This document shows, in pieces, positions 1 through 57,973 of a stretch of DNA of 57,973 nucleotides. The stretch is from an uncultured Clostridia bacterium (GTDB lineage Bacteria > Bacillota > Clostridia > Christensenellales > UBA1242): positions 1 through 57,973 of the forward strand of contig CALWEY010000088.1 of the NCBI GenBank assembly GCA_944377435.1, read 5' to 3'. How positions within the stretch are numbered: position 1 is the stretch's first letter; each line of letters begins with the position of its first letter. The notes beneath the pieces were generated by a model. That model worked only from the letters and a program-made list of their open reading frames with translations. It was not told the origin of the DNA and ran no database searches. Position numbers and translations under genes: made by a program.

Positions 1-2
1 TT

Positions 3-302
3 GATGATTTACCTGAAGAATGGGGCTGGGTAAAAGACATTGTTAATGCTGTTGACACACTTTTGTATCCACTCTTAATAGTTGTTGGTGCTTTTGGTAT
101 GATCTATGCAGTTGTTATTGGTGTCAACATGGCAAGAGCTGATTCTACTGAAAAGAGAGAAGAAGCAAAAAAGAGACTTATAAATGTTGTTGTTGGTCTT
201 GCAATCATTATAGCACTTATATTGTTCTTTAAATTATTTATCAATCAAATTTTACCAGCTTTTGTTTCTCCTGTTGATCCTGAATCAGGAACAGGCGCTT
301 AA
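3..302 (+). CDS. 3' end of a small two-TM membrane protein with TrbC/VirB2 (conjugative pilin)-like topology; the 5' end lies outside the window
   Basis: The frame is open from nt 3 (DDLPEEWGWVKDIVNAVDTL...) with no stop upstream of the tracked TTG at 63, so the ORF is 5'-truncated. It has two hydrophobic helices separated by a short charged loop (ARADSTEKREEAKKRL), as in VirB2/TrbC-type pilins. An intrinsic terminator follows. Confidence 0.4.
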   Translation, partial: DDLPEEWGWVKDIVNAVDTLLYPLLIVVGAFGMIYAVVIGVNMARADSTEKREEAKKRLINVVVGLAIIIALILFFKLFINQILPAFVSPVDPESGTGA

Positions 303-313
303 ATTTAACAAAT

Positions 314-343
314 AAAAAAACTCGGAGTTTTCCGAGTTTTTTT
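314..343 (+). terminator. Rho-independent terminator
   Basis: aaaactcgga / tccgagtttt forms a 10-bp stem with a 4-nt loop, followed by a T tract. Confidence 0.75.
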
Positions 344-524
344 ATTTGTGCTTTATATTAAATTTTATTTTTTATTTATTTTAGTTAAATTTTGAGATGT
401 ATAATTTATATATAATAAATAACTCTAATTTATTTATTTTAATAAAAATTCAAAAAACTATGTACAATTTATAAATTATTTGTTATACTAATATCGAATA
501 TATACATTGTGTCAGGAGAAAATA

Positions 525-2756
525 ATGGGTTTTTTAGATAGTTTATTCCTTGTTATTCCACAAGCGTTTTACTGGTTAGTATCAAATGCTTTAATGATGG
601 TTGAGATTTTTCAATTTTTATTTAGAAAACTAGCTGGTTTAGATACATATTATTTAAACGGAGAAAAGATTGAAAAGTCTGGCGACCTTGTTTTGCAAAT
701 TATTCAAAAAACTTTTTTTAGTGGTGAAAATAATGAATATAGCGTAATTGCTGTTACTTTTTGGAGTATAGTGATTTTGGCATCAATTTTACTGTTTGTA
801 ACAACCATTGCTGCAATAATTAAAATTGAATATTCTCCTGCAAAAACAAATCCGGGCGAACCTAAAAGTAAAGGAACAAGCAAAGGTAAAATTGTAGGTA
901 ATTTTTTAAAAGCAATTATATCCTTTGTTGTTGTTCCAATCGCATGTTACTTTGGTTTGTTTTTAGGGAATGCGGTTTTGTTTGCTATTGATTCTGCAAC
1001 AAATGTCACAACCACAAATCTTATTAGTGTAGATAGTAGCATATACAATAAAATAGAAAGTGAAAATGATACATATATATTTAATATATTTTTTGGCGAA
1101 ATTATTCCTGCAAATACAACACCGTTAGCGGGGCTTGCCAATAGAGTCGCATTGTATAGCGCAAATAGAGCAAGAAATGATAAAAATTACTACGAAACGG
1201 TTATTTTATATGAAGAAAGTGCAGACGGGACGACAACAAATTTTGAAATCTTCAATATTCCGGATAATCAAGATGATGCAGCGGATTTAATAGATACAAT
1301 GTTTTTGATGAACGCAAAATTAAAAACACCTGAAACACTAGATGTAAGTAAAGCACCAACTTCAAGTTTTGCTTGGGGGACTCCAACATCTCAAATAGAG
1401 TACTTTGATAGATATAATATAGGACTTGTTAACTACTACTATGATTTATGGAAATATAATTTCATAGTTGCAATATTCTTTGTTTGGGTATTGGCAAAAA
1501 CAATGATAACATTCACTTTTGGCTTAATAACTCGTATTTTTAGTTTATTAGCACTTTTGATGGTTGGACCACTTGTAATGTCTATGATGCCAATTGATGG
1601 CGGTTCGGGGTTATCTTCATGGAGCAAAAGTTTTGTTGAAAAAGCAATAAGTGCTTATACAGCAGTATTCTCAATGAATATCTTGTTTATGATAATTCCA
1701 ATATTCCAAACCTTTGGAATGTTTGGTGATAGCTATTATGGTGGATTCCCAGATTTAATTGTTCAAATGATTCTAATAGGAGCAGGTCTTTTAGCTGTTG
1801 CAAAAGTTGATGAAATTGTTGCAAAATCATTACATTCAGGATCTATTTATAAAGATGGCGGTGATTTAAGTAAGCAAGTTCATGACACTTACTGGAAACC
1901 TATAAAAAATGCCGGGAAATCAGTTGCTGATTTTGCTATTGGTGCTGGCATGGCCGCTGCAACAGGTGGAGCATCGCTAGTTGGCTCTGGTGGATCAATG
2001 GCAAGTAGACTAGGTGGGATGGTCGGCTCAAAATTTTCACATAAAGGCAATAAAGGTGATAATGACAATACGGGCAATAAAGAAAATAAAACAGATGTAA
2101 AGCAAAAAGAGGATACACTGAGTAGAAGAGATAGGCGAGATATTGCAACCGTAACAAGATCTAATGACCAAATGGAAATAGATGCATTGAATAGTGTAGA
2201 AAAAGATATTGGTAAGGAATACGATAAGAATTATAAAGCTCAAACCAATAACGCATATCAATCATATGTTTCTCATGGTGGAGAGATGTCGGCAAAAGAT
2301 TTTGCTTCAAGCACTTCTGTTGGTACATATATTGATGCAAATAGTCAATGGAACAGTTTAGGCGCTACAGGGCAATCATCTTATAAAGATAAGGACGATT
2401 TCTTTAAGGAATATTTTGACAAGAACAATAAGGATGGCAAGGTAGATTTTGATTCATGGAAAAAGTCTGGACAAGAAAAAATGCAAAAAGATAAAGGCTT
2501 GTCTGGTGGAAATGCAATCACTGAAAGTGATATTCAAAAATCCATGGGTGATAAGAATGCTTACATTTCTAAACGAAGAAATGAAATATATCAACAAGTT
2601 CAACAAAAAGTTGCAAATTCTGATGATGAAATCGCTCAAAAAGCAATAAAAAATTTAGAAAAAGAAACTCAAAAAAAGATTGATGCTGGACTTCGACTTG
2701 TAAAAAGAAAGAAAGAAAAAGAAGTGGAAAATTTTAAAAAGATAGTTTCTGAATGA
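525..2756 (+). CDS. Polytopic membrane protein (6 or more TM helices, one large extracytoplasmic loop) with a Gly-rich segment and a roughly 250-aa K/D/E/N-rich disordered tail; VirB6/TrbL-like candidate
   Basis: The ATG at 525 lies 6 nt after AGGAG (514-518), and I prefer it to the tracked TTG at 507. The N-terminal 480 aa hold multiple long hydrophobic segments. The C-terminus is low-complexity and charged. The functional call rests only on architecture and the pilin-like neighbour. Confidence 0.35.
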   Translation: MGFLDSLFLVIPQAFYWLVSNALMMVEIFQFLFRKLAGLDTYYLNGEKIEKSGDLVLQIIQKTFFSGENNEYSVIAVTFWSIVILASILLFVTTIAAIIKIEYSPAKTNPGEPKSKGTSKGKIVGNFLKAIISFVVVPIACYFGLFLGNAVLFAIDSATNVTTTNLISVDSSIYNKIESENDTYIFNIFFGEIIPANTTPLAGLANRVALYSANRARNDKNYYETVILYEESADGTTTNFEIFNIPDNQDDAADLIDTMFLMNAKLKTPETLDVSKAPTSSFAWGTPTSQIEYFDRYNIGLVNYYYDLWKYNFIVAIFFVWVLAKTMITFTFGLITRIFSLLALLMVGPLVMSMMPIDGGSGLSSWSKSFVEKAISAYTAVFSMNILFMIIPIFQTFGMFGDSYYGGFPDLIVQMILIGAGLLAVAKVDEIVAKSLHSGSIYKDGGDLSKQVHDTYWKPIKNAGKSVADFAIGAGMAAATGGASLVGSGGSMASRLGGMVGSKFSHKGNKGDNDNTGNKENKTDVKQKEDTLSRRDRRDIATVTRSNDQMEIDALNSVEKDIGKEYDKNYKAQTNNAYQSYVSHGGEMSAKDFASSTSVGTYIDANSQWNSLGATGQSSYKDKDDFFKEYFDKNNKDGKVDFDSWKKSGQEKMQKDKGLSGGNAITESDIQKSMGDKNAYISKRRNEIYQQVQQKVANSDDEIAQKAIKNLEKETQKKIDAGLRLVKRKKEKEVENFKKIVSE

Positions 2757-2904
2757 TAAAAAGAATAGAATTTAACTTTTTATAACTAAATTGAAAAATG
2801 TTGTATATGGTTGTTATTGGTAAACCTAAGTTGAAAAATATTAAAATATTTTGATTTGGTTGATAATACTCAAAAAAATAAGTATTATAAAATAAAGTTA
2901 AACG

Positions 2905-2941
2905 AAAGTCACCGACATTTAAATGTTGGTGACTTTTTTTA
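2905..2941. terminator. Intrinsic terminator between convergent genes
   Basis: aaagtcaccgacat / atgttggtgacttt forms a 14-bp stem with one G-U pair and a 4-nt loop. The T7 tract lies on the + strand. Confidence 0.75.
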
Positions 2942-2959
2942 TTTAACATAAAAACAATT

Positions 2960-3658
2960 TTAATAAACGCTATAAAACAACTCATTTAATTTTTCGTGTT
3001 GTTTAGCTATCATAACTTGTTTTGGAGTTATTGTTTGATTTTGTTTTAAAATAAGTTCATTATTTTTTCCTACAATGTCTTTTGTAAGGCGCTTTCCGAG
3101 TAAAATATCACTGTTAACTGTTATTTTGGGTGGCATAAGAGATACTTGTGGAGATTTAACATCTTCCATTTTCATTATACTAACAGTTAAATTGTTTAAT
3201 AGTTCTTCATTTTGCTTTGATTTTTTAGGCTTAAAATTTTGCATTTTTGCATTTTCTGCAACGATTATGGAATGAGAAATGTGCATTATTTTGTCCATAG
3301 AAAATTTTTGTTTATTTGTAATAAAAAATTTTACCATGTAGTTATCGTCTATTTCAATATCGCTTAAAAAATCATAATCTTGTCCATTTATTCCAACAAC
3401 TTGCTTTCCAAGGGGAGATAAAGGTTTGTCCAATAAAAAGTTGTTTGTAATTTTTGAAGCATTTTTTATGGTTATATAATCATTTAGACCAAAAATATTC
3501 TGAGTTTTTAAGTAATATTCATTTTCGTCTTGGTCAAAAAAATAAAAACCTAAAACTTTTTTATATTTGTCATCAAAAGCGACATCGTGCACAGTGCCTA
3601 AAAATTTTGCATCATATATAACAAAAACTTGTTTTCCAATTATTTCAGATAGTTTCAT
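2960..3658 (-). CDS. PRC-barrel domain protein (YlmC/YmxH-like N-terminus)
   Basis: The N-terminus MKLSEIIGKQVFVIYDAKFLGTVHDVAFDDKYKKVLGFYF fits the PRC-barrel pattern (l..GK.V....g..lG.v.Dv.fD....v.g). A second similar segment follows. Confidence 0.55.
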   Translation of the reverse strand: MKLSEIIGKQVFVIYDAKFLGTVHDVAFDDKYKKVLGFYFFDQDENEYYLKTQNIFGLNDYITIKNASKITNNFLLDKPLSPLGKQVVGINGQDYDFLSDIEIDDNYMVKFFITNKQKFSMDKIMHISHSIIVAENAKMQNFKPKKSKQNEELLNNLTVSIMKMEDVKSPQVSLMPPKITVNSDILLGKRLTKDIVGKNNELILKQNQTITPKQVMIAKQHEKLNELFYSVY

Positions 3659-3744
3659 TTTTCCTCCTAAAATAATTTATTAAACATAAAACAATATTAT
3701 TCATGTTTGCATAATTTAGTTAAATATGATATACTCCAATAGAA

Positions 3745-4773
3745 ATGGGAATTTTTAAAAGCTTTAAAAATTTGTTTTCAAATGACATAACACCCACAGA
3801 AAATAGTTTAAGTGGGCTTGTTTGTCCATATGCTTTAAAACATTCAAAAATAAAAATAAATTCAAAGGTAAAAGTTCCAAGGGGTTATGTTTTTGTTATA
3901 GGGCATAACGGAAAAGCACTTGACCATTTTGGGGAAGGCGAATATTATTTATCGCCGGCAACACTTCCTTTGTGTTGCAAAAGACTAAAAATTCACAGAA
4001 CTGACAAAAATAATAATATAAAAAAATCTTTTAAGGCAGAAGCTTATTTTGTAAATATAAACGATTATGAATTGTATTTTAAAACACAAGAAAAAGCAGA
4101 ACTTGGAAGGCGTGCAACTGGTATTTTTAAAGTTGGACTAAGTGCAACTTTAAAGTTTAAAGTTGTTGATGCAAAAAAACTTATGGACGCATTATTAAAC
4201 GAGTATTCATATTTAAAACAAGGTGAAGCAGAAAAAATTGTCGTTTCGTATATGTCAGATTTTGTTGTTGCAATACTTAATAAATACAATTTTGCATTAT
4301 CGGAATTTATATATTCAAATTCAATAATTGAAGAAAATTTAGTGGGTGAATTATCTCAAAAATTATCAAAATTGGGTATTATGCTTTTGCAAATTGATGA
4401 AATTAAATATTTATTGCCAAAAAAATATCAAAAAGAGTATGAAAACAACATAAAAATAAAAGAACAAGATAAAAAAGAAGATGCTGACGATAATATTGAA
4501 AAAAACTCAACATCAAAGGACCAAGAATATGTGCCCTTTGGAAATATAGTAATTGAAGAGATTTCAAAAGACGATATATTAATAAACAGTTCTAATCAAA
4601 TTGAAGAGGTTGACGAAAAACAAGAAAATGAAGCAAAAGAACAAGAATTTGTTGACCTTAATTTAGATAATTTGTATAAACAAGATAAAAAAGGAAAAGA
4701 ATGTAAATTGTGTGGATACATAAATACAGAAAATGCCACCATATGCGAAATATGTAAAAATAAATTAGATTAA
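3745..4773 (+). CDS. SPFH-fold, YdjI-like protein with an acidic linker and a C-terminal CxxC...CxxC zinc ribbon
   Basis: The N-terminal 230 aa resemble the YdjI/COG4260 'virion core protein-like' SPFH family. The C-terminus is CKLCGYINTENATICEICKNKL. Confidence 0.45.
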   Translation: MGIFKSFKNLFSNDITPTENSLSGLVCPYALKHSKIKINSKVKVPRGYVFVIGHNGKALDHFGEGEYYLSPATLPLCCKRLKIHRTDKNNNIKKSFKAEAYFVNINDYELYFKTQEKAELGRRATGIFKVGLSATLKFKVVDAKKLMDALLNEYSYLKQGEAEKIVVSYMSDFVVAILNKYNFALSEFIYSNSIIEENLVGELSQKLSKLGIMLLQIDEIKYLLPKKYQKEYENNIKIKEQDKKEDADDNIEKNSTSKDQEYVPFGNIVIEEISKDDILINSSNQIEEVDEKQENEAKEQEFVDLNLDNLYKQDKKGKECKLCGYINTENATICEICKNKLD

Positions 4774-4785
4774 AAAGGAGATATT

Positions 4786-4983
4786 ATGAACGAAATAACT
4801 AAAGAATGGACACTTGGAGAAGTTATACAAGAAAATGAAGATCTTGCAGATGTACTAATGGGTTTTGGAATGCATTGTTTTAGTTGTCCATTAAGTCAAA
4901 TGGAAACATTAGAAGAAGCAGCCGAAGTCCATGGTGTAGATATAGATTTTTTACTAAAAAAACTAAATGAAGAAAATAAATAA
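4786..4983 (+). CDS. DUF1858 / hybrid-cluster-protein-associated redox disulfide domain protein
   Basis: TLGEVIQENEDLADVLMGFGMHCFSCPLSQMETLEEAAEVHGVDIDFLLKKLNE matches the family signature (GMHC.gCP.sqmEtLEEA...HG.D). A GGAG RBS lies upstream. Confidence 0.8.
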   Translation: MNEITKEWTLGEVIQENEDLADVLMGFGMHCFSCPLSQMETLEEAAEVHGVDIDFLLKKLNEENK

Positions 4984-5010
4984 GACATCGACGATGTCTT
5001 GTTTGTTGTT
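4982..5010 (+). terminator. Probable intrinsic terminator
   Basis: aagacat-cgacg-atgtctt hairpin followed by gtttgttgtt. Confidence 0.5.
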
Positions 5011-5419
5011 ATTTATATTAAAATACAAAAACTTTAGACTGTTAAAAAATAAGTGAGGTGAGACTTGCAAATTGTTTAAAATCAAGAGTTAAGTTTTTAA
5101 ATGACTGATTTTATACGAATTGCAGTAAAGAATGCAAAAATTTATCTTAAATTTTTAGATCGCGCAGTTTTTCGACAGTTTAAAGTTTTATTTTGTGTTT
5201 AATCTTTCGGAAATTATGGTTAAAAGATTATTGGATACGGCAAGAAAAAAAGACCTATAAGTTTGGAGCTCCTTAACTGTACATTTTTTTGAAAGTTCAA
5301 CACTGTAAAGTGTTGCCAAGGAAGTGAGTTCCTCGGGGGATAAATCTTTCATATATTATATTTATGATTAAAGTTGCAAATAAAGTGAATTGTTTGATAT
5401 ACTACCCTTAGGTGATCAA

Positions 5420-6010
5420 ATGGAAAATAATGAAAATAAAAATAAATTTATTGAACTTATAAAAAATAATATAAAACGAGAGGGAATTGATAATCTTGTA
5501 GATTGGCTTAATAAAACTGATTTCTTTACTGCACCTGCATCTACTAGATATCATTCGAACATTGAAGGTGGACTATTAGAACATACATTAAATGTTTATA
5601 ATAGGTTTTTAAAAATTCTTGAATGTGAATATGGTGAAAATTGGCAAAAGTATTGTTCGCTCGAAAGTGCAACAATAATTGCACTATTTCATGATTTATG
5701 TAAAGTTGACACATATTCAACAGAATTTAGAAATGTTAAAGAAAATGGTGCATGGGTGCAAAAACCTTACTATGTTGTAAACGATAAACTTCCTTATGGA
5801 CACGGAGAAAAATCGGTGTATATTGTAAATGGATTTATTCGACTCACTCGTGAAGAAGCTATGTGCATAAATTGGCATATGGGCGAATATGATATGCGTG
5901 CAAAAGCAGGGGTTAGTTTAACCGATGTTTACTACAAATATCCACTTGCACTTTTGTTCCATTTAGCAGATGTAGAGGCGACATATTTAGATGAAAAAAT
6001 AACCAAATAA
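5420..6010 (+). CDS. HD-superfamily metal-dependent phosphohydrolase (similar to the YhaM C-terminal domain)
   Basis: Motifs seen: STRYHSNIEGGLLEHTL, ALFHDLCKV, YGHGEKS and the HLADVEA histidine/aspartate set. The ATG at 5420 follows AGGTGA (5409-5414), and I prefer it to the tracked TTG at 5390. Confidence 0.6.
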   Translation: MENNENKNKFIELIKNNIKREGIDNLVDWLNKTDFFTAPASTRYHSNIEGGLLEHTLNVYNRFLKILECEYGENWQKYCSLESATIIALFHDLCKVDTYSTEFRNVKENGAWVQKPYYVVNDKLPYGHGEKSVYIVNGFIRLTREEAMCINWHMGEYDMRAKAGVSLTDVYYKYPLALLFHLADVEATYLDEKITK

Positions 6011-6139
6011 AAAAACTTACAAAAAACTTCGCAATACTTCGTTTACTGTGAAACGAACACACACAGTCATGTACGAAGTACACTCCTGCGAGTGTTCATT
6101 TCCCGAGCTTTGTCTTGCTGGTTTTTTGTAAGTTTTTTT
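6011..6139. repeat. Structured intergenic repeat, unit 1: a 90-nt core (6031-6120) enclosed by 17-bp perfect inverted repeats
   Basis: aaaaacttacaaaaaac (6011-6027) pairs with gttttttgtaagttttt (6121-6137). The core shares gcaatacttcgtttactg, cacagtcat, actcctgcg and tgtcttgctg with unit 2. Confidence 0.7.
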
Positions 6140-6165
6140 ATACAACTTTAACTTATTTGCTTTTT

Positions 6166-6296
6166 ATTGGCTTAAAAACAACTTATTTAAAAATTTTGCA
6201 ATACTTCGTTTACTGCATAATTTACCACACAGTCATTTAAATAACTAAACTCCTGCGTGGATAAATTATGTGAGCCGTGTCTTGCTGATGTAACAT
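6166..6296. repeat. Structured intergenic repeat, unit 2 (core 6198-6287, also 90 nt)
   Basis: It has the same conserved blocks as unit 1. Its internal 12-bp stem (cataatttaccac / gtggataaattatg) has a completely different sequence from the unit-1 stem (gaaacgaacac / gtgttcatttc) at the same position. Confidence 0.7.
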
Positions 6297-6360
6297 ATTG
6301 GCTTTAAAACCAGTTATTTGAAAATGTTGAAATACTTCGTTTGTTGTGAATTATTTACAG
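6297..6360. repeat. Structured intergenic repeat, unit 3 (5' part only, degenerate)
   Basis: attggctttaaaaccagttatttgaaaatgttgaaatacttcgtttgttg aligns with the start of unit 2 (attggcttaaaaacaacttatttaaaaattttgcaatacttcgtttactg), giving a period of 131 nt. Confidence 0.55.
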
Positions 6361-6370
6361 AATTTTACAT

Positions 6371-6403
6371 AAAAAAATAAAACCAGCACGGTTTTATTTT
6401 TTT
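6371..6403. terminator. Weak A/T-rich bidirectional terminator overlapping the dnaI stop codon
   Basis: ataaaacc-agcac-ggttttat hairpin flanked by an A7 run and a T run. Confidence 0.35.
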
Positions 6404-7317
6404 ATTAGTCTTAAATCTTTATTTTCAATATTTAAGCAAAGAGAGTTTGATTTATTTAAAAGTCTAGAAAAAATACGCTCTCCATATGTTTTTTGAATAT
6501 CTTCTGGATTTAAGTTTGTTGAAATTATAGTTTTTTTGTTATTTTCAACTCTTTCGGCGATTATGTTATATAAACCTTCAACTGTAACATTTTTTAGTAT
6601 TGGTTCAGTGCCGAGATCATCAATAAACAAATAATCGGCATCAATTAAATTTGAAATATAATCTATTTTAGTTTCATCAAAAGTTGTATGATATTTTAAT
6701 AATAATTGATTTAAGTTGAAAGCACTTGTCCAATATACTATATTTTCATTTTTAATTAAACTGTCTGCCATACATTCCATAAGATAAGTTTTTCCCACGC
6801 CTGTTTTTCCCGTTAAAATAATATTCAAATAACTTGAAGTAGGGGAGTTGCACCATTTTTGCATTGTTTGGTAAACTTGTTGCATTTTTTTATCATTATC
6901 AAAAATTTGACAGTTATTTTTATCAAAACAATTTAGTTTATGATTAAGTCCACTTTGTTTATAAAGTTCTTCGTTTATTAAATTTTTTAAACATGAACAC
7001 ATTTTGCCGTTAACATATCCTGTATCATTACATTTTTTACAACTATATTTTGGAGAAAGAGAATCTTCTTTGATATTTAATTTTTTTAAAACTTCACTTT
7101 TTTGCTTTGCTATTTTATCTAGGTTAAAGCTGTTATTTAGCCCGTAAACTTCACATCTTGCAGTTTCAATTTGTGCTTGTTTTTCGAGTTTATAAATTTC
7201 GTTAAATTCATTATTCTTAAGAGCAGATTGCAAGTTGTTATTAGCAATTAAATCGGCATTTTTTTTACTTTGTTTTATTTTTTCTAATGCTTTATTTAAA
7301 ACATTTTTGCTTATCAT
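6394..7317 (-). CDS. dnaI: Primosomal helicase loader DnaI (DnaC/IstB-like AAA+ ATPase with an N-terminal Cys-rich zinc module)
   Basis: Walker A is GKTGVGKTYL and Walker B is LFIDDLGTE. The N-terminal module is CKKCNDTGYVNGKMCSC. At 307 aa it sits directly downstream of a DnaD-domain gene, as in the B. subtilis dnaB-dnaI operon. Confidence 0.7.
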   Translation of the reverse strand: MISKNVLNKALEKIKQSKKNADLIANNNLQSALKNNEFNEIYKLEKQAQIETARCEVYGLNNSFNLDKIAKQKSEVLKKLNIKEDSLSPKYSCKKCNDTGYVNGKMCSCLKNLINEELYKQSGLNHKLNCFDKNNCQIFDNDKKMQQVYQTMQKWCNSPTSSYLNIILTGKTGVGKTYLMECMADSLIKNENIVYWTSAFNLNQLLLKYHTTFDETKIDYISNLIDADYLFIDDLGTEPILKNVTVEGLYNIIAERVENNKKTIISTNLNPEDIQKTYGERIFSRLLNKSNSLCLNIENKDLRLIKK

Positions 7318-7326
7318 ATTTTCTCC

Positions 7327-8781
7327 TTAAATTTCTATCTCTTCAAGATTTGTAAAAAGCGAATTTATTTCTTCATTTGTGTATGTTCTATTTTCATAAT
7401 TTGTTGTAATTTTGTTATTTGTTTCTTTTTTATCTTGTTTAACCTGACAAAGTTTTGCGTTTTCAATATCAGTAATATTTTTTTCGTGCCAAGTGCTTAA
7501 AATTTTATTCATAAAAACAAGTGGTTGTGTTTTGCTGTTTGCAAGAGAAGTCGCATAATCTATTAGTTCGTTTGGCATATTCCAATTATTTTTCCAATTT
7601 CTATAAAATTCTCTATCCATGTTGTTCACATTTCTACTCAGGCCAAGTTTTTCAAGAATTTGTTTAATTTGTGCTTCAAAATTTAAAACTTCATCAAAAT
7701 ATTGATTTAAACTTTCGGTGTTTGTTACTCCAAGTTTATAAAATTTTAAAATTTGTTTGTCCATATATTCAAGAGTTCTAATTGAACTTTTAAAACAATA
7801 ATTGCTTATTTTTAATAAAGTTTCTTCATCATAGCCCATGTTGGTCCAATTTATTATATAGTTTTCAACAACTGGTTCAATATCTTCGTAGTACACACCA
7901 AGATTTTTGCAAACATTTTTTGCTAAATTAAACAGTGCAGATTTATGATTTTCATATGCTTCAATTTCTAAAATTGAAAACAGACGCATTGTGTAATATT
8001 TTTCTAAAATAACATCTAAATATTTAAAATTAACCGATTTTTTTGCTTTTTTATTTAATTTTGCAACATAAATTATTACATTACTCAAAAATCCCATTGC
8101 CAGCCATTTTTCGTATAAATCTCGTTCGTCTATATCGGCATTTCGTTTTATTCCCATAGCTTTTAATACAAGACTTAGGTCTTCATTTTGTTTTTCGTAT
8201 CCAAGTAGTTTTTCGTTTACTGCCATAGCTGTAACAACACCATCTTTTGCCCAATTTTTTGCAACAGTTAATATATATGGATAACCAACATTGTTGCCTT
8301 TAAGATCTGTGCAATATTTCATAATCATAAGTAGGGCACTTTGTTCCATGTGTAAACTTTCAAGTGTTGCATAATATTCATAATATTCATTTGGTGTAAT
8401 CATTCTTCCACTTAAAATTTCCTGGGCAGAAACATTAAAAGAAGCATACTTTTGTTCGCTGATTTTTGGGTGTTTTATCATTGCGTTTTTAATTGGTAAA
8501 TATTTTACTTGAAAAGGTATTGTGTCAAGAATTTGTACAAGTCCTTGTTCTTGCCAGTACAAAAATGAACTTTCAATGTCTTGCGTTGACATATTAAGTG
8601 CTTTTGCAAATTCTTCTATTGTGTTGTGTGAAGCATTTGCATCATTGCAAGCCAAAAGTCCATATAAATAAACTTTTACGCAATCACTAGGTGCGTATGG
8701 CATAAAAGATGTTATAAACATATTGTCTATTGGTGTTTTATTGTCAACTATTATTTGTGATGAATAACTGCAAAAACTCAT
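7327..8781 (-). CDS. dnaB: Replication initiation / membrane attachment protein, B. subtilis DnaB type (DnaD-like domains; not the replicative helicase)
   Basis: It is 484 aa, against roughly 470 aa recalled for B. subtilis DnaB. It lies 9 nt upstream of dnaI, with AAGGAGA between the two genes. It has a helical DnaD/DnaB_2-like repeat organisation. The call rests mainly on size and synteny. Confidence 0.5.
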   Translation of the reverse strand: MSFCSYSSQIIVDNKTPIDNMFITSFMPYAPSDCVKVYLYGLLACNDANASHNTIEEFAKALNMSTQDIESSFLYWQEQGLVQILDTIPFQVKYLPIKNAMIKHPKISEQKYASFNVSAQEILSGRMITPNEYYEYYATLESLHMEQSALLMIMKYCTDLKGNNVGYPYILTVAKNWAKDGVVTAMAVNEKLLGYEKQNEDLSLVLKAMGIKRNADIDERDLYEKWLAMGFLSNVIIYVAKLNKKAKKSVNFKYLDVILEKYYTMRLFSILEIEAYENHKSALFNLAKNVCKNLGVYYEDIEPVVENYIINWTNMGYDEETLLKISNYCFKSSIRTLEYMDKQILKFYKLGVTNTESLNQYFDEVLNFEAQIKQILEKLGLSRNVNNMDREFYRNWKNNWNMPNELIDYATSLANSKTQPLVFMNKILSTWHEKNITDIENAKLCQVKQDKKETNNKITTNYENRTYTNEEINSLFTNLEEIEI

Positions 8782-8895
8782 AAAATCCTCATTTTAAACT
8801 CAGTACATTTTAGCATATACAAAATTATTTTACAATGATTTTTAAATCAAACATAAATTAGTTTATATGAGCATAAATTATTGTGCAGGAGAGTT

Positions 8896-10374
8896 ATGAA
8901 AAAGTTTTTGTCATTTGTTTTAATTGGTTTATCTATTTTTATTTTTGTAGGCTGTGCTAACAGCTTTGAATATAAACAGGATTTAACATCTTATAGTTTA
9001 AATCTAGTTTACGATGATAATTTGCAAACAATAGATGCAACTCAGTGTGTTGATTACATAAACACAAGTGATAATACACTCAGCGAGTTAAAATTCCACT
9101 TGTATGCAAATGCGTTTAGAGAAGGAGCAAAGGCTAATGTTGTTAGTTTAGCAAACACACAAAAAGCATATCCAAACGGCAAAAGTTATGGTAATATACA
9201 AATTGAAAGTGTAAAAATTGGTGAAAATAACATAGAATTTGTTGTTGGTGGTGAAGATGAAAATATATTAGAAGTTCCACTATCAAGCGAGTTGTATCCA
9301 AATGATAGGGTTAAAATATACATTGATTATACAGTTACACTTGCAAACATAAATCATAGACTTGGTTACGGAGAAAATGCTGTAAACTTATGTAATTTTT
9401 ATCCAATAGCATGTGTTTATGAAGATGGCGATTTTGTCTGCGACTTATATAATTCTAATGGCGACCCATTTTATAGTGAAGTAAGCAACTATGATGTTCA
9501 AATAACATACCCTAAAAATTATATTTTAGCATCTAGTGGGAACAAACTTGAAGATATAGAAAATGAAACAACAAAGACAACAAAAATAAATGCTTTTTGT
9601 GTTAGAGATTTTGGCTTGGTTTTGTCAAATAAATTTGAAACAAAAACAAAAAGATATGACGATAGAGTAAACATTAACTATTTTTATACAAGTGATGACA
9701 ATGCTGATGAGACAATGCTTTTAATAGAAAATGCGCTTAGTTTTTTTGAAGAAAAAATTGGCAAATACCCATATGAAAATATAAGCGTTGTTGAAACAAA
9801 TTTTGTCCATGGTGGCATGGAATATCCAAATTTAGTTTTAATTAGTGATGATGTTGAAGATTATGTAACATATAGAGTTGTTGTTGTTCATGAACTTTGT
9901 CATCAATGGTGGTATGGTGTTGTTGGCAATAATCAATTTGATTATGGTTGGATTGATGAAGGATTAACAGAATTTTGCACAGTGTATTTCTTTGATAACT
10001 ATCCACAGTATGAAAGAACAATGGAAAATATGATAAGATCAGCAACTTTTTCATATACAACATTTATGAAAGTGTATAGTGATGTTCAAGGGCAAGTTGA
10101 TACAAGTATGAACAGGGCGTTAGACCAATTTAACACCGAACCGGAATATGTTTATAACACATATGTAAAAGGCATGCTCATGTTTTCAACAGTTTATGAA
10201 CTTGTTGGTGCGAAGAAATTTGATAGTGCACTAAAATATTATTACACAAATAATTTATATGAAATTGTAACACCGACTGATGTGATTAAATGTTTTTCAA
10301 GAGGAACGGGTAGAAATTTAGAAAATTTATTTAATTCCTACTTAGAAGGTAAAGTTCAAATTGTTGCTAAATAA
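8896..10374 (+). CDS. M1-family zinc metallopeptidase (aminopeptidase N-like), predicted lipoprotein
   Basis: HELCHQWWYGVVGNN...WIDEGLTEF gives the HExxH-18-E gluzincin signature. The signal peptide has the lipobox FVGC. The ATG at 8896 follows AGGAGA (8887-8892). Confidence 0.75.
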   Translation: MKKFLSFVLIGLSIFIFVGCANSFEYKQDLTSYSLNLVYDDNLQTIDATQCVDYINTSDNTLSELKFHLYANAFREGAKANVVSLANTQKAYPNGKSYGNIQIESVKIGENNIEFVVGGEDENILEVPLSSELYPNDRVKIYIDYTVTLANINHRLGYGENAVNLCNFYPIACVYEDGDFVCDLYNSNGDPFYSEVSNYDVQITYPKNYILASSGNKLEDIENETTKTTKINAFCVRDFGLVLSNKFETKTKRYDDRVNINYFYTSDDNADETMLLIENALSFFEEKIGKYPYENISVVETNFVHGGMEYPNLVLISDDVEDYVTYRVVVVHELCHQWWYGVVGNNQFDYGWIDEGLTEFCTVYFFDNYPQYERTMENMIRSATFSYTTFMKVYSDVQGQVDTSMNRALDQFNTEPEYVYNTYVKGMLMFSTVYELVGAKKFDSALKYYYTNNLYEIVTPTDVIKCFSRGTGRNLENLFNSYLEGKVQIVAK

Positions 10375-10380
10375 ATAAAA

Positions 10381-10410
10381 AGTGTTGTTTAATTGACAAC
10401 ACTTTTTTTT
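10381..10410 (+). terminator. Rho-independent terminator
   Basis: agtgttgt / acaacact stem with a 7-nt loop and a T8 tract. Confidence 0.7.
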
Positions 10411-10427
10411 AGCATTAAACTAAAAGC

Positions 10428-11243
10428 ATGGAAACTATGATATTAGAAAAAGATACCGAAATTGGCATTATGCCAAAAGAACAAGAAGAAAGTAATTGGA
10501 TAAAAAATGATGTGTTGGTTATAATTTTGCTGAACAAAAATTTTGATTTTGTTGCGACAAGAACACCATATGATATTGATATTTGCGGAAAGAAAATGTG
10601 GGAGTGGGTGGCTCTTAGTTGCTCTGATTGTGAGATTAAAACAACTGTTTGTACAGAGGAAAGTGATATTTTAACTTTAATTAAACCATATCTAAACAAC
10701 AAAAAATGGACTTTTGTTTTGTATAGCGATACGCCACTTTTTTCAAGTGCAACTTTTGTTAGTGCTTTAGAATATGTGAGAGCAAAGCAAGCAAATGTGC
10801 TTAAACTACAAAGGGGTTATGTGTTTAATACAGAATACATTAAAAATGCCGAAAGTTTAATTGGTATGCCATCTAGTGAATTTGGTACAAAACAAGATTT
10901 TTTTGTGGTAGATAGCACAAAATCACTTTATGAAGTAAATACTATAATAAAAAACAGAATAATAGACTTTCACATAAAAAACGGAATAATTATCGATGAT
11001 AAAAATTCTGTGCATATTGATGCAAATGTTGTTATTGAAAGTGGAACTGTAATAAAACAAAACAACGCTTTATATGGACTTACATACATTGGAAAAAATT
11101 GTGTGTTAGAGCCAAATAATGTTATAAAAGACAGTATAATTTCAAATAATTGTGTGATAAAATATTCATACATTGAAGAGAGTAGAATTTCTGAAAATAT
11201 TGTTGTTGGACCATTTGAAAGTATAATAAATAAATCTAATTAA
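10428..11243 (+). CDS. Short GlmU-like protein: degenerate nucleotidyltransferase-like N-terminus plus a left-handed beta-helix (hexapeptide repeat) C-terminus
   Basis: Hexapeptide repeats are present (VVIESGTVIKQNNALYGLTYIGKNCVLEPNNVIKDSIISNNCVIKYSYIEESRISENIVVGP). It occupies the position upstream of pth, as in glmU-prs-ctc-pth-mfd synteny. It lacks the LAAGxGTRM motif and is only 271 aa. Confidence 0.4.
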   Translation: METMILEKDTEIGIMPKEQEESNWIKNDVLVIILLNKNFDFVATRTPYDIDICGKKMWEWVALSCSDCEIKTTVCTEESDILTLIKPYLNNKKWTFVLYSDTPLFSSATFVSALEYVRAKQANVLKLQRGYVFNTEYIKNAESLIGMPSSEFGTKQDFFVVDSTKSLYEVNTIIKNRIIDFHIKNGIIIDDKNSVHIDANVVIESGTVIKQNNALYGLTYIGKNCVLEPNNVIKDSIISNNCVIKYSYIEESRISENIVVGPFESIINKSN

Positions 11244-11252
11244 GGGAAAAAT

Positions 11253-11780
11253 ATGAAACTAGTTGTAGGGTTGGGGAATCCAGGAAAAGAGTATGAAGGT
11301 ACTTATCATAACATAGGTTTTTTTGCTGTGGATAAATTAAGCGATGAGTATGGGCTTGACTTTACAAAAAATGAATGTAAGGCAAAAACTTGCAGTGTAA
11401 ATTTAAAAAGCACAAAACTAATACTAGCAAAACCACAAACATACATGAATTTATCAGGCGAAAGCATTAGAGAATTAAAGCAAAAATACAAATTAAATAA
11501 CAGCGATATATATGTTTTTTGTGATGATATAGATTTGCCACTTGGCAAAATTAGATTAAGACATCAAGGCAGTGGTGGAACACACAATGGACTTAAAAAT
11601 ATTGTATTAAACATTGGCGAAGATTTTAATCGTATAAAAATTGGTGTGGGCAGAGATGAAAAGTTTAGAGATTTAGCAGATTTTGTTCTGTCAAAAATAC
11701 CTAAAGATAAGCAAGAAATTTTAGATGTTTCTATTACGCAAGCACTAGAATTATTGCACCAAGACCTTGGAGAAAAATGA
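11253..11780 (+). CDS. pth: Peptidyl-tRNA hydrolase
   Basis: MKLVVGLGNPGKEYEGTYHNIGF plus GGTHNGLKNI are classic Pth motifs. Confidence 0.95.
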   Translation: MKLVVGLGNPGKEYEGTYHNIGFFAVDKLSDEYGLDFTKNECKAKTCSVNLKSTKLILAKPQTYMNLSGESIRELKQKYKLNNSDIYVFCDDIDLPLGKIRLRHQGSGGTHNGLKNIVLNIGEDFNRIKIGVGRDEKFRDLADFVLSKIPKDKQEILDVSITQALELLHQDLGEK

Positions 11781-14700
11781 ACATACTAAACATTGTGCAA
11801 AATTCAACAAATATAAAAAATGCAAGTGAATGTTTAAAAAATAACATTCGCTTGTCTTTGTCTGGAATGGGAAGTGGTGAAAAGAGTTTATTTGTTCATA
11901 GTGTCAATAAAAAAAGTATAATTGTTTGCAAAGATTTTGTTACGCTAAGCGAACTTAAAGCATCACTTATAAGTCTTGGGCACAGGGTGGGAATAATAAA
12001 CTATGGATTAAACTCTCCAATTTTTTCGTACAATCAAGACAATAGTTCTATGCTTGAATTTATATCAAACATTTTTGATTTTCACTTAAATAACATAGAT
12101 ATTTTGTTAGTTTTGTGTGAAACTTTGCTTCAAAGATTGCCAAGTAAAGAGTTTTTAAATAGTTATATAACTTTTAAAAAATCAAATGATTATAACTATC
12201 AAAATATAGAGTATACGCTTACTAAAATTGGATATAAAAGAAACGAGTATGCAACAAAAAAAGGTGAGTTTTCTGTAAGGGGAGATATCGTTGATATATT
12301 TCCAATAAATAGAGAAAATCCAATTAGACTAGATTTTTTTGGCGACAATCTTGAAAAAATATCTCAGTTTAGCGTGGATAGTATGAAATCATTTGACGAA
12401 ATGAATGAGGCAATAATATATCCAGCAACAATATTTATTTTTGATGAAAATAAAAACAAAATAATAGAAAATTTTAATAATGAAATAAAAAAAATAAAAA
12501 TAAATAATGATAATTATTCAAAAATTAATGATATAAAATCATATTATTTAGTAAATTTTGAAAATAATTCTCTGCCAATAAATAATGCTTTTATTTTACC
12601 ATTTTTTAATTTTAATGATAATATATTATCATTATTTAGTGATAATTTAATCTTTTTTGATGAACCAAAAAAGATTTTTGATGATTTTAATTTAATTTAT
12701 AACAATAATTTAGACAGCATAAATAATTTAATAAAAAATGGTGAATTGTTGCCTATTCACAGTAAATTTAATTGTGATTTAAAAGATGTTTTAAACATAA
12801 ATAATTATTGCTTATTTGATAATTATCAAAATTCGTATTTAAAAAGTGAAAAAACAATTCATTTTAGAACCATTGGCACAAGAAAATATGTTTTTGATTA
12901 TAAAGCACTTACTAGCGATATAAATATTTATTTGTCATCAAATTACAAGGTGTTTTTATTTTGCGAAACGAAAGCAAGTTTAGATAGCATAGGAACATTT
13001 TTGCTTTCTAACAATGTTAACTATCAATTAGAATTTAAAAATAACAATAAGGCGCAAGTTATTTTGCTTGAAGACTATTTGGAACTATCAGCAAGTTTTT
13101 TAGAAGTTGGTATTATTTTTATTGGCACAAACGATCTTGTAAAAAGAACAAAAAGTCAAAGCATAACCTTAAAAAAACCATCTAAATTATATTTACCTAA
13201 AATTGGTGAATATGTTGTTCATGAAATTCACGGAATTGGTAAGTGCGTAGATATAAAAAAATTAAATCTTAACGGTTTTGAAAAAGACTATTTTGTTTTA
13301 GAGTATAAAGGTGGAGATATTTTGTATGTTCCAACTGAACAAACAAACATGATTTCTGCTTTTATGGGAAGCGATAAAAAACCAACTTTAAATAAAATAG
13401 GTGGTCAAGAATTTTCAAAAATAAAAGAAAAAGTAAAACAAAGTGTTAAACAGCTTGCTTTTGATCTTTCAAAATTATATGCAGAAAGAGAAAAGTTAAA
13501 GGGGCATAGATATGAAAAAGGTTCTTATCTTATGGACGAGTTTGAAAACGCTTTTGAGTACGAACTGACATATGACCAAAATGAAGCGGTAAACGATATA
13601 AAAAAAGATTTGTATTCGTCAAAGATAATGGATAGGCTTATTTGTGGAGATGTTGGATATGGCAAAACAGAAGTGGCACTTAGGGCTGCATATCAAGTTG
13701 TTTTAGAAGGAAAACAAGTTGCCTTTTTGTGTCCAACAACAATACTATCTATTCAGCACTATAAAACAACAGTAAAACGAACAAAAGATTTTATGTGTAA
13801 TGTTCAAGTGTTAAATAGATTTAAAACAAAACAAGAGCAGACTCAAATTTTAAAAGATTTAAAAGATGGTAAAATTGATATTTTAATTGGCACGCATAGA
13901 CTACTATCTAATGATGTTGTATTTAAAGATTTAGGACTTTTAATATTAGATGAAGAGCATAGATTTGGTGTTGCCGATAAAGAAAAAATTAAAAATCTAA
14001 AAAAAGATGTAGATGTGCTTACTTTAAGTGCAACACCAATACCAAGAACTTTAAATATGGCGATGACTGGAATAAGAGATATTTCTATTATTGAAACTCC
14101 ACCTAAAAATCGTTTACCAGTGCAAACATATGTGTTGGAAGAAAGCGAAGCACTTATCGTAGATGCTTGCAATAGAGAACTTTCACGACAAGGGCAGGTT
14201 TTAATTGTTTACAACAGTGTTGAAAAAATATATGACTTTGCAAAAAAAATCGGGGAGTTGTTGCCAAATGCAAGAATTGGAGTTGCACATGGTCAAATGC
14301 CCGAAAAAATTTTAGAAGATGTCATCTTAAAACTCTACAATGGCGAGTTTGATATTTTAGTTGCAACAACACTAATAGAAAATGGTATAGATTTGCCTAT
14401 GGCAAACACTTTAATTGTAATTGATGCGGATAGACTTGGTCTTTCGCAGTTATATCAATTAAAGGGAAGAATTGGAAGAAGTGACAGACTTGCATATGCG
14501 TATTTTACTTATAATCCAGCAAAAGTACTTTCGCAAGACGCATATAAAAGGCTTGATGCTATTTTAGAGTTTACCGAGCTTGGCAGTGGATTTAAGATTG
14601 CAATGCGAGACTTGGAAATTAGAGGCGCAGGCAATGTGCTTGGCAAAGAACAACATGGGCATATGGAGAAAGTTGGATATGAAATGTATTGCAAACTTCT

Positions 14701-15193
14701 TGAAGAGGCTGTAAGTGAACTTAAAGGCAAAAAGAAAAAAGAAGAATTACCTCTTAAAGTGGATATATCATGCCCAGCATATCTTCCAGACGATTATGTT
14801 AAGGGTGATAGTGAAAGAATTAAGTTGTATTCTCAAATTAGTGAAATATCTTCAATTTCACAACTTGAAGATTTAAAGAAATCAACTGTTGAAGCGTTTG
14901 GTGAACTTCCAAAAGAACTTTTAAATTTGTTTAAGATAGCGTTAATTAAAAATTTGTGTGTTAAACTTGAAGCAAAAAGAATTGTGTGCGATGCCGTAAA
15001 CACAAAAATATATCTATATAAAAAAGAAGAAATTATTTCAAAACAATGTGCCGAAACAATTAACAAATACAAAGATATTTGTGTTTTAAAATTTGAAGAT
15101 GTGCCAATAATTGTTTTAGATTTAAAAAGTATGTCTATTCAAGAGAAACTAAATTTCCTTATTAAATTTCTAATAAGCGCTACAAATAATTAG
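11777..15193 (+). CDS. mfd: Transcription-repair coupling factor Mfd
   Basis: It has a CarD-like RNAP-interaction segment (GEYVVHEIHGIGK). Superfamily-2 helicase motifs are present: GDVGYGKTEVALRAA, DEEHRFGV, TLSATPIPRT, QLYQLKGRIGR. The ATGA start/stop overlap with pth suggests translational coupling. Confidence 0.95.
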   Translation: MNILNIVQNSTNIKNASECLKNNIRLSLSGMGSGEKSLFVHSVNKKSIIVCKDFVTLSELKASLISLGHRVGIINYGLNSPIFSYNQDNSSMLEFISNIFDFHLNNIDILLVLCETLLQRLPSKEFLNSYITFKKSNDYNYQNIEYTLTKIGYKRNEYATKKGEFSVRGDIVDIFPINRENPIRLDFFGDNLEKISQFSVDSMKSFDEMNEAIIYPATIFIFDENKNKIIENFNNEIKKIKINNDNYSKINDIKSYYLVNFENNSLPINNAFILPFFNFNDNILSLFSDNLIFFDEPKKIFDDFNLIYNNNLDSINNLIKNGELLPIHSKFNCDLKDVLNINNYCLFDNYQNSYLKSEKTIHFRTIGTRKYVFDYKALTSDINIYLSSNYKVFLFCETKASLDSIGTFLLSNNVNYQLEFKNNNKAQVILLEDYLELSASFLEVGIIFIGTNDLVKRTKSQSITLKKPSKLYLPKIGEYVVHEIHGIGKCVDIKKLNLNGFEKDYFVLEYKGGDILYVPTEQTNMISAFMGSDKKPTLNKIGGQEFSKIKEKVKQSVKQLAFDLSKLYAEREKLKGHRYEKGSYLMDEFENAFEYELTYDQNEAVNDIKKDLYSSKIMDRLICGDVGYGKTEVALRAAYQVVLEGKQVAFLCPTTILSIQHYKTTVKRTKDFMCNVQVLNRFKTKQEQTQILKDLKDGKIDILIGTHRLLSNDVVFKDLGLLILDEEHRFGVADKEKIKNLKKDVDVLTLSATPIPRTLNMAMTGIRDISIIETPPKNRLPVQTYVLEESEALIVDACNRELSRQGQVLIVYNSVEKIYDFAKKIGELLPNARIGVAHGQMPEKILEDVILKLYNGEFDILVATTLIENGIDLPMANTLIVIDADRLGLSQLYQLKGRIGRSDRLAYAYFTYNPAKVLSQDAYKRLDAILEFTELGSGFKIAMRDLEIRGAGNVLGKEQHGHMEKVGYEMYCKLLEEAVSELKGKKKKEELPLKVDISCPAYLPDDYVKGDSERIKLYSQISEISSISQLEDLKKSTVEAFGELPKELLNLFKIALIKNLCVKLEAKRIVCDAVNTKIYLYKKEEIISKQCAETINKYKDICVLKFEDVPIIVLDLKSMSIQEKLNFLIKFLISATNN

Positions 15194-15200
15194 TTTTTAA

Positions 15201-15229
15201 TTGATTTTTAATTTTTTATAATATATAAT
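15201..15229 (+). promoter_or_regulatory. Sigma-A-type promoter candidate
   Basis: TTGATT (15201-15206), a 17-nt spacer, then TATAAT (15224-15229). The AT-rich context lowers specificity. Confidence 0.4.
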
Positions 15230-15255
15230 AACTTAGTTAAATTGGAGAAATAATA

Positions 15256-16926
15256 GTGAAAAGAAAATTATCAAGTTTAGTTCTATGTATGCTATTGGCA
15301 TTTGTTATTATATTGAGTGGGTGCGATTTGTTTCCAAAAAATTATACCGCATATTTAAACAAATCGGTTTGCACATTGACATATGCTGACGGCGAAAAAG
15401 AAGAAATTACAACAGAAGCATATATAAATGCGTTTAATAGTTACGGTTCAAGTTTAGTTCAAAATGGTTCAACATACGAAGAAGCCGCTGAACAAACTAT
15501 TGAAGTTTTAATCAATAGATATGTTCTTTTAAATCATGCAAAAACCGTTATAACAATAACTGACGATGATAAAAAAGAAATATATGACGATGTTTATACT
15601 TCACTTAAATCTAATTTAGAAACTTATGAAACCGAAGTCCGTGACGAGTGGAATATGCCAAAGCCAACTTCACCAGAAGATGAAGAAAGCGATATCGTTT
15701 TGTACGAAGAATATGTTCCAACAGCAGAAGTTGTTTTTGTTGATGGACAATATAAAATAAAATTATTAGATACAACAGAAGATAAACAAACAACAAATTT
15801 TGCATCTCTTGATGCGGTGATAGAACAATTTAAAAATTATGCTAATTACAACGATAACACAAACAATGCAAAAATAAGAAAAGAAGCTTATAGAAGATTT
15901 TTAACAGTGTTAAAAAAGAACGAGCAAAACCTTAACCTTTCTACAGACTATGACAGCATTTTAAGAAGATATGTTGAAAAATTATATAAAAGTACAGAAG
16001 AAAATTTTTATATCACAAGTTTAGAAGATTATTATAAAACTGAAGAAGGTTATTCAACAATTTCAGTTGGACAAGTTTTAAATAAATATAAATCTTTACT
16101 TCTTCAATCAAAATTTAAGTACGAAGCCAATGCTGAAAACTATGACACAGCAATGTTAGAATCATTTAAAGATGTTTACTATGTTGTTGACGATAACTAT
16201 TTCTTTGTGTCACATATTTTAATGAAATATGATGAAACAAGTGTAAATGGCGAGTTAAGTCAAAAAGAACAATATGATAATTTAAAAACAGAATATGAAA
16301 GCGGATATATAACAAAAAAAGTATACGAAGAAAAACTTGTTGAACTTGCAAATGCGGTGCAAGCAAAAGTAAGAAACGAAAACGGCGAGTTAACAGGAGC
16401 AACAATAAGTGCAAATCAAGTTTTAAAAGATTTAACAAATGCGTTGGAAAGTCCTGAAGTTAAAACAGACGAAGATAAAGCAAATGTATTTAGAGATTAT
16501 ATGTATAAATACAGCGAAGACACAGGAACAGTTAATGCAGAATATATGTATGTTGTTGGAACAGAAACCAGTAAAATGGTTGAAAGTTTTACAGAAGAAG
16601 CAAGAAAATTAAATGAACAAGGTACTTTTGGTGCAATCAGTACAAAACTTGTTGCTTCTGAATATGGTGTTCATATATTGTTTTATGGGGGTAAAGTTGA
16701 GAACTTGTTTACAGTAACCGATGTTTCAACATTTACTTTAAATGATAGCGATATTGAAGTACTTACAAATGCAAAATTAAGCGCACTTAACAATAAAACA
16801 GTTTTTGATAAGGTTTTTGAACTTTTAAGCGATGATAACTATTCGATTTTTGAAAACATGAATCTAAATGTTTTAAAGAAAGGAATGAAAATTGAAAAAC
16901 ATAAAAGCGTATATGAAAATTTATAA
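15256..16926 (+). CDS. PrsA/SurA-like lipoprotein chaperone with a parvulin-type PPIase-like C-terminal region
   Basis: The GTG start lies 7 nt after GGAGA. The lipobox is LSGC. A parvulin-like stretch is present: YSEDTGT...MVESFTEEARKL...GTFGAISTKLVASEYGVHILFYGG. It sits after mfd, as in many Firmicutes. Confidence 0.55.
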   Translation: MKRKLSSLVLCMLLAFVIILSGCDLFPKNYTAYLNKSVCTLTYADGEKEEITTEAYINAFNSYGSSLVQNGSTYEEAAEQTIEVLINRYVLLNHAKTVITITDDDKKEIYDDVYTSLKSNLETYETEVRDEWNMPKPTSPEDEESDIVLYEEYVPTAEVVFVDGQYKIKLLDTTEDKQTTNFASLDAVIEQFKNYANYNDNTNNAKIRKEAYRRFLTVLKKNEQNLNLSTDYDSILRRYVEKLYKSTEENFYITSLEDYYKTEEGYSTISVGQVLNKYKSLLLQSKFKYEANAENYDTAMLESFKDVYYVVDDNYFFVSHILMKYDETSVNGELSQKEQYDNLKTEYESGYITKKVYEEKLVELANAVQAKVRNENGELTGATISANQVLKDLTNALESPEVKTDEDKANVFRDYMYKYSEDTGTVNAEYMYVVGTETSKMVESFTEEARKLNEQGTFGAISTKLVASEYGVHILFYGGKVENLFTVTDVSTFTLNDSDIEVLTNAKLSALNNKTVFDKVFELLSDDNYSIFENMNLNVLKKGMKIEKHKSVYENL

Positions 16927-16945
16927 ACTTAGATAAATAATATAA

Positions 16946-16975
16946 AAATAAAGGTTAAATGCCTTTATTTTTTTA
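16946..16975 (+). terminator. Rho-independent terminator
   Basis: aaataaagg / cctttattt forms a 9-bp stem with a 7-nt loop, followed by a T tract. Confidence 0.6.
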
Positions 16976-17039
16976 TTATAATGTCAATAATAATAAATAA
17001 TCTTTACAATTAAATTTAATTTTGATACAATGAAAAGGC

Positions 17040-18407
17040 ATGAAAAAAGAGCTCTTGAAAAAATTTAACAAATTTTTAAAATTGGGAAAAAGTTCCCAAA
17101 TTTTTTCATGTAAGAAAAAACTTAATAACGAAGATAAAAGTTTAAGTTCGGAGCAATTAGCATTGGACTTAAACAACACTAAAAAAATTAACAACGAAAT
17201 AAATAACGAAATTGAGAATATAAATTACAGTGAACAAGAACAACTCGAAGATGCCGAACAAAGTGTTTCTAAACAAAAAGGCAAAAAAAAGAAAATATGG
17301 AATGCTATATTCTTTATTATAAACATTGTTGTGGTTTGTGGAATTTTATACTATCAGTTGACACATGAAAACATTTCCTCTTTTTCAGAGTTAAAAGGTT
17401 TAAAGTTTTACTACATTCCTGTGCTTTTGTTGATTTTTGCAACAATTATGACCTTAGATGCATATAGAACAAACTTATTTTTAAAAAAATCAGGTAATAG
17501 ATCAAGACCATATTTGTGTTACAAAATGTGTGCAATTGGACGATATTACGATAATATAACGCCTATGTCGTCTGGCGGTGAACCTTCACAAATTTTTTAT
17601 ATGAATCATAGAGGACTTAATGCAAGTTCTTCAATATCTGTTCCAATGGCGAGATATGTCGTTTCACAAATGTCTTGGATGATTATTGGTTTAACTGCGG
17701 TTATATGCATAATTTTTACTAATGTTATGGATGTCAGCGTTGTTCTTGTTATTGGACTTTTAGGGTTTGCGGTTAATGTTACATTGCTGTCCGTGTGCTT
17801 GATCCTTTCAATGAGCAAAAGATTGGGTAATAAACTCGTTGTAAAAGTACTTAGGTTTTTACAAAAAATACATGTTGTAAAGCATTATGAAAAACAATAC
17901 GATAAAGTTATGAAAGTTGTTGTAAGTTATCAAAACACAATGACAACATATGCTAAAAATAAATGGTTTTTCTTGTATACTCTATTAATTTCTATTTCAA
18001 TTTATATTTTAACTTACACAATGCCATATGTAATTTATTTAATGCTTGGTGGAACAAATTATGCAGTTTGGCCTAATATGTTGGTTTTTTCTGTTATAAT
18101 TGAACTTGGTTCAAGCATTATCCCACTTCCTGGTGGAACAGGTATGAACGAGATATCATTCACTGTTATTTTCGCCAGTGTATTCCCTGAAGGAACTGTG
18201 TTTTGGGGACTATTGTTTTGGAGATTTATGACATATTATATTTATATTCTACAAGGAATAAGCATTATTATTTATGATTATTTTATTGGAAATAGAAAAT
18301 TTAAGTGGCTTCAAAAGAAATGGGAACTTGAAACGGAAAGTGCACTTTTTAAAGAAGAACAAATAAGAAAATATAATAAACAACGAAAAAAAATAAAAAA
18401 TCGTTAA
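17040..18407 (+). CDS. Flippase-like / lysylphosphatidylglycerol-synthase TM-region family membrane protein (UPF0104) with a charged N-terminal extension
   Basis: It has multiple TM helices and the paired family motifs PMSSGGEPSQIFYM and IPLPGGTGMNEISF. Confidence 0.6.
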   Translation: MKKELLKKFNKFLKLGKSSQIFSCKKKLNNEDKSLSSEQLALDLNNTKKINNEINNEIENINYSEQEQLEDAEQSVSKQKGKKKKIWNAIFFIINIVVVCGILYYQLTHENISSFSELKGLKFYYIPVLLLIFATIMTLDAYRTNLFLKKSGNRSRPYLCYKMCAIGRYYDNITPMSSGGEPSQIFYMNHRGLNASSSISVPMARYVVSQMSWMIIGLTAVICIIFTNVMDVSVVLVIGLLGFAVNVTLLSVCLILSMSKRLGNKLVVKVLRFLQKIHVVKHYEKQYDKVMKVVVSYQNTMTTYAKNKWFFLYTLLISISIYILTYTMPYVIYLMLGGTNYAVWPNMLVFSVIIELGSSIIPLPGGTGMNEISFTVIFASVFPEGTVFWGLLFWRFMTYYIYILQGISIIIYDYFIGNRKFKWLQKKWELETESALFKEEQIRKYNKQRKKIKNR

Positions 18408-18433
18408 AAAACCTTGATTTTCAAGGTTTTTTT
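18406..18433 (+). terminator. Rho-independent terminator
   Basis: aaaaaaccttga / tcaaggtttttt forms a 12-bp stem with a 3-nt loop. It begins inside the stop codon. Confidence 0.75.
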
Positions 18434-18539
18434 ATTAAATTTAATAATTTTTACTAATTATTTTTTAATATTAAATATTAATAAATAAACTTTTAGTTTA
18501 TTTTTTTTGCTTTATGTTAAAAATTTAATGAGGTAAAAA

Positions 18540-19046
18540 ATGACTAAAAAAAGTAAACGAAATTATATATTTGCAATTTGCATTTTATCATTACTTTTAA
18601 TTTTAAGTGTGGTTTATAACTTTATGGGTGGATTTAAGTATGACAACTTAGTGGAGTTAAACAATGTTGTTGGTGATAACATAGAAATAAAGTTAAATGG
18701 AATTGGAGCAGAAAGTAAAGCTGTGGCACTTAGTGGTGCAAGTTTACCAAATGATGTTATTAAACAAAACATTCAAATAACTTTGCCGAATATAGATACA
18801 ACAAATTTAGTTTTAAGGGCAAAAATTGTCTTGGACGATAACTATTTAAAAATTTATGGATTTAATTCTTGGCAAATAGACGAAAGTGATAATTATTATT
18901 ATTTTGATGCTGAAATTTATAAAAATCAAACTGTAGGGCTATCGAGTGAAATTCAACTAAAAGAGGACTTATCACTTGATAAAAATAAAATTTATTTTAT
19001 AAACATAGTTGTAGAATTGTTTTATGCAGATGGTCTAAATTTGTAA
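18540..19046 (+). CDS. Hypothetical N-terminally membrane-anchored protein
   Basis: A GAGGT RBS precedes it, and it has a single N-terminal hydrophobic helix. I recognised no family motif. Confidence 0.5.
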   Translation: MTKKSKRNYIFAICILSLLLILSVVYNFMGGFKYDNLVELNNVVGDNIEIKLNGIGAESKAVALSGASLPNDVIKQNIQITLPNIDTTNLVLRAKIVLDDNYLKIYGFNSWQIDESDNYYYFDAEIYKNQTVGLSSEIQLKEDLSLDKNKIYFINIVVELFYADGLNL

Positions 19047-20086
19047 TCATAAACATTTTCGGGGTTAAAAAATGGGTATAAATTAGAATCTTTTTTTCTA
19101 AGTGTCGTACCGTCAATAACTTTTCTGTCCATAAACAAAACTTTGCTTGTATTTTTTGTTGGAAGATAAGAATAATAAGTTTTCATTCCAACACCACAGA
19201 AAAGTTCAAAACCAGCATTTTCAAGGGCTATGTGTTTTTTCGATTTTTCGCCGTTTGCATAAACTTCCCATTCTCCGTAAGGGTAAACATAGACTTTTGT
19301 TTTGCCAATAAGCGGTTCTACTTCATTTTGCCAAAGTTTTATTTCTTCACAAAATTGTTCATATGATATTTTATTCATATGATAATGACCATAAGAATGA
19401 CAGGCAAAATTCCAGCCATTTTCTTTTAACTTTTTTATTATAGGTTTAACTTTATTAATTTCTTCTTGTCTATTTATTAAATTTTTTGATTGTGTTCTAT
19501 ATCCAAGTATTCCGTCATATCCTGTTAAGTTTAAAGTTCCTTTTGCTCCACGAATAGAAAAGGAAGGGTGTTTATTTACAAAGTCTTCAAGAATTGGAAT
19601 AAATTCGTTAGAGTAAGATATTTCTTCTTTTCCATTTATAAGGGTAGATGTTGCTAAATTACCATTATTGTCAATAATAATTTTGTCCACCATACCGAGT
19701 CCCATTTTTTTGTGGTCGTAATTTACATCATCAAAAGATAATATGAGTGGCTTTTTTCCAACAGGAACTTTAATTTTTTGTTTTTCAATTTTGCCGTTTT
19801 TATTTTTAAATGTTTCGTTGATATCAACAAGAGCATAGTTGTTTTGGTAAAGAGAGTTTAATATTTTTATAAACTCATCTTTCGTTATGCAGTCAATATT
19901 ATAATTATCTCTCATGGGGTTTGTTTTTTTAAATGCAATTTCGGGATATGCAATTAAACAATGGGTGAATAAATGTTCAACTGTTGAAGTGTAGTAGTAT
20001 TCTTCATTATTTGCGAAGGCATTTGTAAAGCCACTGCAAATTATAAATAGTGAAAATATTAAAAAAATATATACAATCTTTTTCAT
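19022..20086 (-). CDS. Secreted polysaccharide deacetylase (NodB-homology) family protein
   Basis: It has a signal peptide, an LILSFDDVNYDH segment (the DD motif) and ACHSYGHYHM (the H-x-x-x-H type motif). Confidence 0.6.
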   Translation of the reverse strand: MKKIVYIFLIFSLFIICSGFTNAFANNEEYYYTSTVEHLFTHCLIAYPEIAFKKTNPMRDNYNIDCITKDEFIKILNSLYQNNYALVDINETFKNKNGKIEKQKIKVPVGKKPLILSFDDVNYDHKKMGLGMVDKIIIDNNGNLATSTLINGKEEISYSNEFIPILEDFVNKHPSFSIRGAKGTLNLTGYDGILGYRTQSKNLINRQEEINKVKPIIKKLKENGWNFACHSYGHYHMNKISYEQFCEEIKLWQNEVEPLIGKTKVYVYPYGEWEVYANGEKSKKHIALENAGFELFCGVGMKTYYSYLPTKNTSKVLFMDRKVIDGTTLRKKDSNLYPFFNPENVYDYKFRPSA

Positions 20087-20196
20087 ATTTGTAGTATGTT
20101 ATAAATTCTATAAAATAAACAATAATTTTCCAAAAAATAGCAAAATAGTATAAAAACAAGTGTAATTAAATGTGATATAACATCATTGAGGTAATT

Positions 20197-21396
20197 ATGG
20201 AAAACGAATTTTACGATAGAATTGTATATAGAAAAAATGCCTTTTTAGAATTAAAAGAATATTTAAGCCAAAATTTTAATGGGAAAAAGGTTTTACTTAT
20301 ATCAACAAAAAGTTTAGTTAATCCGCATTTAACGGAAATAATGAATATGATTTCAGTTTCTGGGTGTAACTTTAAGCATTACATAGCGAAAAATAATTTT
20401 TCCAATTTTGAACTTAAACAAATTAGTGAACTTTTGACACTTGAAAATTTTGATTTGTATGTTGTTTTTGGAGCAGGTAGGGCAACTATGGTTACAAAAT
20501 ATTTCGCAAATATATTTTGTGTTCCATATATCGTTTGTCCTTCTGCTTGTTCAAACTCATCGTTTTTTTCAAATATTTGCATAAATCCATATGACAGCAC
20601 GAGAAGTTTTAAATGTGATTATCCACAAAAGATTTTTATCAACGAGAGTGTTATAAAAACTATGCCACGAAAACTTTTAAAACAAGGTGTATTTTTTATA
20701 ATGGCAATAGAAGAAATGCTAGCCATGTCTACAATAGAAAATATTTTATTTGATAAGCATAATGATATGTCACAAATAAATAAAATTACAACAAAATTGC
20801 AAAAAGAAATAAAAGGCATAATGTCTGGTGATGTGGATAGTAAACTAATTTTAACCGATATTATTATTGATCTTTCATATGAGTTAGACAAGGTAGATAT
20901 TTTTAAAAGTGCAACATTTAATTTGTATACCATAATGCAAAAAATATTTTTAAATTCAAGTGAAATAACTGGTAGTGGAGAGATATATTTGCTAGCATCA
21001 AAAACACTGCTATTATGTTATAAAAATTTATTTATGCAGAAAAAAATAAAGCAGTTGGAATTGCCAAATTTTCCAAAAATTGTAAAAAATATAGAAAAAT
21101 ATTCAATTTTTTATAAAAAAATCAATAATTTTGCATATTTTAATGAAATTTTATCAAAAAAAGAACTGCTTACCAGATTAAATAATTTAAAAGAAGAATT
21201 TTTATATCAATGCAATAAAAGAATTGAAGAGCAAGACAATTTACTTGATGTTGTTAAAAATTATGATGATATCTTTACATATCAAACACCGCTCCTTAGC
21301 GATGTTTTTACAGCGGTAAAGGTTTTACCATATGTTTGCGAAAACAATTTTATTGTTGATTTAATGGGAGGGCTGGGATTAGTTAACGCATTTTAG
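20197..21396 (+). CDS. Divergent DHQS/Fe-ADH-fold (glycerol-phosphate dehydrogenase-like) protein
   Basis: The layout is Rossmann-like: GKKVLLISTKS...DLYVVFGAGRATMVTKYFA...PYIVCPSACSNSS. I recognised no clear metal-ligand histidines, so this is a weak call. Confidence 0.3.
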   Translation: MENEFYDRIVYRKNAFLELKEYLSQNFNGKKVLLISTKSLVNPHLTEIMNMISVSGCNFKHYIAKNNFSNFELKQISELLTLENFDLYVVFGAGRATMVTKYFANIFCVPYIVCPSACSNSSFFSNICINPYDSTRSFKCDYPQKIFINESVIKTMPRKLLKQGVFFIMAIEEMLAMSTIENILFDKHNDMSQINKITTKLQKEIKGIMSGDVDSKLILTDIIIDLSYELDKVDIFKSATFNLYTIMQKIFLNSSEITGSGEIYLLASKTLLLCYKNLFMQKKIKQLELPNFPKIVKNIEKYSIFYKKINNFAYFNEILSKKELLTRLNNLKEEFLYQCNKRIEEQDNLLDVVKNYDDIFTYQTPLLSDVFTAVKVLPYVCENNFIVDLMGGLGLVNAF

Positions 21397-21512
21397 ATTT
21401 AGTTAATTAGTTTAAAATAAAAAATTAAATAAATAACTAATAAAATATTATCAAAAATCGGGGAAACCTGATTTTTTTGTTTAAATAAATAAAAGTTGGC
21501 AATAAATTTTAT

Positions 21513-21965
21513 ATGAAAAAGTTTATTGTTTTTTTAATGCTTTGTGCATTTTTATTTAGTGCTTCACTATTTAAAGAAGAGTTTGATTTTTCAAAATATA
21601 ACAATTTAGAAGTCCAAGTTTTTACTTCTAACAAACAAAATATTAATTTTGATAATATTAGCGTTGTTGATAATGGTCAAGGTCAAATTATTTATTGTAA
21701 TTATGATAAATATAAAGATATAAGTAGCACAATAAAAAATATCAGTGGAGTCACATTTATTTTTGAAGGTAATAAAAACTTGTATTTAGACATTATTAAA
21801 AAATTAAATATCACATTATTAGAAAATAATTATGATAATTTTGTTGGCTATTCTAATAATTTTGACGGGGGTGTTTCTTACAACGGAAAAAAAGTCAATG
21901 TTCAGGGATATTTTAATAAAGGGAAAATTTATATAGGAACGCCTTTGCTTTTAGGAAGTTATTAA
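21513..21965 (+). CDS. Small secreted protein, YwmB (DUF1779)-like C-terminus
   Basis: It has a signal peptide. The C-terminal ...KVNVQGYFNKGKIYIGTPLLLGSY resembles the YwmB-family ending (..iGtPii..eY). It lies in the sporulation neighbourhood. Confidence 0.3.
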   Translation: MKKFIVFLMLCAFLFSASLFKEEFDFSKYNNLEVQVFTSNKQNINFDNISVVDNGQGQIIYCNYDKYKDISSTIKNISGVTFIFEGNKNLYLDIIKKLNITLLENNYDNFVGYSNNFDGGVSYNGKKVNVQGYFNKGKIYIGTPLLLGSY

Positions 21966-22026
21966 ATTTTAAAAATTTATATGTATAACAAAATAAAAAG
22001 TGTCAATAATTCGTGTGGAGGTAAAA

Positions 22027-22602
22027 ATGGAAAATAATAAAAAAGGAAAGGTACTTGGCTTCATCAAAAAATATGGATATTATATGATGGCATTTGTTCT
22101 CGTTCTTGGTATAACATTGGGAGTTGTTCTTTCAACTACTCCAACAAGCGACCAAAATCAGGATGTTGAAACAGATGTAAAACCGGTTGTGTTTTCATTG
22201 CCTGTAAATTCACCAAGTGTGATAAAATGGTATAGCGATAGTGAACTCATGTACAACGAAACACTAAAACAATGGGAGAGTCATATGGCAATAGATATGA
22301 CATCTGAAAATTTAGATGTTTACTCAGTTTTAGATGGAGTTGTTACCGATGTTACAACAACCTATGAAGATGGTACAACAATAACAATTACTCATGAAAA
22401 TGGCTTTGTTAGTAAGTATTCATCACTTGAAGAAGAAACTGATGTAACAATATCCGATGAAGTTAAAGCTGGCGATAAAATTGGAACAATGTCTCAATCT
22501 TCAGCAGACGAACTTTTAAGTGGCAACCATTTACATTTTGAACTTTATAAAGATGGTCAAAAAGTTGATCCTGCCAATTATTTAACACTATCAGATAAAT
22601 AA
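22027..22602 (+). CDS. Membrane-anchored M23 (LytM) peptidase-domain protein, SpoIIQ-like
   Basis: The ATG at 22027 follows GGAGG (22016-22020). It has an N-terminal TM helix. HMAID and HLHFELYKDGQKVDP form an intact M23 metal-binding set. It lies upstream of spoIIID, as clostridial spoIIQ does. Confidence 0.55.
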   Translation: MENNKKGKVLGFIKKYGYYMMAFVLVLGITLGVVLSTTPTSDQNQDVETDVKPVVFSLPVNSPSVIKWYSDSELMYNETLKQWESHMAIDMTSENLDVYSVLDGVVTDVTTTYEDGTTITITHENGFVSKYSSLEEETDVTISDEVKAGDKIGTMSQSSADELLSGNHLHFELYKDGQKVDPANYLTLSDK

Positions 22603-22608
22603 TAAATT

Positions 22609-22662
22609 AAACTGTTTTGCGTCAACTAGCTGTTTCTAATGGTGCAAAACAGTTTTATTTTT
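22609..22662 (+). terminator. Hairpin terminator with an unusually large loop
   Basis: aaactgttttgc / gcaaaacagttt forms a 12-bp perfect stem with a 23-nt loop and a T-rich tail. Confidence 0.5.
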
Positions 22663-22809
22663 ATATAAAATTTAGTTGTTATAATTTTGCAAAATAAAAT
22701 TCTTTTTAAAGTGCATATAATAAAATGTGGCGTTTAAATAAATAGGTGAGTTTAAACACTTTACTTTTTTTAAAAAACATGTTACATTTTTATTGTTATG
22801 GAGGAAATT

Positions 22810-23037
22810 ATGACACTAGATAAAGTTAAAAAACTAATTGCAAGTCAACTAAATATTTCAGAAGATAAAATAACCGAAGATTCTAGACTTATTGAAGATT
22901 TAGGTGCAGATTCGTTAGATACAGTTGAAATGCTTATGACACTTGAAGATGAATTTGGAATTGCAATTCCAGACGAAGAAGCAATGAAATTAAGTACTGT
23001 AAAATCTATTGTAGATTTAATTGATTCAAAAAAATAA
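22810..23037 (+). CDS. acpP: Acyl carrier protein
   Basis: LGADSLDTVEMLMTLEDEFGI contains the DSL phosphopantetheine attachment motif. The ATG at 22810 lies 5 nt after GGAGG. Confidence 0.9.
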   Translation: MTLDKVKKLIASQLNISEDKITEDSRLIEDLGADSLDTVEMLMTLEDEFGIAIPDEEAMKLSTVKSIVDLIDSKK

Positions 23038-23052
23038 GAAAAAGGTAATAGA

Positions 23053-23088
23053 AGAAAACTTTCAGATTGTTGAAAGTTTTCTTTTTTT
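23053..23088 (+). terminator. Rho-independent terminator
   Basis: agaaaactttca / tgaaagttttct forms a 12-bp stem with a 6-nt loop and a T6 tract. Confidence 0.8.
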
Positions 23089-23150
23089 ATAAACGCATTA
23101 ACCACTACCATTTTTTAGACAAGGCCATATAAAAACCGACAAATTATGAC

Positions 23151-23177
23151 ATATTTTGAAATTTTGTTTCATACATT
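23151..23177 (+). promoter_or_regulatory. Sigma-E-type (mother-cell) promoter candidate for spoIIID
   Basis: ATATT (23151-23155), a 14-nt spacer, then CATACATT (23170-23177). This resembles the B. subtilis sigma-E consensus (ATAtt ... CATACAnT), and spoIIID is sigma-E-dependent in Bacillus. Confidence 0.45.
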
Positions 23178-23200
23178 GTTTTTGTTAGGAGATTGAAATT

Positions 23201-23449
23201 GTGGCTAAAAATGATAGAGTTATTGATTATGCAAATTACATAATTGAAAACAATGCAACAATAAGAAAAACGGCGGTTTTTTTTGGATATAGCAAAAGTA
23301 CCGTGCATAACGATATTCAAAAAAAATTAAAAAAAATAAATGGCGACTTATATTTTAAAGTAAAAATCATTTTAAAAAATAACTTTTTAGAAAAACATTT
23401 AAGAGGTGGCGAGTCTACAAGACAAAAATATTTAAAATTAAATAAATAA
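23201..23449 (+). CDS. spoIIID: Sporulation transcriptional regulator SpoIIID
   Basis: ATIRKTAVFFGYSKSTVHNDI and HLRGGESTRQKY match B. subtilis SpoIIID (..FGVSKSTVHKDL.. / ..HLRGGEATK..). The GTG start follows AGGAGA. Confidence 0.9.
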   Translation: MAKNDRVIDYANYIIENNATIRKTAVFFGYSKSTVHNDIQKKLKKINGDLYFKVKIILKNNFLEKHLRGGESTRQKYLKLNK

Positions 23450-23475
23450 AATTATTTTTAATTATTAAAAATATT

Positions 23476-23512
23476 TCATATTTTAATTTATTAAAATATG
23501 ATTTTATTTTTT
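23476..23512 (+). terminator. All-A/T hairpin terminator candidate after spoIIID
   Basis: tcatattttaa / ttaaaatatga forms an 11-bp stem with a 4-nt loop, followed by ttttatttttt. Predicted stability is low. Confidence 0.4.
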
Positions 23513-23534
23513 AATTATTTTTTTAATAATTTTA

Positions 23535-23547
23535 TTTCTCCTTTTTT
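23535..23547. repeat. Left arm of a 13-bp perfect inverted repeat (tttctcctttttt), an anti-SD-like sequence
   Basis: Its reverse complement, aaaaaaggagaaa, recurs at 23685-23697, which is the ribosome-binding site of the giant gene. Confidence 0.7.
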
Positions 23548-23578
23548 AATATTTTTTATGTCGAAAATTGCTAAAAAA

Positions 23579-23597
23579 TTTATTATTATATAATAAA
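23579..23597. repeat. 19-bp direct repeat, copy 1 (tttattattatataataaa), ending 4 nt upstream of the -35 box
   Basis: An identical 19-mer lies at 23644-23662. Confidence 0.7.
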
Positions 23598-23601
23598 TTA
23601 T

Positions 23602-23630
23602 TTGACACAAGTTTTAGATAATAATATAAT
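23602..23630 (+). promoter_or_regulatory. Perfect consensus sigma-A promoter of the giant-gene operon
   Basis: TTGACA (23602-23607), exactly 17 nt, then TATAAT (23625-23630). Confidence 0.65.
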
Positions 23631-23643
23631 AATCATGAATTCG

Positions 23644-23662
23644 TTTATTATTATATAATAAA
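23644..23662. repeat. 19-bp direct repeat, copy 2, at about +8 to +26 of the predicted transcript
   Basis: Identical to 23579-23597, 65 bp start to start. Confidence 0.7.
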
Positions 23663-23684
23663 AACATAACAATTGAAGACAATA

Positions 23685-23697
23685 AAAAAAGGAGAAA
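23685..23697. repeat. Right arm of the 13-bp inverted repeat, containing the GGAGA Shine-Dalgarno of the giant gene
   Basis: aaaaaaggagaaa is the exact reverse complement of 23535-23547. Confidence 0.7.
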
Positions 23698-23701
23698 AAG
23701 G

Positions 23702-26700
23702 ATGAAAAGATTTAAAAAATTAGTAATGTCGATGCTTTTTGTTCTTGTTGCACTAACAGGTGTTGTTTTTTCAGCATGCAATGATAATAACGATAAAATG
23801 ACAATTACTTTAAGTTCAACAAATATTCAAATTTTTTTAGGAGAAAACAACAACACTGCTTTGCTCACTGCAACTGTTGAAAATGCAACAGATTATAGTG
23901 TTACCGTTCTTTACGATTCTGCTGACATAAAAGTTACAACAAACTATTTAGGTGATGGTGTTACCGAAATAACTGTTCTTGCATACAGACAATGTACAAA
24001 TGTTGATGTAACTGTTAAAGGTGCAAAAAAATCAGCAAACTTTACCGTGTCTGCAACTCTTCCTATTTCTTCAATTGTTCCAAAAGAAAACAATTATCAT
24101 ATGGCTTATGATAAAACAAATGGTGGCGAGTTTGTTTTAAATGAATCTCTATTTAGTATTTTACCACAAGGCACAAATCAAACTCAGTTAAAATATGAAC
24201 TTACAAATGCAATCGAAGGTGTTTCGATTGTCAATAATAAATTAGTGATTGATTCAAACCTTAGCACTGTTCCTAATTCGATAAGTGTTGAGGTTATTTC
24301 TGCTTATAAGGACAACATAAAAACTACTATTAAAATTGATGTAATTCAGGTTATAGATGCTCAAAGTGTTATTATTTGTGATGAATCTGGAAACGAACTT
24401 GGAGAAGGTGAAACTGAATTTAATATTTCAAGAACCAATCCTGACACTGCAATTCTTTCTTTAATTGTTCGTGTTCCATTTAGTGTTTCTCAAGAGCCAA
24501 TTGTTGTAACACCAAAATTTACATACCAAGACAAAGGATTGCTACAACAAAATGATGTAATAATTTCAAAAAATGACATGTTGGGCTGTTATGAATATTT
24601 GTTTACATTTACTTTAGATGACAAAAACTCAACAGCAGGTACAGACTTTTTATATTTTGAACTTTCATATGCTGATTACCCTGATATTAAATCTAGTACT
24701 GCTGACAAAGAATATGGCAAATTAAAAATTACAACTTTTGATGAAATTTCGGATATTTCATTGAAAACAGAGGAAGGCTATATAAATTTAGAATCGCCAA
24801 TCAATTTGTACACAAATTATTATTCTCAAAACAAAATAGAAGGTTATTCAATTAAATTTGAAGCAATTCCTACAACAGCAACTTCAAACAAATTGTCATT
24901 AAATGTAAACCTGGCTGATGAAAATTTAAAATATTTATCCGTTAAAAATTCAATGGGCAGTGAAATTGTTTTTGTAAATGGAAAATATCTATTTGAAAGT
25001 GGAGAAGAATTTTATTTTATTGCAAAAGATGGATTTAATGATAATGCCGGAATACAAGTTACTGTTAAGAGTGAAGAAAATCCTCTTATTGAAAAAAATA
25101 TAAATTTTGTATTTAAAAAGGGTATAAGTGAGTTCGGGTTTGTATATGATGGTGCAAGCATTCAAAATTCAAGAACTTACTACATAAACAATGATAGTTT
25201 AGATCAATTTTCAAGTACAGTTGTAAGCTTTGCTGTAAATCCTAGAATAGACAGTTTAAATCTTGAAAGTGCTAAAATAAACGGAAACAATATTGTGTTA
25301 AAATATCCAACATTTACAATCAGTGCAAATGGTGATATGTTTGAACTTTTAGAGCAAGATTGGGGAAATGGCGAACTTGCATATTTGATTGAAAATGGAA
25401 TGGTTGGCAACTCTTATAGATATGATTTAAAAATTAAATCTATTGATGGCAAAACAGGTGAAGGACTGATAACAGTTAAGTTTGAATCTGGTCAAGAAAT
25501 TTCTTGCAAGGTTATTGTAATTGAAGAACTAAATGATGTAAAAGTTGGCATTGATTCAACATTTAATACTTCTTCTGCTGTTGGAAATATAAATTTTGAT
25601 AACGATAGTATAAATTATGTTGCTGTAAAATTGGGACAATCTTTGCCTCTTGTATACAATGCAAACACTACATATACATCTGTTTCATATGGATTTTACG
25701 ATGTAGAAGACGATGACTTTAATATTGATGAAGATGGACTTATTCCTCCAACGAGTGCAGATGTGTATTCGTCGAACTCAAATATTATTAGTGCAAACTA
25801 TTTAAGGGCAATGAGTTATATATCTCCAATAAAAGTTGGCAGAGTTTGGGTAAAGGCTTCGTTTACAGGCAAGGAAATTAAGCTTAATAAAAATGGACAA
25901 GAATATAATTATGTTGATAAAACAATCGATAAATATTTTCTTGTTGAAATATATGTTCCAATTACTTCATTTAGTGCAACCAACAAAACCATAGAGTTGT
26001 ATGCATACGATGAAGTGGGTGAATTTAATAAAGATTTGTCAACAAAAACAATTAGTATTTTGTTTAATAACGGACAAACAACTCCAACATATAGTGATGT
26101 TTATTGGGATTTCTGGGGAGATATTAAACTTGAACAAAATAAAGTTTATGAATTTAAAGCCACAAATTCAGATGTTGTTTATTTTACAGTTGAAAATGTG
26201 GGAGGTGGTAAATTTAAATTTACAGCTCTTACAAGAAATGCTGATAATGAAGACTCTGCTTTTATCCCTACAACTTTAAATATATCTACAAAAGATTTGG
26301 GACTTGATAAAAACACAATAGATTATTCAATAAATGTTGTAATTAAAGAACCAGTCTTAGTTGATAACATAATTGCATCTAATGTTGCGGACAATGGTAT
26401 ATATCTTATTACAAAAAATCTTGAAGGTATTGTAAATGGAGATACAACTTTTAAAATATTAACAAAAGTTGGACCTGATAACGCATTAAATAAAGATGTA
26501 GCGTTTAGATTTATTCCAAATGTTGGAACCGCAAGTAATGTTATAAATATCACTGACGATGGACTTGTAAGTGTTGTTGGTGAACATGGTGGAAGTGGAA
26601 CAATTAGAATATTGCCAAAGGACGGAATTTTTGTTGATACAAATGGCAATGAATATTACAGAGATGATATTGTTTATTGCGATATTCCTGTAACTATTGG

Positions 26701-29700
26701 TGACGGAACATCAAGAGAAACATCAATAAGAATAAACAGTTTAAATGAAATTGTAGATGGCACATTCCACTATACATTATTAAACAGTGTAGATTATCCA
26801 CAAGTTTGGGAAAATAAGCCAGACACATTTAATGGTGGACTATATGGCAAAATTGATGGAAGTAATTTTGTTGCAACAATAAACTTAAATGGTGAAAGTT
26901 TGTTCGAAACGCTTGGAAGTTTTGCAATTCTTGAAGATTTAATTGTTTGCGGGCAAGTTCAAGGACAAGCAATGCTTGCAAATACAAATAATGGTACAAT
27001 AAAAAATGTTACCGTTGATTTATATCAGCAAAATGGCAAATATATTGCGTCAAAAGTTGAAACTGACCAGGCGAGTGCTGGTGGTTTAGTAAATATAAAT
27101 TATGGGCGAATTGAAAGCAGTACATTCGCTGGTTCTATTGTTGCACCTAGCGGTGTTGTTGGTGGAGTTTGTGCAATTAACTATGGTACAATAACTAATT
27201 CAAATGTACTTATTTATAATATGGAAACAGACTCGCAAATGAATTTTGTTGGGCAAACAATTGGCGGTCTTGTTGGAGAGATGGCACAAAACTCTCGCCT
27301 TGAAAAATCTTATATATATAATTTTAGTACAAATGCAAACTTTGATACTAAAGTAATGGGAGCGTTAGTTGGAATAATTTCATCAAACAACATAACAATA
27401 GACCAATGTTTCGCCGAAATTGGACAAACATCAAATTTCTACACAACAAAAAATAGTAATGTAAGTAAAAATGATGAAAATTTAATAAAAAATAGCTATA
27501 TTATCAGCAAATTTAATCAAAATATTGATGGTCAGGAAAGTTTACAAATTCAATTTAGTTATTTCATGACTCAAAACAATGGTAAATTCATTTTTGGAAA
27601 TACTAATAATACAAGTGATACATTCTTAAATGTTTCTATGGGAAGTTCTCAAATATGGAATAAAGTTGCAACAACAAACTATGGTTTCCCATATTTAACA
27701 AAAGTTGTTCCATTAAAAGCTTTAACAGGTGAAGATTTACAAAATATACAAATTCAAAATACCAGATTGTCACTAGCCGAAAATGAAAATGTTGCTGTAA
27801 TGTATTTATACAAAACTAACGGATATGTTTTAACAGACTATGAAAAACAAGTCCTAAATATGGTAAATACAATAAGTTTAAGTGAACTATTTGGCATTGA
27901 TAAAATAGATGGACTTTTAGTTTCTTCTAATGATTTAAATGTTATAAACAGTTCGACAAATGAACTTCAAGTAAAAAATTTAGGAATGGTAGAGTTGACA
28001 CTTCAATCTAAATATGATTTAAGTGTAGCACCAAAAACTATTGATATTTATGTTATATATGCCACAAATAATTTTACATTAAGTTATAAAGGTCAAAATC
28101 TTTTAAGTGATGCAACAATATCAATTAAAAATGGTGTAAGCGATAGTTTGCAATCTTCATTATCATCAACAATTGTTCTTACAAATAGAGAAATTCCACT
28201 TATGCAAAACAATTTTGAAGTGGTTTTTGAAACAGAAAATGAACAATCTAAATTTGTTGTTGGCAAAAATATAGGAACTCATACAATCGTTTCAAAATTC
28301 GAACAAGAAAATGGCGATATTTTAGATAGTGTAAGTTTTGATGTTTATCTAAAATTGTTAGATACAATTAAGGATACAGAAAATAAAGACAAAATTGAAG
28401 AAATAATAAAACAGAGTACATTAAGAAAGTTAACAATACAAAGAACATATGGAGCATTGTCTTTAAGTTCAACAATTAGCAGTGCAACTATTTCAGCAAG
28501 TGATGAATTGGATATAAACTTAACTGCAACATTTGATTCACAGAGCACAAACCAAACTGTAAATGTTGAAATTTATGACAGTGAAGGCAATGACATTTCT
28601 ACTTTAAATGTATTTGAAGATATAATTTTAACAAAAATAAGCGAAACTCAAAACAATAGTATTGATACTGTTAATTATATTGCTACAATAAAAATAAACA
28701 AATCATTAAATTCATCTTTAATAGATTTAAATGGTTATACAATTAGATTTATATCAGACGAATATATTTTTGCAGATGTAAAAATTTATATTCTTGCACA
28801 AGAAATATTAAGAGTTGATGTAAATAATTATGCACAAAAAGAAAGTAATTCAAGTGGTTCAATGTACAATTATTATCCAAATAATGTTCTTTCTCCTGGC
28901 ACTAGTGGACTACTTGATATAATGATTTATCCTTCTTACGCAAATTACACACATGTAAATGTTACAGCACAACCTGTAAACAATCAAAGTTTATCTCTTA
29001 TTGCAATGAAGAAAAATGATAATGCAACATATGATATTGATCTTGCAACAAATTTTGAATTTATTGAAAATGGTGTAAAAATATATGCAAAAGAAAGCAC
29101 AAGCGAAGTTGGAAGATATTATGTTAGAGTTGTAGTTCCTTCTACTGTAAATATAAATACTTTTTATAATATATATATTGACATATATAATGGAGATGAA
29201 AAAGTTTACACAGAAGTATATGCACTTTTAATTGTACCACAAGAAAAAGCAGGAATTACTGTTGAAGGTAAAGACAAAATCTTTGCAGTTAAAGGTGATA
29301 CTATTATAGCTGATGTTGTTTATGAACAAACGCAACAAATAGAAAGTATTGTTGCATATGACATGAATACTACAACTGTAAACAATAATGTTACAATAAT
29401 AAACAATCAAGATTTTACTAGTTATGCTACAAAATACTTTAAGGGAACATTAAGTATAACTCTTGGAGAAAATTGTGGTAATATAGATATTCAAATAACA
29501 ACTTCAAGATATGTAAATGGTGTAAAAGAAGAAGTATATTCAATCCTTAAAGTTTATGTTCTAGATTTTGAATTAGATTTTGAAAATACTCATTTAAACA
29601 ATGAGACGGGTAGCGATGTTATTTATGGAGATAAATATTTCTACAATTCACTAGAATTTAAAATTGCAGGCAAATATGTTAGTGGAGCGAATGGAATAAT

Positions 29701-32700
29701 AACATCAAGCGAAAGAGCTTACAATACATTCATAGAAAATAATTATTACTTAAACAACGCAACGGGATATGAAGTAAACTATGATACACAAAATAAAGAA
29801 ACATTATTAGAAAACTTATATTATGTAAACAACAATGTTTACACACCAGTAATTGTAAAAAATGCCGATGGCACATACACTACAGTATCAAGTGATATAA
29901 TTGCTGACTTTGCCATTGAAGAACAAACAGTTAATGGGGAAATTCAAAAAGTTATCAAATTCTTAGGTAAAAATATTGGCACTCAAAGAATGCTTTTGGA
30001 AATTAAAGCAAAAATGCCAGACGGAAGCATAAGAACTTATCAATATTTCTTTGATATTACTATTGCAAATTATGTAACTGAAGAACAACCGGAAGAAATA
30101 TCAAACGCAGAAGAATTTTTAAATGCGTTTACAGGTGATGTAGAGCAAGATTACATACTTACAAATGATATAATTTTATACGATTTTTCACCAATACAAG
30201 ACACATCAAAAGTAAGCAGTTTAGACGGAAATGGACATCAAATTATTCTCAGAAGTTTTAGTGACAGTGTTTTAAATCAAAGCACCGTTAGTTTATCTTT
30301 GTTCCAAAATGTAACTGCTAACACAACAATTAAAAATTTAAGATTAAATATTTATCATATTGATGCAATTACCATTGATGCAAATATAACAAATCAAGTT
30401 AATATCGCACCAATAGCAATAAACAATGCAGGTATCATTACAAATTCAGAAGTTGTAAGTTATAGATATTTAGCAAATCAAATAACTCCACAACTAAGCG
30501 GAATAAACATAAAAGCTAACAGCACTTTAAATGTTTCGGCTCAAACATCTGGTTTTGTTTTGTACAACTCGGGAATTATAACAAATAGTAGAGTTGGTGG
30601 CGAAAGTATAAATGTTTATAATGTTAGTGACAAGGGTTCGGTTACATATGAAACTGTATACCTAGATCCATTTGTTATCTCTTCATTTGGTGAGATAAGT
30701 GGTTTTGTTCATACTAACACAGGAAGAATTTCAAGCAGTTATGTATCAAATTTAAGAGAAATTAACAATTCAAATATAGATTACACAACAATAACAAGTG
30801 GTTTTGCCATAGAGAACTCTGGCAGAATAAGTATGAGTTATGCAAAAGGTGTAAAAGACAATATTCAAGATGTTCATGCAACAAAATACGGTATAGAAAC
30901 ATCGGGAATAAGTGCCGGATTTGTGTATGCTAACTCTGGAAACATAAGTGATAGTTACTCAAACATAACACTTACAAACCTTGGGGACAATCCAGGAAGA
31001 ACAAGTGCTGGTTTTGTTTACAACAACCAATCTAACGGTGTAATAAAAACATCTCTTTCACTTTCAAGAATAATCGGTGCAACAACAACACAAATGAACT
31101 TCTCAGGTGTTGATGATTGGGGTAATTGGCAAAACTTTGGAACAATTGAAAATTCTTACTACTATGATGAAGTTGCTCTTGAAGATTCAAGTATTTTAAT
31201 TGAAGAAGCATACGGAGAAAGTGCATCACTTGTTTCTTCTGTTACACTTGAAGAGTATTTCTATGGTTACAGTTTTGCAACAAATGAACAAAATGATGAT
31301 GGCATTTGGGTAATGACAACAACAGGTCCAGAACTAATTAGTGCCAATACAAAATCAGTTTCATTAAGATATTATAGCGTTGAAACTAATGATGAAAATA
31401 GACCAATATTTAATTATGCAACAAATTATGAGTATGGCTCTTTAAATAATCCTATCTTAATTAGAAACGCACAAGAATTTAGCAATGTATTTAGTGGATT
31501 AGGTGGAACCAGTGCATCAAAATTTGTAAATTTAGACAAAAAACAAGCATTTGGCAATTATAGACTTATAAATGATATAAATTTACAAGAACTAATATCT
31601 AGCGATGATGAACAAACATATAGATTAGCATCTTCAAGCCTTGCACTAACAGGAGTTTATAGAGAAGAAGGAAACGGCAAGGGTATTGGTAAATTTGACG
31701 GAAATGGATTTACAATTTCGGGATTTGCACTTTCTGATTCTTATGTAGAAAGCAGTGCAACTAACTTTGGTATGTTTGCAAGCATAGAGTCGGGCGCAAT
31801 ACTTATGAATGTAAATGTAACCATTGGAACTACGAATGCAGAAAATGAAGTTTTAGGTGTTGAAGCAAAAAATGTAAAATATGTTGGTGCTATCGCCGGA
31901 ACTGTTTATGATGCAAAAGTTGTAAATGTAAATTTAACATCTGCTTTTGAAAACACAAACACTGTCACAGTGAGAGGAAAAAATGTTGTCGGTGGGCTAA
32001 TTGGTAGAGTAATCGGAAATTCTTACATATTTAATTTATCTGCCTCAAATGTAAGTGTAACAGCAGCAAAATTCCCAGATTTCTATTATGGAAATGGTGC
32101 AAGTTATACTACATATAATCAATATTCAAGAATAAACGAAGCACAAAATAACAATATTTCATATGCAGGTGGAATAGTTGGTATTATTGATACATATGGC
32201 GACGACTCGATTACACAAGAAATGTTTGCAGATTCCATTGTTTCAACAAATGGAAATGCCGTTATGCTTAAAACCACTGGAACAAGTCAAATCACGGCAG
32301 GAACTGTCGGTGGTGTTATTGGATATGTTGGACCACTAACAATTATTCAAGATGCACTCTATGAATTGTCATTTGTGGACACACAAAACAGAACAATGCA
32401 AGGCTTATATTCTTATAATGGTTTTGCAGGTGGAGTTGTTGGATATAATAAAGGTTATTTAAGACAAGTTCGTTCTGAGCATGAAGAAAATTGGCAATTA
32501 AATATCATCGAAGATAATGTCGATGACTACTATAAAGGTAACTATGATGTTGATAGAGGCAACGAACAGTTATTTATTGGAAATGGATATAATCCTATTG
32601 CAATTGGTGGACTTGTTGGGCTTAATGTAAGTGGTAAAATAGAAAAATCTTATTCAAAAATAAATGTTTTAACTGATACAATTAATTCATTTGCAGGTGG

Positions 32701-35700
32701 TATTATTGGTATAAATGAAACGCCTGTAACTTCTCAAACTGATTATATTAAATTATCATTAAATGAGGTATATGCGTTTGGAGATGTAAAAGCAAGTGTT
32801 GCTGGCGGTGTTATTGGTCTTAACAAAGGTGGATTTGATTTTGACAAAGTTAATGCTGTAAACTATTGGGGAAATAGGCTTATTGACGAAACTTATACAA
32901 ATAAAACTTATGCGGTATCTTATAACGAGAATCAAAATAATACCTACAAAACATCTACTGCTTTGTATAAAGAAGATGTATTGTTTAATAATAGTCTTCC
33001 TATTGCACATTTTGAAAATGATGAATTCATGTCACGCATAACAAGTTTATCAAGAGTTACAGGTGTAGGCGATGACGGCGAATTATATGATGGTTTCTTT
33101 ACTGGAAACGGTTGGGAAAAACAATCGTGGGCAAGAGATGAAGATGAATTATTCCCTCATATCTTGTTTGGTTATATAACAAAAATAAGATACATAAGAA
33201 ATCAAGACGATTTAGATTTATTAAGAGTGGCAACAAATGATGATATATTTGTAATTGATCCAGATAATAGTCCAGAAAATCAAGATGGATATATTGGAAT
33301 AACAAAAAGAATTGCACCAATTACAAATTTCTCTGGCACACTTAGAAGTTTAGATAATTTAAACCCATCAGGATTTTTGTTTAAAACAAATCAAAATAGA
33401 GCATTGTTTAGTTCAACAAGCGAAGCAACTTTCTATAATTTTAACATAGTTTACGGACAAGGAGTTACATTTAACGGTTCACTAAGCAAAAATTCAATTT
33501 TGGTAGGAACTGCTAACAATACAACAATTAACAAAATAAAATTTGAAAATATTACCTTAAATATAAACACAAACACAAGTGTTGTAGCTGGAATTGTAAC
33601 AGCAGAAGCAAAAGGCACAACTGTATTTAGTGATATTGAAGTTTTAAATTGCAACTTAAATATTACTTCTACTTATAGTAATGATGAAACAATAAACGCA
33701 GGTATGTTGTTTGGTACAGGACTAATTACAACATCACAAACAAAAAGTGGTGGTATTTTCGATACATCTGTACAAAATTCACATATAAATATAGATGGTA
33801 CTTTCGAAGGTTCAACAAATAGACCTAACAGTAGTTCTATTGGTTTAGTTGGTGGAAGTTTAATAAATAATTCTGTCGAATTAACACAAATGACAATCGT
33901 GCTGAATGAGAAAATATCAGGTGAAATAAATTTTGAAACGGGCTTAATAAATGGCAATATTGGTTATGTGTTTGGTTATATAAATGGTGTTGCAATAAGT
34001 TCAGCTTTAAATAATGAATCACAAACCTTAAACAGCAAGATAGAACCAAGTATAATTATTACTGATGAAAAAGATTCAAGTGCTTTATATAATTGCAATA
34101 TTGGTGGGTTTGTTGGAAATGCAATCAACTCAAATATTAGTGATGTTGTTTTATATCCAGAAATAACAATTGATACAAAAGCAGACAATGTTAATGTTGG
34201 TGGACTTGTTGGAAATCTTAACAACAGTAACATCTTAAATTGTGAAATAAAAGCAACTAACGAACAAAGTGAAGAACAAATAATTAAAGAATCAACAAAT
34301 AAAATTAGTATTTTAAATATTGATTCTTCAGATGAAAATAATATAGGTTCTTTGATTGGTATAGCAAACACTGATGTGAAAAGTAAAATTGAAAATGTTA
34401 AATCATATGTTAATTTAATGCTTTCAGTATATAATGACAATAAACAATCTGCACTAACAATTAAAAATAATATTGGTGGACTAATTGGAAATGTAGAAAA
34501 TTACAATATTTCTAATGCAATTTATTATGCAAATATAAATTATCAAAGTAGAAATGCTTTAAACAACACAAATAGTTTAGAAGATAGCACAAAAATAGGT
34601 GGTGTTGTTGGTAATGCGGAAAATACAATATTTGCAAAAGTATACTCAACAGGCGATATATTTAATAATGCAAATATTGATAAAAACAATAAATTTGATT
34701 TAATAATAGGCGGAATTGTTGCGAACCTTAATGGTGGCGAAATTTTAAATTCTATTGCAACGGGCAATGTTTATCCATCTTATCAAGTAAAAGAAGAAAA
34801 TGGTAAAAATGTTGTTACAAAATCAGAGACTGATATTACAAACAAACTAACTTCATTTGTTTATGGTGGACTTGTTGGAACTGCAAATGGTGAAGTTACA
34901 CTTACTTCAAACATTTCAATCAACACATTGTTTAATAAATTAGATAAACAACTCGCTACAACTTCTTATATTGCAAACTCGCTTGTTGGAAATGGTAGTG
35001 TTACCGATAAAAATGAAACAAATGTTTCAACAAACAAATATGCTCATGTGTACACGCTTACAACTGATAATAGTGTCGGCGAAAATGTAATGCTTAATTC
35101 TATACTTGGCAGTATTAAAGATTTATTAAAAAATGAAGAATACAATGTATGGGATAAAAACTATTTTGGTGAAGAAAATTCTGGTACAAAAATTTTACCA
35201 TTTGAATATTCAAACGGAGCAAAAGATTGGATTACAGGTAAAGAATACTATTATCTTGGAACAGAAGATAATTGTTACACTTTCAAAATTCAAGAACTAG
35301 CTAATCAAATTGTCGTTAGCGATGGTGCACAAGTTGTTTTTGAAGATGAAAATATAAATAGTCCTATTAAAAGTATAGACAACAATAGTGTTGTTTCGGG
35401 TATCGTTGTCCTTGCAAACTATAATGGTGACGGTTTAGTCGAAGATAAGGTTATTTCGGGTTTTGTTAATGAAAATAAAGGAATAATTTACTCTTGCAAT
35501 GTTAGGGGAAGATTAAACGGAAATCAAAAAATAACAGGATCAATAACAACAAATCGTAGGGCAAGTGCTTTTGTTTATGTAAACGACGGACTTATTAAAG
35601 AATGTTATACAAGTGTTGATGTTGTTTCTTATTATCAAGAAGAAGCAAAAGAAGATAATTCTATTGTTGTTGCTGGTTTTGTAATTTCAAATGGTGGACT

Positions 35701-38700
35701 TATTTATAATTGTTATTCATCGGGTTCAATTCAAAATTATGATCCAAACATCACAAATGGAAATTACAACGGGAAAATGTATTTATTTGGACCAGGAAAG
35801 GTTTATGACAGTTTCTCAAACACAAGATTGGTGGATTTAGATATAAAAGATCAATTCGCTAAAAGGAAATTTGCTTTTGAACAAGAAAAATCTTATGATT
35901 GTTTTTATGACAAATATGCGTGTGAAGCTATGTTATCAGAAGAAACATTTGCAAAAGTCACAAAAAATATTTCATTAGGTTATGAACAACAAGAAAGCAT
36001 AGATATATCAAAACAATATACAGGCAACTTGAAAGTAGATAAAAATTACAACTTTGGTTATGGCTCTTTTGTTGATGGCGTATACACTAATATTGAATAT
36101 ATGAAACATTATACAGGTAATGGTTCACAAGAAAATCCTTATCAAATTCCAAATCTTGGCAAACTACAACAATTATCAAATAATTTGCAAGACAAAAAAA
36201 CATATTATGTTTTGGTAAATAATATAAATGCTGAGTACATAAGTGGAGATATCGCTTGGGAAAGCAAAGATATTTCAAATGTGAACTTCTCTGGATATGA
36301 TGGAATATCTGAGTTGCACTATATAAAAGATTTAATGATAACAAATGGTGGATTGTTTAATAATGTTGATAATTCAGAAATTTCGCTCTTAACATTGGAA
36401 AATATTAGTATAGATGTTTCTTTGCAAAACAAAACAGAAGTTTCTGTGGGCTTTTTAGCTAACACAGTTAGCAACAATTCTATTGTAAACAATATTGAAG
36501 TAAGAACAAACTTTGATTCGACTGATACTGTAACCGTGAATGTTGGAAATCAAGGTGAAAGTAAAACTCTTATTTTAGGTAATGTTGTAGGGTCATTAGA
36601 TAGTAATTCAACGCTTAGTAGTTGTAATTTAAGTTCGTTGTCATCAAATAGCAATGGCATAGAATATAGATTGAAACTATCGAACTATAATATAAATTAT
36701 ATTATTGGCGGAATGGTTGGAGTTTTAAATGGAGGAATTGTTACAAATTCTAGTTTAACAAAGCCAATTTATGTTGATTTTGCCAACGGTGTTAAAATTT
36801 CCGATAAAACTATTATATTTGGTGGAATTGTTGGTCTTCAAAATGCTGGAAGAATTGAAAATTCATATATAAACCAATCAATGCATCTATTTGATGGAGA
36901 ATTACATAATATTGGAAAACAATTAACCGAACAAGAAAAAATAAATAAACTTGCTGAATTATATAAAGATATTAAAAACTTAAAATTATATGCTGGTGGA
37001 ATTGTTGGTTCTTGTAGTGATGTAATCAATAACGACGCAACATATGATTCAAGTGAAAAAATAATAACAAGCAGTTATATTTTAAATAGTGTTGAAATTA
37101 TTGCAGGCAATAGTTTTGCATTCAGCGAAACCTATTTAGGCGGAATAAGTGGCTATGGTGGTAATATTTCAAACTCATATAGTAAAGCAAAATCTTTAAT
37201 TGGCCATGCTATTTATACAGTGACACCTTTTGATAAAGACGAAGCACAACGCAGTAACGGAACTAGCACAGGGGATAGTTTTGATAGTAGTGTATTAAAC
37301 ATCTATTCCGAAAATGGTAGTGGTTTTGATATTTACGAAAAAGCTATTTATAGAACTGTTGAACAAAAGGCACATGTGGCTGGAATTGCAAATAATTATA
37401 GTAGTTTGGATACGGTTATCAATTATTGTGATAACATTCAAGGTGGTATGAAATCAAGAAACTTGTATTCTTATTACAACATAGACCCTCTTCAGTTAAT
37501 ATTATATTATTCGCTTGCGTGTACATATTACGCTAGTTCTATTATATCTTTTGCTAATTATATGTGGCCAGCGGGGTTTGTATTTCTTGCAACGATGTAT
37601 GTATATTTGAATATTCCACAGGTTTCTGCATCACAATATTATTTTGCAGGAAATGGTTATGAATATTTTTCAAATAATTCTCAATCAAGCTATTTTGCAA
37701 ATCCATATTCACCAACACAAATGGCTTGGACAAATATTTTGCCTATTGCTGTAAATTTGTTTGATGCGTTTAAACTTCCTCTTGGATATGTAAAATATCA
37801 ACTCATTGGTGAAGGATTCGATGTTGTTAGAGATGGCGTTGGTAATTCATCAAATGGTATTTGGATGGATATCCAAAAATACACTCATAGTGGTAAGGAT
37901 TATTATTATACAGAAGATGAAAATCTTTACATTCATTCTTTATACTTTGATTCTATAGGAACATCAAATAATGGAACAAAAGAAAGAGTTTATTCATCAG
38001 GTGGTCAAGCACTTAAAGAGATTACGATCAACAATGCAACATATTATGGTGCTAATGACAACAGTAGTGTTAACGGACAAGGCAATGCGTTTAATAAATA
38101 TGGACTAGTATATAGTTTAGATAATATTACTTATGATAGTATAACTAAAAATCAAGATATTGACGAAAACACAATGAAAGAAATAGGTTGGGAACAATGT
38201 GCCGATGGTACATGGGTGCCTAGTGATTCTGTTGAAGTTAAAAAGACCGATCTTAGCGACATGATGAATAACCAAATTTCAATTCAAAACAACAAAGCTG
38301 TTATTAAAGTTGCAAACATTGAAGATTATAGAATGCTTGAAGTTTTAATAAATGATTTACCAGAAGAAAATCCTGAAAGACTTAATGAGTTATGGAATAA
38401 ATATACAACAAATTCTAATTATAATGAAAAATTAGAAGATTTATATCAAATTATAATTGCTAAAGAACCTTCTTACACAATAAAATTTGTGTCAAGTAAT
38501 GGCAGAGCAAATATCACATTAAATAATGTTTTCCCACTTGGAACAAAAACTCATCCATTTAACGGATATGTTGAAGGTGCAAATTTTGGTGAAAGCGGAT
38601 TCTATACTTTAAATAACATTATTGCTTCAACTAAGACAGACAATGATGCAAGTGGCTTGTTTGGTTATGTGAAATATTTAAATGTAAAGAATTTGAATAT

Positions 38701-41700
38701 TATTTATAGTAATAACAATCAAATAGTAACTCAAAATCCATTAAATATAGGTGGACTTGTCGGTAATGTTGTATCAAATAGCACTACATCTGTTGATGGC
38801 GAAGTACAGACATCAACAATAAGTGAAGAACCTAATATAATAATAAAAGATGTAAATGTGAACTACGTATTTAAAGATTTCACAGACATACATAACAAAG
38901 ATTCTGTTGATAGCACATCGTCAAATAACATTGGTTCACTAATAGGTTATGCTGAAAATGCAAATATCGAAATATCACAAGTTAATATTCTTGGCTGTGA
39001 TATTCAATTAAAAAACAAAAGTGATGATAATAAAAAGGAACAAGCCGTTGGTGGCATTGTTGGATTTATTCAATCGTCAATTATAAGCATAAGCGATGTT
39101 GATGAAACAATAAATATAAGATCAACCTCATCTAATAAAACAATAGGTGGAGTTATCGGAAAATCACAAAACACACAAATTCTATTAGAAAATACAGATA
39201 TTGATGGAAATATTATAAATGAAACTAATGTATTAGACGCGATAGTTGTTAGTGGTGGTTTGTTTGGTATTCTTGAACAAACAAACAACGAAAATTCTAT
39301 ATTGTTAGATACAATAAATATCAACTTAAAAGAAATTTCAGCAAAAGCATCAGTTCAAGGTGTAACTTCATATTCAGCGGGAATGATAGGATATCTTATT
39401 GGTAGCGATGATTATATTAGCCAAATTATAACAGAAGAAACATTTAAAAATATAAATGTTGGATATGCTGACTATCTTGGATATCAAGACAAAACATTTA
39501 TAATGTCAGGATTAAATGCAACAGAATATAGCAATAGTGCATATGCTGATGATTTTATTGGAAATAGAAATGATTTCCCTAAGACAATAAATAAAATACA
39601 AGACAATTCAAAAATAAATGTTTATGCTTCATGCTTGGCTGTAAGCAGACCAAACTACAATGATCTTCCAACTCATGATGAAAATAATAAAATAACTGAT
39701 GGCGGAATAAATTCAACAATTACTTATATGTCGGGTGGAGATGATGTTGCTGGTGCAAAAAATATAAAAGTGGAAACATTTGAATATGCAACAGAAATTG
39801 ATAGTGAAGAAAGTTATGCTTATATAAACGGTGAAAAGTATACGCTATACAATTACAAAAAAGACTATTACATTGTTATAACGGAAATTCAAACATTAAA
39901 AGCAGACAGCATAAAAATTGATGGAAGCAAAGTAAAATATGATATTTATAGCATTGAAGATAGAATTTATAGACTTCGTATAGTTGGAGAATGTTATGCG
40001 CAAGGTGATTACAACATTGTTGATAATTACTCATTAGAATTTGTACGAGCAAATAAATATACAGTTACAATAAATCCTTATGCAGACTATTTAACAAAGG
40101 TATATCCAATGAAAAATAGAACAACTGATTTTATGCCTACAATTATAGATGGTACAACATTCTTAATACAAAATGGTTATGAGAGTAGTGATAAGAATTT
40201 TGTAATCAAATATAAATCATGCTCAACAATGGAAGAAGGAGTAACATCTTACGATAGTTTTACTTTGGATTATATGGTTATAAACGATACAATAAATTTA
40301 AATTTAAGCGTAAGTGTTAGTGATACAGTAATCAATTCGGGAATTGCACAAACTAAAACTGTAACAACAGAATATACATCAATAAATATTGATACATCTA
40401 ACGGAATAAAATTATTGTTAAACAGAACAGAGTCATCATCAGATTCATCAATTTCAGCCAACGAAAGTGATGTTGATGAGGAAAATCCTGAAATAAGTGA
40501 TGCAGGTGGCGATTCTGCAACAAAAGTATTACCACCTATAACGCTTTTCACATATCAAAACATTTATACATCAGATAGCATCAACTGGGGAGAAAACACT
40601 GTTAATTATGATATTAACGGAAAAATTCAAAATATTTCAGATGTCGGTAAGAACAATTATACATATACATTTAATGTTGATTTAGAAAATTCTAAAAAAT
40701 TAAAAATTAGTGAAAACATTGTTTGGCAAGATGATGGCGAAGAAAAACCAAATATGTTTATTACAACAGGACCAACAATAAAAATTGATGGACAAGAAAC
40801 AAAAACTTACAAATCTTTAATTATTTCAACAAAATCTAATGACGAAGATGGTTGGTATAAAGATTATGTGTATTTAATAGACAAAGATTTGAATGTGGCT
40901 TATTTAGGATATATTACTTATTCAATTTCAGATGGTTTAGAAATAAATGCTCAAACAAGCAGAAATAAATTGTTCTTCCCATATGGAGACGACTTTACAG
41001 TTGAAAAATATGAAAATCATCTAAAATCATTAAATGATGTACAATTTAATGGTGCACAGTCTATAGACTTGTCAGACTTTGAATTCTCATTTAACACAAG
41101 TAAATCAACAGTTGATTACTTAGTTACAAAAGAAAGTGAAAATGTTTATAAAATTAAAGAAACATTGGTAAATACAACAATAGAAAACAATATAACAATT
41201 AAAAATATTACAATTAAATCTTTAAATAATATAAATGTTTCATTTAATCTTCAAACTAACGAAAAACAGGGAACACCAGAAATAATTTATAAAGACACTA
41301 TTTCAATAGATGTTATTGGAAGAGGCTTAACTGTTGTACAAAATGCTAATGTAAATGGAGAAACTATTACATCAGACAAGGGTTTTGTAATAGAGAATCG
41401 ACTTAATTCTGACACTTCGGCAAATGGATATTACTACTATGAATTTGATTATGAACAAAAAGTTGTAAATAGATATAAATTAAATGGAGAAAACCCAGAC
41501 TTTGAAAAAGGCGAATGTGATAGCTTTGACTTTAGTGGAAATCCTTTAAGTACAACTGTTTTAAATATAACAAAAGAATCGACGACTGCATTTAAGGTGG
41601 AATATAAAAACAGTACATCAACAAACGAAACAATGTTTAGACTAAAAGACGAAAATGATAACAATTTAACAAGCTTTATAACATTGGGTGGTGAATTTAG

Positions 41701-43162
41701 TTTTGTTGATAATAAAGATGGAACATTAACAATTCAAAAAAATGATGGAACATTAAGTTATATAGTTAATTATGTAAATACAGAATTTGTTGTAACACAA
41801 ATTGACTATAATGTTAGTTTTGGTGAAAATGAGTATAATGTAACCGAAGTTCATGAAAGTTCAACAAATAAAGTTTTGTATATAAGATACTTAGATAAGA
41901 CATTAAAGTATGAAACTGAAAATTCGGCTTATGAAAATATTCATGTGGAAAACATAACAGGAAATATAAGCGATGCTTATTTAACACTTTCTTTACAAAA
42001 TGAAGTTTATAGCGGTAAAAATATTATTATGGCTGTAAAATATAAAGGTAATGAAAAGAGTTTGCTCAATTTGTCAACCGACTTAAATTACACAATTTAT
42101 GCATATGAAGATATAAGAAATAATGTATTGCTATACATTTACAATCAAAATGTTATGCAAGATGATTATTTAGGTGTTGCTTCAAATAAAGTAAATGAAA
42201 ACTCACTTCAAAGTTTATATGTTAATAATCAAAATAATTATGAGTGTGTTGTAGATAAGCAAAGCGTAAGTTATTTTATGAAAGATTATTATAACTTGGG
42301 TGTGGAATCTATTTCACAAATACCTGTTTATGCATCAACAAATAATGAAATCCATCTGTTTGATAATATTCAAATAACATTTGACAATGATATGGAATCT
42401 AAATTAAATTATGTTTATACTGGCGATGCTGTTTATAAATACGATTTAAATGAACAACAATACACTTTAACATCATCTTATGATAATATTTCTATAAATT
42501 ATTATCGATACGATTTTGAAAATGAGACTAATGCATATACAATATTATTTATAGACGAATACAACACAGTTTTAAATCTTAAATATAAAGTTTCATCGTT
42601 AGATTTAATTCCATTTGATGATGAATATGCAATTAAAACTGTAAGTGAAGACGGAACACAAACTCAATACTTTACTTTAAGAAATGGCTATGTGGTTTCA
42701 GGCGAAGTTGGCGTTAAAGTTGTTGATAATGTACAATATTCAAGTTATGGCATTGAACAAAATGTTTTACTTGTTTATAACAATGCAACATATACAAATG
42801 AGCAAAACGAAATTGTAAATGTTGATGAATATGTGCTTGTTAAAAAACAAATAACATTAACTAATTCAAATGAAACAATAGAAGTAAATGATGGAACAAT
42901 TACAAATGTGGAAAGAGTGATTAGTGTAGAGAATGGAAAATGTACAATAACTGATACAGTTTACTATGCTGATTCCACAACAAAAACGGCTATATATCAA
43001 TTTAATCTATTTGCAGAAACAAATTATATTGATGCAAACGGTGAAGATTATGCAATTTCTACCGAAAGTTTATATGAAAACACTACTGAAACAAAACTAC
43101 AAAGAACAGTTATTACAATAGGTTCTAAAAAGATTGATGCAATTTTAGGCGTTTTGCTATAA
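23702..43162 (+). CDS. Giant (6486 aa) predicted surface lipoprotein: N-terminal Ig-like domains, at least six GLUG-motif parallel beta-helix modules, an internal hydrophobic hairpin and a GLUG-free C-terminal region of about 1190 aa
   Basis: A single uninterrupted 19461-nt ORF. GGAGA lies 6 nt upstream. The signal peptide ends in the lipobox-like FSAC (Cys26, nt 23777). There are dozens of [IV]GG[LIV][VI]G.n.G.i.n[SC] repeats. I saw no LPXTG or HExxH. Confidence 0.8.
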   Translation: MKRFKKLVMSMLFVLVALTGVVFSACNDNNDKMTITLSSTNIQIFLGENNNTALLTATVENATDYSVTVLYDSADIKVTTNYLGDGVTEITVLAYRQCTNVDVTVKGAKKSANFTVSATLPISSIVPKENNYHMAYDKTNGGEFVLNESLFSILPQGTNQTQLKYELTNAIEGVSIVNNKLVIDSNLSTVPNSISVEVISAYKDNIKTTIKIDVIQVIDAQSVIICDESGNELGEGETEFNISRTNPDTAILSLIVRVPFSVSQEPIVVTPKFTYQDKGLLQQNDVIISKNDMLGCYEYLFTFTLDDKNSTAGTDFLYFELSYADYPDIKSSTADKEYGKLKITTFDEISDISLKTEEGYINLESPINLYTNYYSQNKIEGYSIKFEAIPTTATSNKLSLNVNLADENLKYLSVKNSMGSEIVFVNGKYLFESGEEFYFIAKDGFNDNAGIQVTVKSEENPLIEKNINFVFKKGISEFGFVYDGASIQNSRTYYINNDSLDQFSSTVVSFAVNPRIDSLNLESAKINGNNIVLKYPTFTISANGDMFELLEQDWGNGELAYLIENGMVGNSYRYDLKIKSIDGKTGEGLITVKFESGQEISCKVIVIEELNDVKVGIDSTFNTSSAVGNINFDNDSINYVAVKLGQSLPLVYNANTTYTSVSYGFYDVEDDDFNIDEDGLIPPTSADVYSSNSNIISANYLRAMSYISPIKVGRVWVKASFTGKEIKLNKNGQEYNYVDKTIDKYFLVEIYVPITSFSATNKTIELYAYDEVGEFNKDLSTKTISILFNNGQTTPTYSDVYWDFWGDIKLEQNKVYEFKATNSDVVYFTVENVGGGKFKFTALTRNADNEDSAFIPTTLNISTKDLGLDKNTIDYSINVVIKEPVLVDNIIASNVADNGIYLITKNLEGIVNGDTTFKILTKVGPDNALNKDVAFRFIPNVGTASNVINITDDGLVSVVGEHGGSGTIRILPKDGIFVDTNGNEYYRDDIVYCDIPVTIGDGTSRETSIRINSLNEIVDGTFHYTLLNSVDYPQVWENKPDTFNGGLYGKIDGSNFVATINLNGESLFETLGSFAILEDLIVCGQVQGQAMLANTNNGTIKNVTVDLYQQNGKYIASKVETDQASAGGLVNINYGRIESSTFAGSIVAPSGVVGGVCAINYGTITNSNVLIYNMETDSQMNFVGQTIGGLVGEMAQNSRLEKSYIYNFSTNANFDTKVMGALVGIISSNNITIDQCFAEIGQTSNFYTTKNSNVSKNDENLIKNSYIISKFNQNIDGQESLQIQFSYFMTQNNGKFIFGNTNNTSDTFLNVSMGSSQIWNKVATTNYGFPYLTKVVPLKALTGEDLQNIQIQNTRLSLAENENVAVMYLYKTNGYVLTDYEKQVLNMVNTISLSELFGIDKIDGLLVSSNDLNVINSSTNELQVKNLGMVELTLQSKYDLSVAPKTIDIYVIYATNNFTLSYKGQNLLSDATISIKNGVSDSLQSSLSSTIVLTNREIPLMQNNFEVVFETENEQSKFVVGKNIGTHTIVSKFEQENGDILDSVSFDVYLKLLDTIKDTENKDKIEEIIKQSTLRKLTIQRTYGALSLSSTISSATISASDELDINLTATFDSQSTNQTVNVEIYDSEGNDISTLNVFEDIILTKISETQNNSIDTVNYIATIKINKSLNSSLIDLNGYTIRFISDEYIFADVKIYILAQEILRVDVNNYAQKESNSSGSMYNYYPNNVLSPGTSGLLDIMIYPSYANYTHVNVTAQPVNNQSLSLIAMKKNDNATYDIDLATNFEFIENGVKIYAKESTSEVGRYYVRVVVPSTVNINTFYNIYIDIYNGDEKVYTEVYALLIVPQEKAGITVEGKDKIFAVKGDTIIADVVYEQTQQIESIVAYDMNTTTVNNNVTIINNQDFTSYATKYFKGTLSITLGENCGNIDIQITTSRYVNGVKEEVYSILKVYVLDFELDFENTHLNNETGSDVIYGDKYFYNSLEFKIAGKYVSGANGIITSSERAYNTFIENNYYLNNATGYEVNYDTQNKETLLENLYYVNNNVYTPVIVKNADGTYTTVSSDIIADFAIEEQTVNGEIQKVIKFLGKNIGTQRMLLEIKAKMPDGSIRTYQYFFDITIANYVTEEQPEEISNAEEFLNAFTGDVEQDYILTNDIILYDFSPIQDTSKVSSLDGNGHQIILRSFSDSVLNQSTVSLSLFQNVTANTTIKNLRLNIYHIDAITIDANITNQVNIAPIAINNAGIITNSEVVSYRYLANQITPQLSGINIKANSTLNVSAQTSGFVLYNSGIITNSRVGGESINVYNVSDKGSVTYETVYLDPFVISSFGEISGFVHTNTGRISSSYVSNLREINNSNIDYTTITSGFAIENSGRISMSYAKGVKDNIQDVHATKYGIETSGISAGFVYANSGNISDSYSNITLTNLGDNPGRTSAGFVYNNQSNGVIKTSLSLSRIIGATTTQMNFSGVDDWGNWQNFGTIENSYYYDEVALEDSSILIEEAYGESASLVSSVTLEEYFYGYSFATNEQNDDGIWVMTTTGPELISANTKSVSLRYYSVETNDENRPIFNYATNYEYGSLNNPILIRNAQEFSNVFSGLGGTSASKFVNLDKKQAFGNYRLINDINLQELISSDDEQTYRLASSSLALTGVYREEGNGKGIGKFDGNGFTISGFALSDSYVESSATNFGMFASIESGAILMNVNVTIGTTNAENEVLGVEAKNVKYVGAIAGTVYDAKVVNVNLTSAFENTNTVTVRGKNVVGGLIGRVIGNSYIFNLSASNVSVTAAKFPDFYYGNGASYTTYNQYSRINEAQNNNISYAGGIVGIIDTYGDDSITQEMFADSIVSTNGNAVMLKTTGTSQITAGTVGGVIGYVGPLTIIQDALYELSFVDTQNRTMQGLYSYNGFAGGVVGYNKGYLRQVRSEHEENWQLNIIEDNVDDYYKGNYDVDRGNEQLFIGNGYNPIAIGGLVGLNVSGKIEKSYSKINVLTDTINSFAGGIIGINETPVTSQTDYIKLSLNEVYAFGDVKASVAGGVIGLNKGGFDFDKVNAVNYWGNRLIDETYTNKTYAVSYNENQNNTYKTSTALYKEDVLFNNSLPIAHFENDEFMSRITSLSRVTGVGDDGELYDGFFTGNGWEKQSWARDEDELFPHILFGYITKIRYIRNQDDLDLLRVATNDDIFVIDPDNSPENQDGYIGITKRIAPITNFSGTLRSLDNLNPSGFLFKTNQNRALFSSTSEATFYNFNIVYGQGVTFNGSLSKNSILVGTANNTTINKIKFENITLNINTNTSVVAGIVTAEAKGTTVFSDIEVLNCNLNITSTYSNDETINAGMLFGTGLITTSQTKSGGIFDTSVQNSHINIDGTFEGSTNRPNSSSIGLVGGSLINNSVELTQMTIVLNEKISGEINFETGLINGNIGYVFGYINGVAISSALNNESQTLNSKIEPSIIITDEKDSSALYNCNIGGFVGNAINSNISDVVLYPEITIDTKADNVNVGGLVGNLNNSNILNCEIKATNEQSEEQIIKESTNKISILNIDSSDENNIGSLIGIANTDVKSKIENVKSYVNLMLSVYNDNKQSALTIKNNIGGLIGNVENYNISNAIYYANINYQSRNALNNTNSLEDSTKIGGVVGNAENTIFAKVYSTGDIFNNANIDKNNKFDLIIGGIVANLNGGEILNSIATGNVYPSYQVKEENGKNVVTKSETDITNKLTSFVYGGLVGTANGEVTLTSNISINTLFNKLDKQLATTSYIANSLVGNGSVTDKNETNVSTNKYAHVYTLTTDNSVGENVMLNSILGSIKDLLKNEEYNVWDKNYFGEENSGTKILPFEYSNGAKDWITGKEYYYLGTEDNCYTFKIQELANQIVVSDGAQVVFEDENINSPIKSIDNNSVVSGIVVLANYNGDGLVEDKVISGFVNENKGIIYSCNVRGRLNGNQKITGSITTNRRASAFVYVNDGLIKECYTSVDVVSYYQEEAKEDNSIVVAGFVISNGGLIYNCYSSGSIQNYDPNITNGNYNGKMYLFGPGKVYDSFSNTRLVDLDIKDQFAKRKFAFEQEKSYDCFYDKYACEAMLSEETFAKVTKNISLGYEQQESIDISKQYTGNLKVDKNYNFGYGSFVDGVYTNIEYMKHYTGNGSQENPYQIPNLGKLQQLSNNLQDKKTYYVLVNNINAEYISGDIAWESKDISNVNFSGYDGISELHYIKDLMITNGGLFNNVDNSEISLLTLENISIDVSLQNKTEVSVGFLANTVSNNSIVNNIEVRTNFDSTDTVTVNVGNQGESKTLILGNVVGSLDSNSTLSSCNLSSLSSNSNGIEYRLKLSNYNINYIIGGMVGVLNGGIVTNSSLTKPIYVDFANGVKISDKTIIFGGIVGLQNAGRIENSYINQSMHLFDGELHNIGKQLTEQEKINKLAELYKDIKNLKLYAGGIVGSCSDVINNDATYDSSEKIITSSYILNSVEIIAGNSFAFSETYLGGISGYGGNISNSYSKAKSLIGHAIYTVTPFDKDEAQRSNGTSTGDSFDSSVLNIYSENGSGFDIYEKAIYRTVEQKAHVAGIANNYSSLDTVINYCDNIQGGMKSRNLYSYYNIDPLQLILYYSLACTYYASSIISFANYMWPAGFVFLATMYVYLNIPQVSASQYYFAGNGYEYFSNNSQSSYFANPYSPTQMAWTNILPIAVNLFDAFKLPLGYVKYQLIGEGFDVVRDGVGNSSNGIWMDIQKYTHSGKDYYYTEDENLYIHSLYFDSIGTSNNGTKERVYSSGGQALKEITINNATYYGANDNSSVNGQGNAFNKYGLVYSLDNITYDSITKNQDIDENTMKEIGWEQCADGTWVPSDSVEVKKTDLSDMMNNQISIQNNKAVIKVANIEDYRMLEVLINDLPEENPERLNELWNKYTTNSNYNEKLEDLYQIIIAKEPSYTIKFVSSNGRANITLNNVFPLGTKTHPFNGYVEGANFGESGFYTLNNIIASTKTDNDASGLFGYVKYLNVKNLNIIYSNNNQIVTQNPLNIGGLVGNVVSNSTTSVDGEVQTSTISEEPNIIIKDVNVNYVFKDFTDIHNKDSVDSTSSNNIGSLIGYAENANIEISQVNILGCDIQLKNKSDDNKKEQAVGGIVGFIQSSIISISDVDETINIRSTSSNKTIGGVIGKSQNTQILLENTDIDGNIINETNVLDAIVVSGGLFGILEQTNNENSILLDTININLKEISAKASVQGVTSYSAGMIGYLIGSDDYISQIITEETFKNINVGYADYLGYQDKTFIMSGLNATEYSNSAYADDFIGNRNDFPKTINKIQDNSKINVYASCLAVSRPNYNDLPTHDENNKITDGGINSTITYMSGGDDVAGAKNIKVETFEYATEIDSEESYAYINGEKYTLYNYKKDYYIVITEIQTLKADSIKIDGSKVKYDIYSIEDRIYRLRIVGECYAQGDYNIVDNYSLEFVRANKYTVTINPYADYLTKVYPMKNRTTDFMPTIIDGTTFLIQNGYESSDKNFVIKYKSCSTMEEGVTSYDSFTLDYMVINDTINLNLSVSVSDTVINSGIAQTKTVTTEYTSINIDTSNGIKLLLNRTESSSDSSISANESDVDEENPEISDAGGDSATKVLPPITLFTYQNIYTSDSINWGENTVNYDINGKIQNISDVGKNNYTYTFNVDLENSKKLKISENIVWQDDGEEKPNMFITTGPTIKIDGQETKTYKSLIISTKSNDEDGWYKDYVYLIDKDLNVAYLGYITYSISDGLEINAQTSRNKLFFPYGDDFTVEKYENHLKSLNDVQFNGAQSIDLSDFEFSFNTSKSTVDYLVTKESENVYKIKETLVNTTIENNITIKNITIKSLNNINVSFNLQTNEKQGTPEIIYKDTISIDVIGRGLTVVQNANVNGETITSDKGFVIENRLNSDTSANGYYYYEFDYEQKVVNRYKLNGENPDFEKGECDSFDFSGNPLSTTVLNITKESTTAFKVEYKNSTSTNETMFRLKDENDNNLTSFITLGGEFSFVDNKDGTLTIQKNDGTLSYIVNYVNTEFVVTQIDYNVSFGENEYNVTEVHESSTNKVLYIRYLDKTLKYETENSAYENIHVENITGNISDAYLTLSLQNEVYSGKNIIMAVKYKGNEKSLLNLSTDLNYTIYAYEDIRNNVLLYIYNQNVMQDDYLGVASNKVNENSLQSLYVNNQNNYECVVDKQSVSYFMKDYYNLGVESISQIPVYASTNNEIHLFDNIQITFDNDMESKLNYVYTGDAVYKYDLNEQQYTLTSSYDNISINYYRYDFENETNAYTILFIDEYNTVLNLKYKVSSLDLIPFDDEYAIKTVSEDGTQTQYFTLRNGYVVSGEVGVKVVDNVQYSSYGIEQNVLLVYNNATYTNEQNEIVNVDEYVLVKKQITLTNSNETIEVNDGTITNVERVISVENGKCTITDTVYYADSTTKTAIYQFNLFAETNYIDANGEDYAISTESLYENTTETKLQRTVITIGSKKIDAILGVLL

Positions 43163-43178
43163 AAAATAAGCAAAAGAA

Positions 43179-46100
43179 ATGGAGAGAAAAATGAAAAAAT
43201 TTTTAGTTATTATAAATATTTTTATATTGACACTTTGTGCCATAACTTTAACGGCGTGTGGTGAAAATTTTAGTAAATTTTCTCTCTCGTTTTCTAGCGC
43301 AAGCATTGATTTAACTTTAAACGAAGAAAAAGAATATGATATAAAAATTGAAAATTATTTTGAAACAGAAGTAAACTTTAATTTTGACTTTGATAAAAAT
43401 TTAGCACAAGTTGATGCCAACATAACAAATTTAGGCGATGGCACATATAGAGTAAAAATAAAAGGTTTGATGAGTGGAACAACAACACTTACAATAACTC
43501 TTTTGGAAGGAAATAAAAAATGTGTTATTCCTGTAAATGTATATGAACCTGTAACTGACTTTTCTTTAAAAGATAATTTAAGTTTGTATGTTGTTAGGGG
43601 ACAAAGTATAACATTTACTAGTGATATGTTTAACTTCTATCCTCAAACAACACTACAAAAAGAACTAGAATTTAGTGTTAATTCAATAAATTTAGAAAAT
43701 AATACATATTTTGCAGACTATGATTCACCTAATGTCGTTACGGTTACAGCAACAAGTGCATATAATAGCAGTTTAAACAGAAGTTTTGAACTTGTTGTTC
43801 TTGATGAAATTGATACGGAAGGAATTACACTTAGTTATAATGATGATACCGTTTTGCCAATAGATAAAGATGAAAATAGTTATATTGAAATAATTGCCAA
43901 CGATGATAGTGACTTTAAAAAGACTTACATAATGACATATGATGCAACAAAAAACTATGATTTTCAATTTATTTCAAAAGAAACAAACGAGTATTTTACC
44001 AGTTCAAAATGGGAATTAGAGAATAAATATAGTGTTGATATTGTAAACCAAAATGAAAAACTTGTTGAAGATACTCTTGTAATTAGAGTTTATGATGCAA
44101 ATTATAGACAATATTATAAAGATATAGAATATAAAATTAAATTTGTGTACATTCCACAATCTATAAAAATCAATGGACAAACCGTTGTTGATCAAGTAGA
44201 TTTATTTGATAATAATTTACAATCCACAGTTCAAAAAGCAAAAATTTCAATAAATCCAACAAACGCAACATATTCTAATGTAACTATTGAGTTTTATGTT
44301 GAAAATGCAGCAACTAGTGAACTAACAAGGTTAAGTTACACTCAGATAAAAGAATATTTGTGTGTAAAATACAAGGGAATTGAAATTAATGACAATCAAG
44401 TAATAACCGACCTTTCTGCTGAAATTGAATATTACGGAAGAAAAGTTTTGCCAACTGATTTATATGGAGAAAATATATATATTAGATTCGTATGTAATTC
44501 CGAATATTTAGAGACTCCAATTTATAATGAAATTCCTGTAATAATTAGAAAAAGTGCAACAGATTTTTATGTTAGTGAAGAATATATAAATTCAACAATA
44601 TATGTAAGTACAAAAGACGATGTTGTTACTTTTAATGGTTTTGTTGTTAAAGATGATGGTGCATATATTGGAAAAATTGTTGCCGTTGCTGATTATCTAA
44701 GTTCAGGTTATGTTGAAGTGTCACAAACACAAGATAATTTAGCATCGATTGACATAAAACCGTTAAAACAAGGTCAAGCTACCTATACTTTAATTTTGTC
44801 AAGCGGTATTTCTACAAGATTGACGATCGTTGTTAAAGAAGAATTTAGCATAAATGATTTTTGGCTTTATGTTTCTCCAAATAATACAGACAATGTGGCA
44901 GAAGTTAGTTACAAAAATATAAGAGAAAATTCTACACTAAGTTCGGTTGTTTTAAGGGGACTAAGTGAATTTGAAATTATAACAAACATAATGCCTAAAA
45001 ATATTGATAAAGATATGTACACTTTGTCATTTAGAAGCACAAATCCAGATGCGATTAGTGTGGAAAATAACAAAGTTAAAGCAAATAAAATTGACAATCA
45101 AACTTATAGAATTATCGTTGATTTAAGTTTGATGCAAGTTGACCAATTTAAAATTGTTGAAAATCCACAATTCCAACATAACAATCAATATTCGTTTGAT
45201 GTTAAGTGTTTTAAACCTATATCATCATTCAGTGTAGTTGGAGTAAATGCTGGAAAAAGCAATGAAACATATACAAGCAAAACGGAAGTTTATGTTGGCA
45301 ATATTGGTGAAGTTGATAAACTCATGTCCGAAGTAAACTTAAAACTTTTAATAGACAATAACGAACCGGAAGATGATGACGATAGAATAAAGGGCATTAA
45401 ATGGAGTTTTTCTACTACATATCTCGAAATAGAAAATGGAGTTTATGAACTTAGTGAATCAGGTTCTCAAATCGGATATTTTTATGCAGATGAAATGAGA
45501 TTTGTTTGCAGAAGTTCTAATTCTAGCGGATTTATTAAAATAACCGCAGAAATTATGGAATATGGTAAAGCAGTTTCAGCTTCCATACAAGTTGATATAA
45601 AATCATATGTACAAGTAAACAACATTTGGCTTAATAATTATGTTGAACAAATTTATTTAGACGCTGTTTACAATGAAATTACATTGTATCCATACATTGT
45701 TCCAAGCGATGCAACAAACAAAAATTATGTTGCATGGTTTGAAGCAAAAGATGGAACATCACCTGCAATTGTACAACTTGAATATGATTCTTCATATATC
45801 AAACTTTCATATTCAGGTCGAGGCGGTGGTCAAGGTACATTGCATATTGTTCCAAGTTCTAAATATAGTGGTGAATCATCTGGCGATGAAACACTTTACG
45901 AATCTTCATTAAATCTTGATGTTTATATTGGAGAAGGAACAATAGAAAACCCATTGCATATTAGGACATGGGAAGAATTTAAAAACATTGACCTAACAAA
46001 ACATTATGTAATAGACACAATAATTGATGCTCAGGGCGAAGAAATAACACCACTTGGAGAACTTACAGGTGGAATAAAAGGTTATGTAACAAATATAGTT

Positions 46101-49100
46101 AATAATCAGGTAACAAATGAAAATGTTGGCGGAATTGTAAATTTTGTTATAAAGAATCCAAATACATTAAGAAGTGTTAATTACTATGGTCTATTTACCA
46201 ATATTGCTGAGACAGGTTACTTAATGAATTTGACAATATCAGGTAAAATAGATGTAAGTGAAACAACATCAAACGATTCTTATGTTGGTTTAGTTTGTGG
46301 TATAAATAACGGACTTGTTAAAAATGTATCAGTTAGTTTACTTAAAAGCAATATTAGTTCTAACGGAACAAATAATTTATATGTTGGTGGTGTTTGTGGA
46401 GAGAATAATGGAAGCATAATTGCCGACATAATAGAAAAACAAGCTGGAGATTCAGTCGCAAATATTGACAACGAAAAAAGAATTGGAGAAAACACACTAT
46501 TTAATGATAATGAAACAACTAGTTCAGGAATTATAAATCCTAATTATCAAACTGTTAGACCAAATTCCACAATTATGGTTCAAATGTATGATATATTTAA
46601 TGTTTTTGTTAATAAAGCAAACAATGAAACAATATATTTTGGTGGAGTGGTTGGAAACAATAATGGACTTATAAGTTTTAGAAATAACAACGATTATATA
46701 AAATATAATTTGTATGGCACATCATCTGTTGTAAATATGCAAGTTAGTGGTGTAAGTAATAATTCATACATTGGAGGTGTGGCAGGTTATAACGACGGTG
46801 GGAACATTTTAAATCTTCTTGCAAAAGGCACTATCGATGCTAGCAACTTCTCGCATGTTGCAGGAATAATTGGTTCGTTAAATAAAGGAAAAATTTTAAA
46901 CAACACAACAAAAGTTTTTGTTAGAGGTAAAAACTATGTGGCTGGACTTGTTGGACTTGTTTCGCAAGATGCTGGTGAAAATGTAAACCTTTCAAATAAC
47001 ACTGTTGAAGCTATTGATGAAGGGAAAACAGGAATTGATGCTTCACTTATTATAAGTAACAAAGGTGATGATGGTAAAGATTGCGCACATCTATACTTTT
47101 TAGGTACAAATGCTGTTAAAGATGATGGAAAAAATATCTGTCAAACATATGTAAATAGAAACATAATTGCTGACGGCGAAAATGAAAATTTAACAAACTA
47201 TTATGGTGATGTAATAAAAATTTCTGCTGACGGAATAACAAAACACGAAACATTTAACAAAGCTTTAAATGTTGCTAATTTTAGTGAAATAATAGACACG
47301 GTAAAATATCCACAAAACACAATTATTTTGATGTATTATAAAGCTGTTGATGTAACAAATCAAAGTTTATTAAAAGATTTTAATACTCAAAAACTTCCAC
47401 AAGATTTAATATTGGAAGAATATAGAGATATTGAAATTAGTTTGTCTTCTAGTGCAAGCTCAGTTGTTTCAATATCTTCAATGGGCGAACTCGTTTTAAA
47501 TTCAAAAGGAACTTGCGTATTAACATTGTCATCATCAAATAACTACAAAGATAAAGTAGAGATAAAGGTTATTGTTACAAACTATATTTCCGATCTTCAA
47601 ATGTACTTAACTTCAGATAGATTGGGAAGTGCTATTACATCTGTAAATGTACTAAATGTTAATAACAGAAACATTCTCAACTTGTATCCAAAGTTTGTTG
47701 GTCAAGTTACAACAATAAACGGATATAGAATTGATACAATAGAAAACTCAGAAGCACTCTTAGAAATTGAAGCAGATGACAGTTATGTATCTGTTAAACA
47801 GTCGGGAAGAACTGTTATGCTTCAAGGTAATGGAACAAATAATTCTGTAAATAATTTGCCAATAGATTTTTATGTGTACATTCCTGTTATAGTTAACGGA
47901 ATAGAAACACGATATTATTTAGTTAAAAATCAAGATAATAATATGTTTGTTGCAAATGCAAAAAATAACTCTAATTTGCAGTTAAACATGAATTACACAC
48001 AAGGAATTTATAGTATTGAATTAGATAAAACAAATATGGACATTGTACCTAGTGATGTCATAAATGTCAGAGTACAATACTTAACCGATGACGAAAACGA
48101 CAGACTAAATCTTGTTATGAAATATCTTGAAAATGGTGTATTTATTGAATATAGTCAAGAAAATATAAGTGCATTTAATGAGTATTTTAAAAATGTTAGT
48201 GTAAGTGAACCTAAATTTGAAAATGGTAAATATTATGTAGATTATTTGTTTGAATTGAACACTGAAAGCGATGTAAAATTAGGCAATTATGAATTTGTGT
48301 TTTCAAGTTCAATTTCAGGAGTGTCAAAAACATTAAAAGTAAGATATTCAAGTCAGCCAATGGATAGTGTAATTATTAAAAATTATACTTTTGCTGATAA
48401 CCAGGATATAGAACTTGGCACACTAGATGATGGAAGTATAATTTACAACACAAGTTATACAATGCAGGAAACAAATACAATTACAGCAGGTAAAACAAAT
48501 ATTTTAAGAATTGTGGTAAATCCATATTATGCCGATTATTCTTATATTGAAGTTACAAATGATAATTCTAATATAAACAATGGAAAGGTTGTGCTATTTG
48601 GTCTTTTAAAACAATATAACAATCAACCAAATCAAGCGGTTGTATCAACTAACGGATACACAACAGCAAAAGGTATAAGAGTTTATAAAAAAGATATACA
48701 AGGTGGAGATTTACAAATTCTTTATAGATTGCATACAAATGTAATTGAAGGCGATAGTGTAACACTTAATGTAAACTTCTATAATGAAAATGGTGATATT
48801 GTTTATAGTCAAGAGCAAAAAGTATTGACAATAGCAATTGATAAAACCATTGATATCAGTATTTCAGGAAAAGAAAACTCAACTGGTAAATATTACTTGG
48901 CAAGAGGAATGTCATATGCATTAGATGTTAAATCTGTTGGATATGATACTGATGAAATTTATATAACATCATCATCACCTTATATAACTGTTATGCGTGA
49001 TGGTTCATCATTCTACTTACAAGTTGCACAAGATATAAATTATATTTCTGGACAAGAAGGAGCAGATGTTCTTATAACATACTATGGTAAGCGTTTAGTA

Positions 49101-52100
49101 AACGGACAAATGGTTGAGAGCAGTAAAAATAGTTTTGTCTGCACAGTTGTTGAGTATGTATTTGATGATTTAAATGCTGACAATATGTTTGCTGACAGTG
49201 AAATTTTATTGGGTGTTGGAAATGCTGTTGATATCAGAGATAAAATACTTGAAAAACTTGATATAGAATATTCAAATAGTGCAACGGGCGCAGTATCCCT
49301 TTTAAAAGAAAGCATAAAACAAAATGCGTCGTTCTATTATAAAAAAGGCGATGTGTATACTCCAATCACAGATTCAACAAATGAAGAAGTTGAAAAAGAG
49401 TATAAGTTAAATGGATATGTTTATACTCCATTAAAAGTTGGAGATAATACATTTAACTTTGGAATATATGTTGAATTATATTATTTGCAAGGCTATTTAA
49501 TTGTAAAAGAAATAGAAAAACCAGAAGAAATTAGTCAATCCGATATCAAAACTTTTGATATTAGTGTAGTGCAAAGCAGTTTGGAAGATGCTCCATTACC
49601 AATTTACACAGCAGAAGACTTAACGAGAATGATTGACGGTAATTATTATAGGCTGATGGCAGACATAGAACTTCCTTATGCGTTTAGTCCACTAACAGCA
49701 AAAATAAGAAGTTTAGATGGCAATGGCAAAAAGATTATAATAAACAGTGGTATATATAAAGATAATGATGCATATACAAACATAGAAAAATACGGACTTT
49801 TTGAAACGATAGATAGCAATACTGTAATTTCAAACTTAACTATTGAGATTAGTGGGTTTGGAACAACAATGTTCTCATTTGACAATTCTCTTTCGGCAAA
49901 CTCGTTTAATTTTGGACTTTTGGCGGGAGAAAATAATGGTGTAATAACAAATTGTTTTGTTACAATGTCAAATTCATCATCGTCTTTAATTGTTTCAAAC
50001 AACTCTTCTGTATCAAACACAAACACATCTTATATAGCAGGTCTTGTTGCAGTTAATAATGGCTTTATAACCAACAGTAGGGTAAATTTAAAACTTGAAT
50101 CAACAGGTGCAAACCTTAGTGGACTTGTTGCTGTAAACAATGGACATATTGCATCAAGTTATGTAAAAGATAGTTTGATTAAAAACTCAAGTTCAAATGC
50201 TAATAACTCAACAGGTGGATTAGTTGTTTTAAATAATGGAACAATTTTAACAAGTTTCATTGAAGGCTCGTACAACGAAGGAATAATTAAGATATATGCT
50301 GAAAATACAGTAAATATTTTAAGCGCTTCTTCAATAGCTGGTGCATTCGCTTATCAAAACGCTGGCACTATTGAAGATTGTTATGCAAATATTCCTGTTG
50401 TTGCTTCTTCAAGAAACTCAGGATTTGTTTACACAAACAACGGTTCAATAAAAAGATGTTACACTACTTCAAAACTTGGTGACGGCGATTATGAAAACTA
50501 TCCATTTATTGTAAGTCAAGGTGAAAATTCTTTAATTGAAAGTTGTTACTATTTAGACGACTCATTATTTAATGTAAATGTAAATCAATCAAATAAAAAC
50601 ATTGAAGGTCTACGAGCAACTTCACTAAGCGAGTTTGTTACAAGACATGAAGTAATAGACAATGTTGTACAACAAACAGAACTATTTACCGAATTTGTTG
50701 TAAATAAAAACAACGAAATAAACAGTGGTGTATGGTTCTTTGCACAAAGTGATAACGCACACGAATTTAAAGTTGGTGATACTATTTCAACAATGGATCA
50801 TCAAAAGTATATACAAAACACAAGTTATGTATCGTACGCACAATATAGCTATAAAGGAGTTGCACAACAATTTGTTGCAAATAGACTGCAACTTGTTTCA
50901 GCAAATACTTTAGCATATAGTGAAAAAGATTTAACATCTTCATATGATGACGAAACCGGAATATACACTTATAACTATTTTACTTCGAGCATATACGCAG
51001 AAGATGGTTCTAAATACAATCCAATAATAATATATAGTGCTTCACAATTTGAAAATCACATTCTTAACAATTCATTAAAAAATGTAAATACATTAAATTA
51101 TAGATTTGTTAAAGACATAAATTACACTGATGAAAATCTAGTTGTTAGTTCATTGTATAAAACAACTTTTGCTGGATACATAGAAGGTAATGGAATGGAA
51201 ATTTCAGGATTTTCTATCAACACAAACGAAAGTTTGTTAAGTTCAGGTTATTTCTCACAAATTGGCAATGGTTTAAGTTATGCAACAATTCAAAACTTGG
51301 TATTTAGTCCAAAATATCTAAACCTTCCAAACTCATACAATGTAGGCACTGTTGCAGGAACGGTCAATAGAGCATATGTTTATAACATAAGCGTTGATGC
51401 TTACAAATTCAACAATCAAGGCATGGTAATTCTTGGAAGAAATATTGTAGGTGGAATATTTGGAAGAACAACTTCTAGCTTTGATATAAATGGCCTTTAT
51501 TCTTCAATTTCCGTAAACGCATATTACACTAATTTAAGCGCAGATTATAACAGTGATAGCGTTCAACAAAAAATTCTATACGAAGAAATGGGAACAAATA
51601 CTGACACTGTTTCTTACGCTGGTAGCATAGTTGGTTATGTTGCTGGCACAGGAACAATAAAAAATCCAAAGATTACAAACGATGTTGCTTCAATCGGTAT
51701 GATTTGTGGATTTATGTTTGGTGGAATTGGTATAAATGCGACAGTCGACAATATAAATCTTGTAACTTCATACGGACAACAAAACTTTATAAGAGCAAGC
51801 GCATATGCAGGTTTGATTGTTGGAGATTTAAAAGGTACATTAACAAATGTAACAATAGAAAAGTCAGCAAGCCAAGAAAAACTTTATGACCTATTTAGGT
51901 TAGAACCAAGAGTTCCATTGGCAGTTGGTGGTGTTAGTGGTATTGTTAGAGGTGGTACAGTTATAAATGTGAACATATATGAAGATATCACTTTTGAAAA
52001 TACAAAAACTTTAATACCTAGTGCTGTTGGTGGACTTGCCGGAAAAGTGTTGCAAACAATTAAAGTTAACAACTTTAACTATTATGGACAAAACATCGTA

Positions 52101-52757
52101 GGAAGAAATATTGTTGGTGGTGTTGTTGGAGAACTTAAAATTGACGCAAACAAAAATGTCAATGTAAGCCTTACAAATATAAATGTCGGTGCAGATAGCA
52201 AAACGACAATAAAAATTCAAAAGCCATCAAGCGATGAAGATGTATTAGAAATGTATATTGGTGGTATTGTTGGAAAGGTGTCAAGCGACTACTCAAATAA
52301 TACAGACCTATCAAAAACAATAATGCTTGATAATATTTCATTAAATGCAATAATAGAAACAGATGTAAAGGTTTATGGATCAATTCTAACAGGTGAGATT
52401 ATTCCAACAATTTATCAATTAAGTGCAGGATATATATTTGGTGGATATTTTAGTAGTGAAAATGTTAAATTTACTGATTGGGATTTAACAATAGGAACTA
52501 ATTTTGATACGGATATAACAACATCATTGAATGTTCAAAATATACGCAATGGCAATAATGCAAGCAACATTCCAAAAGAATTTCAAATAGATTTTGGTTA
52601 TGTAATAGCATTAAATGTAAATAATTTAGATGATACATTAGTTCTAAATATCCCAAAAACACAGGTTAAAATTTCATTAAATGGCAAAGAGTATACAATA
52701 CCTAGTGAACAAACACAAAATGCCTATGAAATATATCAGCAATTTATAGGTGCATAA
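43179..52757 (+). CDS. Giant (3192 aa) predicted surface lipoprotein, a paralogue-like partner with the same Ig-like plus GLUG beta-helix architecture (three modules)
   Basis: It starts 16 nt after the upstream stop; the ATG at 43191 is an alternative start. The signal peptide has the lipobox LTAC (Cys27, nt 43257). GLUG-type repeats include VGGVCGENNGSI, IAGLVAVNNGFITNSRV and VGGVVGELK. It has no C-terminal anchor motif. Confidence 0.8.
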   Translation: MERKMKKFLVIINIFILTLCAITLTACGENFSKFSLSFSSASIDLTLNEEKEYDIKIENYFETEVNFNFDFDKNLAQVDANITNLGDGTYRVKIKGLMSGTTTLTITLLEGNKKCVIPVNVYEPVTDFSLKDNLSLYVVRGQSITFTSDMFNFYPQTTLQKELEFSVNSINLENNTYFADYDSPNVVTVTATSAYNSSLNRSFELVVLDEIDTEGITLSYNDDTVLPIDKDENSYIEIIANDDSDFKKTYIMTYDATKNYDFQFISKETNEYFTSSKWELENKYSVDIVNQNEKLVEDTLVIRVYDANYRQYYKDIEYKIKFVYIPQSIKINGQTVVDQVDLFDNNLQSTVQKAKISINPTNATYSNVTIEFYVENAATSELTRLSYTQIKEYLCVKYKGIEINDNQVITDLSAEIEYYGRKVLPTDLYGENIYIRFVCNSEYLETPIYNEIPVIIRKSATDFYVSEEYINSTIYVSTKDDVVTFNGFVVKDDGAYIGKIVAVADYLSSGYVEVSQTQDNLASIDIKPLKQGQATYTLILSSGISTRLTIVVKEEFSINDFWLYVSPNNTDNVAEVSYKNIRENSTLSSVVLRGLSEFEIITNIMPKNIDKDMYTLSFRSTNPDAISVENNKVKANKIDNQTYRIIVDLSLMQVDQFKIVENPQFQHNNQYSFDVKCFKPISSFSVVGVNAGKSNETYTSKTEVYVGNIGEVDKLMSEVNLKLLIDNNEPEDDDDRIKGIKWSFSTTYLEIENGVYELSESGSQIGYFYADEMRFVCRSSNSSGFIKITAEIMEYGKAVSASIQVDIKSYVQVNNIWLNNYVEQIYLDAVYNEITLYPYIVPSDATNKNYVAWFEAKDGTSPAIVQLEYDSSYIKLSYSGRGGGQGTLHIVPSSKYSGESSGDETLYESSLNLDVYIGEGTIENPLHIRTWEEFKNIDLTKHYVIDTIIDAQGEEITPLGELTGGIKGYVTNIVNNQVTNENVGGIVNFVIKNPNTLRSVNYYGLFTNIAETGYLMNLTISGKIDVSETTSNDSYVGLVCGINNGLVKNVSVSLLKSNISSNGTNNLYVGGVCGENNGSIIADIIEKQAGDSVANIDNEKRIGENTLFNDNETTSSGIINPNYQTVRPNSTIMVQMYDIFNVFVNKANNETIYFGGVVGNNNGLISFRNNNDYIKYNLYGTSSVVNMQVSGVSNNSYIGGVAGYNDGGNILNLLAKGTIDASNFSHVAGIIGSLNKGKILNNTTKVFVRGKNYVAGLVGLVSQDAGENVNLSNNTVEAIDEGKTGIDASLIISNKGDDGKDCAHLYFLGTNAVKDDGKNICQTYVNRNIIADGENENLTNYYGDVIKISADGITKHETFNKALNVANFSEIIDTVKYPQNTIILMYYKAVDVTNQSLLKDFNTQKLPQDLILEEYRDIEISLSSSASSVVSISSMGELVLNSKGTCVLTLSSSNNYKDKVEIKVIVTNYISDLQMYLTSDRLGSAITSVNVLNVNNRNILNLYPKFVGQVTTINGYRIDTIENSEALLEIEADDSYVSVKQSGRTVMLQGNGTNNSVNNLPIDFYVYIPVIVNGIETRYYLVKNQDNNMFVANAKNNSNLQLNMNYTQGIYSIELDKTNMDIVPSDVINVRVQYLTDDENDRLNLVMKYLENGVFIEYSQENISAFNEYFKNVSVSEPKFENGKYYVDYLFELNTESDVKLGNYEFVFSSSISGVSKTLKVRYSSQPMDSVIIKNYTFADNQDIELGTLDDGSIIYNTSYTMQETNTITAGKTNILRIVVNPYYADYSYIEVTNDNSNINNGKVVLFGLLKQYNNQPNQAVVSTNGYTTAKGIRVYKKDIQGGDLQILYRLHTNVIEGDSVTLNVNFYNENGDIVYSQEQKVLTIAIDKTIDISISGKENSTGKYYLARGMSYALDVKSVGYDTDEIYITSSSPYITVMRDGSSFYLQVAQDINYISGQEGADVLITYYGKRLVNGQMVESSKNSFVCTVVEYVFDDLNADNMFADSEILLGVGNAVDIRDKILEKLDIEYSNSATGAVSLLKESIKQNASFYYKKGDVYTPITDSTNEEVEKEYKLNGYVYTPLKVGDNTFNFGIYVELYYLQGYLIVKEIEKPEEISQSDIKTFDISVVQSSLEDAPLPIYTAEDLTRMIDGNYYRLMADIELPYAFSPLTAKIRSLDGNGKKIIINSGIYKDNDAYTNIEKYGLFETIDSNTVISNLTIEISGFGTTMFSFDNSLSANSFNFGLLAGENNGVITNCFVTMSNSSSSLIVSNNSSVSNTNTSYIAGLVAVNNGFITNSRVNLKLESTGANLSGLVAVNNGHIASSYVKDSLIKNSSSNANNSTGGLVVLNNGTILTSFIEGSYNEGIIKIYAENTVNILSASSIAGAFAYQNAGTIEDCYANIPVVASSRNSGFVYTNNGSIKRCYTTSKLGDGDYENYPFIVSQGENSLIESCYYLDDSLFNVNVNQSNKNIEGLRATSLSEFVTRHEVIDNVVQQTELFTEFVVNKNNEINSGVWFFAQSDNAHEFKVGDTISTMDHQKYIQNTSYVSYAQYSYKGVAQQFVANRLQLVSANTLAYSEKDLTSSYDDETGIYTYNYFTSSIYAEDGSKYNPIIIYSASQFENHILNNSLKNVNTLNYRFVKDINYTDENLVVSSLYKTTFAGYIEGNGMEISGFSINTNESLLSSGYFSQIGNGLSYATIQNLVFSPKYLNLPNSYNVGTVAGTVNRAYVYNISVDAYKFNNQGMVILGRNIVGGIFGRTTSSFDINGLYSSISVNAYYTNLSADYNSDSVQQKILYEEMGTNTDTVSYAGSIVGYVAGTGTIKNPKITNDVASIGMICGFMFGGIGINATVDNINLVTSYGQQNFIRASAYAGLIVGDLKGTLTNVTIEKSASQEKLYDLFRLEPRVPLAVGGVSGIVRGGTVINVNIYEDITFENTKTLIPSAVGGLAGKVLQTIKVNNFNYYGQNIVGRNIVGGVVGELKIDANKNVNVSLTNINVGADSKTTIKIQKPSSDEDVLEMYIGGIVGKVSSDYSNNTDLSKTIMLDNISLNAIIETDVKVYGSILTGEIIPTIYQLSAGYIFGGYFSSENVKFTDWDLTIGTNFDTDITTSLNVQNIRNGNNASNIPKEFQIDFGYVIALNVNNLDDTLVLNIPKTQVKISLNGKEYTIPSEQTQNAYEIYQQFIGA

Positions 52758-52789
52758 TTTATTTGACTAAAATTTAATATCCTTATGGT

Positions 52790-52801
52790 ATTCCTTAGGA
52801 A
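52790..52801. repeat. Left arm of a 12-bp inverted repeat (attccttaggaa) upstream of the rpoB promoter
   Basis: It is the reverse complement of ttcctaaggaat at 52901-52912. Confidence 0.6.
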
Positions 52802-52871
52802 AAACAATATATAAAAAACACTTTTATTGTCAAAAACTTACTAAAAAATAAAAAATGTTTTTGTAATTGTG

Positions 52872-52900
52872 TTGACAAAAATGTAGCAAGTGTTTATAAT
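52872..52900 (+). promoter_or_regulatory. Perfect consensus sigma-A promoter upstream of rpoB
   Basis: TTGACA (52872-52877), exactly 17 nt, then TATAAT (52895-52900). It predicts a leader of about 200 nt. Confidence 0.6.
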
Positions 52901-52912
52901 TTCCTAAGGAAT
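52901..52912. repeat. Right arm of the 12-bp inverted repeat, abutting the -10 box and covering the predicted transcription start
   Basis: ttcctaaggaat begins immediately after TATAAT. Confidence 0.6.
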
Positions 52913-53103
52913 ATTATTCGAATAGTGATTAAAAATACAATATTCTAATTTAATAATTTGAAAATACAGGCACATAACACGGGGAAAACTGTGTGATTTT
53001 GCTTGTTATTTTCATGTAAAAAGAAAGTAAATTAAACAGGCAAAAACAAAAAAGAAGCATGCTGTTATAATTTTACTAATTTAAGTACAAGGAGAATGTA
53101 GAA

Positions 53104-56100
53104 ATGCAACAAACAGTACCATCGCTTAAAAAAATTAAATGTGGTAAAAATGAAAGATATACCTTTGCAAAACTTGACGAAATTGCAACACTTCCAAACC
53201 TTCTTGAAATTCAAAAAGATGCATATAAAGAATTTTTGGATCATGGCATATATGACATTTTGCAAGAATTATCACCAATAACCGATTACAGTGGTAAAGC
53301 AAAGTTATATTTTCTTGATGTCGACATGACAGAAAAACCAAAATATGACCTTAGAGAATGTAGAAGAAGAGGTCTTTCTTATTCATTCCCACTTAAAGTT
53401 AAAACAAGACTTGTTATTGAAGATAGTGGCGAGGCAATAGACCAAGATGTTTATCTTGGAGATATTCCACTTATGACTGAACAAGGTTCTTTCTTGTTCA
53501 ACGGTATTGAAAGGGTAGTTGTAAGTCAAGTAACTCGTTCTCCTAGCGTATATTTCACAAGAGATAAAGACGATAATTCAACACTTAAAGGTCAAATTTA
53601 CCCAAGTCATGGTATGTGGCTTGAAATAGAGCAAGGTGCAAATGAAGTGTTAAAAATGGTTTTAGACCGTTCACATAAAATAACGCTTGGACTATTTTTA
53701 AAGTGTTTTGGCTATACAAACGAAGAGATTTTGCAAATGTATGGCAATCATCGTTTAATAAAACAAATAATTGAAAAAGAACCACAAACAACACAAGAAG
53801 AAGCACTTATTGAATTTGCAAGAAAAACAAGACCTGCTGATGTTCCTTCTGCTGAAAGCACAAGAAACTATATCAATTTGCTATTTTTTTTTTTTTTATA
53901 TTACAATGTAAACAGAGTTGGAAGATATAAAATAAACAAAAAACTTTCACTTGCAACAAGAATAACAGGACTTGTAAGTGCTCAAAACATTGTTATTGAT
54001 GACGAAGTTGTTGTTAAAGCTGGCGAAAAAATAAATGGCGAAGTTGCAAGACAAATTCAGGATAGTGGAATAAATGAAGTTTATGTTGAACTTAATGGAA
54101 GACATCATCTAATTAGAGGGAATAATCGTGTTAAATTAAGCAAAATTTTCCCATGCGATGAAAAAGCCCTTGGAATACTTGAAGATGTTTACTATCCAAA
54201 ACTTATGCAAATTCTAAAAGAAAACAAAACAAAAGAAAAACGCATAGAAGCAATTAAACAAAACGCAAAAGAGCTTATGATTACAACTCTTACAATGGAC
54301 GATATTTTAGCAACAATAAGCTATTATCTTGATTTAATTGAAGGTATTGGCGAAGTTGATAACATCGACCACTTATCAAACAAAAGAGTTGCATCTGTTG
54401 GCGACCTTATTGGTAACGCATTTAGAGCAGGTGTTAAAAAACTTGGTGCAAACATAAAAGAAACACTTCAAGGAAAAGAACTCAGCGAAGTTACTCCAGC
54501 ACAAATTGTAAACCCAAGACCTGTAAATAAAGCATTAAAAGACTTTATTGCTCAATCACAACTTTCACAACTTATGGACCAAATCAACTCACTTAGTGGT
54601 CTTACTCAAAAGAGAAAATTCTCTGCTGTTGGACCTGGAGGTGTTAAAAAAGAAAGAGCATCAGCCGAAGTTCGTGATATTCACTACACACATTACGGAA
54701 GAATTTGTGCAATTGAAACACCAGAAGGACAAAGCATTGGTCTTATTAACACACTTGCATCGTATGCAAAAATAAACGAATACGGATTTATGGAAACACC
54801 ATATAGAAAAGTTGATAAAACAACAGGTGTTGTTTCAAAATCTTATGAATATTATATGGCAGATGTAGAAGATACATCATACATTGCACAAGCCGTTGAA
54901 CCACTTGATGAAAATGGCAAATTTGTAAATAGTCGTGTGCTTTGCAGACATAAAAATTCAATAATGGAAGTTCCAAGAGAAAAAGTTGATTATATGGACG
55001 TGTCTCCAAGACAATTTATTTCTGCTGCAACAGCACTTATTCCATTCCTTGAAAACGATGACTCTGCCCGTGCACTTATGGGTTCAAACATGCAACGTCA
55101 AGCAGTTCCAATTTTAAGACCAGAAGCTCCTATTGTTGGAACAGGTATGGAAAGACCTGTTGCACAAGACTGTGGTGATATGATAACAGCAAAAAGAGAC
55201 GGAACAGTTTCTTATGTTAGTGCAGACCACATTATTGTAACAGCTGACAATGGCGAAGAAGATGTATATAAACTAATAAAATTCCAAAAAACAAACGCAG
55301 ATACATGTAACAACCAAAAACCAAACTGTACAAAAGGTCAAAAAGTTAAGAAAGGCGACCTTCTTGCAGATGGTTATGCAACACAAAACGGAGAACTTGC
55401 ACTTGGCAAAAACGTTCTTGTAGGTTACATGAATTGGGAAGGATATAACTACGAAGACGCTATTTTAATTAGTGAAAGAATAGTAAAAGAAGATGTTTAC
55501 ACATCAATCACATTAAAAGTTGAAGAAATGCCATGTAGAGCAACAAAACTTGGTGATGAAGAAATAACAAGAGATATTCCAAACCTTGGAGAAGATGCTC
55601 TTAAAAATCTTGATGAACATGGTATTGTAAGAGTTGGTGCCGAAGTTAAACCTGGCGACATTCTAGTTGGTAAGGTTACACCAAAAGGCGAAACAGAACT
55701 TACTCCTGAAGAAAGACTACTTAGAGCAATCTTTGGAGATAAGGCAAGAGAAGTTAGAGATACATCTCTAAGAGTTAAACATGGTGCTGGCGGTGTTGTT
55801 ACACATGTTGAAGTATTTTCAAGAAAGAACAAAGACGAACTTGAACCTGGCGTAAATATGCTAGTAAAAGTTTATGTTGCACAAAGAAGAAAACTTTCTG
55901 TCGGTGATAAAATGTCTGGTCGTCACGGAAACAAAGGTGTCGTTTCAAGAGTACTTCCAGAAGCAGATATGCCATTTATGGCAAACGGTCAACCACTTGA
56001 CATTGTGTTAAACCCACTTGGTATTCCATCTCGTATGAATGTAGGTCAAGTTCTTGAAGTTCACTTGGGACTTGTAGCAGGAACACTTGGTTGGAAAGTT

Positions 56101-56787
56101 GCAACACCTGTATTTGATGGCGCAGATGCTGACCAAATTAAACAACTTTTAAAAGCAAACAATTTCCCAGAAAACGGAAAAATTCAGTTGTATGATGGAA
56201 GAACAGGCGAACCTTTTGATCATCCAGCAACAGTTGGTTATAAATATATGTTAAAACTTGACCACATGGTAGACAGCAAAATGCACGCTCGTTCAACAGG
56301 ACCTTACTCACTAGTAACACAACAACCACTTGGTGGTAAAGCGATGTTCGGTGGTCAAAGATTTGGTGAAATGGAAGTTTGGGCTCTTGAAGCATATGGT
56401 GCATCAAGCGTATTACAAGAAATACTTACAGTTAAGTCAGATGATATTGTTGGAAGAACAAAAACATATGAAGCAATTGTAAAAGGTCAACCAATAGCTG
56501 AGCCAGGAATTCCAGAAAGCTTTAAAGTTTTAATTAAAGAATTACAATCACTAGGTCTTGATGTTAAGATTTTAACAGAAGACAATAAAGAAGTTTCAAT
56601 TCAAGAACTTTCAAATGATGATTTAGATACTCCATCACTTGGACACGAAGTTGAAGAGGAACTTAAAGATATTAGTCTTGATTTTGATAATGAAGACAAA
56701 CATGGCGATGTTGTATCGCAAGAAGAAGTTAAACAAGAACTTGATGTAGACAACTTGTTCGATGAGTTTGATGACTTTGATGAATAG
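53104..56787 (+). CDS. rpoB: DNA-directed RNA polymerase beta subunit
   Basis: Conserved blocks are present throughout ([71 protein letters not shown]). GGAGA lies 8 nt upstream of the ATG. The C-terminal tail is acidic. Confidence 0.97.
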   Translation: [1227 protein letters not shown]

Positions 56788-56816
56788 TTATTATTTGACT
56801 GTGGTCAATGATATAA

Positions 56817-57973
<1,157 letters not shown>

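Follow-up and report, generated by a model that had tools for sequence, protein, structure and literature searches.

The locus

The window analysed here is a stretch of 57,973 nucleotides of DNA from an uncultured Clostridia bacterium. Between an HD-like gene on its plus strand and a convergent dnaB/dnaI-like operon on its minus strand lie two intact copies and one fragment of a structured repeat, and a decayed copy is found on the other side of the HD-like gene. The features are listed below; the coordinates of the unit 1 helices are plus-strand coordinates.

5049–5148, plus strand: decayed copy, oppositely oriented and located between the terminator of a DUF1858 gene and the HD-like gene
5390–6010, plus strand: HD-like upstream gene, 206 aa, from the list of open reading frames; the outer stem of unit 1 opens with the stop codon of this gene
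6007–6141, minus strand: unit 1, an intact copy whose core (6019–6126) is nested in a perfect 21-bp outer stem
6007–6027/6121–6141: unit 1 outer stem, a 21-nt inverted repeat, 100% complementary, containing the stop codon TAA (6008–6010)
6031–6037/6112–6118: unit 1 helix P1
6050–6060/6092–6102: unit 1 helix P2
6062–6066/6086–6090: unit 1 helix P3
6067–6070/6082–6085: unit 1 tandem G.A loop
6071–6074/6078–6081: unit 1 helix P4
6186–6293, minus strand: unit 2, an intact core of the other stem subfamily, without the A/T outer stem
6198–6204/6279–6285: unit 2 helix P1
6216–6228/6258–6270: unit 2 helix P2
6228–6232/6253–6257: unit 2 helix P3
6296–6346, minus strand: truncated unit 3, consisting of the spacer repeat and the first 18 nt of the element, with the remainder missing
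6369–6405, minus strand: ordinary intrinsic terminator of the convergent dnaB/dnaI-like operon, with a perfect AT-rich stem of 16 bp
6394–7317, minus strand: dnaI-like open reading frame, from the list and a profile match

The upstream gene is called HD-like on the basis of a weak HD/HDIG match only (TIGR00277, HDIG, E = 0.003, below the cut-off), and its product has no Pfam match. The terminator stem of the dnaB/dnaI-like operon overlaps the dnaI-like stop codon (6394–6396). A scan of the window found no tRNA or tmRNA genes.

An earlier note on this DNA described about 2.5 tandem copies of a 130-nt unit. Two intact copies and a fragment are indeed present, but their spacing is 167 and 131 nt and Tandem Repeats Finder reports no array. 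The four blocks that the note found in both copies can be read directly from the sequence, as gcaatac (6031–6037), cacag/tcat (6062–6070), actc/ctgcg (6082–6090) and gtcttgc (6112–6118) in unit 1 and at 6198–6204, 6228–6236, 6249–6257 and 6279–6285 in unit 2. The same is true of the unlike but pairing stems that it placed between the blocks, gaaacgaacac/gtgttcatttc in unit 1 and cataatttaccac/gtggataaattatg in unit 2. The clamp around unit 1, given there as 17 bp, measures 21 bp (6007–6027/6121–6141). A third unit, said to start at 6297, is truncated as described; what begins there, from 6296, is however the spacer repeat, and only 6329–6346 (gaaatac ttcgtttgttg, about 18 nt) belongs to the element. 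The spacer part of this unit (6296–6328) is 87% identical to the inter-unit spacer at 6165–6197, according to the direct-repeat families, and the covariance-model search gave no match over unit 3.

In two covariance-model searches unit 1 scored 113.5 and 102.1 bits and unit 2 scored 96.9 and 84.0 bits. The decayed copy at 5049–5148, in which several pairs are broken, scored 44.8 bits (E = 2.4e-9). Unit 1 (6005–6145) folds with −48.1 kcal/mol and z = −8.1, and when 40-nt flanks are included the minus strand reaches −57.9 kcal/mol versus −48.7 for the plus strand. The minus-strand fold of unit 2 has −30.1 kcal/mol and z = −5.2.

Structure and covariation

The core comprises about 108 nt, and together with its outer stem it forms a rod of about 150 nt. 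Read on the minus strand of the window, the rod begins with P0, in which an A-tract pairs with a T-tract from within the stop codon onwards, followed by P1, 7 bp with a conserved G.A mismatch, and by an invariant asymmetric loop, AAGGCUCG / CAGUAAACGAA. P2 has 11–14 bp and may have any sequence provided that pairing holds. P3 is invariant (CGCAG/CUGUG) and includes a G.U pair; the tandem G.A pairs come next, and P4 is a small variable hairpin. Folding z-scores span −2.6 to −8.1.

A MAFFT alignment of nine copies from this genome contains compensatory changes in 24 of 40 pairs. Among 126 distinct copies from relatives, 94.0% of the cells are paired and 36 of the 40 pairs change on both sides, compared with 68% paired cells in shuffles (none of 500 reached the observed value) and 30–44% when the partners were slid. 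This larger alignment was fitted to the covariance model, which favours pairing, and the MAFFT result is independent of the model. The observation made on two units is thus confirmed as real and far beyond chance. The earlier note had argued for selection on structure, and judging from this massive covariation the structure is under selection. What it took for wholesale stem replacement is better described as two subfamilies that recur at other loci, since the stem type of unit 1 is also present in contigs C12 and C70 and that of unit 2 in C15 and C67.

A dispersed repeat family

The covariance model finds 17–18 dispersed hits in this 1.15-Mb genome. Every one of the 19 genomes of the genus that were searched contains hits, from 4 to 39 in number. 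Outside the genus there are 26 hits in one sister genus, and 1–5 in other genera and two other families. The copies carry compensatory stem changes at many further loci, as the proposal of a structured element predicted. The note had also set the units apart from repeats of the MITE/REP kind; in its general nature, however, the element belongs with them, as a repeat family that is dispersed and proliferates.

It is apparently an undescribed family of 110–150-base structured hairpin repeats of small-genome gut Clostridia (Christensenellales-type MAGs): a limited literature search found no description of it, and Rfam 15 gave no match. As the note had surmised, the units fit no named RNA family. 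In the unit region at E≤10, Rfam returned only below-threshold matches, mostly of miRNA precursor models on the element; the below-threshold matches of sRNA models fall on the neighbouring dnaI terminator. At the gathering score there were no matches in the whole window and none at a second copy-rich locus. Eleven exact core matches in viral contigs are attributable to chance, none of them being detected by the covariance model, and a phage origin was rejected.

An association with the HD-like gene as such was rejected. Copies follow ppdK, fusA, rpsG, rplA, rpsR, tRNAs and other genes, and homologues of the HD-like gene at 41–73% identity are without the element.

Placement at gene ends

In 62 of 127 unique copies the hairpin ends between −18 and +11 nt from the stop codon of the convergent gene (or from a tRNA 3′ end, which some copies abut), and a single copy among the 127 has the opposite polarity. 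The outer stem begins inside the stop codon. Arrays lie between convergent genes in about 50% of cases, versus 28% for all gene ends. The element-bearing genes are nearly all on the G-rich strand, so that replication and transcription are inseparable as the source of the polarity.

At ten empty orthologous sites that were examined, a short ordinary terminator mostly stands in the place of the element. The exceptions are the fusA-tuf site, which has no terminator, and C70:13177, which retains only the inner hairpin of the element. Like an intrinsic terminator, the element is found directly 3′ of the stop codon and offers a stable hairpin with a U-tract; its stem far exceeds the usual length. 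After the hairpin comes a T-run of at least 4 in 89 of 123 copies when these are read in the mRNA sense and in 76 of 123 when they are read in antisense, and the hairpin termini are most commonly AA/TT (51 of 120). The flanks depend on context. In the 106 non-operon copies the 5′ flank is rich in A and the 3′ flank in T; among the 16 nt taken on the latter side, T averages 8.5. In the 12 copies between rpsG and fusA, within the str operon, the A/T tracts are swapped, and these copies therefore have no U-tail after the hairpin.

We propose, with roughly even confidence, that the units are SPRITE/REP-like dispersed structured palindromic repeats that were co-opted as a bidirectional terminator or gene-end hairpin. 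In these Clostridia a slowly proliferating family would have come to occupy the place of the intrinsic terminator at the ends of genes. Transcription of the upstream gene would pass from the stop codon directly into the element, and the transcript would then fold as a long hairpin followed by a U-run. From this combination in the RNA we infer that the element may end, and then protect, the transcript. Because A/T tracts are present on both flanks, it could do likewise for polymerases from the other side, which in the window would be those that read through from the dnaB/dnaI-like operon.

Strand asymmetry and invariant loops

The antisense strand (the minus strand of the window) is the more stable in 119 of 123 copies, with a mean of −46.6 versus −35.8 kcal/mol. 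In the mRNA, A.C and pyrimidine mismatches stand where this strand has four near-invariant G.U pairs and its tandem G.A pairs. Counted antisense across the variable helices, G.U exceeds A.C by 102:53; in the helices of a non-redundant set the ratio is 73:30, or 108:30 when one further pair is included. The rpsG-fusA copies show the asymmetry as well. Genuine terminators of Bacillus cereus have the reverse preference, with 89.5% G.U on the transcribed strand (PMC5381666). If termination of the upstream gene were the sole role, the mRNA-sense hairpin should be the optimised one, and it is the antisense strand that pairs better. The invariant internal loops are a further argument against a plain terminator, which does not need them; presumably they have a sequence-specific partner. 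The better-pairing antisense strand and the invariant loops are two features that the terminator reading leaves without explanation.

Of the possible transcripts, only the mRNA-sense one is bound to exist, and invariant nucleotides held in loops between covarying helices have the usual look of a functional RNA motif. The mismatches might be deliberate, in a 3′-UTR or intercistronic element of the sense strand whose conserved loops bind a protein, a nuclease or ribosome-binding sites and so set mRNA stability or translation. In the mRNA the loops read UUCGUUUACUG/CGAGCCUU and CACAGUCAU/ACUCCUGCG, the latter with an anti-Shine-Dalgarno-like CUCCU, and a precedent for an anti-SD motif in a 3′-UTR is reported from S. 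aureus icaR (PMC3868564). The element is also conserved in different genera at the rpsG-fusA junction, where terminator tracts are missing. However, the variable helices of the sense strand hold more A.C mismatches than G.U wobbles, which is the opposite of the outcome under selection on sense pairing (PMC5381666), the element has no known partner, and unrelated genes precede identical stems. We consider this explanation distinctly unlikely. Gene-specific pairing of the variable stem was also rejected, since identical stems follow unrelated genes.

Alternatively, the minus strand of the window might encode small RNAs or give rise to processed antisense RNAs, with the invariant loops, including a Shine-Dalgarno-like AGGAG, as functional sites. 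The RNA fold is better on that strand, with its G.U and tandem G.A pairs, and the dnaI-like gene, also on that strand, precedes the units of the window. In one other genus a co-oriented tRNA-Gly/Cys/Leu operon follows the folded strand at a distance of 12 nt, and the strand is therefore probably co-transcribed with it there. Against these points, the terminator of the dnaI-like gene itself precedes the units, no position-specific −10 signal was found upstream of 120 copies, and promoter-like sites in this region of the window number 9 versus 9.6 expected. The upstream neighbour on the folded strand is co-oriented in 52 instances and divergent in 51, so that there is no consistent source of transcription. 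Moreover, nothing about an RNA gene would account for 62 cases in which its end falls within 11 nt of a stop codon, and the str operon contains copies that are antisense to it. A small-RNA gene or antisense product of this kind seems to us quite improbable. Inspection also led us to reject coding potential on the minus strand: the SD-like AGGAG with an AUG opens frames of 17 and 4 aa, which are unlike between the units because P2 varies.

Spread of the family and the question of mobility

Copies located after three unrelated genes (C59, C19 and C70) are about 90% identical, spacer and half copy included. Arrays are head-to-tail and contain fragments; the best copy adjoins the gene and decayed ones lie farther out. 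One and the same locus holds different subfamilies in different species, and presence or absence also varies between species: for 53 copies of relatives with an orthologous gene here, 35 of the sites are empty in this genome. Occupancy is mostly common to this genome and its nearest relative (85–90% DNA identity), and movement must therefore be slow. The outer stems, which form terminal inverted repeats, extend past P0 by 11 bp on average, as in AAATAACAAAAAAAGAGC / GCTCTTTTTTTGTTATTT. No consistent direct repeat that might represent a target-site duplication was found, and the flanking TA or AT dinucleotides are indistinguishable from an extension of the inverted repeat. No parent insertion sequence with ends like these came to notice. 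No clean pair of empty and filled junctions was recovered, even against the nearest genome at 85–90% identity, because the intergenic DNA is too diverged to reveal insertion boundaries. The copies have presumably spread by transposition or ectopic gene conversion.

These features, near-identical copies at unrelated loci, polymorphic occupancy, different subfamilies at one locus and the most intact array copy next to the gene, would all fit a structure that serves its own propagation. A recombinase, a transposase or some other enzyme would recognise the bottom strand in single-stranded form, whether DNA or RNA, and would insert copies at the stop-codon-proximal junction in one orientation, following an attC or IS200/REP-RAYT-like logic, with termination as a by-product. 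The strict polarity, the junction at the stop codon and the consistently better pairing of the bottom strand, with its conserved non-Watson-Crick positions, also agree with such a scheme. A partner enzyme was however not found among the candidates examined, the IS200-type Y1 transposase and the integron integrase. The Y1 transposase (PF01797) is present in 7 of the other 19 genomes of the genus and is missing from the sister genus with 26 copies, absences that are weakened by the incompleteness of MAGs, and its end hairpins are unrelated to the element. A RAYT/IS200 partner was rejected on this patchiness and because the single Y1 transposase copy of this genome is syntenic, has unrelated hairpins and has no element nearby. 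Four full-length tyrosine-recombinase open reading frames, of six found, were tested against TIGR02249; the best score was 66 bits against a cut-off of 265, and there is no integron integrase among them. The ends of the element are A/T tracts and not attC core sites. The slow movement and the occupancy shared with the nearest relative also count against mobility, as does replication: when the gene is a leading-strand gene, its bottom strand acts as the template of leading-strand synthesis, and of the two strands this is the one less exposed in single-stranded form. Mobility as the purpose of the structure is an unlikely reading, although not a negligible one.

We would give a similarly low standing to the broader idea that the element is a strand-specific folded nucleic acid with a dedicated partner, its loops, G.U and G.A pairs being read antisense. 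It might then be a new kind of mobile element that homes to the junction of stop codon and terminator by way of a single-stranded intermediate, or a widespread gene-end antisense RNA. Either version would explain at once why polarity is almost absolute, why the newest copy of an array lies by the gene and why the strands are asymmetric.

Comparison with known elements

The reading that we prefer, a dispersed repeat co-opted at gene ends, has its closest parallel in the pneumococcal SPRITE. This repeat is about 105 nt long, with an 18-bp duplex and AAAA/TTTT ends; it lies near CDS 3′ ends, is enriched between convergent genes, and its orientation mirrors coding bias, with 63% on the leading strand (PMC3049150). 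Both elements are interspersed Bacillota repeats of roughly 100 nt with A-run/T-run termini and a long stem followed by a U-rich tract, near CDS 3′ ends, over-represented between convergent genes and present in tens of copies per genome. For neither has a target duplication or transposase been identified, and SPRITE too has been proposed as a co-opted terminator (PMC3049150). The likeness is one of description: the Clostridia element would work like SPRITE rather than be a member of it, and homology is unlikely given the different bacterial class. The Clostridia rod has at least 40 pairs, versus the 18-bp duplex, as well as two invariant internal loops and strong covariation. In addition, its polarity is near-absolute (62:1), its hairpin starts in the stop codon, and the strand opposite the mRNA pairs better.

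REPs are GC-rich, 20–40 nt long and clustered in alternating orientation around a Y1-transposase gene, and REP/BIME elements affect termination and mRNA stability. The present element resembles REP/BIME with RAYT (REPtrons) as a non-autonomous extragenic palindrome of gene ends that is often clustered. It differs in being AT-rich, 108–150 nt long and arranged in head-to-tail arrays, and the Y1 transposase does not track it.

The RNA-structured MITEs (Correia/NEMIS, ERIC/IRU, Bacillus bcr1, RUP/BOX) are 100–170 nt long, form long hairpins when transcribed and have orientation-dependent effects on neighbouring transcripts. On insertion they duplicate a defined target, frequently TA, and neither their orientation nor their distance from genes is fixed. 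Terminal inverted repeats and presence or absence between relatives are common to them and the Clostridia element (likenesses drawn partly from PMC3184786 and PMC3049150). Unlike them, it keeps one position and one polarity with respect to the stop codon.

Integron attC sites, of 57–141 nt, lie directly after or overlap the preceding stop codon in one orientation; their ends are conserved, the central part varies but pairs, and the folded bottom strand is the active form. The position next to the stop codon, the single orientation and the variable pairing centre are shared. Identity with attC was nevertheless rejected, as the element has no R″/R′ core sites and no IntI is among the recombinase frames tested, and the element follows essential housekeeping genes at dispersed chromosomal sites, not cassettes.

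With ordinary bidirectional intrinsic terminators, including those of this genome, the element has in common an A-tract, hairpin and T-tract after the stop codon, often between convergent genes. Ordinary terminators, however, have stems of 5–15 bp and are unrelated to one another in sequence, whereas the copies share a homologous 108-nt core with invariant loops and also occur inside an operon with swapped tracts.

Significance

The family supplies the gene-end hairpin for many housekeeping genes, among them ppdK, fusA, rpsG, rplA and tRNAs, in a host group of abundant but uncultured gut Clostridia, and its sites merit annotation as one family. It also presents a puzzle that is now testable, in that the element occupies a terminator position in the mRNA although pairing is better in the complementary strand and two internal loops do not vary. 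An answer would establish whether these gene-end repeats are no more than co-opted junk, or a targeted mobile element, or else a regulatory RNA. Assemblies also tend to break at element sites.

Two folded units in the spacer after the HD-like gene

The spacer between a 206-aa gene (5390-6010, forward strand), whose HDIG match is weak and under the cut-off (E = 0.003), and the convergent dnaI-like gene (6394-7317, reverse strand) contains two units. As the earlier note had seen in the sequence, both carry the same four blocks, and the unlike stems between these blocks still pair.

6031-6120, reverse strand as modelled: unit 1, four conserved blocks and a pairing stem
6198-6287, reverse strand as modelled: unit 2, four conserved blocks and a pairing stem of other sequence
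5049-5148, forward strand (opposite orientation): decayed fourth copy of the element, not adjoining a stop codon

The units are indeed repeated, at spacings of 167 and 131 nt, but Tandem Repeats Finder did not call the array, which had been described as tandem copies. The third unit, placed from 6297 onward, is truncated as proposed and consists only of a spacer repeat and 18 nt from the start of the element (6329-6346). The inverted repeat that clamps unit 1, formerly given as 17 bp, is a perfect one of 21 bp (6007-6027 / 6121-6141) and takes in the stop codon TAA (6008-6010) of the 206-aa gene. The decayed copy lies between the terminator of a DUF1858 gene (4975-5007) and the HD-like gene.

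With nine copies of this genome in a plain MAFFT alignment, RNAalifold returned a single unbranched rod of 40 pairs, with compensatory changes in 24. Among 126 distinct copies from relatives, standard pairs fill 94.0% of cells and both sides change in 36 of the 40 pairs; this larger alignment was fitted to the model and favours pairing, a bias from which the MAFFT result is free. Shuffled controls were 68% paired, with the observed value reached in 0 of 500 shuffles, and controls with slid partners were 30-44% paired. The covariation proposed for the stem therefore holds, and the two units are a genuine structured element.

Parts of the rod, outer to inner, as read on the minus strand of the window
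P0: A-run/T-run stem
P1: 7 bp, with a conserved G.A mismatch
Loop between P1 and P2: asymmetric, invariant, AAGGCUCG / CAGUAAACGAA
P2: 11-14 bp, hypervariable
P3: CGCAG/CUGUG with a G.U pair, nearly invariant
Internal loop after P3: tandem G.A/A.G pairs, then a G.U pair
P4: variable short hairpin

Beyond P0 most copies have an extra stem of 10-25 bp, specific to the locus or subfamily, which brings the whole rod up to about 150 nt, with folding energies of -40 to -78 kcal/mol.

A dispersed repeat family

No Rfam family matched, which agrees with the earlier failure to recognize a named RNA: a scan of the whole window at the gathering score was empty, and one of the region at E<=10 gave weak below-threshold matches only, mostly of miRNA precursor models to the hairpin. 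Further copies were sought with the core motif and then with a covariance model made from nine copies of this genome, and many were found here and in relatives. This genome (1.15 Mb, 28.7% GC, 97 contigs) has 17-18 copies, mostly in head-to-tail pairs or triplets. Several of its contigs stop in or beside the element (C81:1-100, C91 ~2350-2620, C96:1, C43:38); the assembly therefore breaks at the repeat and the count is a lower bound.

Covariance-model hits per genome
Same genus, all 19 searched genomes: 4-39
Another genus within the family: 26
Several more genera, plus two further families of the order: 1-5
Remaining families of the order, for the most part: none

When species-representative genomes were scanned for the pattern, the matching MAGs bore the title 'uncultured Clostridia bacterium' or 'Christensenella sp. 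UBA1242/UBA5893'; their sources were animal guts and rumen. Where viral contigs match the core exactly, this is due to chance, the covariance model turning down 11 of 11. The array in the window thus belongs, as a single locus, to a dispersed repeat family without an Rfam counterpart. Among known elements the pneumococcal SPRITE is the closest analogue, with a looser likeness to REP elements and structured MITEs and, in logic only, to attC sites (PMC3049150, PMC3184786).

Placement at gene ends

Measured from the 3' end of the modelled strand, the stop codon of a convergent ORF is found at -18 to +11 nt in 62 of 127 unique copies (mode 7-8 nt), and in only one does a stop codon adjoin the opposite end. 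In gene orientation, then, the reverse complement of the modelled strand comes directly after the stop codon. Copies that adjoin no stop codon are mostly second or third members of arrays. The polarity is unchanged at tRNA genes, where the element sits at CCA ends, and in other genera whose genomes have few copies, where it follows typA, gap, rpsG and queA. The outer stem starts within the stop codon, as in GGC-T[AAAAGACT..., TGT-TG[AAAAAACA... and AAA-TAA, part of AAATAACAAAAAAAGAGC. Roughly half of the arrays lie between convergent genes; among all gene ends of this genome the share is 28%. The element follows ordinary housekeeping genes (ppdK, fusA, rpsG, rpsR, rplA, ychF, spoIVA, cls), and the association with the HD protein that the earlier note proposed to check does not hold. 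The array at the HD-like gene is a genus-level acquisition, and homologues of that gene at 41-73% identity are without it.

Flanking tracts and proposed termination

Orthologous sites in this genome for 53 copies of relatives were filled in 18 cases and empty in 35. At most of the ten empty sites examined there is an ordinary terminator, short but arranged in the same way: an A-tract overlaps the stop codon, and a stem of 5-7 bp and a T-tract come after it. The fusA-tuf site has no obvious terminator. After the cardiolipin-synthase gene (site C70:13177), only the element's inner hairpin is present (C70:13217-13266; distal P2, P3, P4), set directly between A- and T-runs like a simple terminator, and the nearest relative has a full and an inner-deleted copy there. 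The dnaI-like terminator (6369-6405) has the ordinary layout too. Ordinary terminators of this genome are long perfect AT-rich palindromes whose A-tract arm overlies the stop codon, as in the repeat family; further examples are at C12:15465-15510, C23:6906-6940, C36 ~14060-14108 and C44 ~9226-9280.

T-runs follow the hairpin on both strands, which is therefore the design of a bidirectional terminator. The flanks of the element depend on transcriptional context.

Mean flank composition (16 nt per side, mRNA sense)
106 non-operon copies: 5' flank A 7.4 / T 3.5; 3' flank A 2.2 / T 8.5
12 rpsG-fusA copies: 5' flank T 8.1 / A 4.2; 3' flank A 7.5 / T 5.3

Between rpsG and fusA the two tracts have changed places, and the hairpin therefore has no U-tail after it in either direction. 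No other evidence argues as strongly as this swap that the flanks may indeed terminate transcription and are under selection for it; the swap would also show that the core can persist without termination. The rpsG-fusA spacer of the str operon (C67:3585-4010; orthologous loci L044, L051, L053, L086, L107, L112) is unusually long, at 380-708 nt versus 190 nt in one element-free locus. It holds one intact element and varying numbers of whole or broken copies, with a promoter-like stretch and a small hairpin ahead of fusA.

The most likely working model, which we hold with evenly balanced confidence, is that a repeat has been co-opted to supply the hairpin of a bidirectional terminator or gene-end protector. 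The HD-like gene would be the one served in the window, and the element would shield it against read-through from the dnaB/dnaI-like operon.

Strand asymmetry

The co-opted-terminator model does not account for three features: the loops are invariant, the polarity is near-absolute and the antisense strand pairs better. A mobility-related or antisense-RNA function, though less likely, could lie behind them. The strand antisense to the upstream gene has a mean folding energy of -46.6 kcal/mol versus -35.8 for the sense strand, and is the more stable in 119 of 123 copies. Four G.U pairs that hardly vary, together with the tandem G.A pairs and the G.A mismatch of P1, read in the mRNA as A.C and pyrimidine-pyrimidine mismatches. 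G.U outnumbers A.C by 102:53 in the variable helices and by 73:30 in the helices of a non-redundant set (85% identity; 108:30 with one further pair), and purine-purine outnumber pyrimidine-pyrimidine mismatches by 165:32. The asymmetry is still present in the operon-internal rpsG copies. Genuine Bacillus cereus terminators prefer G.U on the transcribed strand (89.5% vs 10.5%; PMC5381666). The mutational bias to be expected, from deamination of cytosine on the sense (leading) strand, would presumably work against the asymmetry seen.

Against an antisense RNA, no conserved promoter for that strand was found, and its upstream neighbours are co-oriented and divergent equally often. In another genus a tRNA operon of the same orientation begins 12 nt downstream of one copy, so transcription of the folded strand is probable there. 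Element-bearing genes lie on the G-rich strand, presumably the leading one, in 31-33 of 34 cases versus 78% of all genes, so that polarity of transcription and of replication are not fully separable.

Spread and turnover

Across 176-255 nt, copies after three unrelated genes (on contigs C59, C19 and C70) share about 90% identity, a spacer and a half copy included, and the same locus can have differing subfamilies in different species. Arrays include fragments, the most intact copy being nearest the gene. Almost all occupied loci are shared with the nearest genome, at 85-90% DNA identity, and turnover is therefore slow. Neither a clean filled/empty junction nor a target duplication was established from orthologous sites, the nearest genome and element ends.

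A Y1 (IS200-type) transposase was rejected as partner: it occurs in 7 of the other 19 genus genomes and is absent from the sister genus with 26 copies. The sole Y1 gene here (153 aa, C48:5079-5435, L139) is syntenic in two species (L140, on C3 of the other species, G001), and its flanking hairpins are GC-rich and unrelated to the element; it may be domesticated or ancient. No integron integrase was found among the four full-length tyrosine-recombinase ORFs tested.

Two element copies lie within a 289-nt tandem repeat (C15:5350-6000), the other 180 nt of which show conservation as well (...CTCGCTTCCGTTCTTATCTCGC...AACTTGGAGATTATAAAAG...). Another repeat family, about 130 nt long, GGGGNCCCC-AAAAGT...ACTTTTTGGGGAGAGGAAAAACSGAGCGA...TTTGC..GCAAATT...TTTTGACGA, without an Rfam match, occurs at least four times (C70:41495-41640, in L036 at ~1700-1860; C33 ~9620-9750; C8 ~22148; C90 ~26114), and two of its copies are nested inside copies of the hairpin element.

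Follow-up and report, generated by a model that had tools for sequence, protein, structure and literature searches.

Two conserved A/T-only palindromes, candidate operators, flank the promoter of a giant surface-protein operon in an uncultured Clostridia bacterium

How does a bacterium with a genome of 1.15 Mb control a single 29-kb operon for two giant surface proteins, which takes up about 2.5% of that genome? We analyzed the control region of this operon in the window, the whole 57,973-nucleotide stretch of DNA from an uncultured gut Clostridia bacterium, and compared it with the corresponding regions of congeneric species. Giant gene 1 (positions 23,702–43,162 of the window, forward strand, with its ATG at 23,702) encodes 6486 residues starting with a lipoprotein-type signal peptide, MKRFKKLVMSMLFVLVALTGVVFSAC. 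Giant gene 2 (43,179–52,757, forward strand; 3192 residues) begins 17 nt 3′ of it and is presumably co-transcribed because of this short separation. Neither product matches a Pfam family. Seventeen of 19 congeneric genomes contain an orthologue of giant gene 1, and a search of JGI metagenome contigs with the N-terminus of its product returned no relative. The operon is directly preceded by spoIIID in all congeners examined. Here, spoIIID spans 23,201–23,449 on the forward strand (82 residues; Pfam PF12116, E-value 6e-28) and is followed by an intrinsic terminator (23,476–23,513, forward strand) with an 11-bp stem, UCAUAUUUUAA / UUAAAAUAUGA, a 4-nt loop and a U-rich tail (predicted at −7.7 kcal/mol, z −3.3). 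The terminator stem is kept across all species, with a loop that varies in sequence and in length (4–6 nt).

Transcription of the operon would start at about 23,637–23,638, downstream of a sigma-A-type core promoter, TTGACA-17-TATAAT (23,602–23,630, forward strand), which matches the consensus at 12 of 12 positions. A −35 element (TTGACA/T/G) and a −10 element (mostly TATAAT or TATACT) lie about 100 nt 5′ of the ATG in 18 of 18 species. The predicted leader carries a motif, TTGAAGACAATA (23,673–23,684, forward strand), between the palindrome described below and the Shine-Dalgarno region AAAAAAGGAGAAA (23,685–23,697, forward strand), which is also the right arm of a 13-bp inverted repeat. This motif shows no change in the four closest species and is recognizable in most others, the majority form being TTGAnnACAATA. 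A 143-bp core of the control region is 87–93% identical among the four closest species, as compared with 50–73% at synonymous sites. In six contigs of a single species, the core is identical between the Spo0A box and the ATG, and the T-rich spacer 5′ of it carries a 23-bp indel.

A sequence-only reading of this region had described two 13-mers in inverted orientation and two identical 19-mers around the promoter and ATG, and we recovered every element in its place. The upstream 19-mer, DR1 (TTTATTATTATATAATAAA, 23,579–23,597), ends 4 bp before the −35 element, and the downstream copy, DR2 (23,644–23,662), starts 13 bp past the −10 element; neither has a strand. Relative to the predicted transcription start, on which these values rest, DR1 lies at about −59 to −41, the position of an UP element, and DR2 at about +7 to +25. 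Beyond what had been noticed before, both copies are perfect 8-3-8 palindromes, TTTATTAT-tat-ATAATAAA, and the palindrome of DR1 extends to 10-3-10 (23,577–23,599). The exact 19-mer occurs twice in the whole 1.15-Mb genome, as DR1 and DR2 alone, and direct repeats of at least 19 bp within 300 bp number 0–1 in 20 genomes shuffled in 50-bp blocks. The repeat is rare both in the genome and in its shuffled versions and is therefore not attributable to chance, which disposes of the concern that the 19-mer might occur at background frequency in an A/T-rich genome. Tandem duplication of the whole 65-bp unit was rejected as its origin: by eye, the sequences 3′ of DR1 and DR2 cannot be aligned beyond a TTGA..ACAA resemblance.

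Comparison across the genus sets the two copies apart. A perfect A/T-only palindrome with arms of 8–11 bp and a 3-nt center is present 7–16 bp past the −10 element in 17 of 18 congeneric species, and the remaining species has a single mismatch. The sequence of the center varies while the arms covary: 99.2% of the cells are paired, three of the eight pairs have changed on both sides, and the covariation score was equaled by none of 500 shuffles. The center is constantly 3 nt long, as against the 4–6-nt loop of the spoIIID terminator in the same sequences. The arms contain no G-U or G-C pair in any species, one species having a single pair-breaking C, and the half-sites differ between clades (TTTATTAT, TAATATTAT, ATATTATAAT and ATAATATAT). 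DR1, on the other hand, is found in the four closest species only, where all 19 positions are invariant and the DR1–DR2 spacing is always 65 bp; it is missing from the other 14. Variable sites amount to 1 of 38 in the repeats, as compared with 15 of 67 among unannotated positions of the same block (Fisher p = 0.009). Taken together, these results show a repeat that is palindromic and conserved, departs from random expectation and is subject to purifying selection; DR2 is the ancestral, genus-wide element and DR1 a later addition in the four-species clade to which this genome belongs. Conservation of the arrangement in relatives, which the sequence-only reading had named as a test of its regulatory proposals, is thus borne out, genus-wide for the downstream palindrome and in four species for the pair.

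We interpret the two 19-mers, with about even confidence, as operators to which a homodimeric protein would bind, probably a repressor of the helix-turn-helix type. Paired operator sites had already been proposed, and they are the reading that the comparative data support best, because DR2 is genus-wide, DR1 is invariant in four species and the promoter block is strongly conserved; the binding of a protein to the 19-mer and repression, like the position of the transcription start, are what we infer from these patterns. The DR2 site is centered near +16 and would fall within RNA polymerase coverage downstream of the −10 element, and the DR1 site, centered near −50, would coincide with the contacts made by the polymerase alpha subunit with an UP element. 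Filling of both sites, possibly cooperatively over 65 bp from center to center, would switch off a promoter that is otherwise of maximal strength, and the outcome would be tight on/off control of the 29-kb operon. The distance between the half-site centers, 11 bp, amounts to about one helical turn and is typical for the dimers of Cro/cI- or Xre-like helix-turn-helix proteins. DR1 lies 5′ of the −35 element, and so outside the transcript from this promoter, a further point in favor of operators.

Dual or auxiliary operators that flank promoters are found in Escherichia coli gal (OE and OI, bound by GalR), in lac (O1 and O3) and at the paired operators of Bacillus subtilis AraR. As in these systems, the locus has two near-identical dyad-symmetric sites, one 5′ of the −35 element and one in the early transcribed region, which fall inside the predicted RNA polymerase footprint or at its border on either side of the promoter, are conserved and show purifying selection when compared with the sequence around them. 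Unlike the known operators, the sites described here are A/T-only, perfectly symmetric and without an assigned cognate protein; their half-sites change between clades with the symmetry kept; and the upstream site arose recently, in one clade only. Their spacing corresponds to 6.2 helical turns, which is shorter than in gal (113 bp) and implies that the sites do not face precisely the same side of the helix, a point against the operator reading. Natural operators are also usually imperfect, whereas fully complementary arms in 17 of 18 species, with half-sites that change from one clade to the next, are the expected product of selection on base pairing.

No candidate for the binding protein emerged and no autoregulated neighbor was found, a point against the operators. 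The suggestion that the 19-mer might define a regulon elsewhere in the genome was not borne out, which also counts against operators, as near-matches are at background level: dyads with at most two arm mismatches number 49 in the genome versus 28–47 in shuffles. A copy matching 18 of 19 positions lies on contig C8 (position 20,631), 1 nt 5′ of the ATG that opens an Smr-like gene; it is not shared by the three closest relatives. A site matching 17 of 18 positions, on contig C90 in the leader of a gene for a 1083-residue secreted protein, is kept in one relative, but inside a wholly conserved intergenic region, and is no more than suggestive of a regulon. A literature search for the 14-mer core gave irrelevant matches only. 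SpoIIID itself is unlikely to bind the 19-mer: its residues 5–79 align with B. subtilis SpoIIID (PDB 2L0K; E-value 3e-15) and it retains the SKSTVH.D and HLRGGE.T..KY stretches and thus B. subtilis-type recognition residues, so it should recognize a G/C-containing site and not the palindrome. Comparison by eye with known operator motifs (Fur/PerR 7-1-7 boxes, MogR, ComK, CodY, ArgR and dif-type sites) produced no fit.

The main rival to operators is a weak hairpin in the leader, a reading that we regard as distinctly less probable and keep as a tentative second choice. The downstream palindrome would then work as RNA, folding into a short stem-loop of A/U pairs close to the 5′ end that either shields a very long mRNA from decay that depends on the 5′ end or is recognized by a protein, and DR1 would be a secondary copy, serving as an UP element or having no role in RNA. 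The covariation described above is what an RNA stem predicts, including fully complementary arms in 17 of 18 species and the change of three of eight pairs on both sides; dyad symmetry in DNA predicts the same outcome. In five species the stem begins 7–9 nt past the −10 element (about +1 to +3), and in four species GG/CC flanks and a bulged A lengthen the possible stem to −5.9 kcal/mol. That A/U-rich hairpins serve this lineage as RNA signals is also clear from the spoIIID terminator. In this genome, however, the hairpin reaches only −1.2 kcal/mol (−2.6 to −3.7 kcal/mol for the other hairpins formed by the arms alone, and −2.6 to −5.9 kcal/mol in other clades overall), and the leader from the predicted start is essentially devoid of structure, folding at −2 kcal/mol, no better than shuffles (z +0.4). 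The arms have not acquired any G-C or G-U pair, the easy route for an RNA stem; the loop length is constant; the stem of this clade starts about 7 nt from the predicted 5′ end; and an invariant, identical copy 5′ of the −35 element is left unexplained. A specialized NusG paralogue that could read the hairpin is lacking, the genome having one NusG gene, and an antitermination hairpin of the LoaP type, which involves such a paralogue, was rejected on the same ground. Comparison with Rfam gave no family match. Stabilizing stem-loops at the 5′ end are known from Firmicute mRNAs, among them the ermC and aprE leaders. The element resembles them as a conserved, hairpin-capable sequence with covarying arms near the 5′ end of a long mRNA, but it is far less stable, its arms are A/U-only, in this clade it starts some 7 nt from the predicted 5′ end, and its second identical copy lies outside the transcript.

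Returning to the pair of candidate operators, their identity has a possible genetic consequence. A metagenome contig of a sister species, L071 (ENA ERZ24773297; 2106 bp, coverage 2.85), is 99.6–100% identical on both sides to L066, a locus of that sister species, and lacks exactly one repeat unit with the intervening promoter (65 bp), the aligned blocks overlapping by the 20-bp repeat; it is therefore without the core promoter. The direct repeats could accordingly be read as a deletable promoter cassette, in which slippage or recombination between hairpin-prone repeats of 19–20 bp drops 65 bp as a one-way genetic off-switch, giving low- or non-expressing variants; such a cassette could coexist with operators, and we consider it quite improbable. 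The smallest k-mer normally used by such assemblers exceeds 20 bp, so collapse of the assembly graph at a 20-bp repeat is unlikely and the junction should exist in reads. Against this, the deletion is seen in a single contig of low coverage that may reflect a chimeric read or an assembler error, a scan of JGI metagenome contigs for the junction gave 0 matches and so no second deletion allele, the other contigs of the clade that reach the promoter (about 12) either retain it or stop before DR2, and irreversible deletions are not normally a selected mechanism. The wider proposal, that the twin repeats form a built-in excision site by which precise promoter deletion in gut populations yields stable low- or non-expressing lineages, layered on repression by a protein, is unlikely too.

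Each 19-mer copy also contains the hexamer TATAAT, so that the repeats might be extra −10 regions, as tandem alternative promoters or as signals for sigma-dependent promoter-proximal pausing. In the near-copy on contig C8, TATAAT ends 6 nt before the ATG of the Smr-like gene, a placement that resembles the −10 element of a leaderless mRNA. We consider this reading very unlikely: the palindrome persists in eight species that have GTA or GTG at its center and lack a good −10 hexamer, the −35 partners are poor, and the dyad symmetry and 19-bp identity are left unexplained.

The 13-bp inverted repeat had prompted two further proposals, neither of which is supported. According to the first, its arms are the ends of an invertible promoter, as in the cwpV switch of Clostridioides difficile, which involves the RecV recombinase and conserved repeats of about 21 bp and has been seen in both orientations. 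Both cases concern a surface-protein gene of a clostridial bacterium with inverted repeats 5′ of it; here the promoter is enclosed by a 13/13 inverted repeat, and a search of the genome for resolvase-domain genes gave three serine recombinases (on contigs C5, C22 and C38, two with open frames of 545 and 503 residues), all on contigs other than the one studied. The neighborhood of the supposed switch has no recombinase gene. In contrast to cwpV, the repeat is 13 bp long, occurs in one genome only, is within chance and has a Shine-Dalgarno sequence as one arm. The left arm (TTTCTCCTTTTTT, 23,535–23,547, forward strand) sits inside the T-rich spacer, which is 59–81% identical among the four closest species and indel-polymorphic within a species, and it is missing from the 16 other species checked. 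Among these are the three closest, in which the Shine-Dalgarno sequence is retained; relatives have TTTCTTTTTTTT at the left-arm position. The right arm is a generic A-rich Shine-Dalgarno sequence with seven copies in the genome. Inverted repeats of at least 13 bp with gaps of 30–300 bp number 95 in the genome versus 25–43 in shuffles, and at least about one third of such repeats in the genome are expected by chance; in the window, matches with at most one mismatch are not above expectation, 11 of 100 shuffles reaching three. None of about 30 assembled loci is flipped, all of their promoters facing the gene, although assemblies report the majority form only. We attach next to no likelihood to an invertible promoter. 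On this evidence we judge the 13-bp inverted repeat to be a chance match, and it has no part in the operator model.

According to the second proposal, the left arm acts as an anti-Shine-Dalgarno sequence and masks the ribosome-binding site in read-through transcripts from spoIIID. The pairing does form in silico: the minimum-energy fold of the 281-nt read-through RNA pairs 23,535–23,547 with the Shine-Dalgarno sequence (−48.8 kcal/mol, z −3.7). It depends, however, on read-through of a terminator conserved in the genus, and transcripts from the consensus promoter would begin downstream of the anti-Shine-Dalgarno sequence. The 16 other species have A/T runs of 0–12 nt capable of such pairing upstream, none with a CTCC core, and the 13-nt match occurs only here. 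The anti-Shine-Dalgarno sequence is not conserved in any of these relatives, and we consider this role highly improbable.

A further candidate signal lies just upstream of DR1. A Spo0A box, TGTCGAA, with perfect consensus (23,559–23,565, forward strand), is located about 37 bp upstream of the −35 element and is present in 10 of 18 species, in four of which it is reversed and beside the −35 element. The genome encodes Spo0A (contig C8, 24,188–24,967; Spo0A_C domain at 24,209–24,517, 140.7 bits). TGTCGAA occurs 49 times genome-wide, without enrichment. In B. subtilis, the abrB, spoIIG and spoIIA promoters are sigma-A promoters controlled by Spo0A through 0A boxes. The giant operon resembles them in combining a perfect 0A box 5′ of a sigma-A-type promoter with a Spo0A gene elsewhere in the genome, and differs from them in that the candidate box is single and changes position and orientation between clades. 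The conserved box suggests a second regulatory input, by which a stationary-phase and sporulation regulator could act on the operon beside the putative repressor.

Control of giant surface proteins by a small regulator has a functional counterpart in staphylococci, where the giant surface proteins Ebh, SraP and SasG are reported to be repressed by MgrA, a winged-helix dimer under ArlRS (PMC6548404). The likeness is functional only, large surface adhesin genes being kept off by a small dimeric DNA-binding protein, which makes their expression conditional; the organism and the motif are different, and no MarR/SarA-type regulator has been linked to the locus studied here.

In summary, the comparison defines the control region of the giant operon at base resolution, with a Spo0A box, two conserved dyads and a conserved leader motif, and it speaks against a tempting inverton call, which is useful for the mining of inverted repeats in A/T-rich genomes. 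If the dyads are operators, it also shows how an old promoter can gain a second operator. The 19-mer offers a direct way to look for the regulator, such as a pull-down, and the map of the control region helps to ask when these bacteria display their giant proteins.

The giant operon comprises gene 1, a 6486-aa open reading frame with a lipoprotein-type signal peptide that starts at the ATG at 23702, and gene 2, a 3192-aa open reading frame located 17 nt downstream and followed by rpoB and rpoC. A YwmB-like gene, an M23 (SpoIIQ-like) peptidase gene, acpP and spoIIID are its 5′ neighbors. Pfam searches of both giant proteins matched no family. Of the 19 congeneric genomes, 17 carry an ortholog of the giant gene, and no ortholog was detected in the other sampled genera of the family. 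The source genome (G000), of which the window is one entire contig, measures 1.15 Mb (28.7% G+C, 97 contigs, estimated completeness 100%, contamination 6.5%). Reading the sequence from 23100 to 23900, we found the left arm of a 13-bp inverted repeat, TTTCTCCTTTTTT (23535–23547), the 19-mer TTTATTATTATATAATAAA as an upstream (DR1, 23579–23597) and a downstream copy (DR2, 23644–23662), the core promoter TTGACA-17-TATAAT between them (23602–23630, 12 of 12 consensus positions), the right arm comprising the Shine-Dalgarno (SD), AAAAAAGGAGAAA (23685–23697), and the start codon, each where the sequence-only reading had placed it.

The exact 19-mer occurs genome-wide at these two sites only, and direct repeats of at least 19 bp within 300 bp appeared 0–1 times across 20 genomes shuffled in 50-bp blocks. 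Each copy is also a perfect 8-3-8 palindrome, TTTATTAT-tat-ATAATAAA, a point absent from the sequence-only reading, and the symmetry reaches 10-3-10 at DR1. Since the genome holds 140 palindromes of the 8-3-8 type (~68 expected), a lone one is not rare, and the weight of evidence must rest on the duplication and on the comparison with relatives.

For comparison, we anchored on the −35 the regions 5′ of the giant gene from this genome and 17 other species. All 18 contain spoIIID, a terminator, a T-rich spacer and, about 100 nt 5′ of the ATG, a TTGACA-like −35 with a −10 that mostly reads TATAAT or TATACT. The spoIIID terminator (23476–23513 in the window and at the equivalent position in every other locus) has a stem, CATATTTTAA/TTAAAATATG, conserved genus-wide and a loop variable in sequence and length (4–6 nt), and is a clean case of a functional hairpin made nearly entirely of A and U. 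A perfect A/T-only palindrome with 8–11-bp arms and a 3-nt centre lies 7–16 bp 3′ of the −10 in 17 of the 18 species, the sole exception being a single T-to-C change in G003 (locus L003). Its arms are TTTATTAT/ATAATAAA in 12 species (centre tat, ata, gta or gtg), ATATTATAAT/ATTATAATAT in four (att, ata or aat), TAATATTAT/ATAATATTA in one (ata) and ATAATATAT/ATATATTAT in one (ttt). In a gap-free alignment of 15 species, 99.2% of the arm cells pair, falling to 41–75% in slid registers, three of the eight pairs have changed on both sides, and the covariation score was reached by none of 500 shuffles. Metagenome contigs supplied one further species, ATTATTAT-tat-ATAATAAT, with a compensatory change in the outermost pair. 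Because the palindrome occupies this place genus-wide, DR2 is the local version of an ancestral element, whereas DR1 is confined to the four closest species (L001–L004), where it is invariant at 19 of 19 positions and always 65 bp from DR2.

Among these four species, the 143-bp block running from a TGTCGAA box to the ATG shows 87–93% pairwise identity, as compared with 59–81% for the T-rich spacer just 5′ of it and 50–73% for giant-gene third positions in conserved four-fold codon families. Within the block, variable positions number 1 of 38 in the two repeats, 0 of 19 in the −35, −10 and TGTCGAA box, and 15 of the remaining 67 (repeats versus remaining, Fisher p = 0.009). The promoter core is identical in six contigs of a single species (L060–L065), whereas the T-rich spacer after the terminator carries a 23-bp indel that separates L060 and L061 from L062–L065.

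A conserved perfect dyad would fit a DNA-binding protein that acts as a homodimer, and the 11 bp between the half-site centres suit a helix-turn-helix dimer. From sequence comparison, we put at about even the chance that DR1 and DR2 form an operator pair for such a protein; paired operators were among three earlier proposals and are the best supported of them, as DR1 is identical, invariant and 5′ of the −35 and the dyads are conserved. The palindrome could instead act as a hairpin in the RNA, which we regard as unlikely. Operators in nature are rarely perfect, yet complementarity is complete in all species but one while the half-site sequence shifts; five species would have the stem start at about +1 to +3, and GG/CC flanks with a bulge lengthen it to −5.9 kcal/mol in four. 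However, the palindrome centre is invariably 3 nt, unlike the adjacent terminator loop, the hairpin here is marginal (−1.2 kcal/mol) and the leader as a whole is no more stably folded than its shuffles. A/T-only arms without a G–U or G–C pair are the rule in every species, and as such pairs offer an easy, stabilizing route for an RNA stem, their absence counts for a protein. Above all, the identical, invariant DR1 lies 5′ of the −35 and is not transcribed from this promoter. An Rfam search matched no family, and the genome encodes one NusG, with no second, LoaP-type partner. If transcription starts at about 23637, as inferred, DR1 spans −59 to −41 (the UP-element position) and DR2 +7 to +25, and each copy would lie within the polymerase footprint or at its edge.

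The genome-wide frequency of near-matches to the dyad is that of the background. The repeat core recurs with 17 of 18 positions matched, as TTATTATTATATATTAAA, 8 nt 3′ of a TTGCAA-17-TATACT promoter (G000:C90:9943-9961, minus strand), where it belongs to the leader of a gene for a 1083-aa secreted protein; the relative G001 keeps this copy and G003 does not, and by count alone such a match is expected from the background. An 18/19 copy of the repeat (G000:C8:20631-20649) precedes a minus-strand Smr-like gene, 1 nt 5′ of its ATG, which leaves no space for an SD; the TATAAT ends 6 nt 5′ of that ATG, and the mRNA looks leaderless.

SpoIIID is unlikely to be the binder: it keeps the B. subtilis recognition residues and would thus prefer a G/C-containing site. 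The leader motif TTGAAGACAATA (23673–23684), between the palindrome and the SD, is conserved (TTGAnnACAATA in most species), and its AGACAA core resembles RRACAR, the core of the SpoIIID consensus. The TGTCGAA at 23559–23565 is a perfect Spo0A box, found in 10 of the 18 species, in four of them reversed and adjoining the −35; spo0A is encoded at G000:C8:24188-24967. TGTCGAA is not enriched genome-wide (49 copies versus a median of 58 for same-composition 7-mers), so the Spo0A argument stands on recurrence at this promoter.

The architecture would belong to a known kind, operators flanking a strong promoter; its unusual features are the perfectly symmetric A/T-only sites and the recent addition of a second site. 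A parallel two-dyad layout surrounds the rpoB promoter, also a perfect TTGACA-17-TATAAT (52872–52900), with the 11-bp palindromes TTCCTtAGGAA and TTCCTaAGGAA (52790–52801 and 52901–52912), one 5′ of the promoter and the other directly 3′ of the −10.

The sequence-only reading had also cast the 13-bp inverted repeat as the ends of an inverton, or its left arm as an anti-SD in read-through RNA. That arm sits in the fast-evolving spacer, where relatives have TTTCTTTTTTTT; 16 other species were checked, and none has a CTCC-containing upstream sequence that matches the SD region. The SD 13-mer, present in seven copies, is simply the A-rich SD of this organism, and with 95 inverted repeats of at least 13 bp, 30–300 bp apart, in the genome versus 25–43 in shuffles, the pair is unremarkable. 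The assembled loci, from 18 genomes and roughly twelve metagenome contigs reaching the promoter, include none in which it is flipped; the three resolvase-domain genes, two of them with open frames (545 and 503 aa), are all on other contigs. Folded in silico, the hypothetical read-through RNA pairs the anti-SD with the SD, but read-through would have to pass the conserved terminator (−7.7 kcal/mol, U tail), and transcripts from the consensus promoter begin 3′ of the anti-SD. With the left arm in a variable spacer, no flipped locus and a terminator in the path, both proposals are very unlikely.

Many metagenome contigs (L067, L068, L072–L074, L069, L083 and L084) end in this intergenic region, some of them within 7–12 nt after DR1, probably owing to low coverage and low complexity; structural heterogeneity would fit too. 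Contig L071 (ENA ERZ24773297, BRZ_DS NODE_96789; 2106 bp), from the sister species represented by locus L066, aligns with L066 in two blocks (99.6% and 100% identity) that overlap by a 20-bp repeat, and skips exactly 65 bp (L066 1398–1462), namely one repeat with the −35, spacer and −10. Either the repeats have mediated a genuine loss of the promoter in L071, or the contig is a low-coverage artifact, such as a chimeric read (coverage 2.85). The smallest k-mer normally used by such assemblers exceeds the 20-bp repeat, so graph collapse would be unlikely and the junction would be expected in reads. A junction scan of JGI metagenome contigs yielded no second deletion allele. The repeat copy left in L071 retains a TATAAT, preceded by a poor −35 (TTGCTA, 15-nt spacer), and such an allele would therefore probably be weakly expressed. 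If L071 is real, the twin repeats would make the promoter of the giant operon prone to precise deletion.

Follow-up and report, generated by a model that had tools for sequence, protein, structure and literature searches.

Very large modular surface proteins such as Ebh, SasG/Aap and Bap of Staphylococcus aureus use a stalk of tandem small domains to lift their distal parts past the cell wall; they are anchored by an LPXTG/sortase signal or a C-terminal membrane segment and their sequences are highly repetitive. The S-layer proteins SbsB, Sap and EA1, of approximately 700–900 residues, are held on wall polymers by SLH modules and form two-dimensional lattices. Large lipoproteins made of many Ig-like domains are represented by the alpha-2-macroglobulin of Escherichia coli (ECAM; PDB entries 5a42 and 4ziq), a periplasmic protein of about 1650 residues, and long fibres by the beta-helix filament proteins FHA/CdiA and autotransporter passengers of diderms and by GhpA of Aureispira, which cross an outer membrane by TPS, type V or T9SS export. 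The locus described here lies in a window of 57,973 nucleotides (the whole stretch of DNA analysed) from an uncultured Clostridia bacterium and encodes two giant proteins, A and B. The explanation we favour, and consider probable, is that they are anciently duplicated, co-transcribed giant lipoproteins constituting a core surface component in an uncultured, low-G+C, probably spore-forming clade of gut Clostridia. The genes and the regulatory elements around them are the following:

23201–23449, + strand: spoIIID, the conserved upstream neighbour (PF12116, 97 bits)
23579–23597, + strand: exact direct repeat of 19 nt, copy 1, TTTATTATTATATAATAAA, immediately before the -35 box
23602–23630, + strand: sigma-A-type promoter of the A–B pair, TTGACA-17-TATAAT (12/12 consensus match)
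23644–23662, + strand: copy 2 of the 19-nt direct repeat, 14 nt past the -10 box
23690–23695, + strand: ribosome-binding site of gene A, AGGAGA (direct sequence reading)
23702–43162, + strand: gene A, A-type giant lipoprotein, 6486 residues (ORF call, homologues, dN/dS)
43179–52757, + strand: gene B, B-type giant lipoprotein, 3192 residues as ORF (ORF call, homologues, dN/dS)
43181–43186, + strand: ribosome-binding site of gene B, GGAGAG, implying the ATG at 43191 (spacing, relatives)
52758–53103, + strand: spacer between B and rpoB
52872–52900: rpoB's own promoter (12/12)
53104–56787, + strand: rpoB, the downstream neighbour in numerous lineages, though not in every one

The two uninterrupted reading frames, 16 nt apart on the same (+) strand and free of internal stop codons, are as first described, with a minor correction: B probably starts at its second ATG (43191, giving 3188 residues), because GGAGAG at 43181–43186 is correctly spaced for it and relatives show the same layout, GGAGA-N5-7-ATGAAAAA. 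A concern raised at the outset was that such frames might be assembly chimeras or carry frameshifts; the window is indeed a contig from a MAG (metagenome-assembled genome), and giant ORFs are sometimes mis-assembled repeats. However, the same protein is present on an independent 571-kb contig, intact orthologues are known from three other species, at the same position, and from many metagenome assemblies, and internal repetition that could mislead an assembler is almost absent from A and B. Moreover, dN/dS is well below 1 (0.10 for B and 0.26–0.28 for the C-terminal half of A, with 0.03–0.04 for rpoB), and the chance probability of 6486 stop-free codons, computed at the local base composition, is approximately 10^-264. 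We therefore reject an artefact, and the probability that the ORFs are chimeric, pseudogenic or open by chance is practically negligible. The two genes are real, and the pair, under a common consensus promoter, is operon-like.

The perfect consensus promoter first noticed upstream of the pair matches at all 12 positions, and TTGACA/TATAAT-like sites also precede the A-type gene in four related loci (L006–L009); expression of both genes would thus proceed from a strong sigma-A-type promoter. The first copy of the 19-nt direct repeat, inside which lies the palindrome TTATTATATAATAA, is a candidate operator upstream of the -35 box. A site search found no terminator-like site between the stop codon of B and the rpoB promoter, in agreement with the first reading; the rpoB promoter is bracketed by a 13-nt inverted repeat (52789–52801 and 52901–52913) and a conserved terminator-like hairpin lies in the rpoB leader at 52977–52994. 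No Rfam family reached its gathering score within the window.

A profile search recovered 350 cluster representatives of the family, 208 of them at E ≤ 1e-30. The family comprises a long A type and a B type of ~3200 residues, a division that protein size bears out in 128 of 135 cases, and B is collinear with the first ~3000 residues of A. All members with checked source names are unnamed or “hypothetical protein” and come from Clostridia or Christensenellales MAGs, Christensenellales being the label that some submitters give to members of the clade; no cultured isolate is among the sources of the members and related loci examined. The identical RpoB of one related lineage is found across 53 collection blocks, Hadza samples among them, and the organisms recur in human and animal gut metagenomes. 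A is directly followed by B in all ten loci showing both (the window, L001, L003, L004 and L006–L011). The order spoIIID–A–B–rpoB is kept in one lineage at 74% RpoB identity, and the placement downstream of spoIIID and upstream of rpoB is found in L008, L010 and L011 (RpoB 74–75% identical). At 66% RpoB identity, L014 has a single B-type gene upstream of rpoBC, with seven genes between spoIIID and the giant gene; in L009 the A–B pair lies away from spoIIID.

These comparisons change the picture of the locus. It had been supposed that the block replaces two conserved junctions, but a relative with no giant genes at rpoB (L012) lacks rplJ-rplL there as well, and linkage to spoIIID and/or rpoBC is kept down to 66–75% RpoB identity. 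Insertion or horizontal transfer is rejected because the G+C content of the block is that of its flanks and the synteny is deep: judged by gene order, the placement between spoIIID and rpoB is ancestral, and what looked like a recent insertion is an old, core and syntenic locus. That the proteins have no obvious counterpart holds for characterised proteins but not overall, given hundreds of uncharacterised homologues. The literature searched contained no description of this giant lipoprotein family; the Clostridia examples in a study of giant genes are RCC1, Listeria-Bacteroides-repeat and dockerin proteins and do not belong to the A/B family (bioRxiv 10.1101/2023.11.21.568195). An exact look-up of B and a metagenome scan with the first 600 residues of A gave no match, and an exact look-up of SpoIIID matched two short contigs only. 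A word-index search with residues 1701–2900 and 5287–6486 of A also returned zero matches, not counted as absence but as a blind spot of the index for this composition, because the identical or near-identical P0001, P0151 and P0152 are in the same collection.

The position of the genes could also suggest that they are sporulation-specific, encoding components of the spore surface or exosporium or of a bridge between mother cell and forespore. The lineage carries sporulation genes: the host had been taken for a sporeformer, which is probable from SpoIIID and an M23 peptidase in the window and from SpoVG, SpoIIGA, sigE and sigG in the relative L004, and the pair lies just downstream of spoIIQ-like M23, acpP-like and spoIIID genes, a neighbourhood common to the window, L006, L008 and L014. 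Yet the promoter, like the similar sites in relatives, is of the sigma-A and not of the sigma-E or sigma-K type, spoIIID is distant from the pair in L009 and seven genes removed from the giant gene in L014, and the adjacency to rpoBC, which has no sporulation meaning, is equally conserved. We consider a sporulation role decidedly improbable.

Lipoproteins were recognized by a basic n-region, a hydrophobic h-region and a lipobox [LVI..][AST..][GAS]-C within approximately 15–35 residues. The N-termini of A (MKRFKKLVMSMLFVLVALTGVVFSAC, Cys26) and B (MERKMKKFLVIINIFILTLCAITLTAC, Cys27) both fit a pattern like PROSITE PS51257 (MKRFKK...VVFSAC26 and ...ITLTAC27), although Phe at lipobox position -3, as in A, is less common. 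The signal peptide and lipobox first noticed in both proteins prove to be a family feature, the pattern being present in 123 of 133 full-length, Met-initiated members, and most of the other ten look like mis-called starts. On the basis of the signal peptide and the conserved lipobox A and B are lipoproteins, with acylation predicted. Neither the Lgt nor the LspA gene lies within the window; an Lgt gene (LGT, PF01790) is present in the relative L012. Motif scans of both proteins found no LPXTG, NPXTG or HExxH, and hydrophobicity scans found no hydrophobic segment beyond the signal peptides and hence no C-terminal anchor segment, as had been stated from the first reading. The division of the proteins into domains is as follows:

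23702–23779, + strand: signal peptide of A with lipobox VFSAC and Cys26 (pattern match, family conservation)
23780–26701, + strand: approximately nine predicted Ig-like beta-sandwich domains, A residues 27 to ~1000 (AF2, Foldseek)
26759–27709, + strand: predicted beta-helix module 1 of A, residues ~1020–1336 (short strands in DSSP; module HMM, E 7.5e-6)
28862–30076, + strand: approximately four predicted Ig-like domains, A residues 1721–2125 (AF2, Foldseek)
30077–31186, + strand: predicted beta-helix module 2 of A, residues 2126–2495 (AF2, motifs, module HMM)
31424–32821, + strand: predicted beta-helix module 3 of A, residues 2575 to ~3040 (motifs, AF2, module HMM)
33845–37018, + strand: further beta-helix-like modules, A residues ~3382–4439 (module HMM, internal similarities)
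40049–43159, + strand: distal region of A, residues ~5450–6486, beta-rich by sequence prediction (fastest-evolving)
43179–43259, + strand: signal peptide of B with lipobox LTAC and Cys27 (pattern match)
46107–47066, + strand: predicted beta-helix module 1 of B, residues ~977–1296 (module HMM)
49578–52283, + strand: conserved core of B, residues ~2134–3035 (module HMM, family alignment)
52188–52754, + strand: variable distal tip of B, residues ~3004–3192 (pN/pS)

Structure prediction of segments, which had been proposed together with the original prediction, gave all-beta AF2 models with Ig-like and beta-helix-like parts for residues 27–1226 and 1721–2830 of A (pLDDT 82.2 and 81.6, respectively; the input alignments had only 15 and 11 rows). 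The first model matches Ig-domain arrays in Foldseek with E-values of 3e-24 to 1e-12, those for 7r5k_10 (from the human nuclear pore complex), contactins, SbsB, Sap and EA1 lying between 3e-24 and 1e-14; the best match of the second is the Ig-like domains of PrgB (8beg, E 4.5e-7), followed by weaker Ig arrays. The models thus contain tandem Ig-like arrays of ~100 residues per domain, an assignment made at the fold level only because no Pfam Big_x model matches by sequence, and the string from residue 27 to ~1000 of A is interpreted as a membrane-proximal stalk.

In a right-handed parallel (pectin-lyase-like) beta-helix, coils made of three short strands are stacked and repeat every 22–25 residues or so; the putative beta-helix parts of the models appear as runs of strands of 3–5 residues (DSSP), often with pLDDT above 90. 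Module 2 of A, with which the best-conserved core of the family begins, carries the cap motif YILTNDI...SLDGNGHQI, and module 3 the cap NPILIR...YRLINDI...FDGNGFTI with GG[LIV]xG turns. The module HMM counts at least six modules in A (E 1e-13 to 9e-3 at residues ~3382–3660, 3894–4041 and 4141–4439, with spacers between them) and three to four in B, those of the B core being at residues 2134–2465, 2603–2838 and 2823–3035. The originally proposed mosaic of Ig-like and GLUG-type blocks therefore stands for the predicted folds, whereas the GLUG label is weak by sequence. Pfam Glug (PF07581) scores 22.6 bits against the second half of A (gathering score 20.5), no single stretch passing and the weak match being located at residues 3496–3515; there is no match in the first half of A or anywhere in B, one of 15 relatives has a match, and the literal GLUG motif is absent from both proteins. 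The putative beta-helix assignment is drawn from the DSSP pattern, the sequence motifs and the weak Glug or pectin-lyase matches. Sequence searches of Pfam, NCBIfam and the PDB yielded almost nothing: matches to PTEN_C2, DUF2501, aBig_2, neogenin and Fab were all below threshold and treated as noise.

Many glycan-degrading enzymes and phage depolymerases adopt a right-handed beta-helix, and in gut-dwelling organisms the modules could be imagined as tethered, pectate-lyase-like polysaccharide lyases or hydrolases, making A and B cell-surface enzyme platforms for dietary or host glycans. BFVD matches include a “Pectin lyase fold domain-containing protein” of phage origin, with a long alignment, and phage glycoside hydrolases, the top Foldseek matches being driven by the Ig-like parts. 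Against this, no Pfam or NCBIfam catalytic family was found across the 9678 residues of A and B or in 15 relatives, the PDB contained no usable sequence relative with single sequences or with a profile, and the numerous repeated modules look structural. The invariant columns of the family, mostly Gly, Asn, aromatic and aliphatic, are typical of beta-helix turns and caps and include no conserved acidic or basic cluster. Enzyme platforms are in our view unlikely.

Divergence climbs toward the C-termini, away from the lipid anchor, which speaks for exposure of these ends. The distal part of A (residues ~5450–6486) evolves fastest, with pN/pS of 0.4–0.58 and only 3–6 of 160 family sequences aligning in BLAST; in B the distal tip reaches 0.50, the remainder of the protein being at ~0.1. 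Such a profile in large proteins with beta-helices recalls polymorphic-toxin or contact-dependent competition systems of the CdiA or Rhs kind, with an effector that varies at the C-terminus of a conserved filament. But the divergence is spread over ~2000 residues with no sharp boundary, the variable region is still under purifying selection, and Pfam and NCBIfam revealed no toxin, Rhs, PT-HINT or LXG family in A or B. Moreover, no small immunity-like ORF follows either gene, A being followed directly by B and B by the conserved non-coding spacer and rpoB. A toxin system, very improbable on these grounds, was rejected.

We read A and B as a surface coat or adhesion organelle rather than as an enzyme or a toxin, and most likely they make up a fibre or coat at the surface that spans the wall, belongs to the core equipment of the cell and evolves fast at its distal end. 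Driven by the strong sigma-A-type promoter, each product would be exported by Sec, lipidated by Lgt at the lipobox cysteine and cleaved by signal peptidase II, and the N-terminus would thereby be fixed in the outer leaflet of the cell membrane, a placement inferred because the signal peptide and lipobox are conserved. An Ig domain is usually 3.5–4 nm long, and the approximately nine predicted after the anchor could span a Gram-positive wall. Beyond this stalk, right-handed beta-helix modules would alternate with Ig-like arrays, B ending after ~3000 residues and A running ~3400 further into its fastest-evolving part, so as to form long cell-coating fibres that, in extended form, would measure some 100 nm. 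The conserved proximal parts would be structural, and the variable distal ends may meet glycans from host or diet, other cells, phages or IgA; in A, the function may reside in the last ~2000 residues. Of the membrane-tethered mega-adhesin or coat first put forward, the membrane-tethered fibre or coat is the best reading, with adhesion or coating as its proposed function; “adhesin” may be the wrong word, a structural coat being preferred to a classical accessory adhesin because the conservation is core-like. Families of adhesive, lectin or wall-binding domains were not recognised by Pfam or NCBIfam in A, B or relatives.

A bolder proposal, possible but doubtful, is that A and B co-assemble, through the ~3000 N-terminal residues over which they are collinear, into a heteromeric fibre that spans the wall, the defining outer surface of the clade and a lipid-anchored replacement of the S-layer, essential enough to have kept its linkage with rpoBC from a time before A and B duplicated, with a hypervariable tip setting strain-specific interactions with mucus, IgA and phages. 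If this were true, few known bacterial lipoproteins would be larger than its members. The clade spends ~29 kb of genome on two proteins that annotation resources fail to recognise and that are probably what the cell shows to its host, phages and neighbours, which makes them a candidate surface antigen or phage receptor; the family definition offers a way to annotate giant genes, hundreds of them, that now stand as “hypothetical”.

Comparison with the described systems reveals partial likenesses only. The streptococcal M26 zinc metalloproteases (IgA1 protease, Zmp; PF07581, PF05342) share glycine-rich GG[LIV]xG turns and a predicted beta-helix with A and B, which have neither HExxH nor, by Pfam, an M26 catalytic domain, and in which the Glug match is marginal (A) or missing (B); a faint Peptidase_M26_N match occurs in the relative P0019. 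The Ig-like arrays resemble those of SbsB, Sap and EA1 (Foldseek E 6e-16 to 1e-14) and a cell-coating role is plausible, but A and B are 4–8 times longer, lipid-anchored and without SLH or CWB2 modules (no Pfam match at E ≤ 0.1). ECAM is also a large lipoprotein of many Ig-like (MG) domains (Foldseek E ~2e-14), but this is a generic Ig-array match (TM 0.09), A and B containing no Pfam alpha-2-macroglobulin or thioester family and differing from ECAM in length and in its periplasmic location. With FHA/CdiA, the autotransporter passengers and GhpA, whose neck matches the model of A residues 27–1226 (Foldseek E 3e-15), they would share long beta-helix and/or Ig-like fibres and a variable distal end, whereas A and B would use Sec and a lipobox in a presumed monoderm and have no immunity gene. 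Finally, A and B are very large, modular and presumably extended like Ebh, SasG/Aap and Bap, but they have an N-terminal lipobox in place of LPXTG, almost no repetition and added predicted beta-helix modules; lipoprotein anchoring is met here at a size for which the textbook answer is an anchor by sortase or at the C-terminus.

The two giant-lipoprotein genes of the window, referred to here as A and B, lie between spoIIID and rpoB:

23201–23449, SpoIIID, flanking A upstream
23702–43162, plus strand, A, open reading frame of 6486 codons
43179–52757, plus strand, B, open reading frame of 3192 codons, 16 nt after A
53104–56787, RpoB, flanking B downstream

The original prediction of two uninterrupted giant reading frames separated by 16 nt is thus borne out. 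With the base composition of the window (38.5% A, 32.4% T) ~9% of random codons are stops, so that an open frame of 6486 codons has a probability of ~10^-264 of arising by chance. Translation of B probably starts at ATG 43191 (MKKFLVI...) and not at the listed ATG 43179 (MERKMKKF...), since GGAGAG at 43181–43186 forms a correctly spaced ribosome-binding site for the former and the same layout, GGAGA-N5-7-ATGAAAAA, is also present in relatives. A scan with B as query, in which each GTDB species was represented by one genome, revealed three further species (L001–L003), each with intact A-type and B-type reading frames (the long and the ~3200-residue members of the family, respectively) followed by rpoB and rpoC. 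Identity to these species is 97–98% for RpoB, 83–86% for B and 63–64% for the C-terminal half of A, and the corresponding Nei-Gojobori dN/dS ratios are 0.03–0.04, 0.10 and 0.26–0.28. Purifying selection therefore acts on A as well as on B, with A far more relaxed or diversifying. The nonsynonymous to synonymous ratio climbs toward the C-termini, reaching 0.50 in the final 190 residues of B, and in A 0.4–0.58 at residues 5450–6100. The A protein is present a second time on an independent 571-kb contig, and internal sequence repeats are nearly absent from A and B, so that repeat-driven mis-assembly is unlikely. Independent assemblies together with selection rule out the reading of these frames as an artefact, for which we see practically no probability left.

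Both proteins begin with a signal peptide, composed of a basic and a hydrophobic stretch, that ends in a lipobox (VFSAC26 in A, LTAC27 in B), as had been proposed. The lipobox is conserved in 123 of 133 family members and suggests that the proteins would undergo Sec export, lipidation by Lgt and cleavage by LspA. Motif scans of both full sequences gave no LPXTG, NPXTG or HExxH, and hydropathy scans gave no membrane-like segment beyond the signal peptides of A and B, in agreement with the predicted absence of a sorting signal, C-terminal anchor and HExxH motif.

The fold was analyzed on models of two segments of A obtained with the structure predictor AF2 and compared with known structures by Foldseek. 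The model of residues 27–1226 (11-row alignment, pLDDT 82.2) is predicted to be all-β, with approximately nine β-sandwich domains up to about residue 1000 followed by runs of short strands; its pTM of 0.38 fits the expectation for a beads-on-a-string arrangement. Foldseek matched it to long arrays of Ig domains (E 3e-24 to 1e-12), among them chain 7r5k_10 from the human nuclear pore complex, proteins of the ciliary central apparatus, contactins and cadherins, as well as SbsB, Sap and EA1 (all S-layer proteins), E. coli alpha-2-macroglobulin and the neck of GhpA. The model of residues 1721–2830 (15-row alignment, pLDDT 81.6, pTM 0.66) contains about four β-sandwich domains and then two blocks in which short strands recur at regular spacing, the pLDDT of many of them being >90. 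Its matches are again Ig arrays, PrgB being the first, and among viral models some alignments of 900 columns to pectin-lyase-fold proteins. These predicted β-helix blocks open with a conserved cap (...I.TAEEF...Y.L..DI.L....P....SLDGNG..I...), carry Asn/Gly ladders and GG[LIV]xG turns, and close with the motif F.G..F......G.W.M...GP.L. HMMs built from the two short-strand blocks of A were used to scan for further copies:

Further predicted β-helix modules in A: residues ~1076–1336, 3382–3660, 3894–4041 and 4141–4439, with a weak one at ~4935–5192
Predicted β-helix modules in B: residues ~977–1296, 2134–2465, 2603–2838 and 2823–3035

Models, structural matches and sequence features therefore support, at the level of the fold, the mosaic of Ig-like and β-helix stretches first read from the sequence. 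It could be imagined that the β-helix modules constitute an enzymatic platform; neither a catalytic family nor a conserved catalytic cluster was seen, and we regard this as rather unlikely.

A and B are collinear paralogues, aligning over residues 1722–2829 and 1760–2821, respectively, with 25% identity, and a second time over residues 674–1137 and 608–1080. An HMM of the region common to both, searched against 1.84 billion cluster representatives, recovered 350 proteins with a cut-off of E<=1e-3, of which 208 also pass E<=1e-30. Their sizes form two groups (roughly 4000–6800 and 2800–3750 residues) in which the matched region is collinear. Of 50 long proteins, 49 give their highest score with the A core, and of 85 mid-size ones 79 do so with the B core; the duplication is therefore an old one. 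Conservation within the family peaks at about residues 2100–3000 of both proteins; past residue 4500 of A, only 3–6 of 160 family sequences align by BLAST. All members whose source names were checked are unnamed or "hypothetical protein", and they come from metagenome-assembled genomes of "Clostridia bacterium" or "Christensenellales bacterium"; the L002 genome is deposited as "uncultured Christensenella sp.". Searches of Pfam, NCBIfam and PDB sequences, including those with the family profile, recognized essentially nothing, the sole library matches being a marginal Glug in A and a faint Peptidase_M26_N in one relative. The earlier label "GLUG" is thus only marginal as a sequence match. A word-indexed protein search returned zero matches for two 1200-residue segments of A despite identical sequences in the collection, so that zero matches for such proteins are no sign of orphan status; the N/S/I/T-rich composition of A probably saturates the candidate list.

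Upstream of SpoIIID the window encodes ACP, an M23 peptidase, an Fe-ADH-like protein, a polysaccharide deacetylase, an LPG-synthase-type membrane protein, Mfd and Pth. The following arrangements were found at related loci.

Gene order at loci of relatives (product lengths of giant genes in brackets; RpoB identity is to the window)
L004: A (5976 aa), B (3258 aa), spoVG; further on spoIIGA-sigE-sigG
L006: LPG synthase ... M23, ACP, SpoIIID, PP-loop ATPase (minus, 9094–9825), A (4728 aa), B (3199 aa), folD
L007: SpoIIID, PP-loop ATPase (minus, 3457–4170), A (4719 aa), B
L008 (RpoB 74%): LPG synthase ... M23, ACP, SpoIIID, PP-loop ATPase (minus, 9124–9834), A (4919 aa), B (2865 aa), rpoB
L009: gyrBA (minus), PP-loop ATPase (minus, 9049–9768), A (4990 aa), B (3400 aa)
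L010 and L011, human gut (RpoB 75%): A, B (2871 aa), rpoB, rpoC
L012 (RpoB 78%): no giant gene and no rplJ-rplL upstream of rpoB
L014 (RpoB 66%): M23-ACP-SpoIIID, seven genes, one B-type lipoprotein (3627 aa), rpoB-rpoC

The L010 and L011 RpoB sequences are identical, the longest contig with this RpoB measuring 1.13 Mb, and L010 is carried by Hadza samples. Wherever both genes are visible, A and B are paired in that order. Comparison of the interval between spoIIID and rpoB among relatives, proposed as a check for an insertion, indicates from gene order an ancestral position, flanked by the spoIIID region and rpoBC; a recent insertion was rejected in view of this deep synteny. The G+C content of A and B (27–32%) is in line with the rest of the window. 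The idea that the block replaces conserved junctions at spoIIID and rpoB was not upheld: as L012 has neither giant gene nor rplJ-rplL, the missing rplJL-rpoB link is a property of the clade, not caused by the block.

The PP-loop ATPase gene (PF01171, ATP_bind_3) directly upstream of A in the distant relatives L006–L009, between spoIIID and A in the first three of these, is absent from the window, where spoIIID and A are 252 nt apart (23450–23701). In the deeply diverged L014 (7234–20884), the single B-type gene directly upstream of rpoBC has no adjoining A-type gene and is preceded by a gene for an 896-residue TraG/HerA-like P-loop ATPase (DUF87, AAA_10, P-loop_TraG).

The non-coding elements around the pair are:

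23579–23597 and 23644–23662, exact 19-nt direct repeat TTTATTATTATATAATAAA, two copies
23602–23630, promoter ahead of A, TTGACA-17-TATAAT, 12/12 consensus match
52789–52801 (TATTCCTTAGGAA) and 52901–52913 (TTCCTAAGGAATA), 13-nt inverted repeat bracketing the rpoB promoter
52872–52900, second promoter, ahead of rpoB, 12/12 consensus match
52977–52994, conserved terminator-like hairpin with T-run, inside the rpoB leader

The perfect promoter claimed for the pair is confirmed, similar sites occur in relatives, and, as also claimed, no terminator-like site was found between B and the rpoB promoter. From this strong vegetative-type promoter, as read in the sequence, A and B would be transcribed. 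A role specific to sporulation is accordingly placed by us among the quite improbable readings, the promoter type and the varying distance from spoIIID both speaking against it. The 19-nt repeats, each with an internal 14-bp palindrome (TTATTATATAATAA), bracket the A promoter, one lying just upstream of the -35 element and the other 14 nt downstream of the -10 element, and look like candidate operator sites. A short contig apparently from the same species as the window (L005) carries the first copy. The spacer between B and rpoB (52758–53103) is ~90% identical across the four species (window and L001–L003), above the synonymous sites of the flanking genes, and has no Rfam family match; the hairpin in the rpoB leader may be an attenuator.

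Elsewhere in the window, two reading frames (507–2756, 749 residues; 15256–16926, 556 residues) have no Pfam match. L006 and L008 contain frames of 551–557 residues without Pfam family at or near the matching spot beside the LPG-synthase-type gene, the likeness to the 556-residue frame being one of size and position. A further pair stands out by its orientation among mostly plus-strand genes:

6394–8781, minus strand, DnaD/DnaB_2-type replication initiation protein (484 aa) and DnaI/IstB-like AAA+ helicase loader (307 aa)

GC skew is negative only in the 6–8 kb bin where this pair sits.

With regard to function, the predicted membrane-proximal stalk of approximately nine Ig-like domains could, judging from typical Ig-domain dimensions, cross the wall. 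The β-helix and Ig modules would then project outward, with A reaching ~3400 residues past B. The distal ends evolve fast, as shown by dN/dS and alignment decay, which would be in keeping with host, phage or immune pressure. A polymorphic toxin is a very improbable reading of such proteins, with neither an immunity gene nor a discrete toxin domain. By their deep synteny, constant pairing and purifying selection A and B behave like core genes, and this leads us to favor a putative constitutive surface coat or fibre, adhesive or protective, rather than a dispensable accessory adhesin. Among giant modular surface proteins, already a known kind, the A/B family is set apart in four ways, namely by a lipobox anchor on proteins of 3–6.8 thousand residues, by its invisibility to current domain libraries, by its occurrence as a paralogous pair, and by its conserved, core-like locus adjoining rpoBC.
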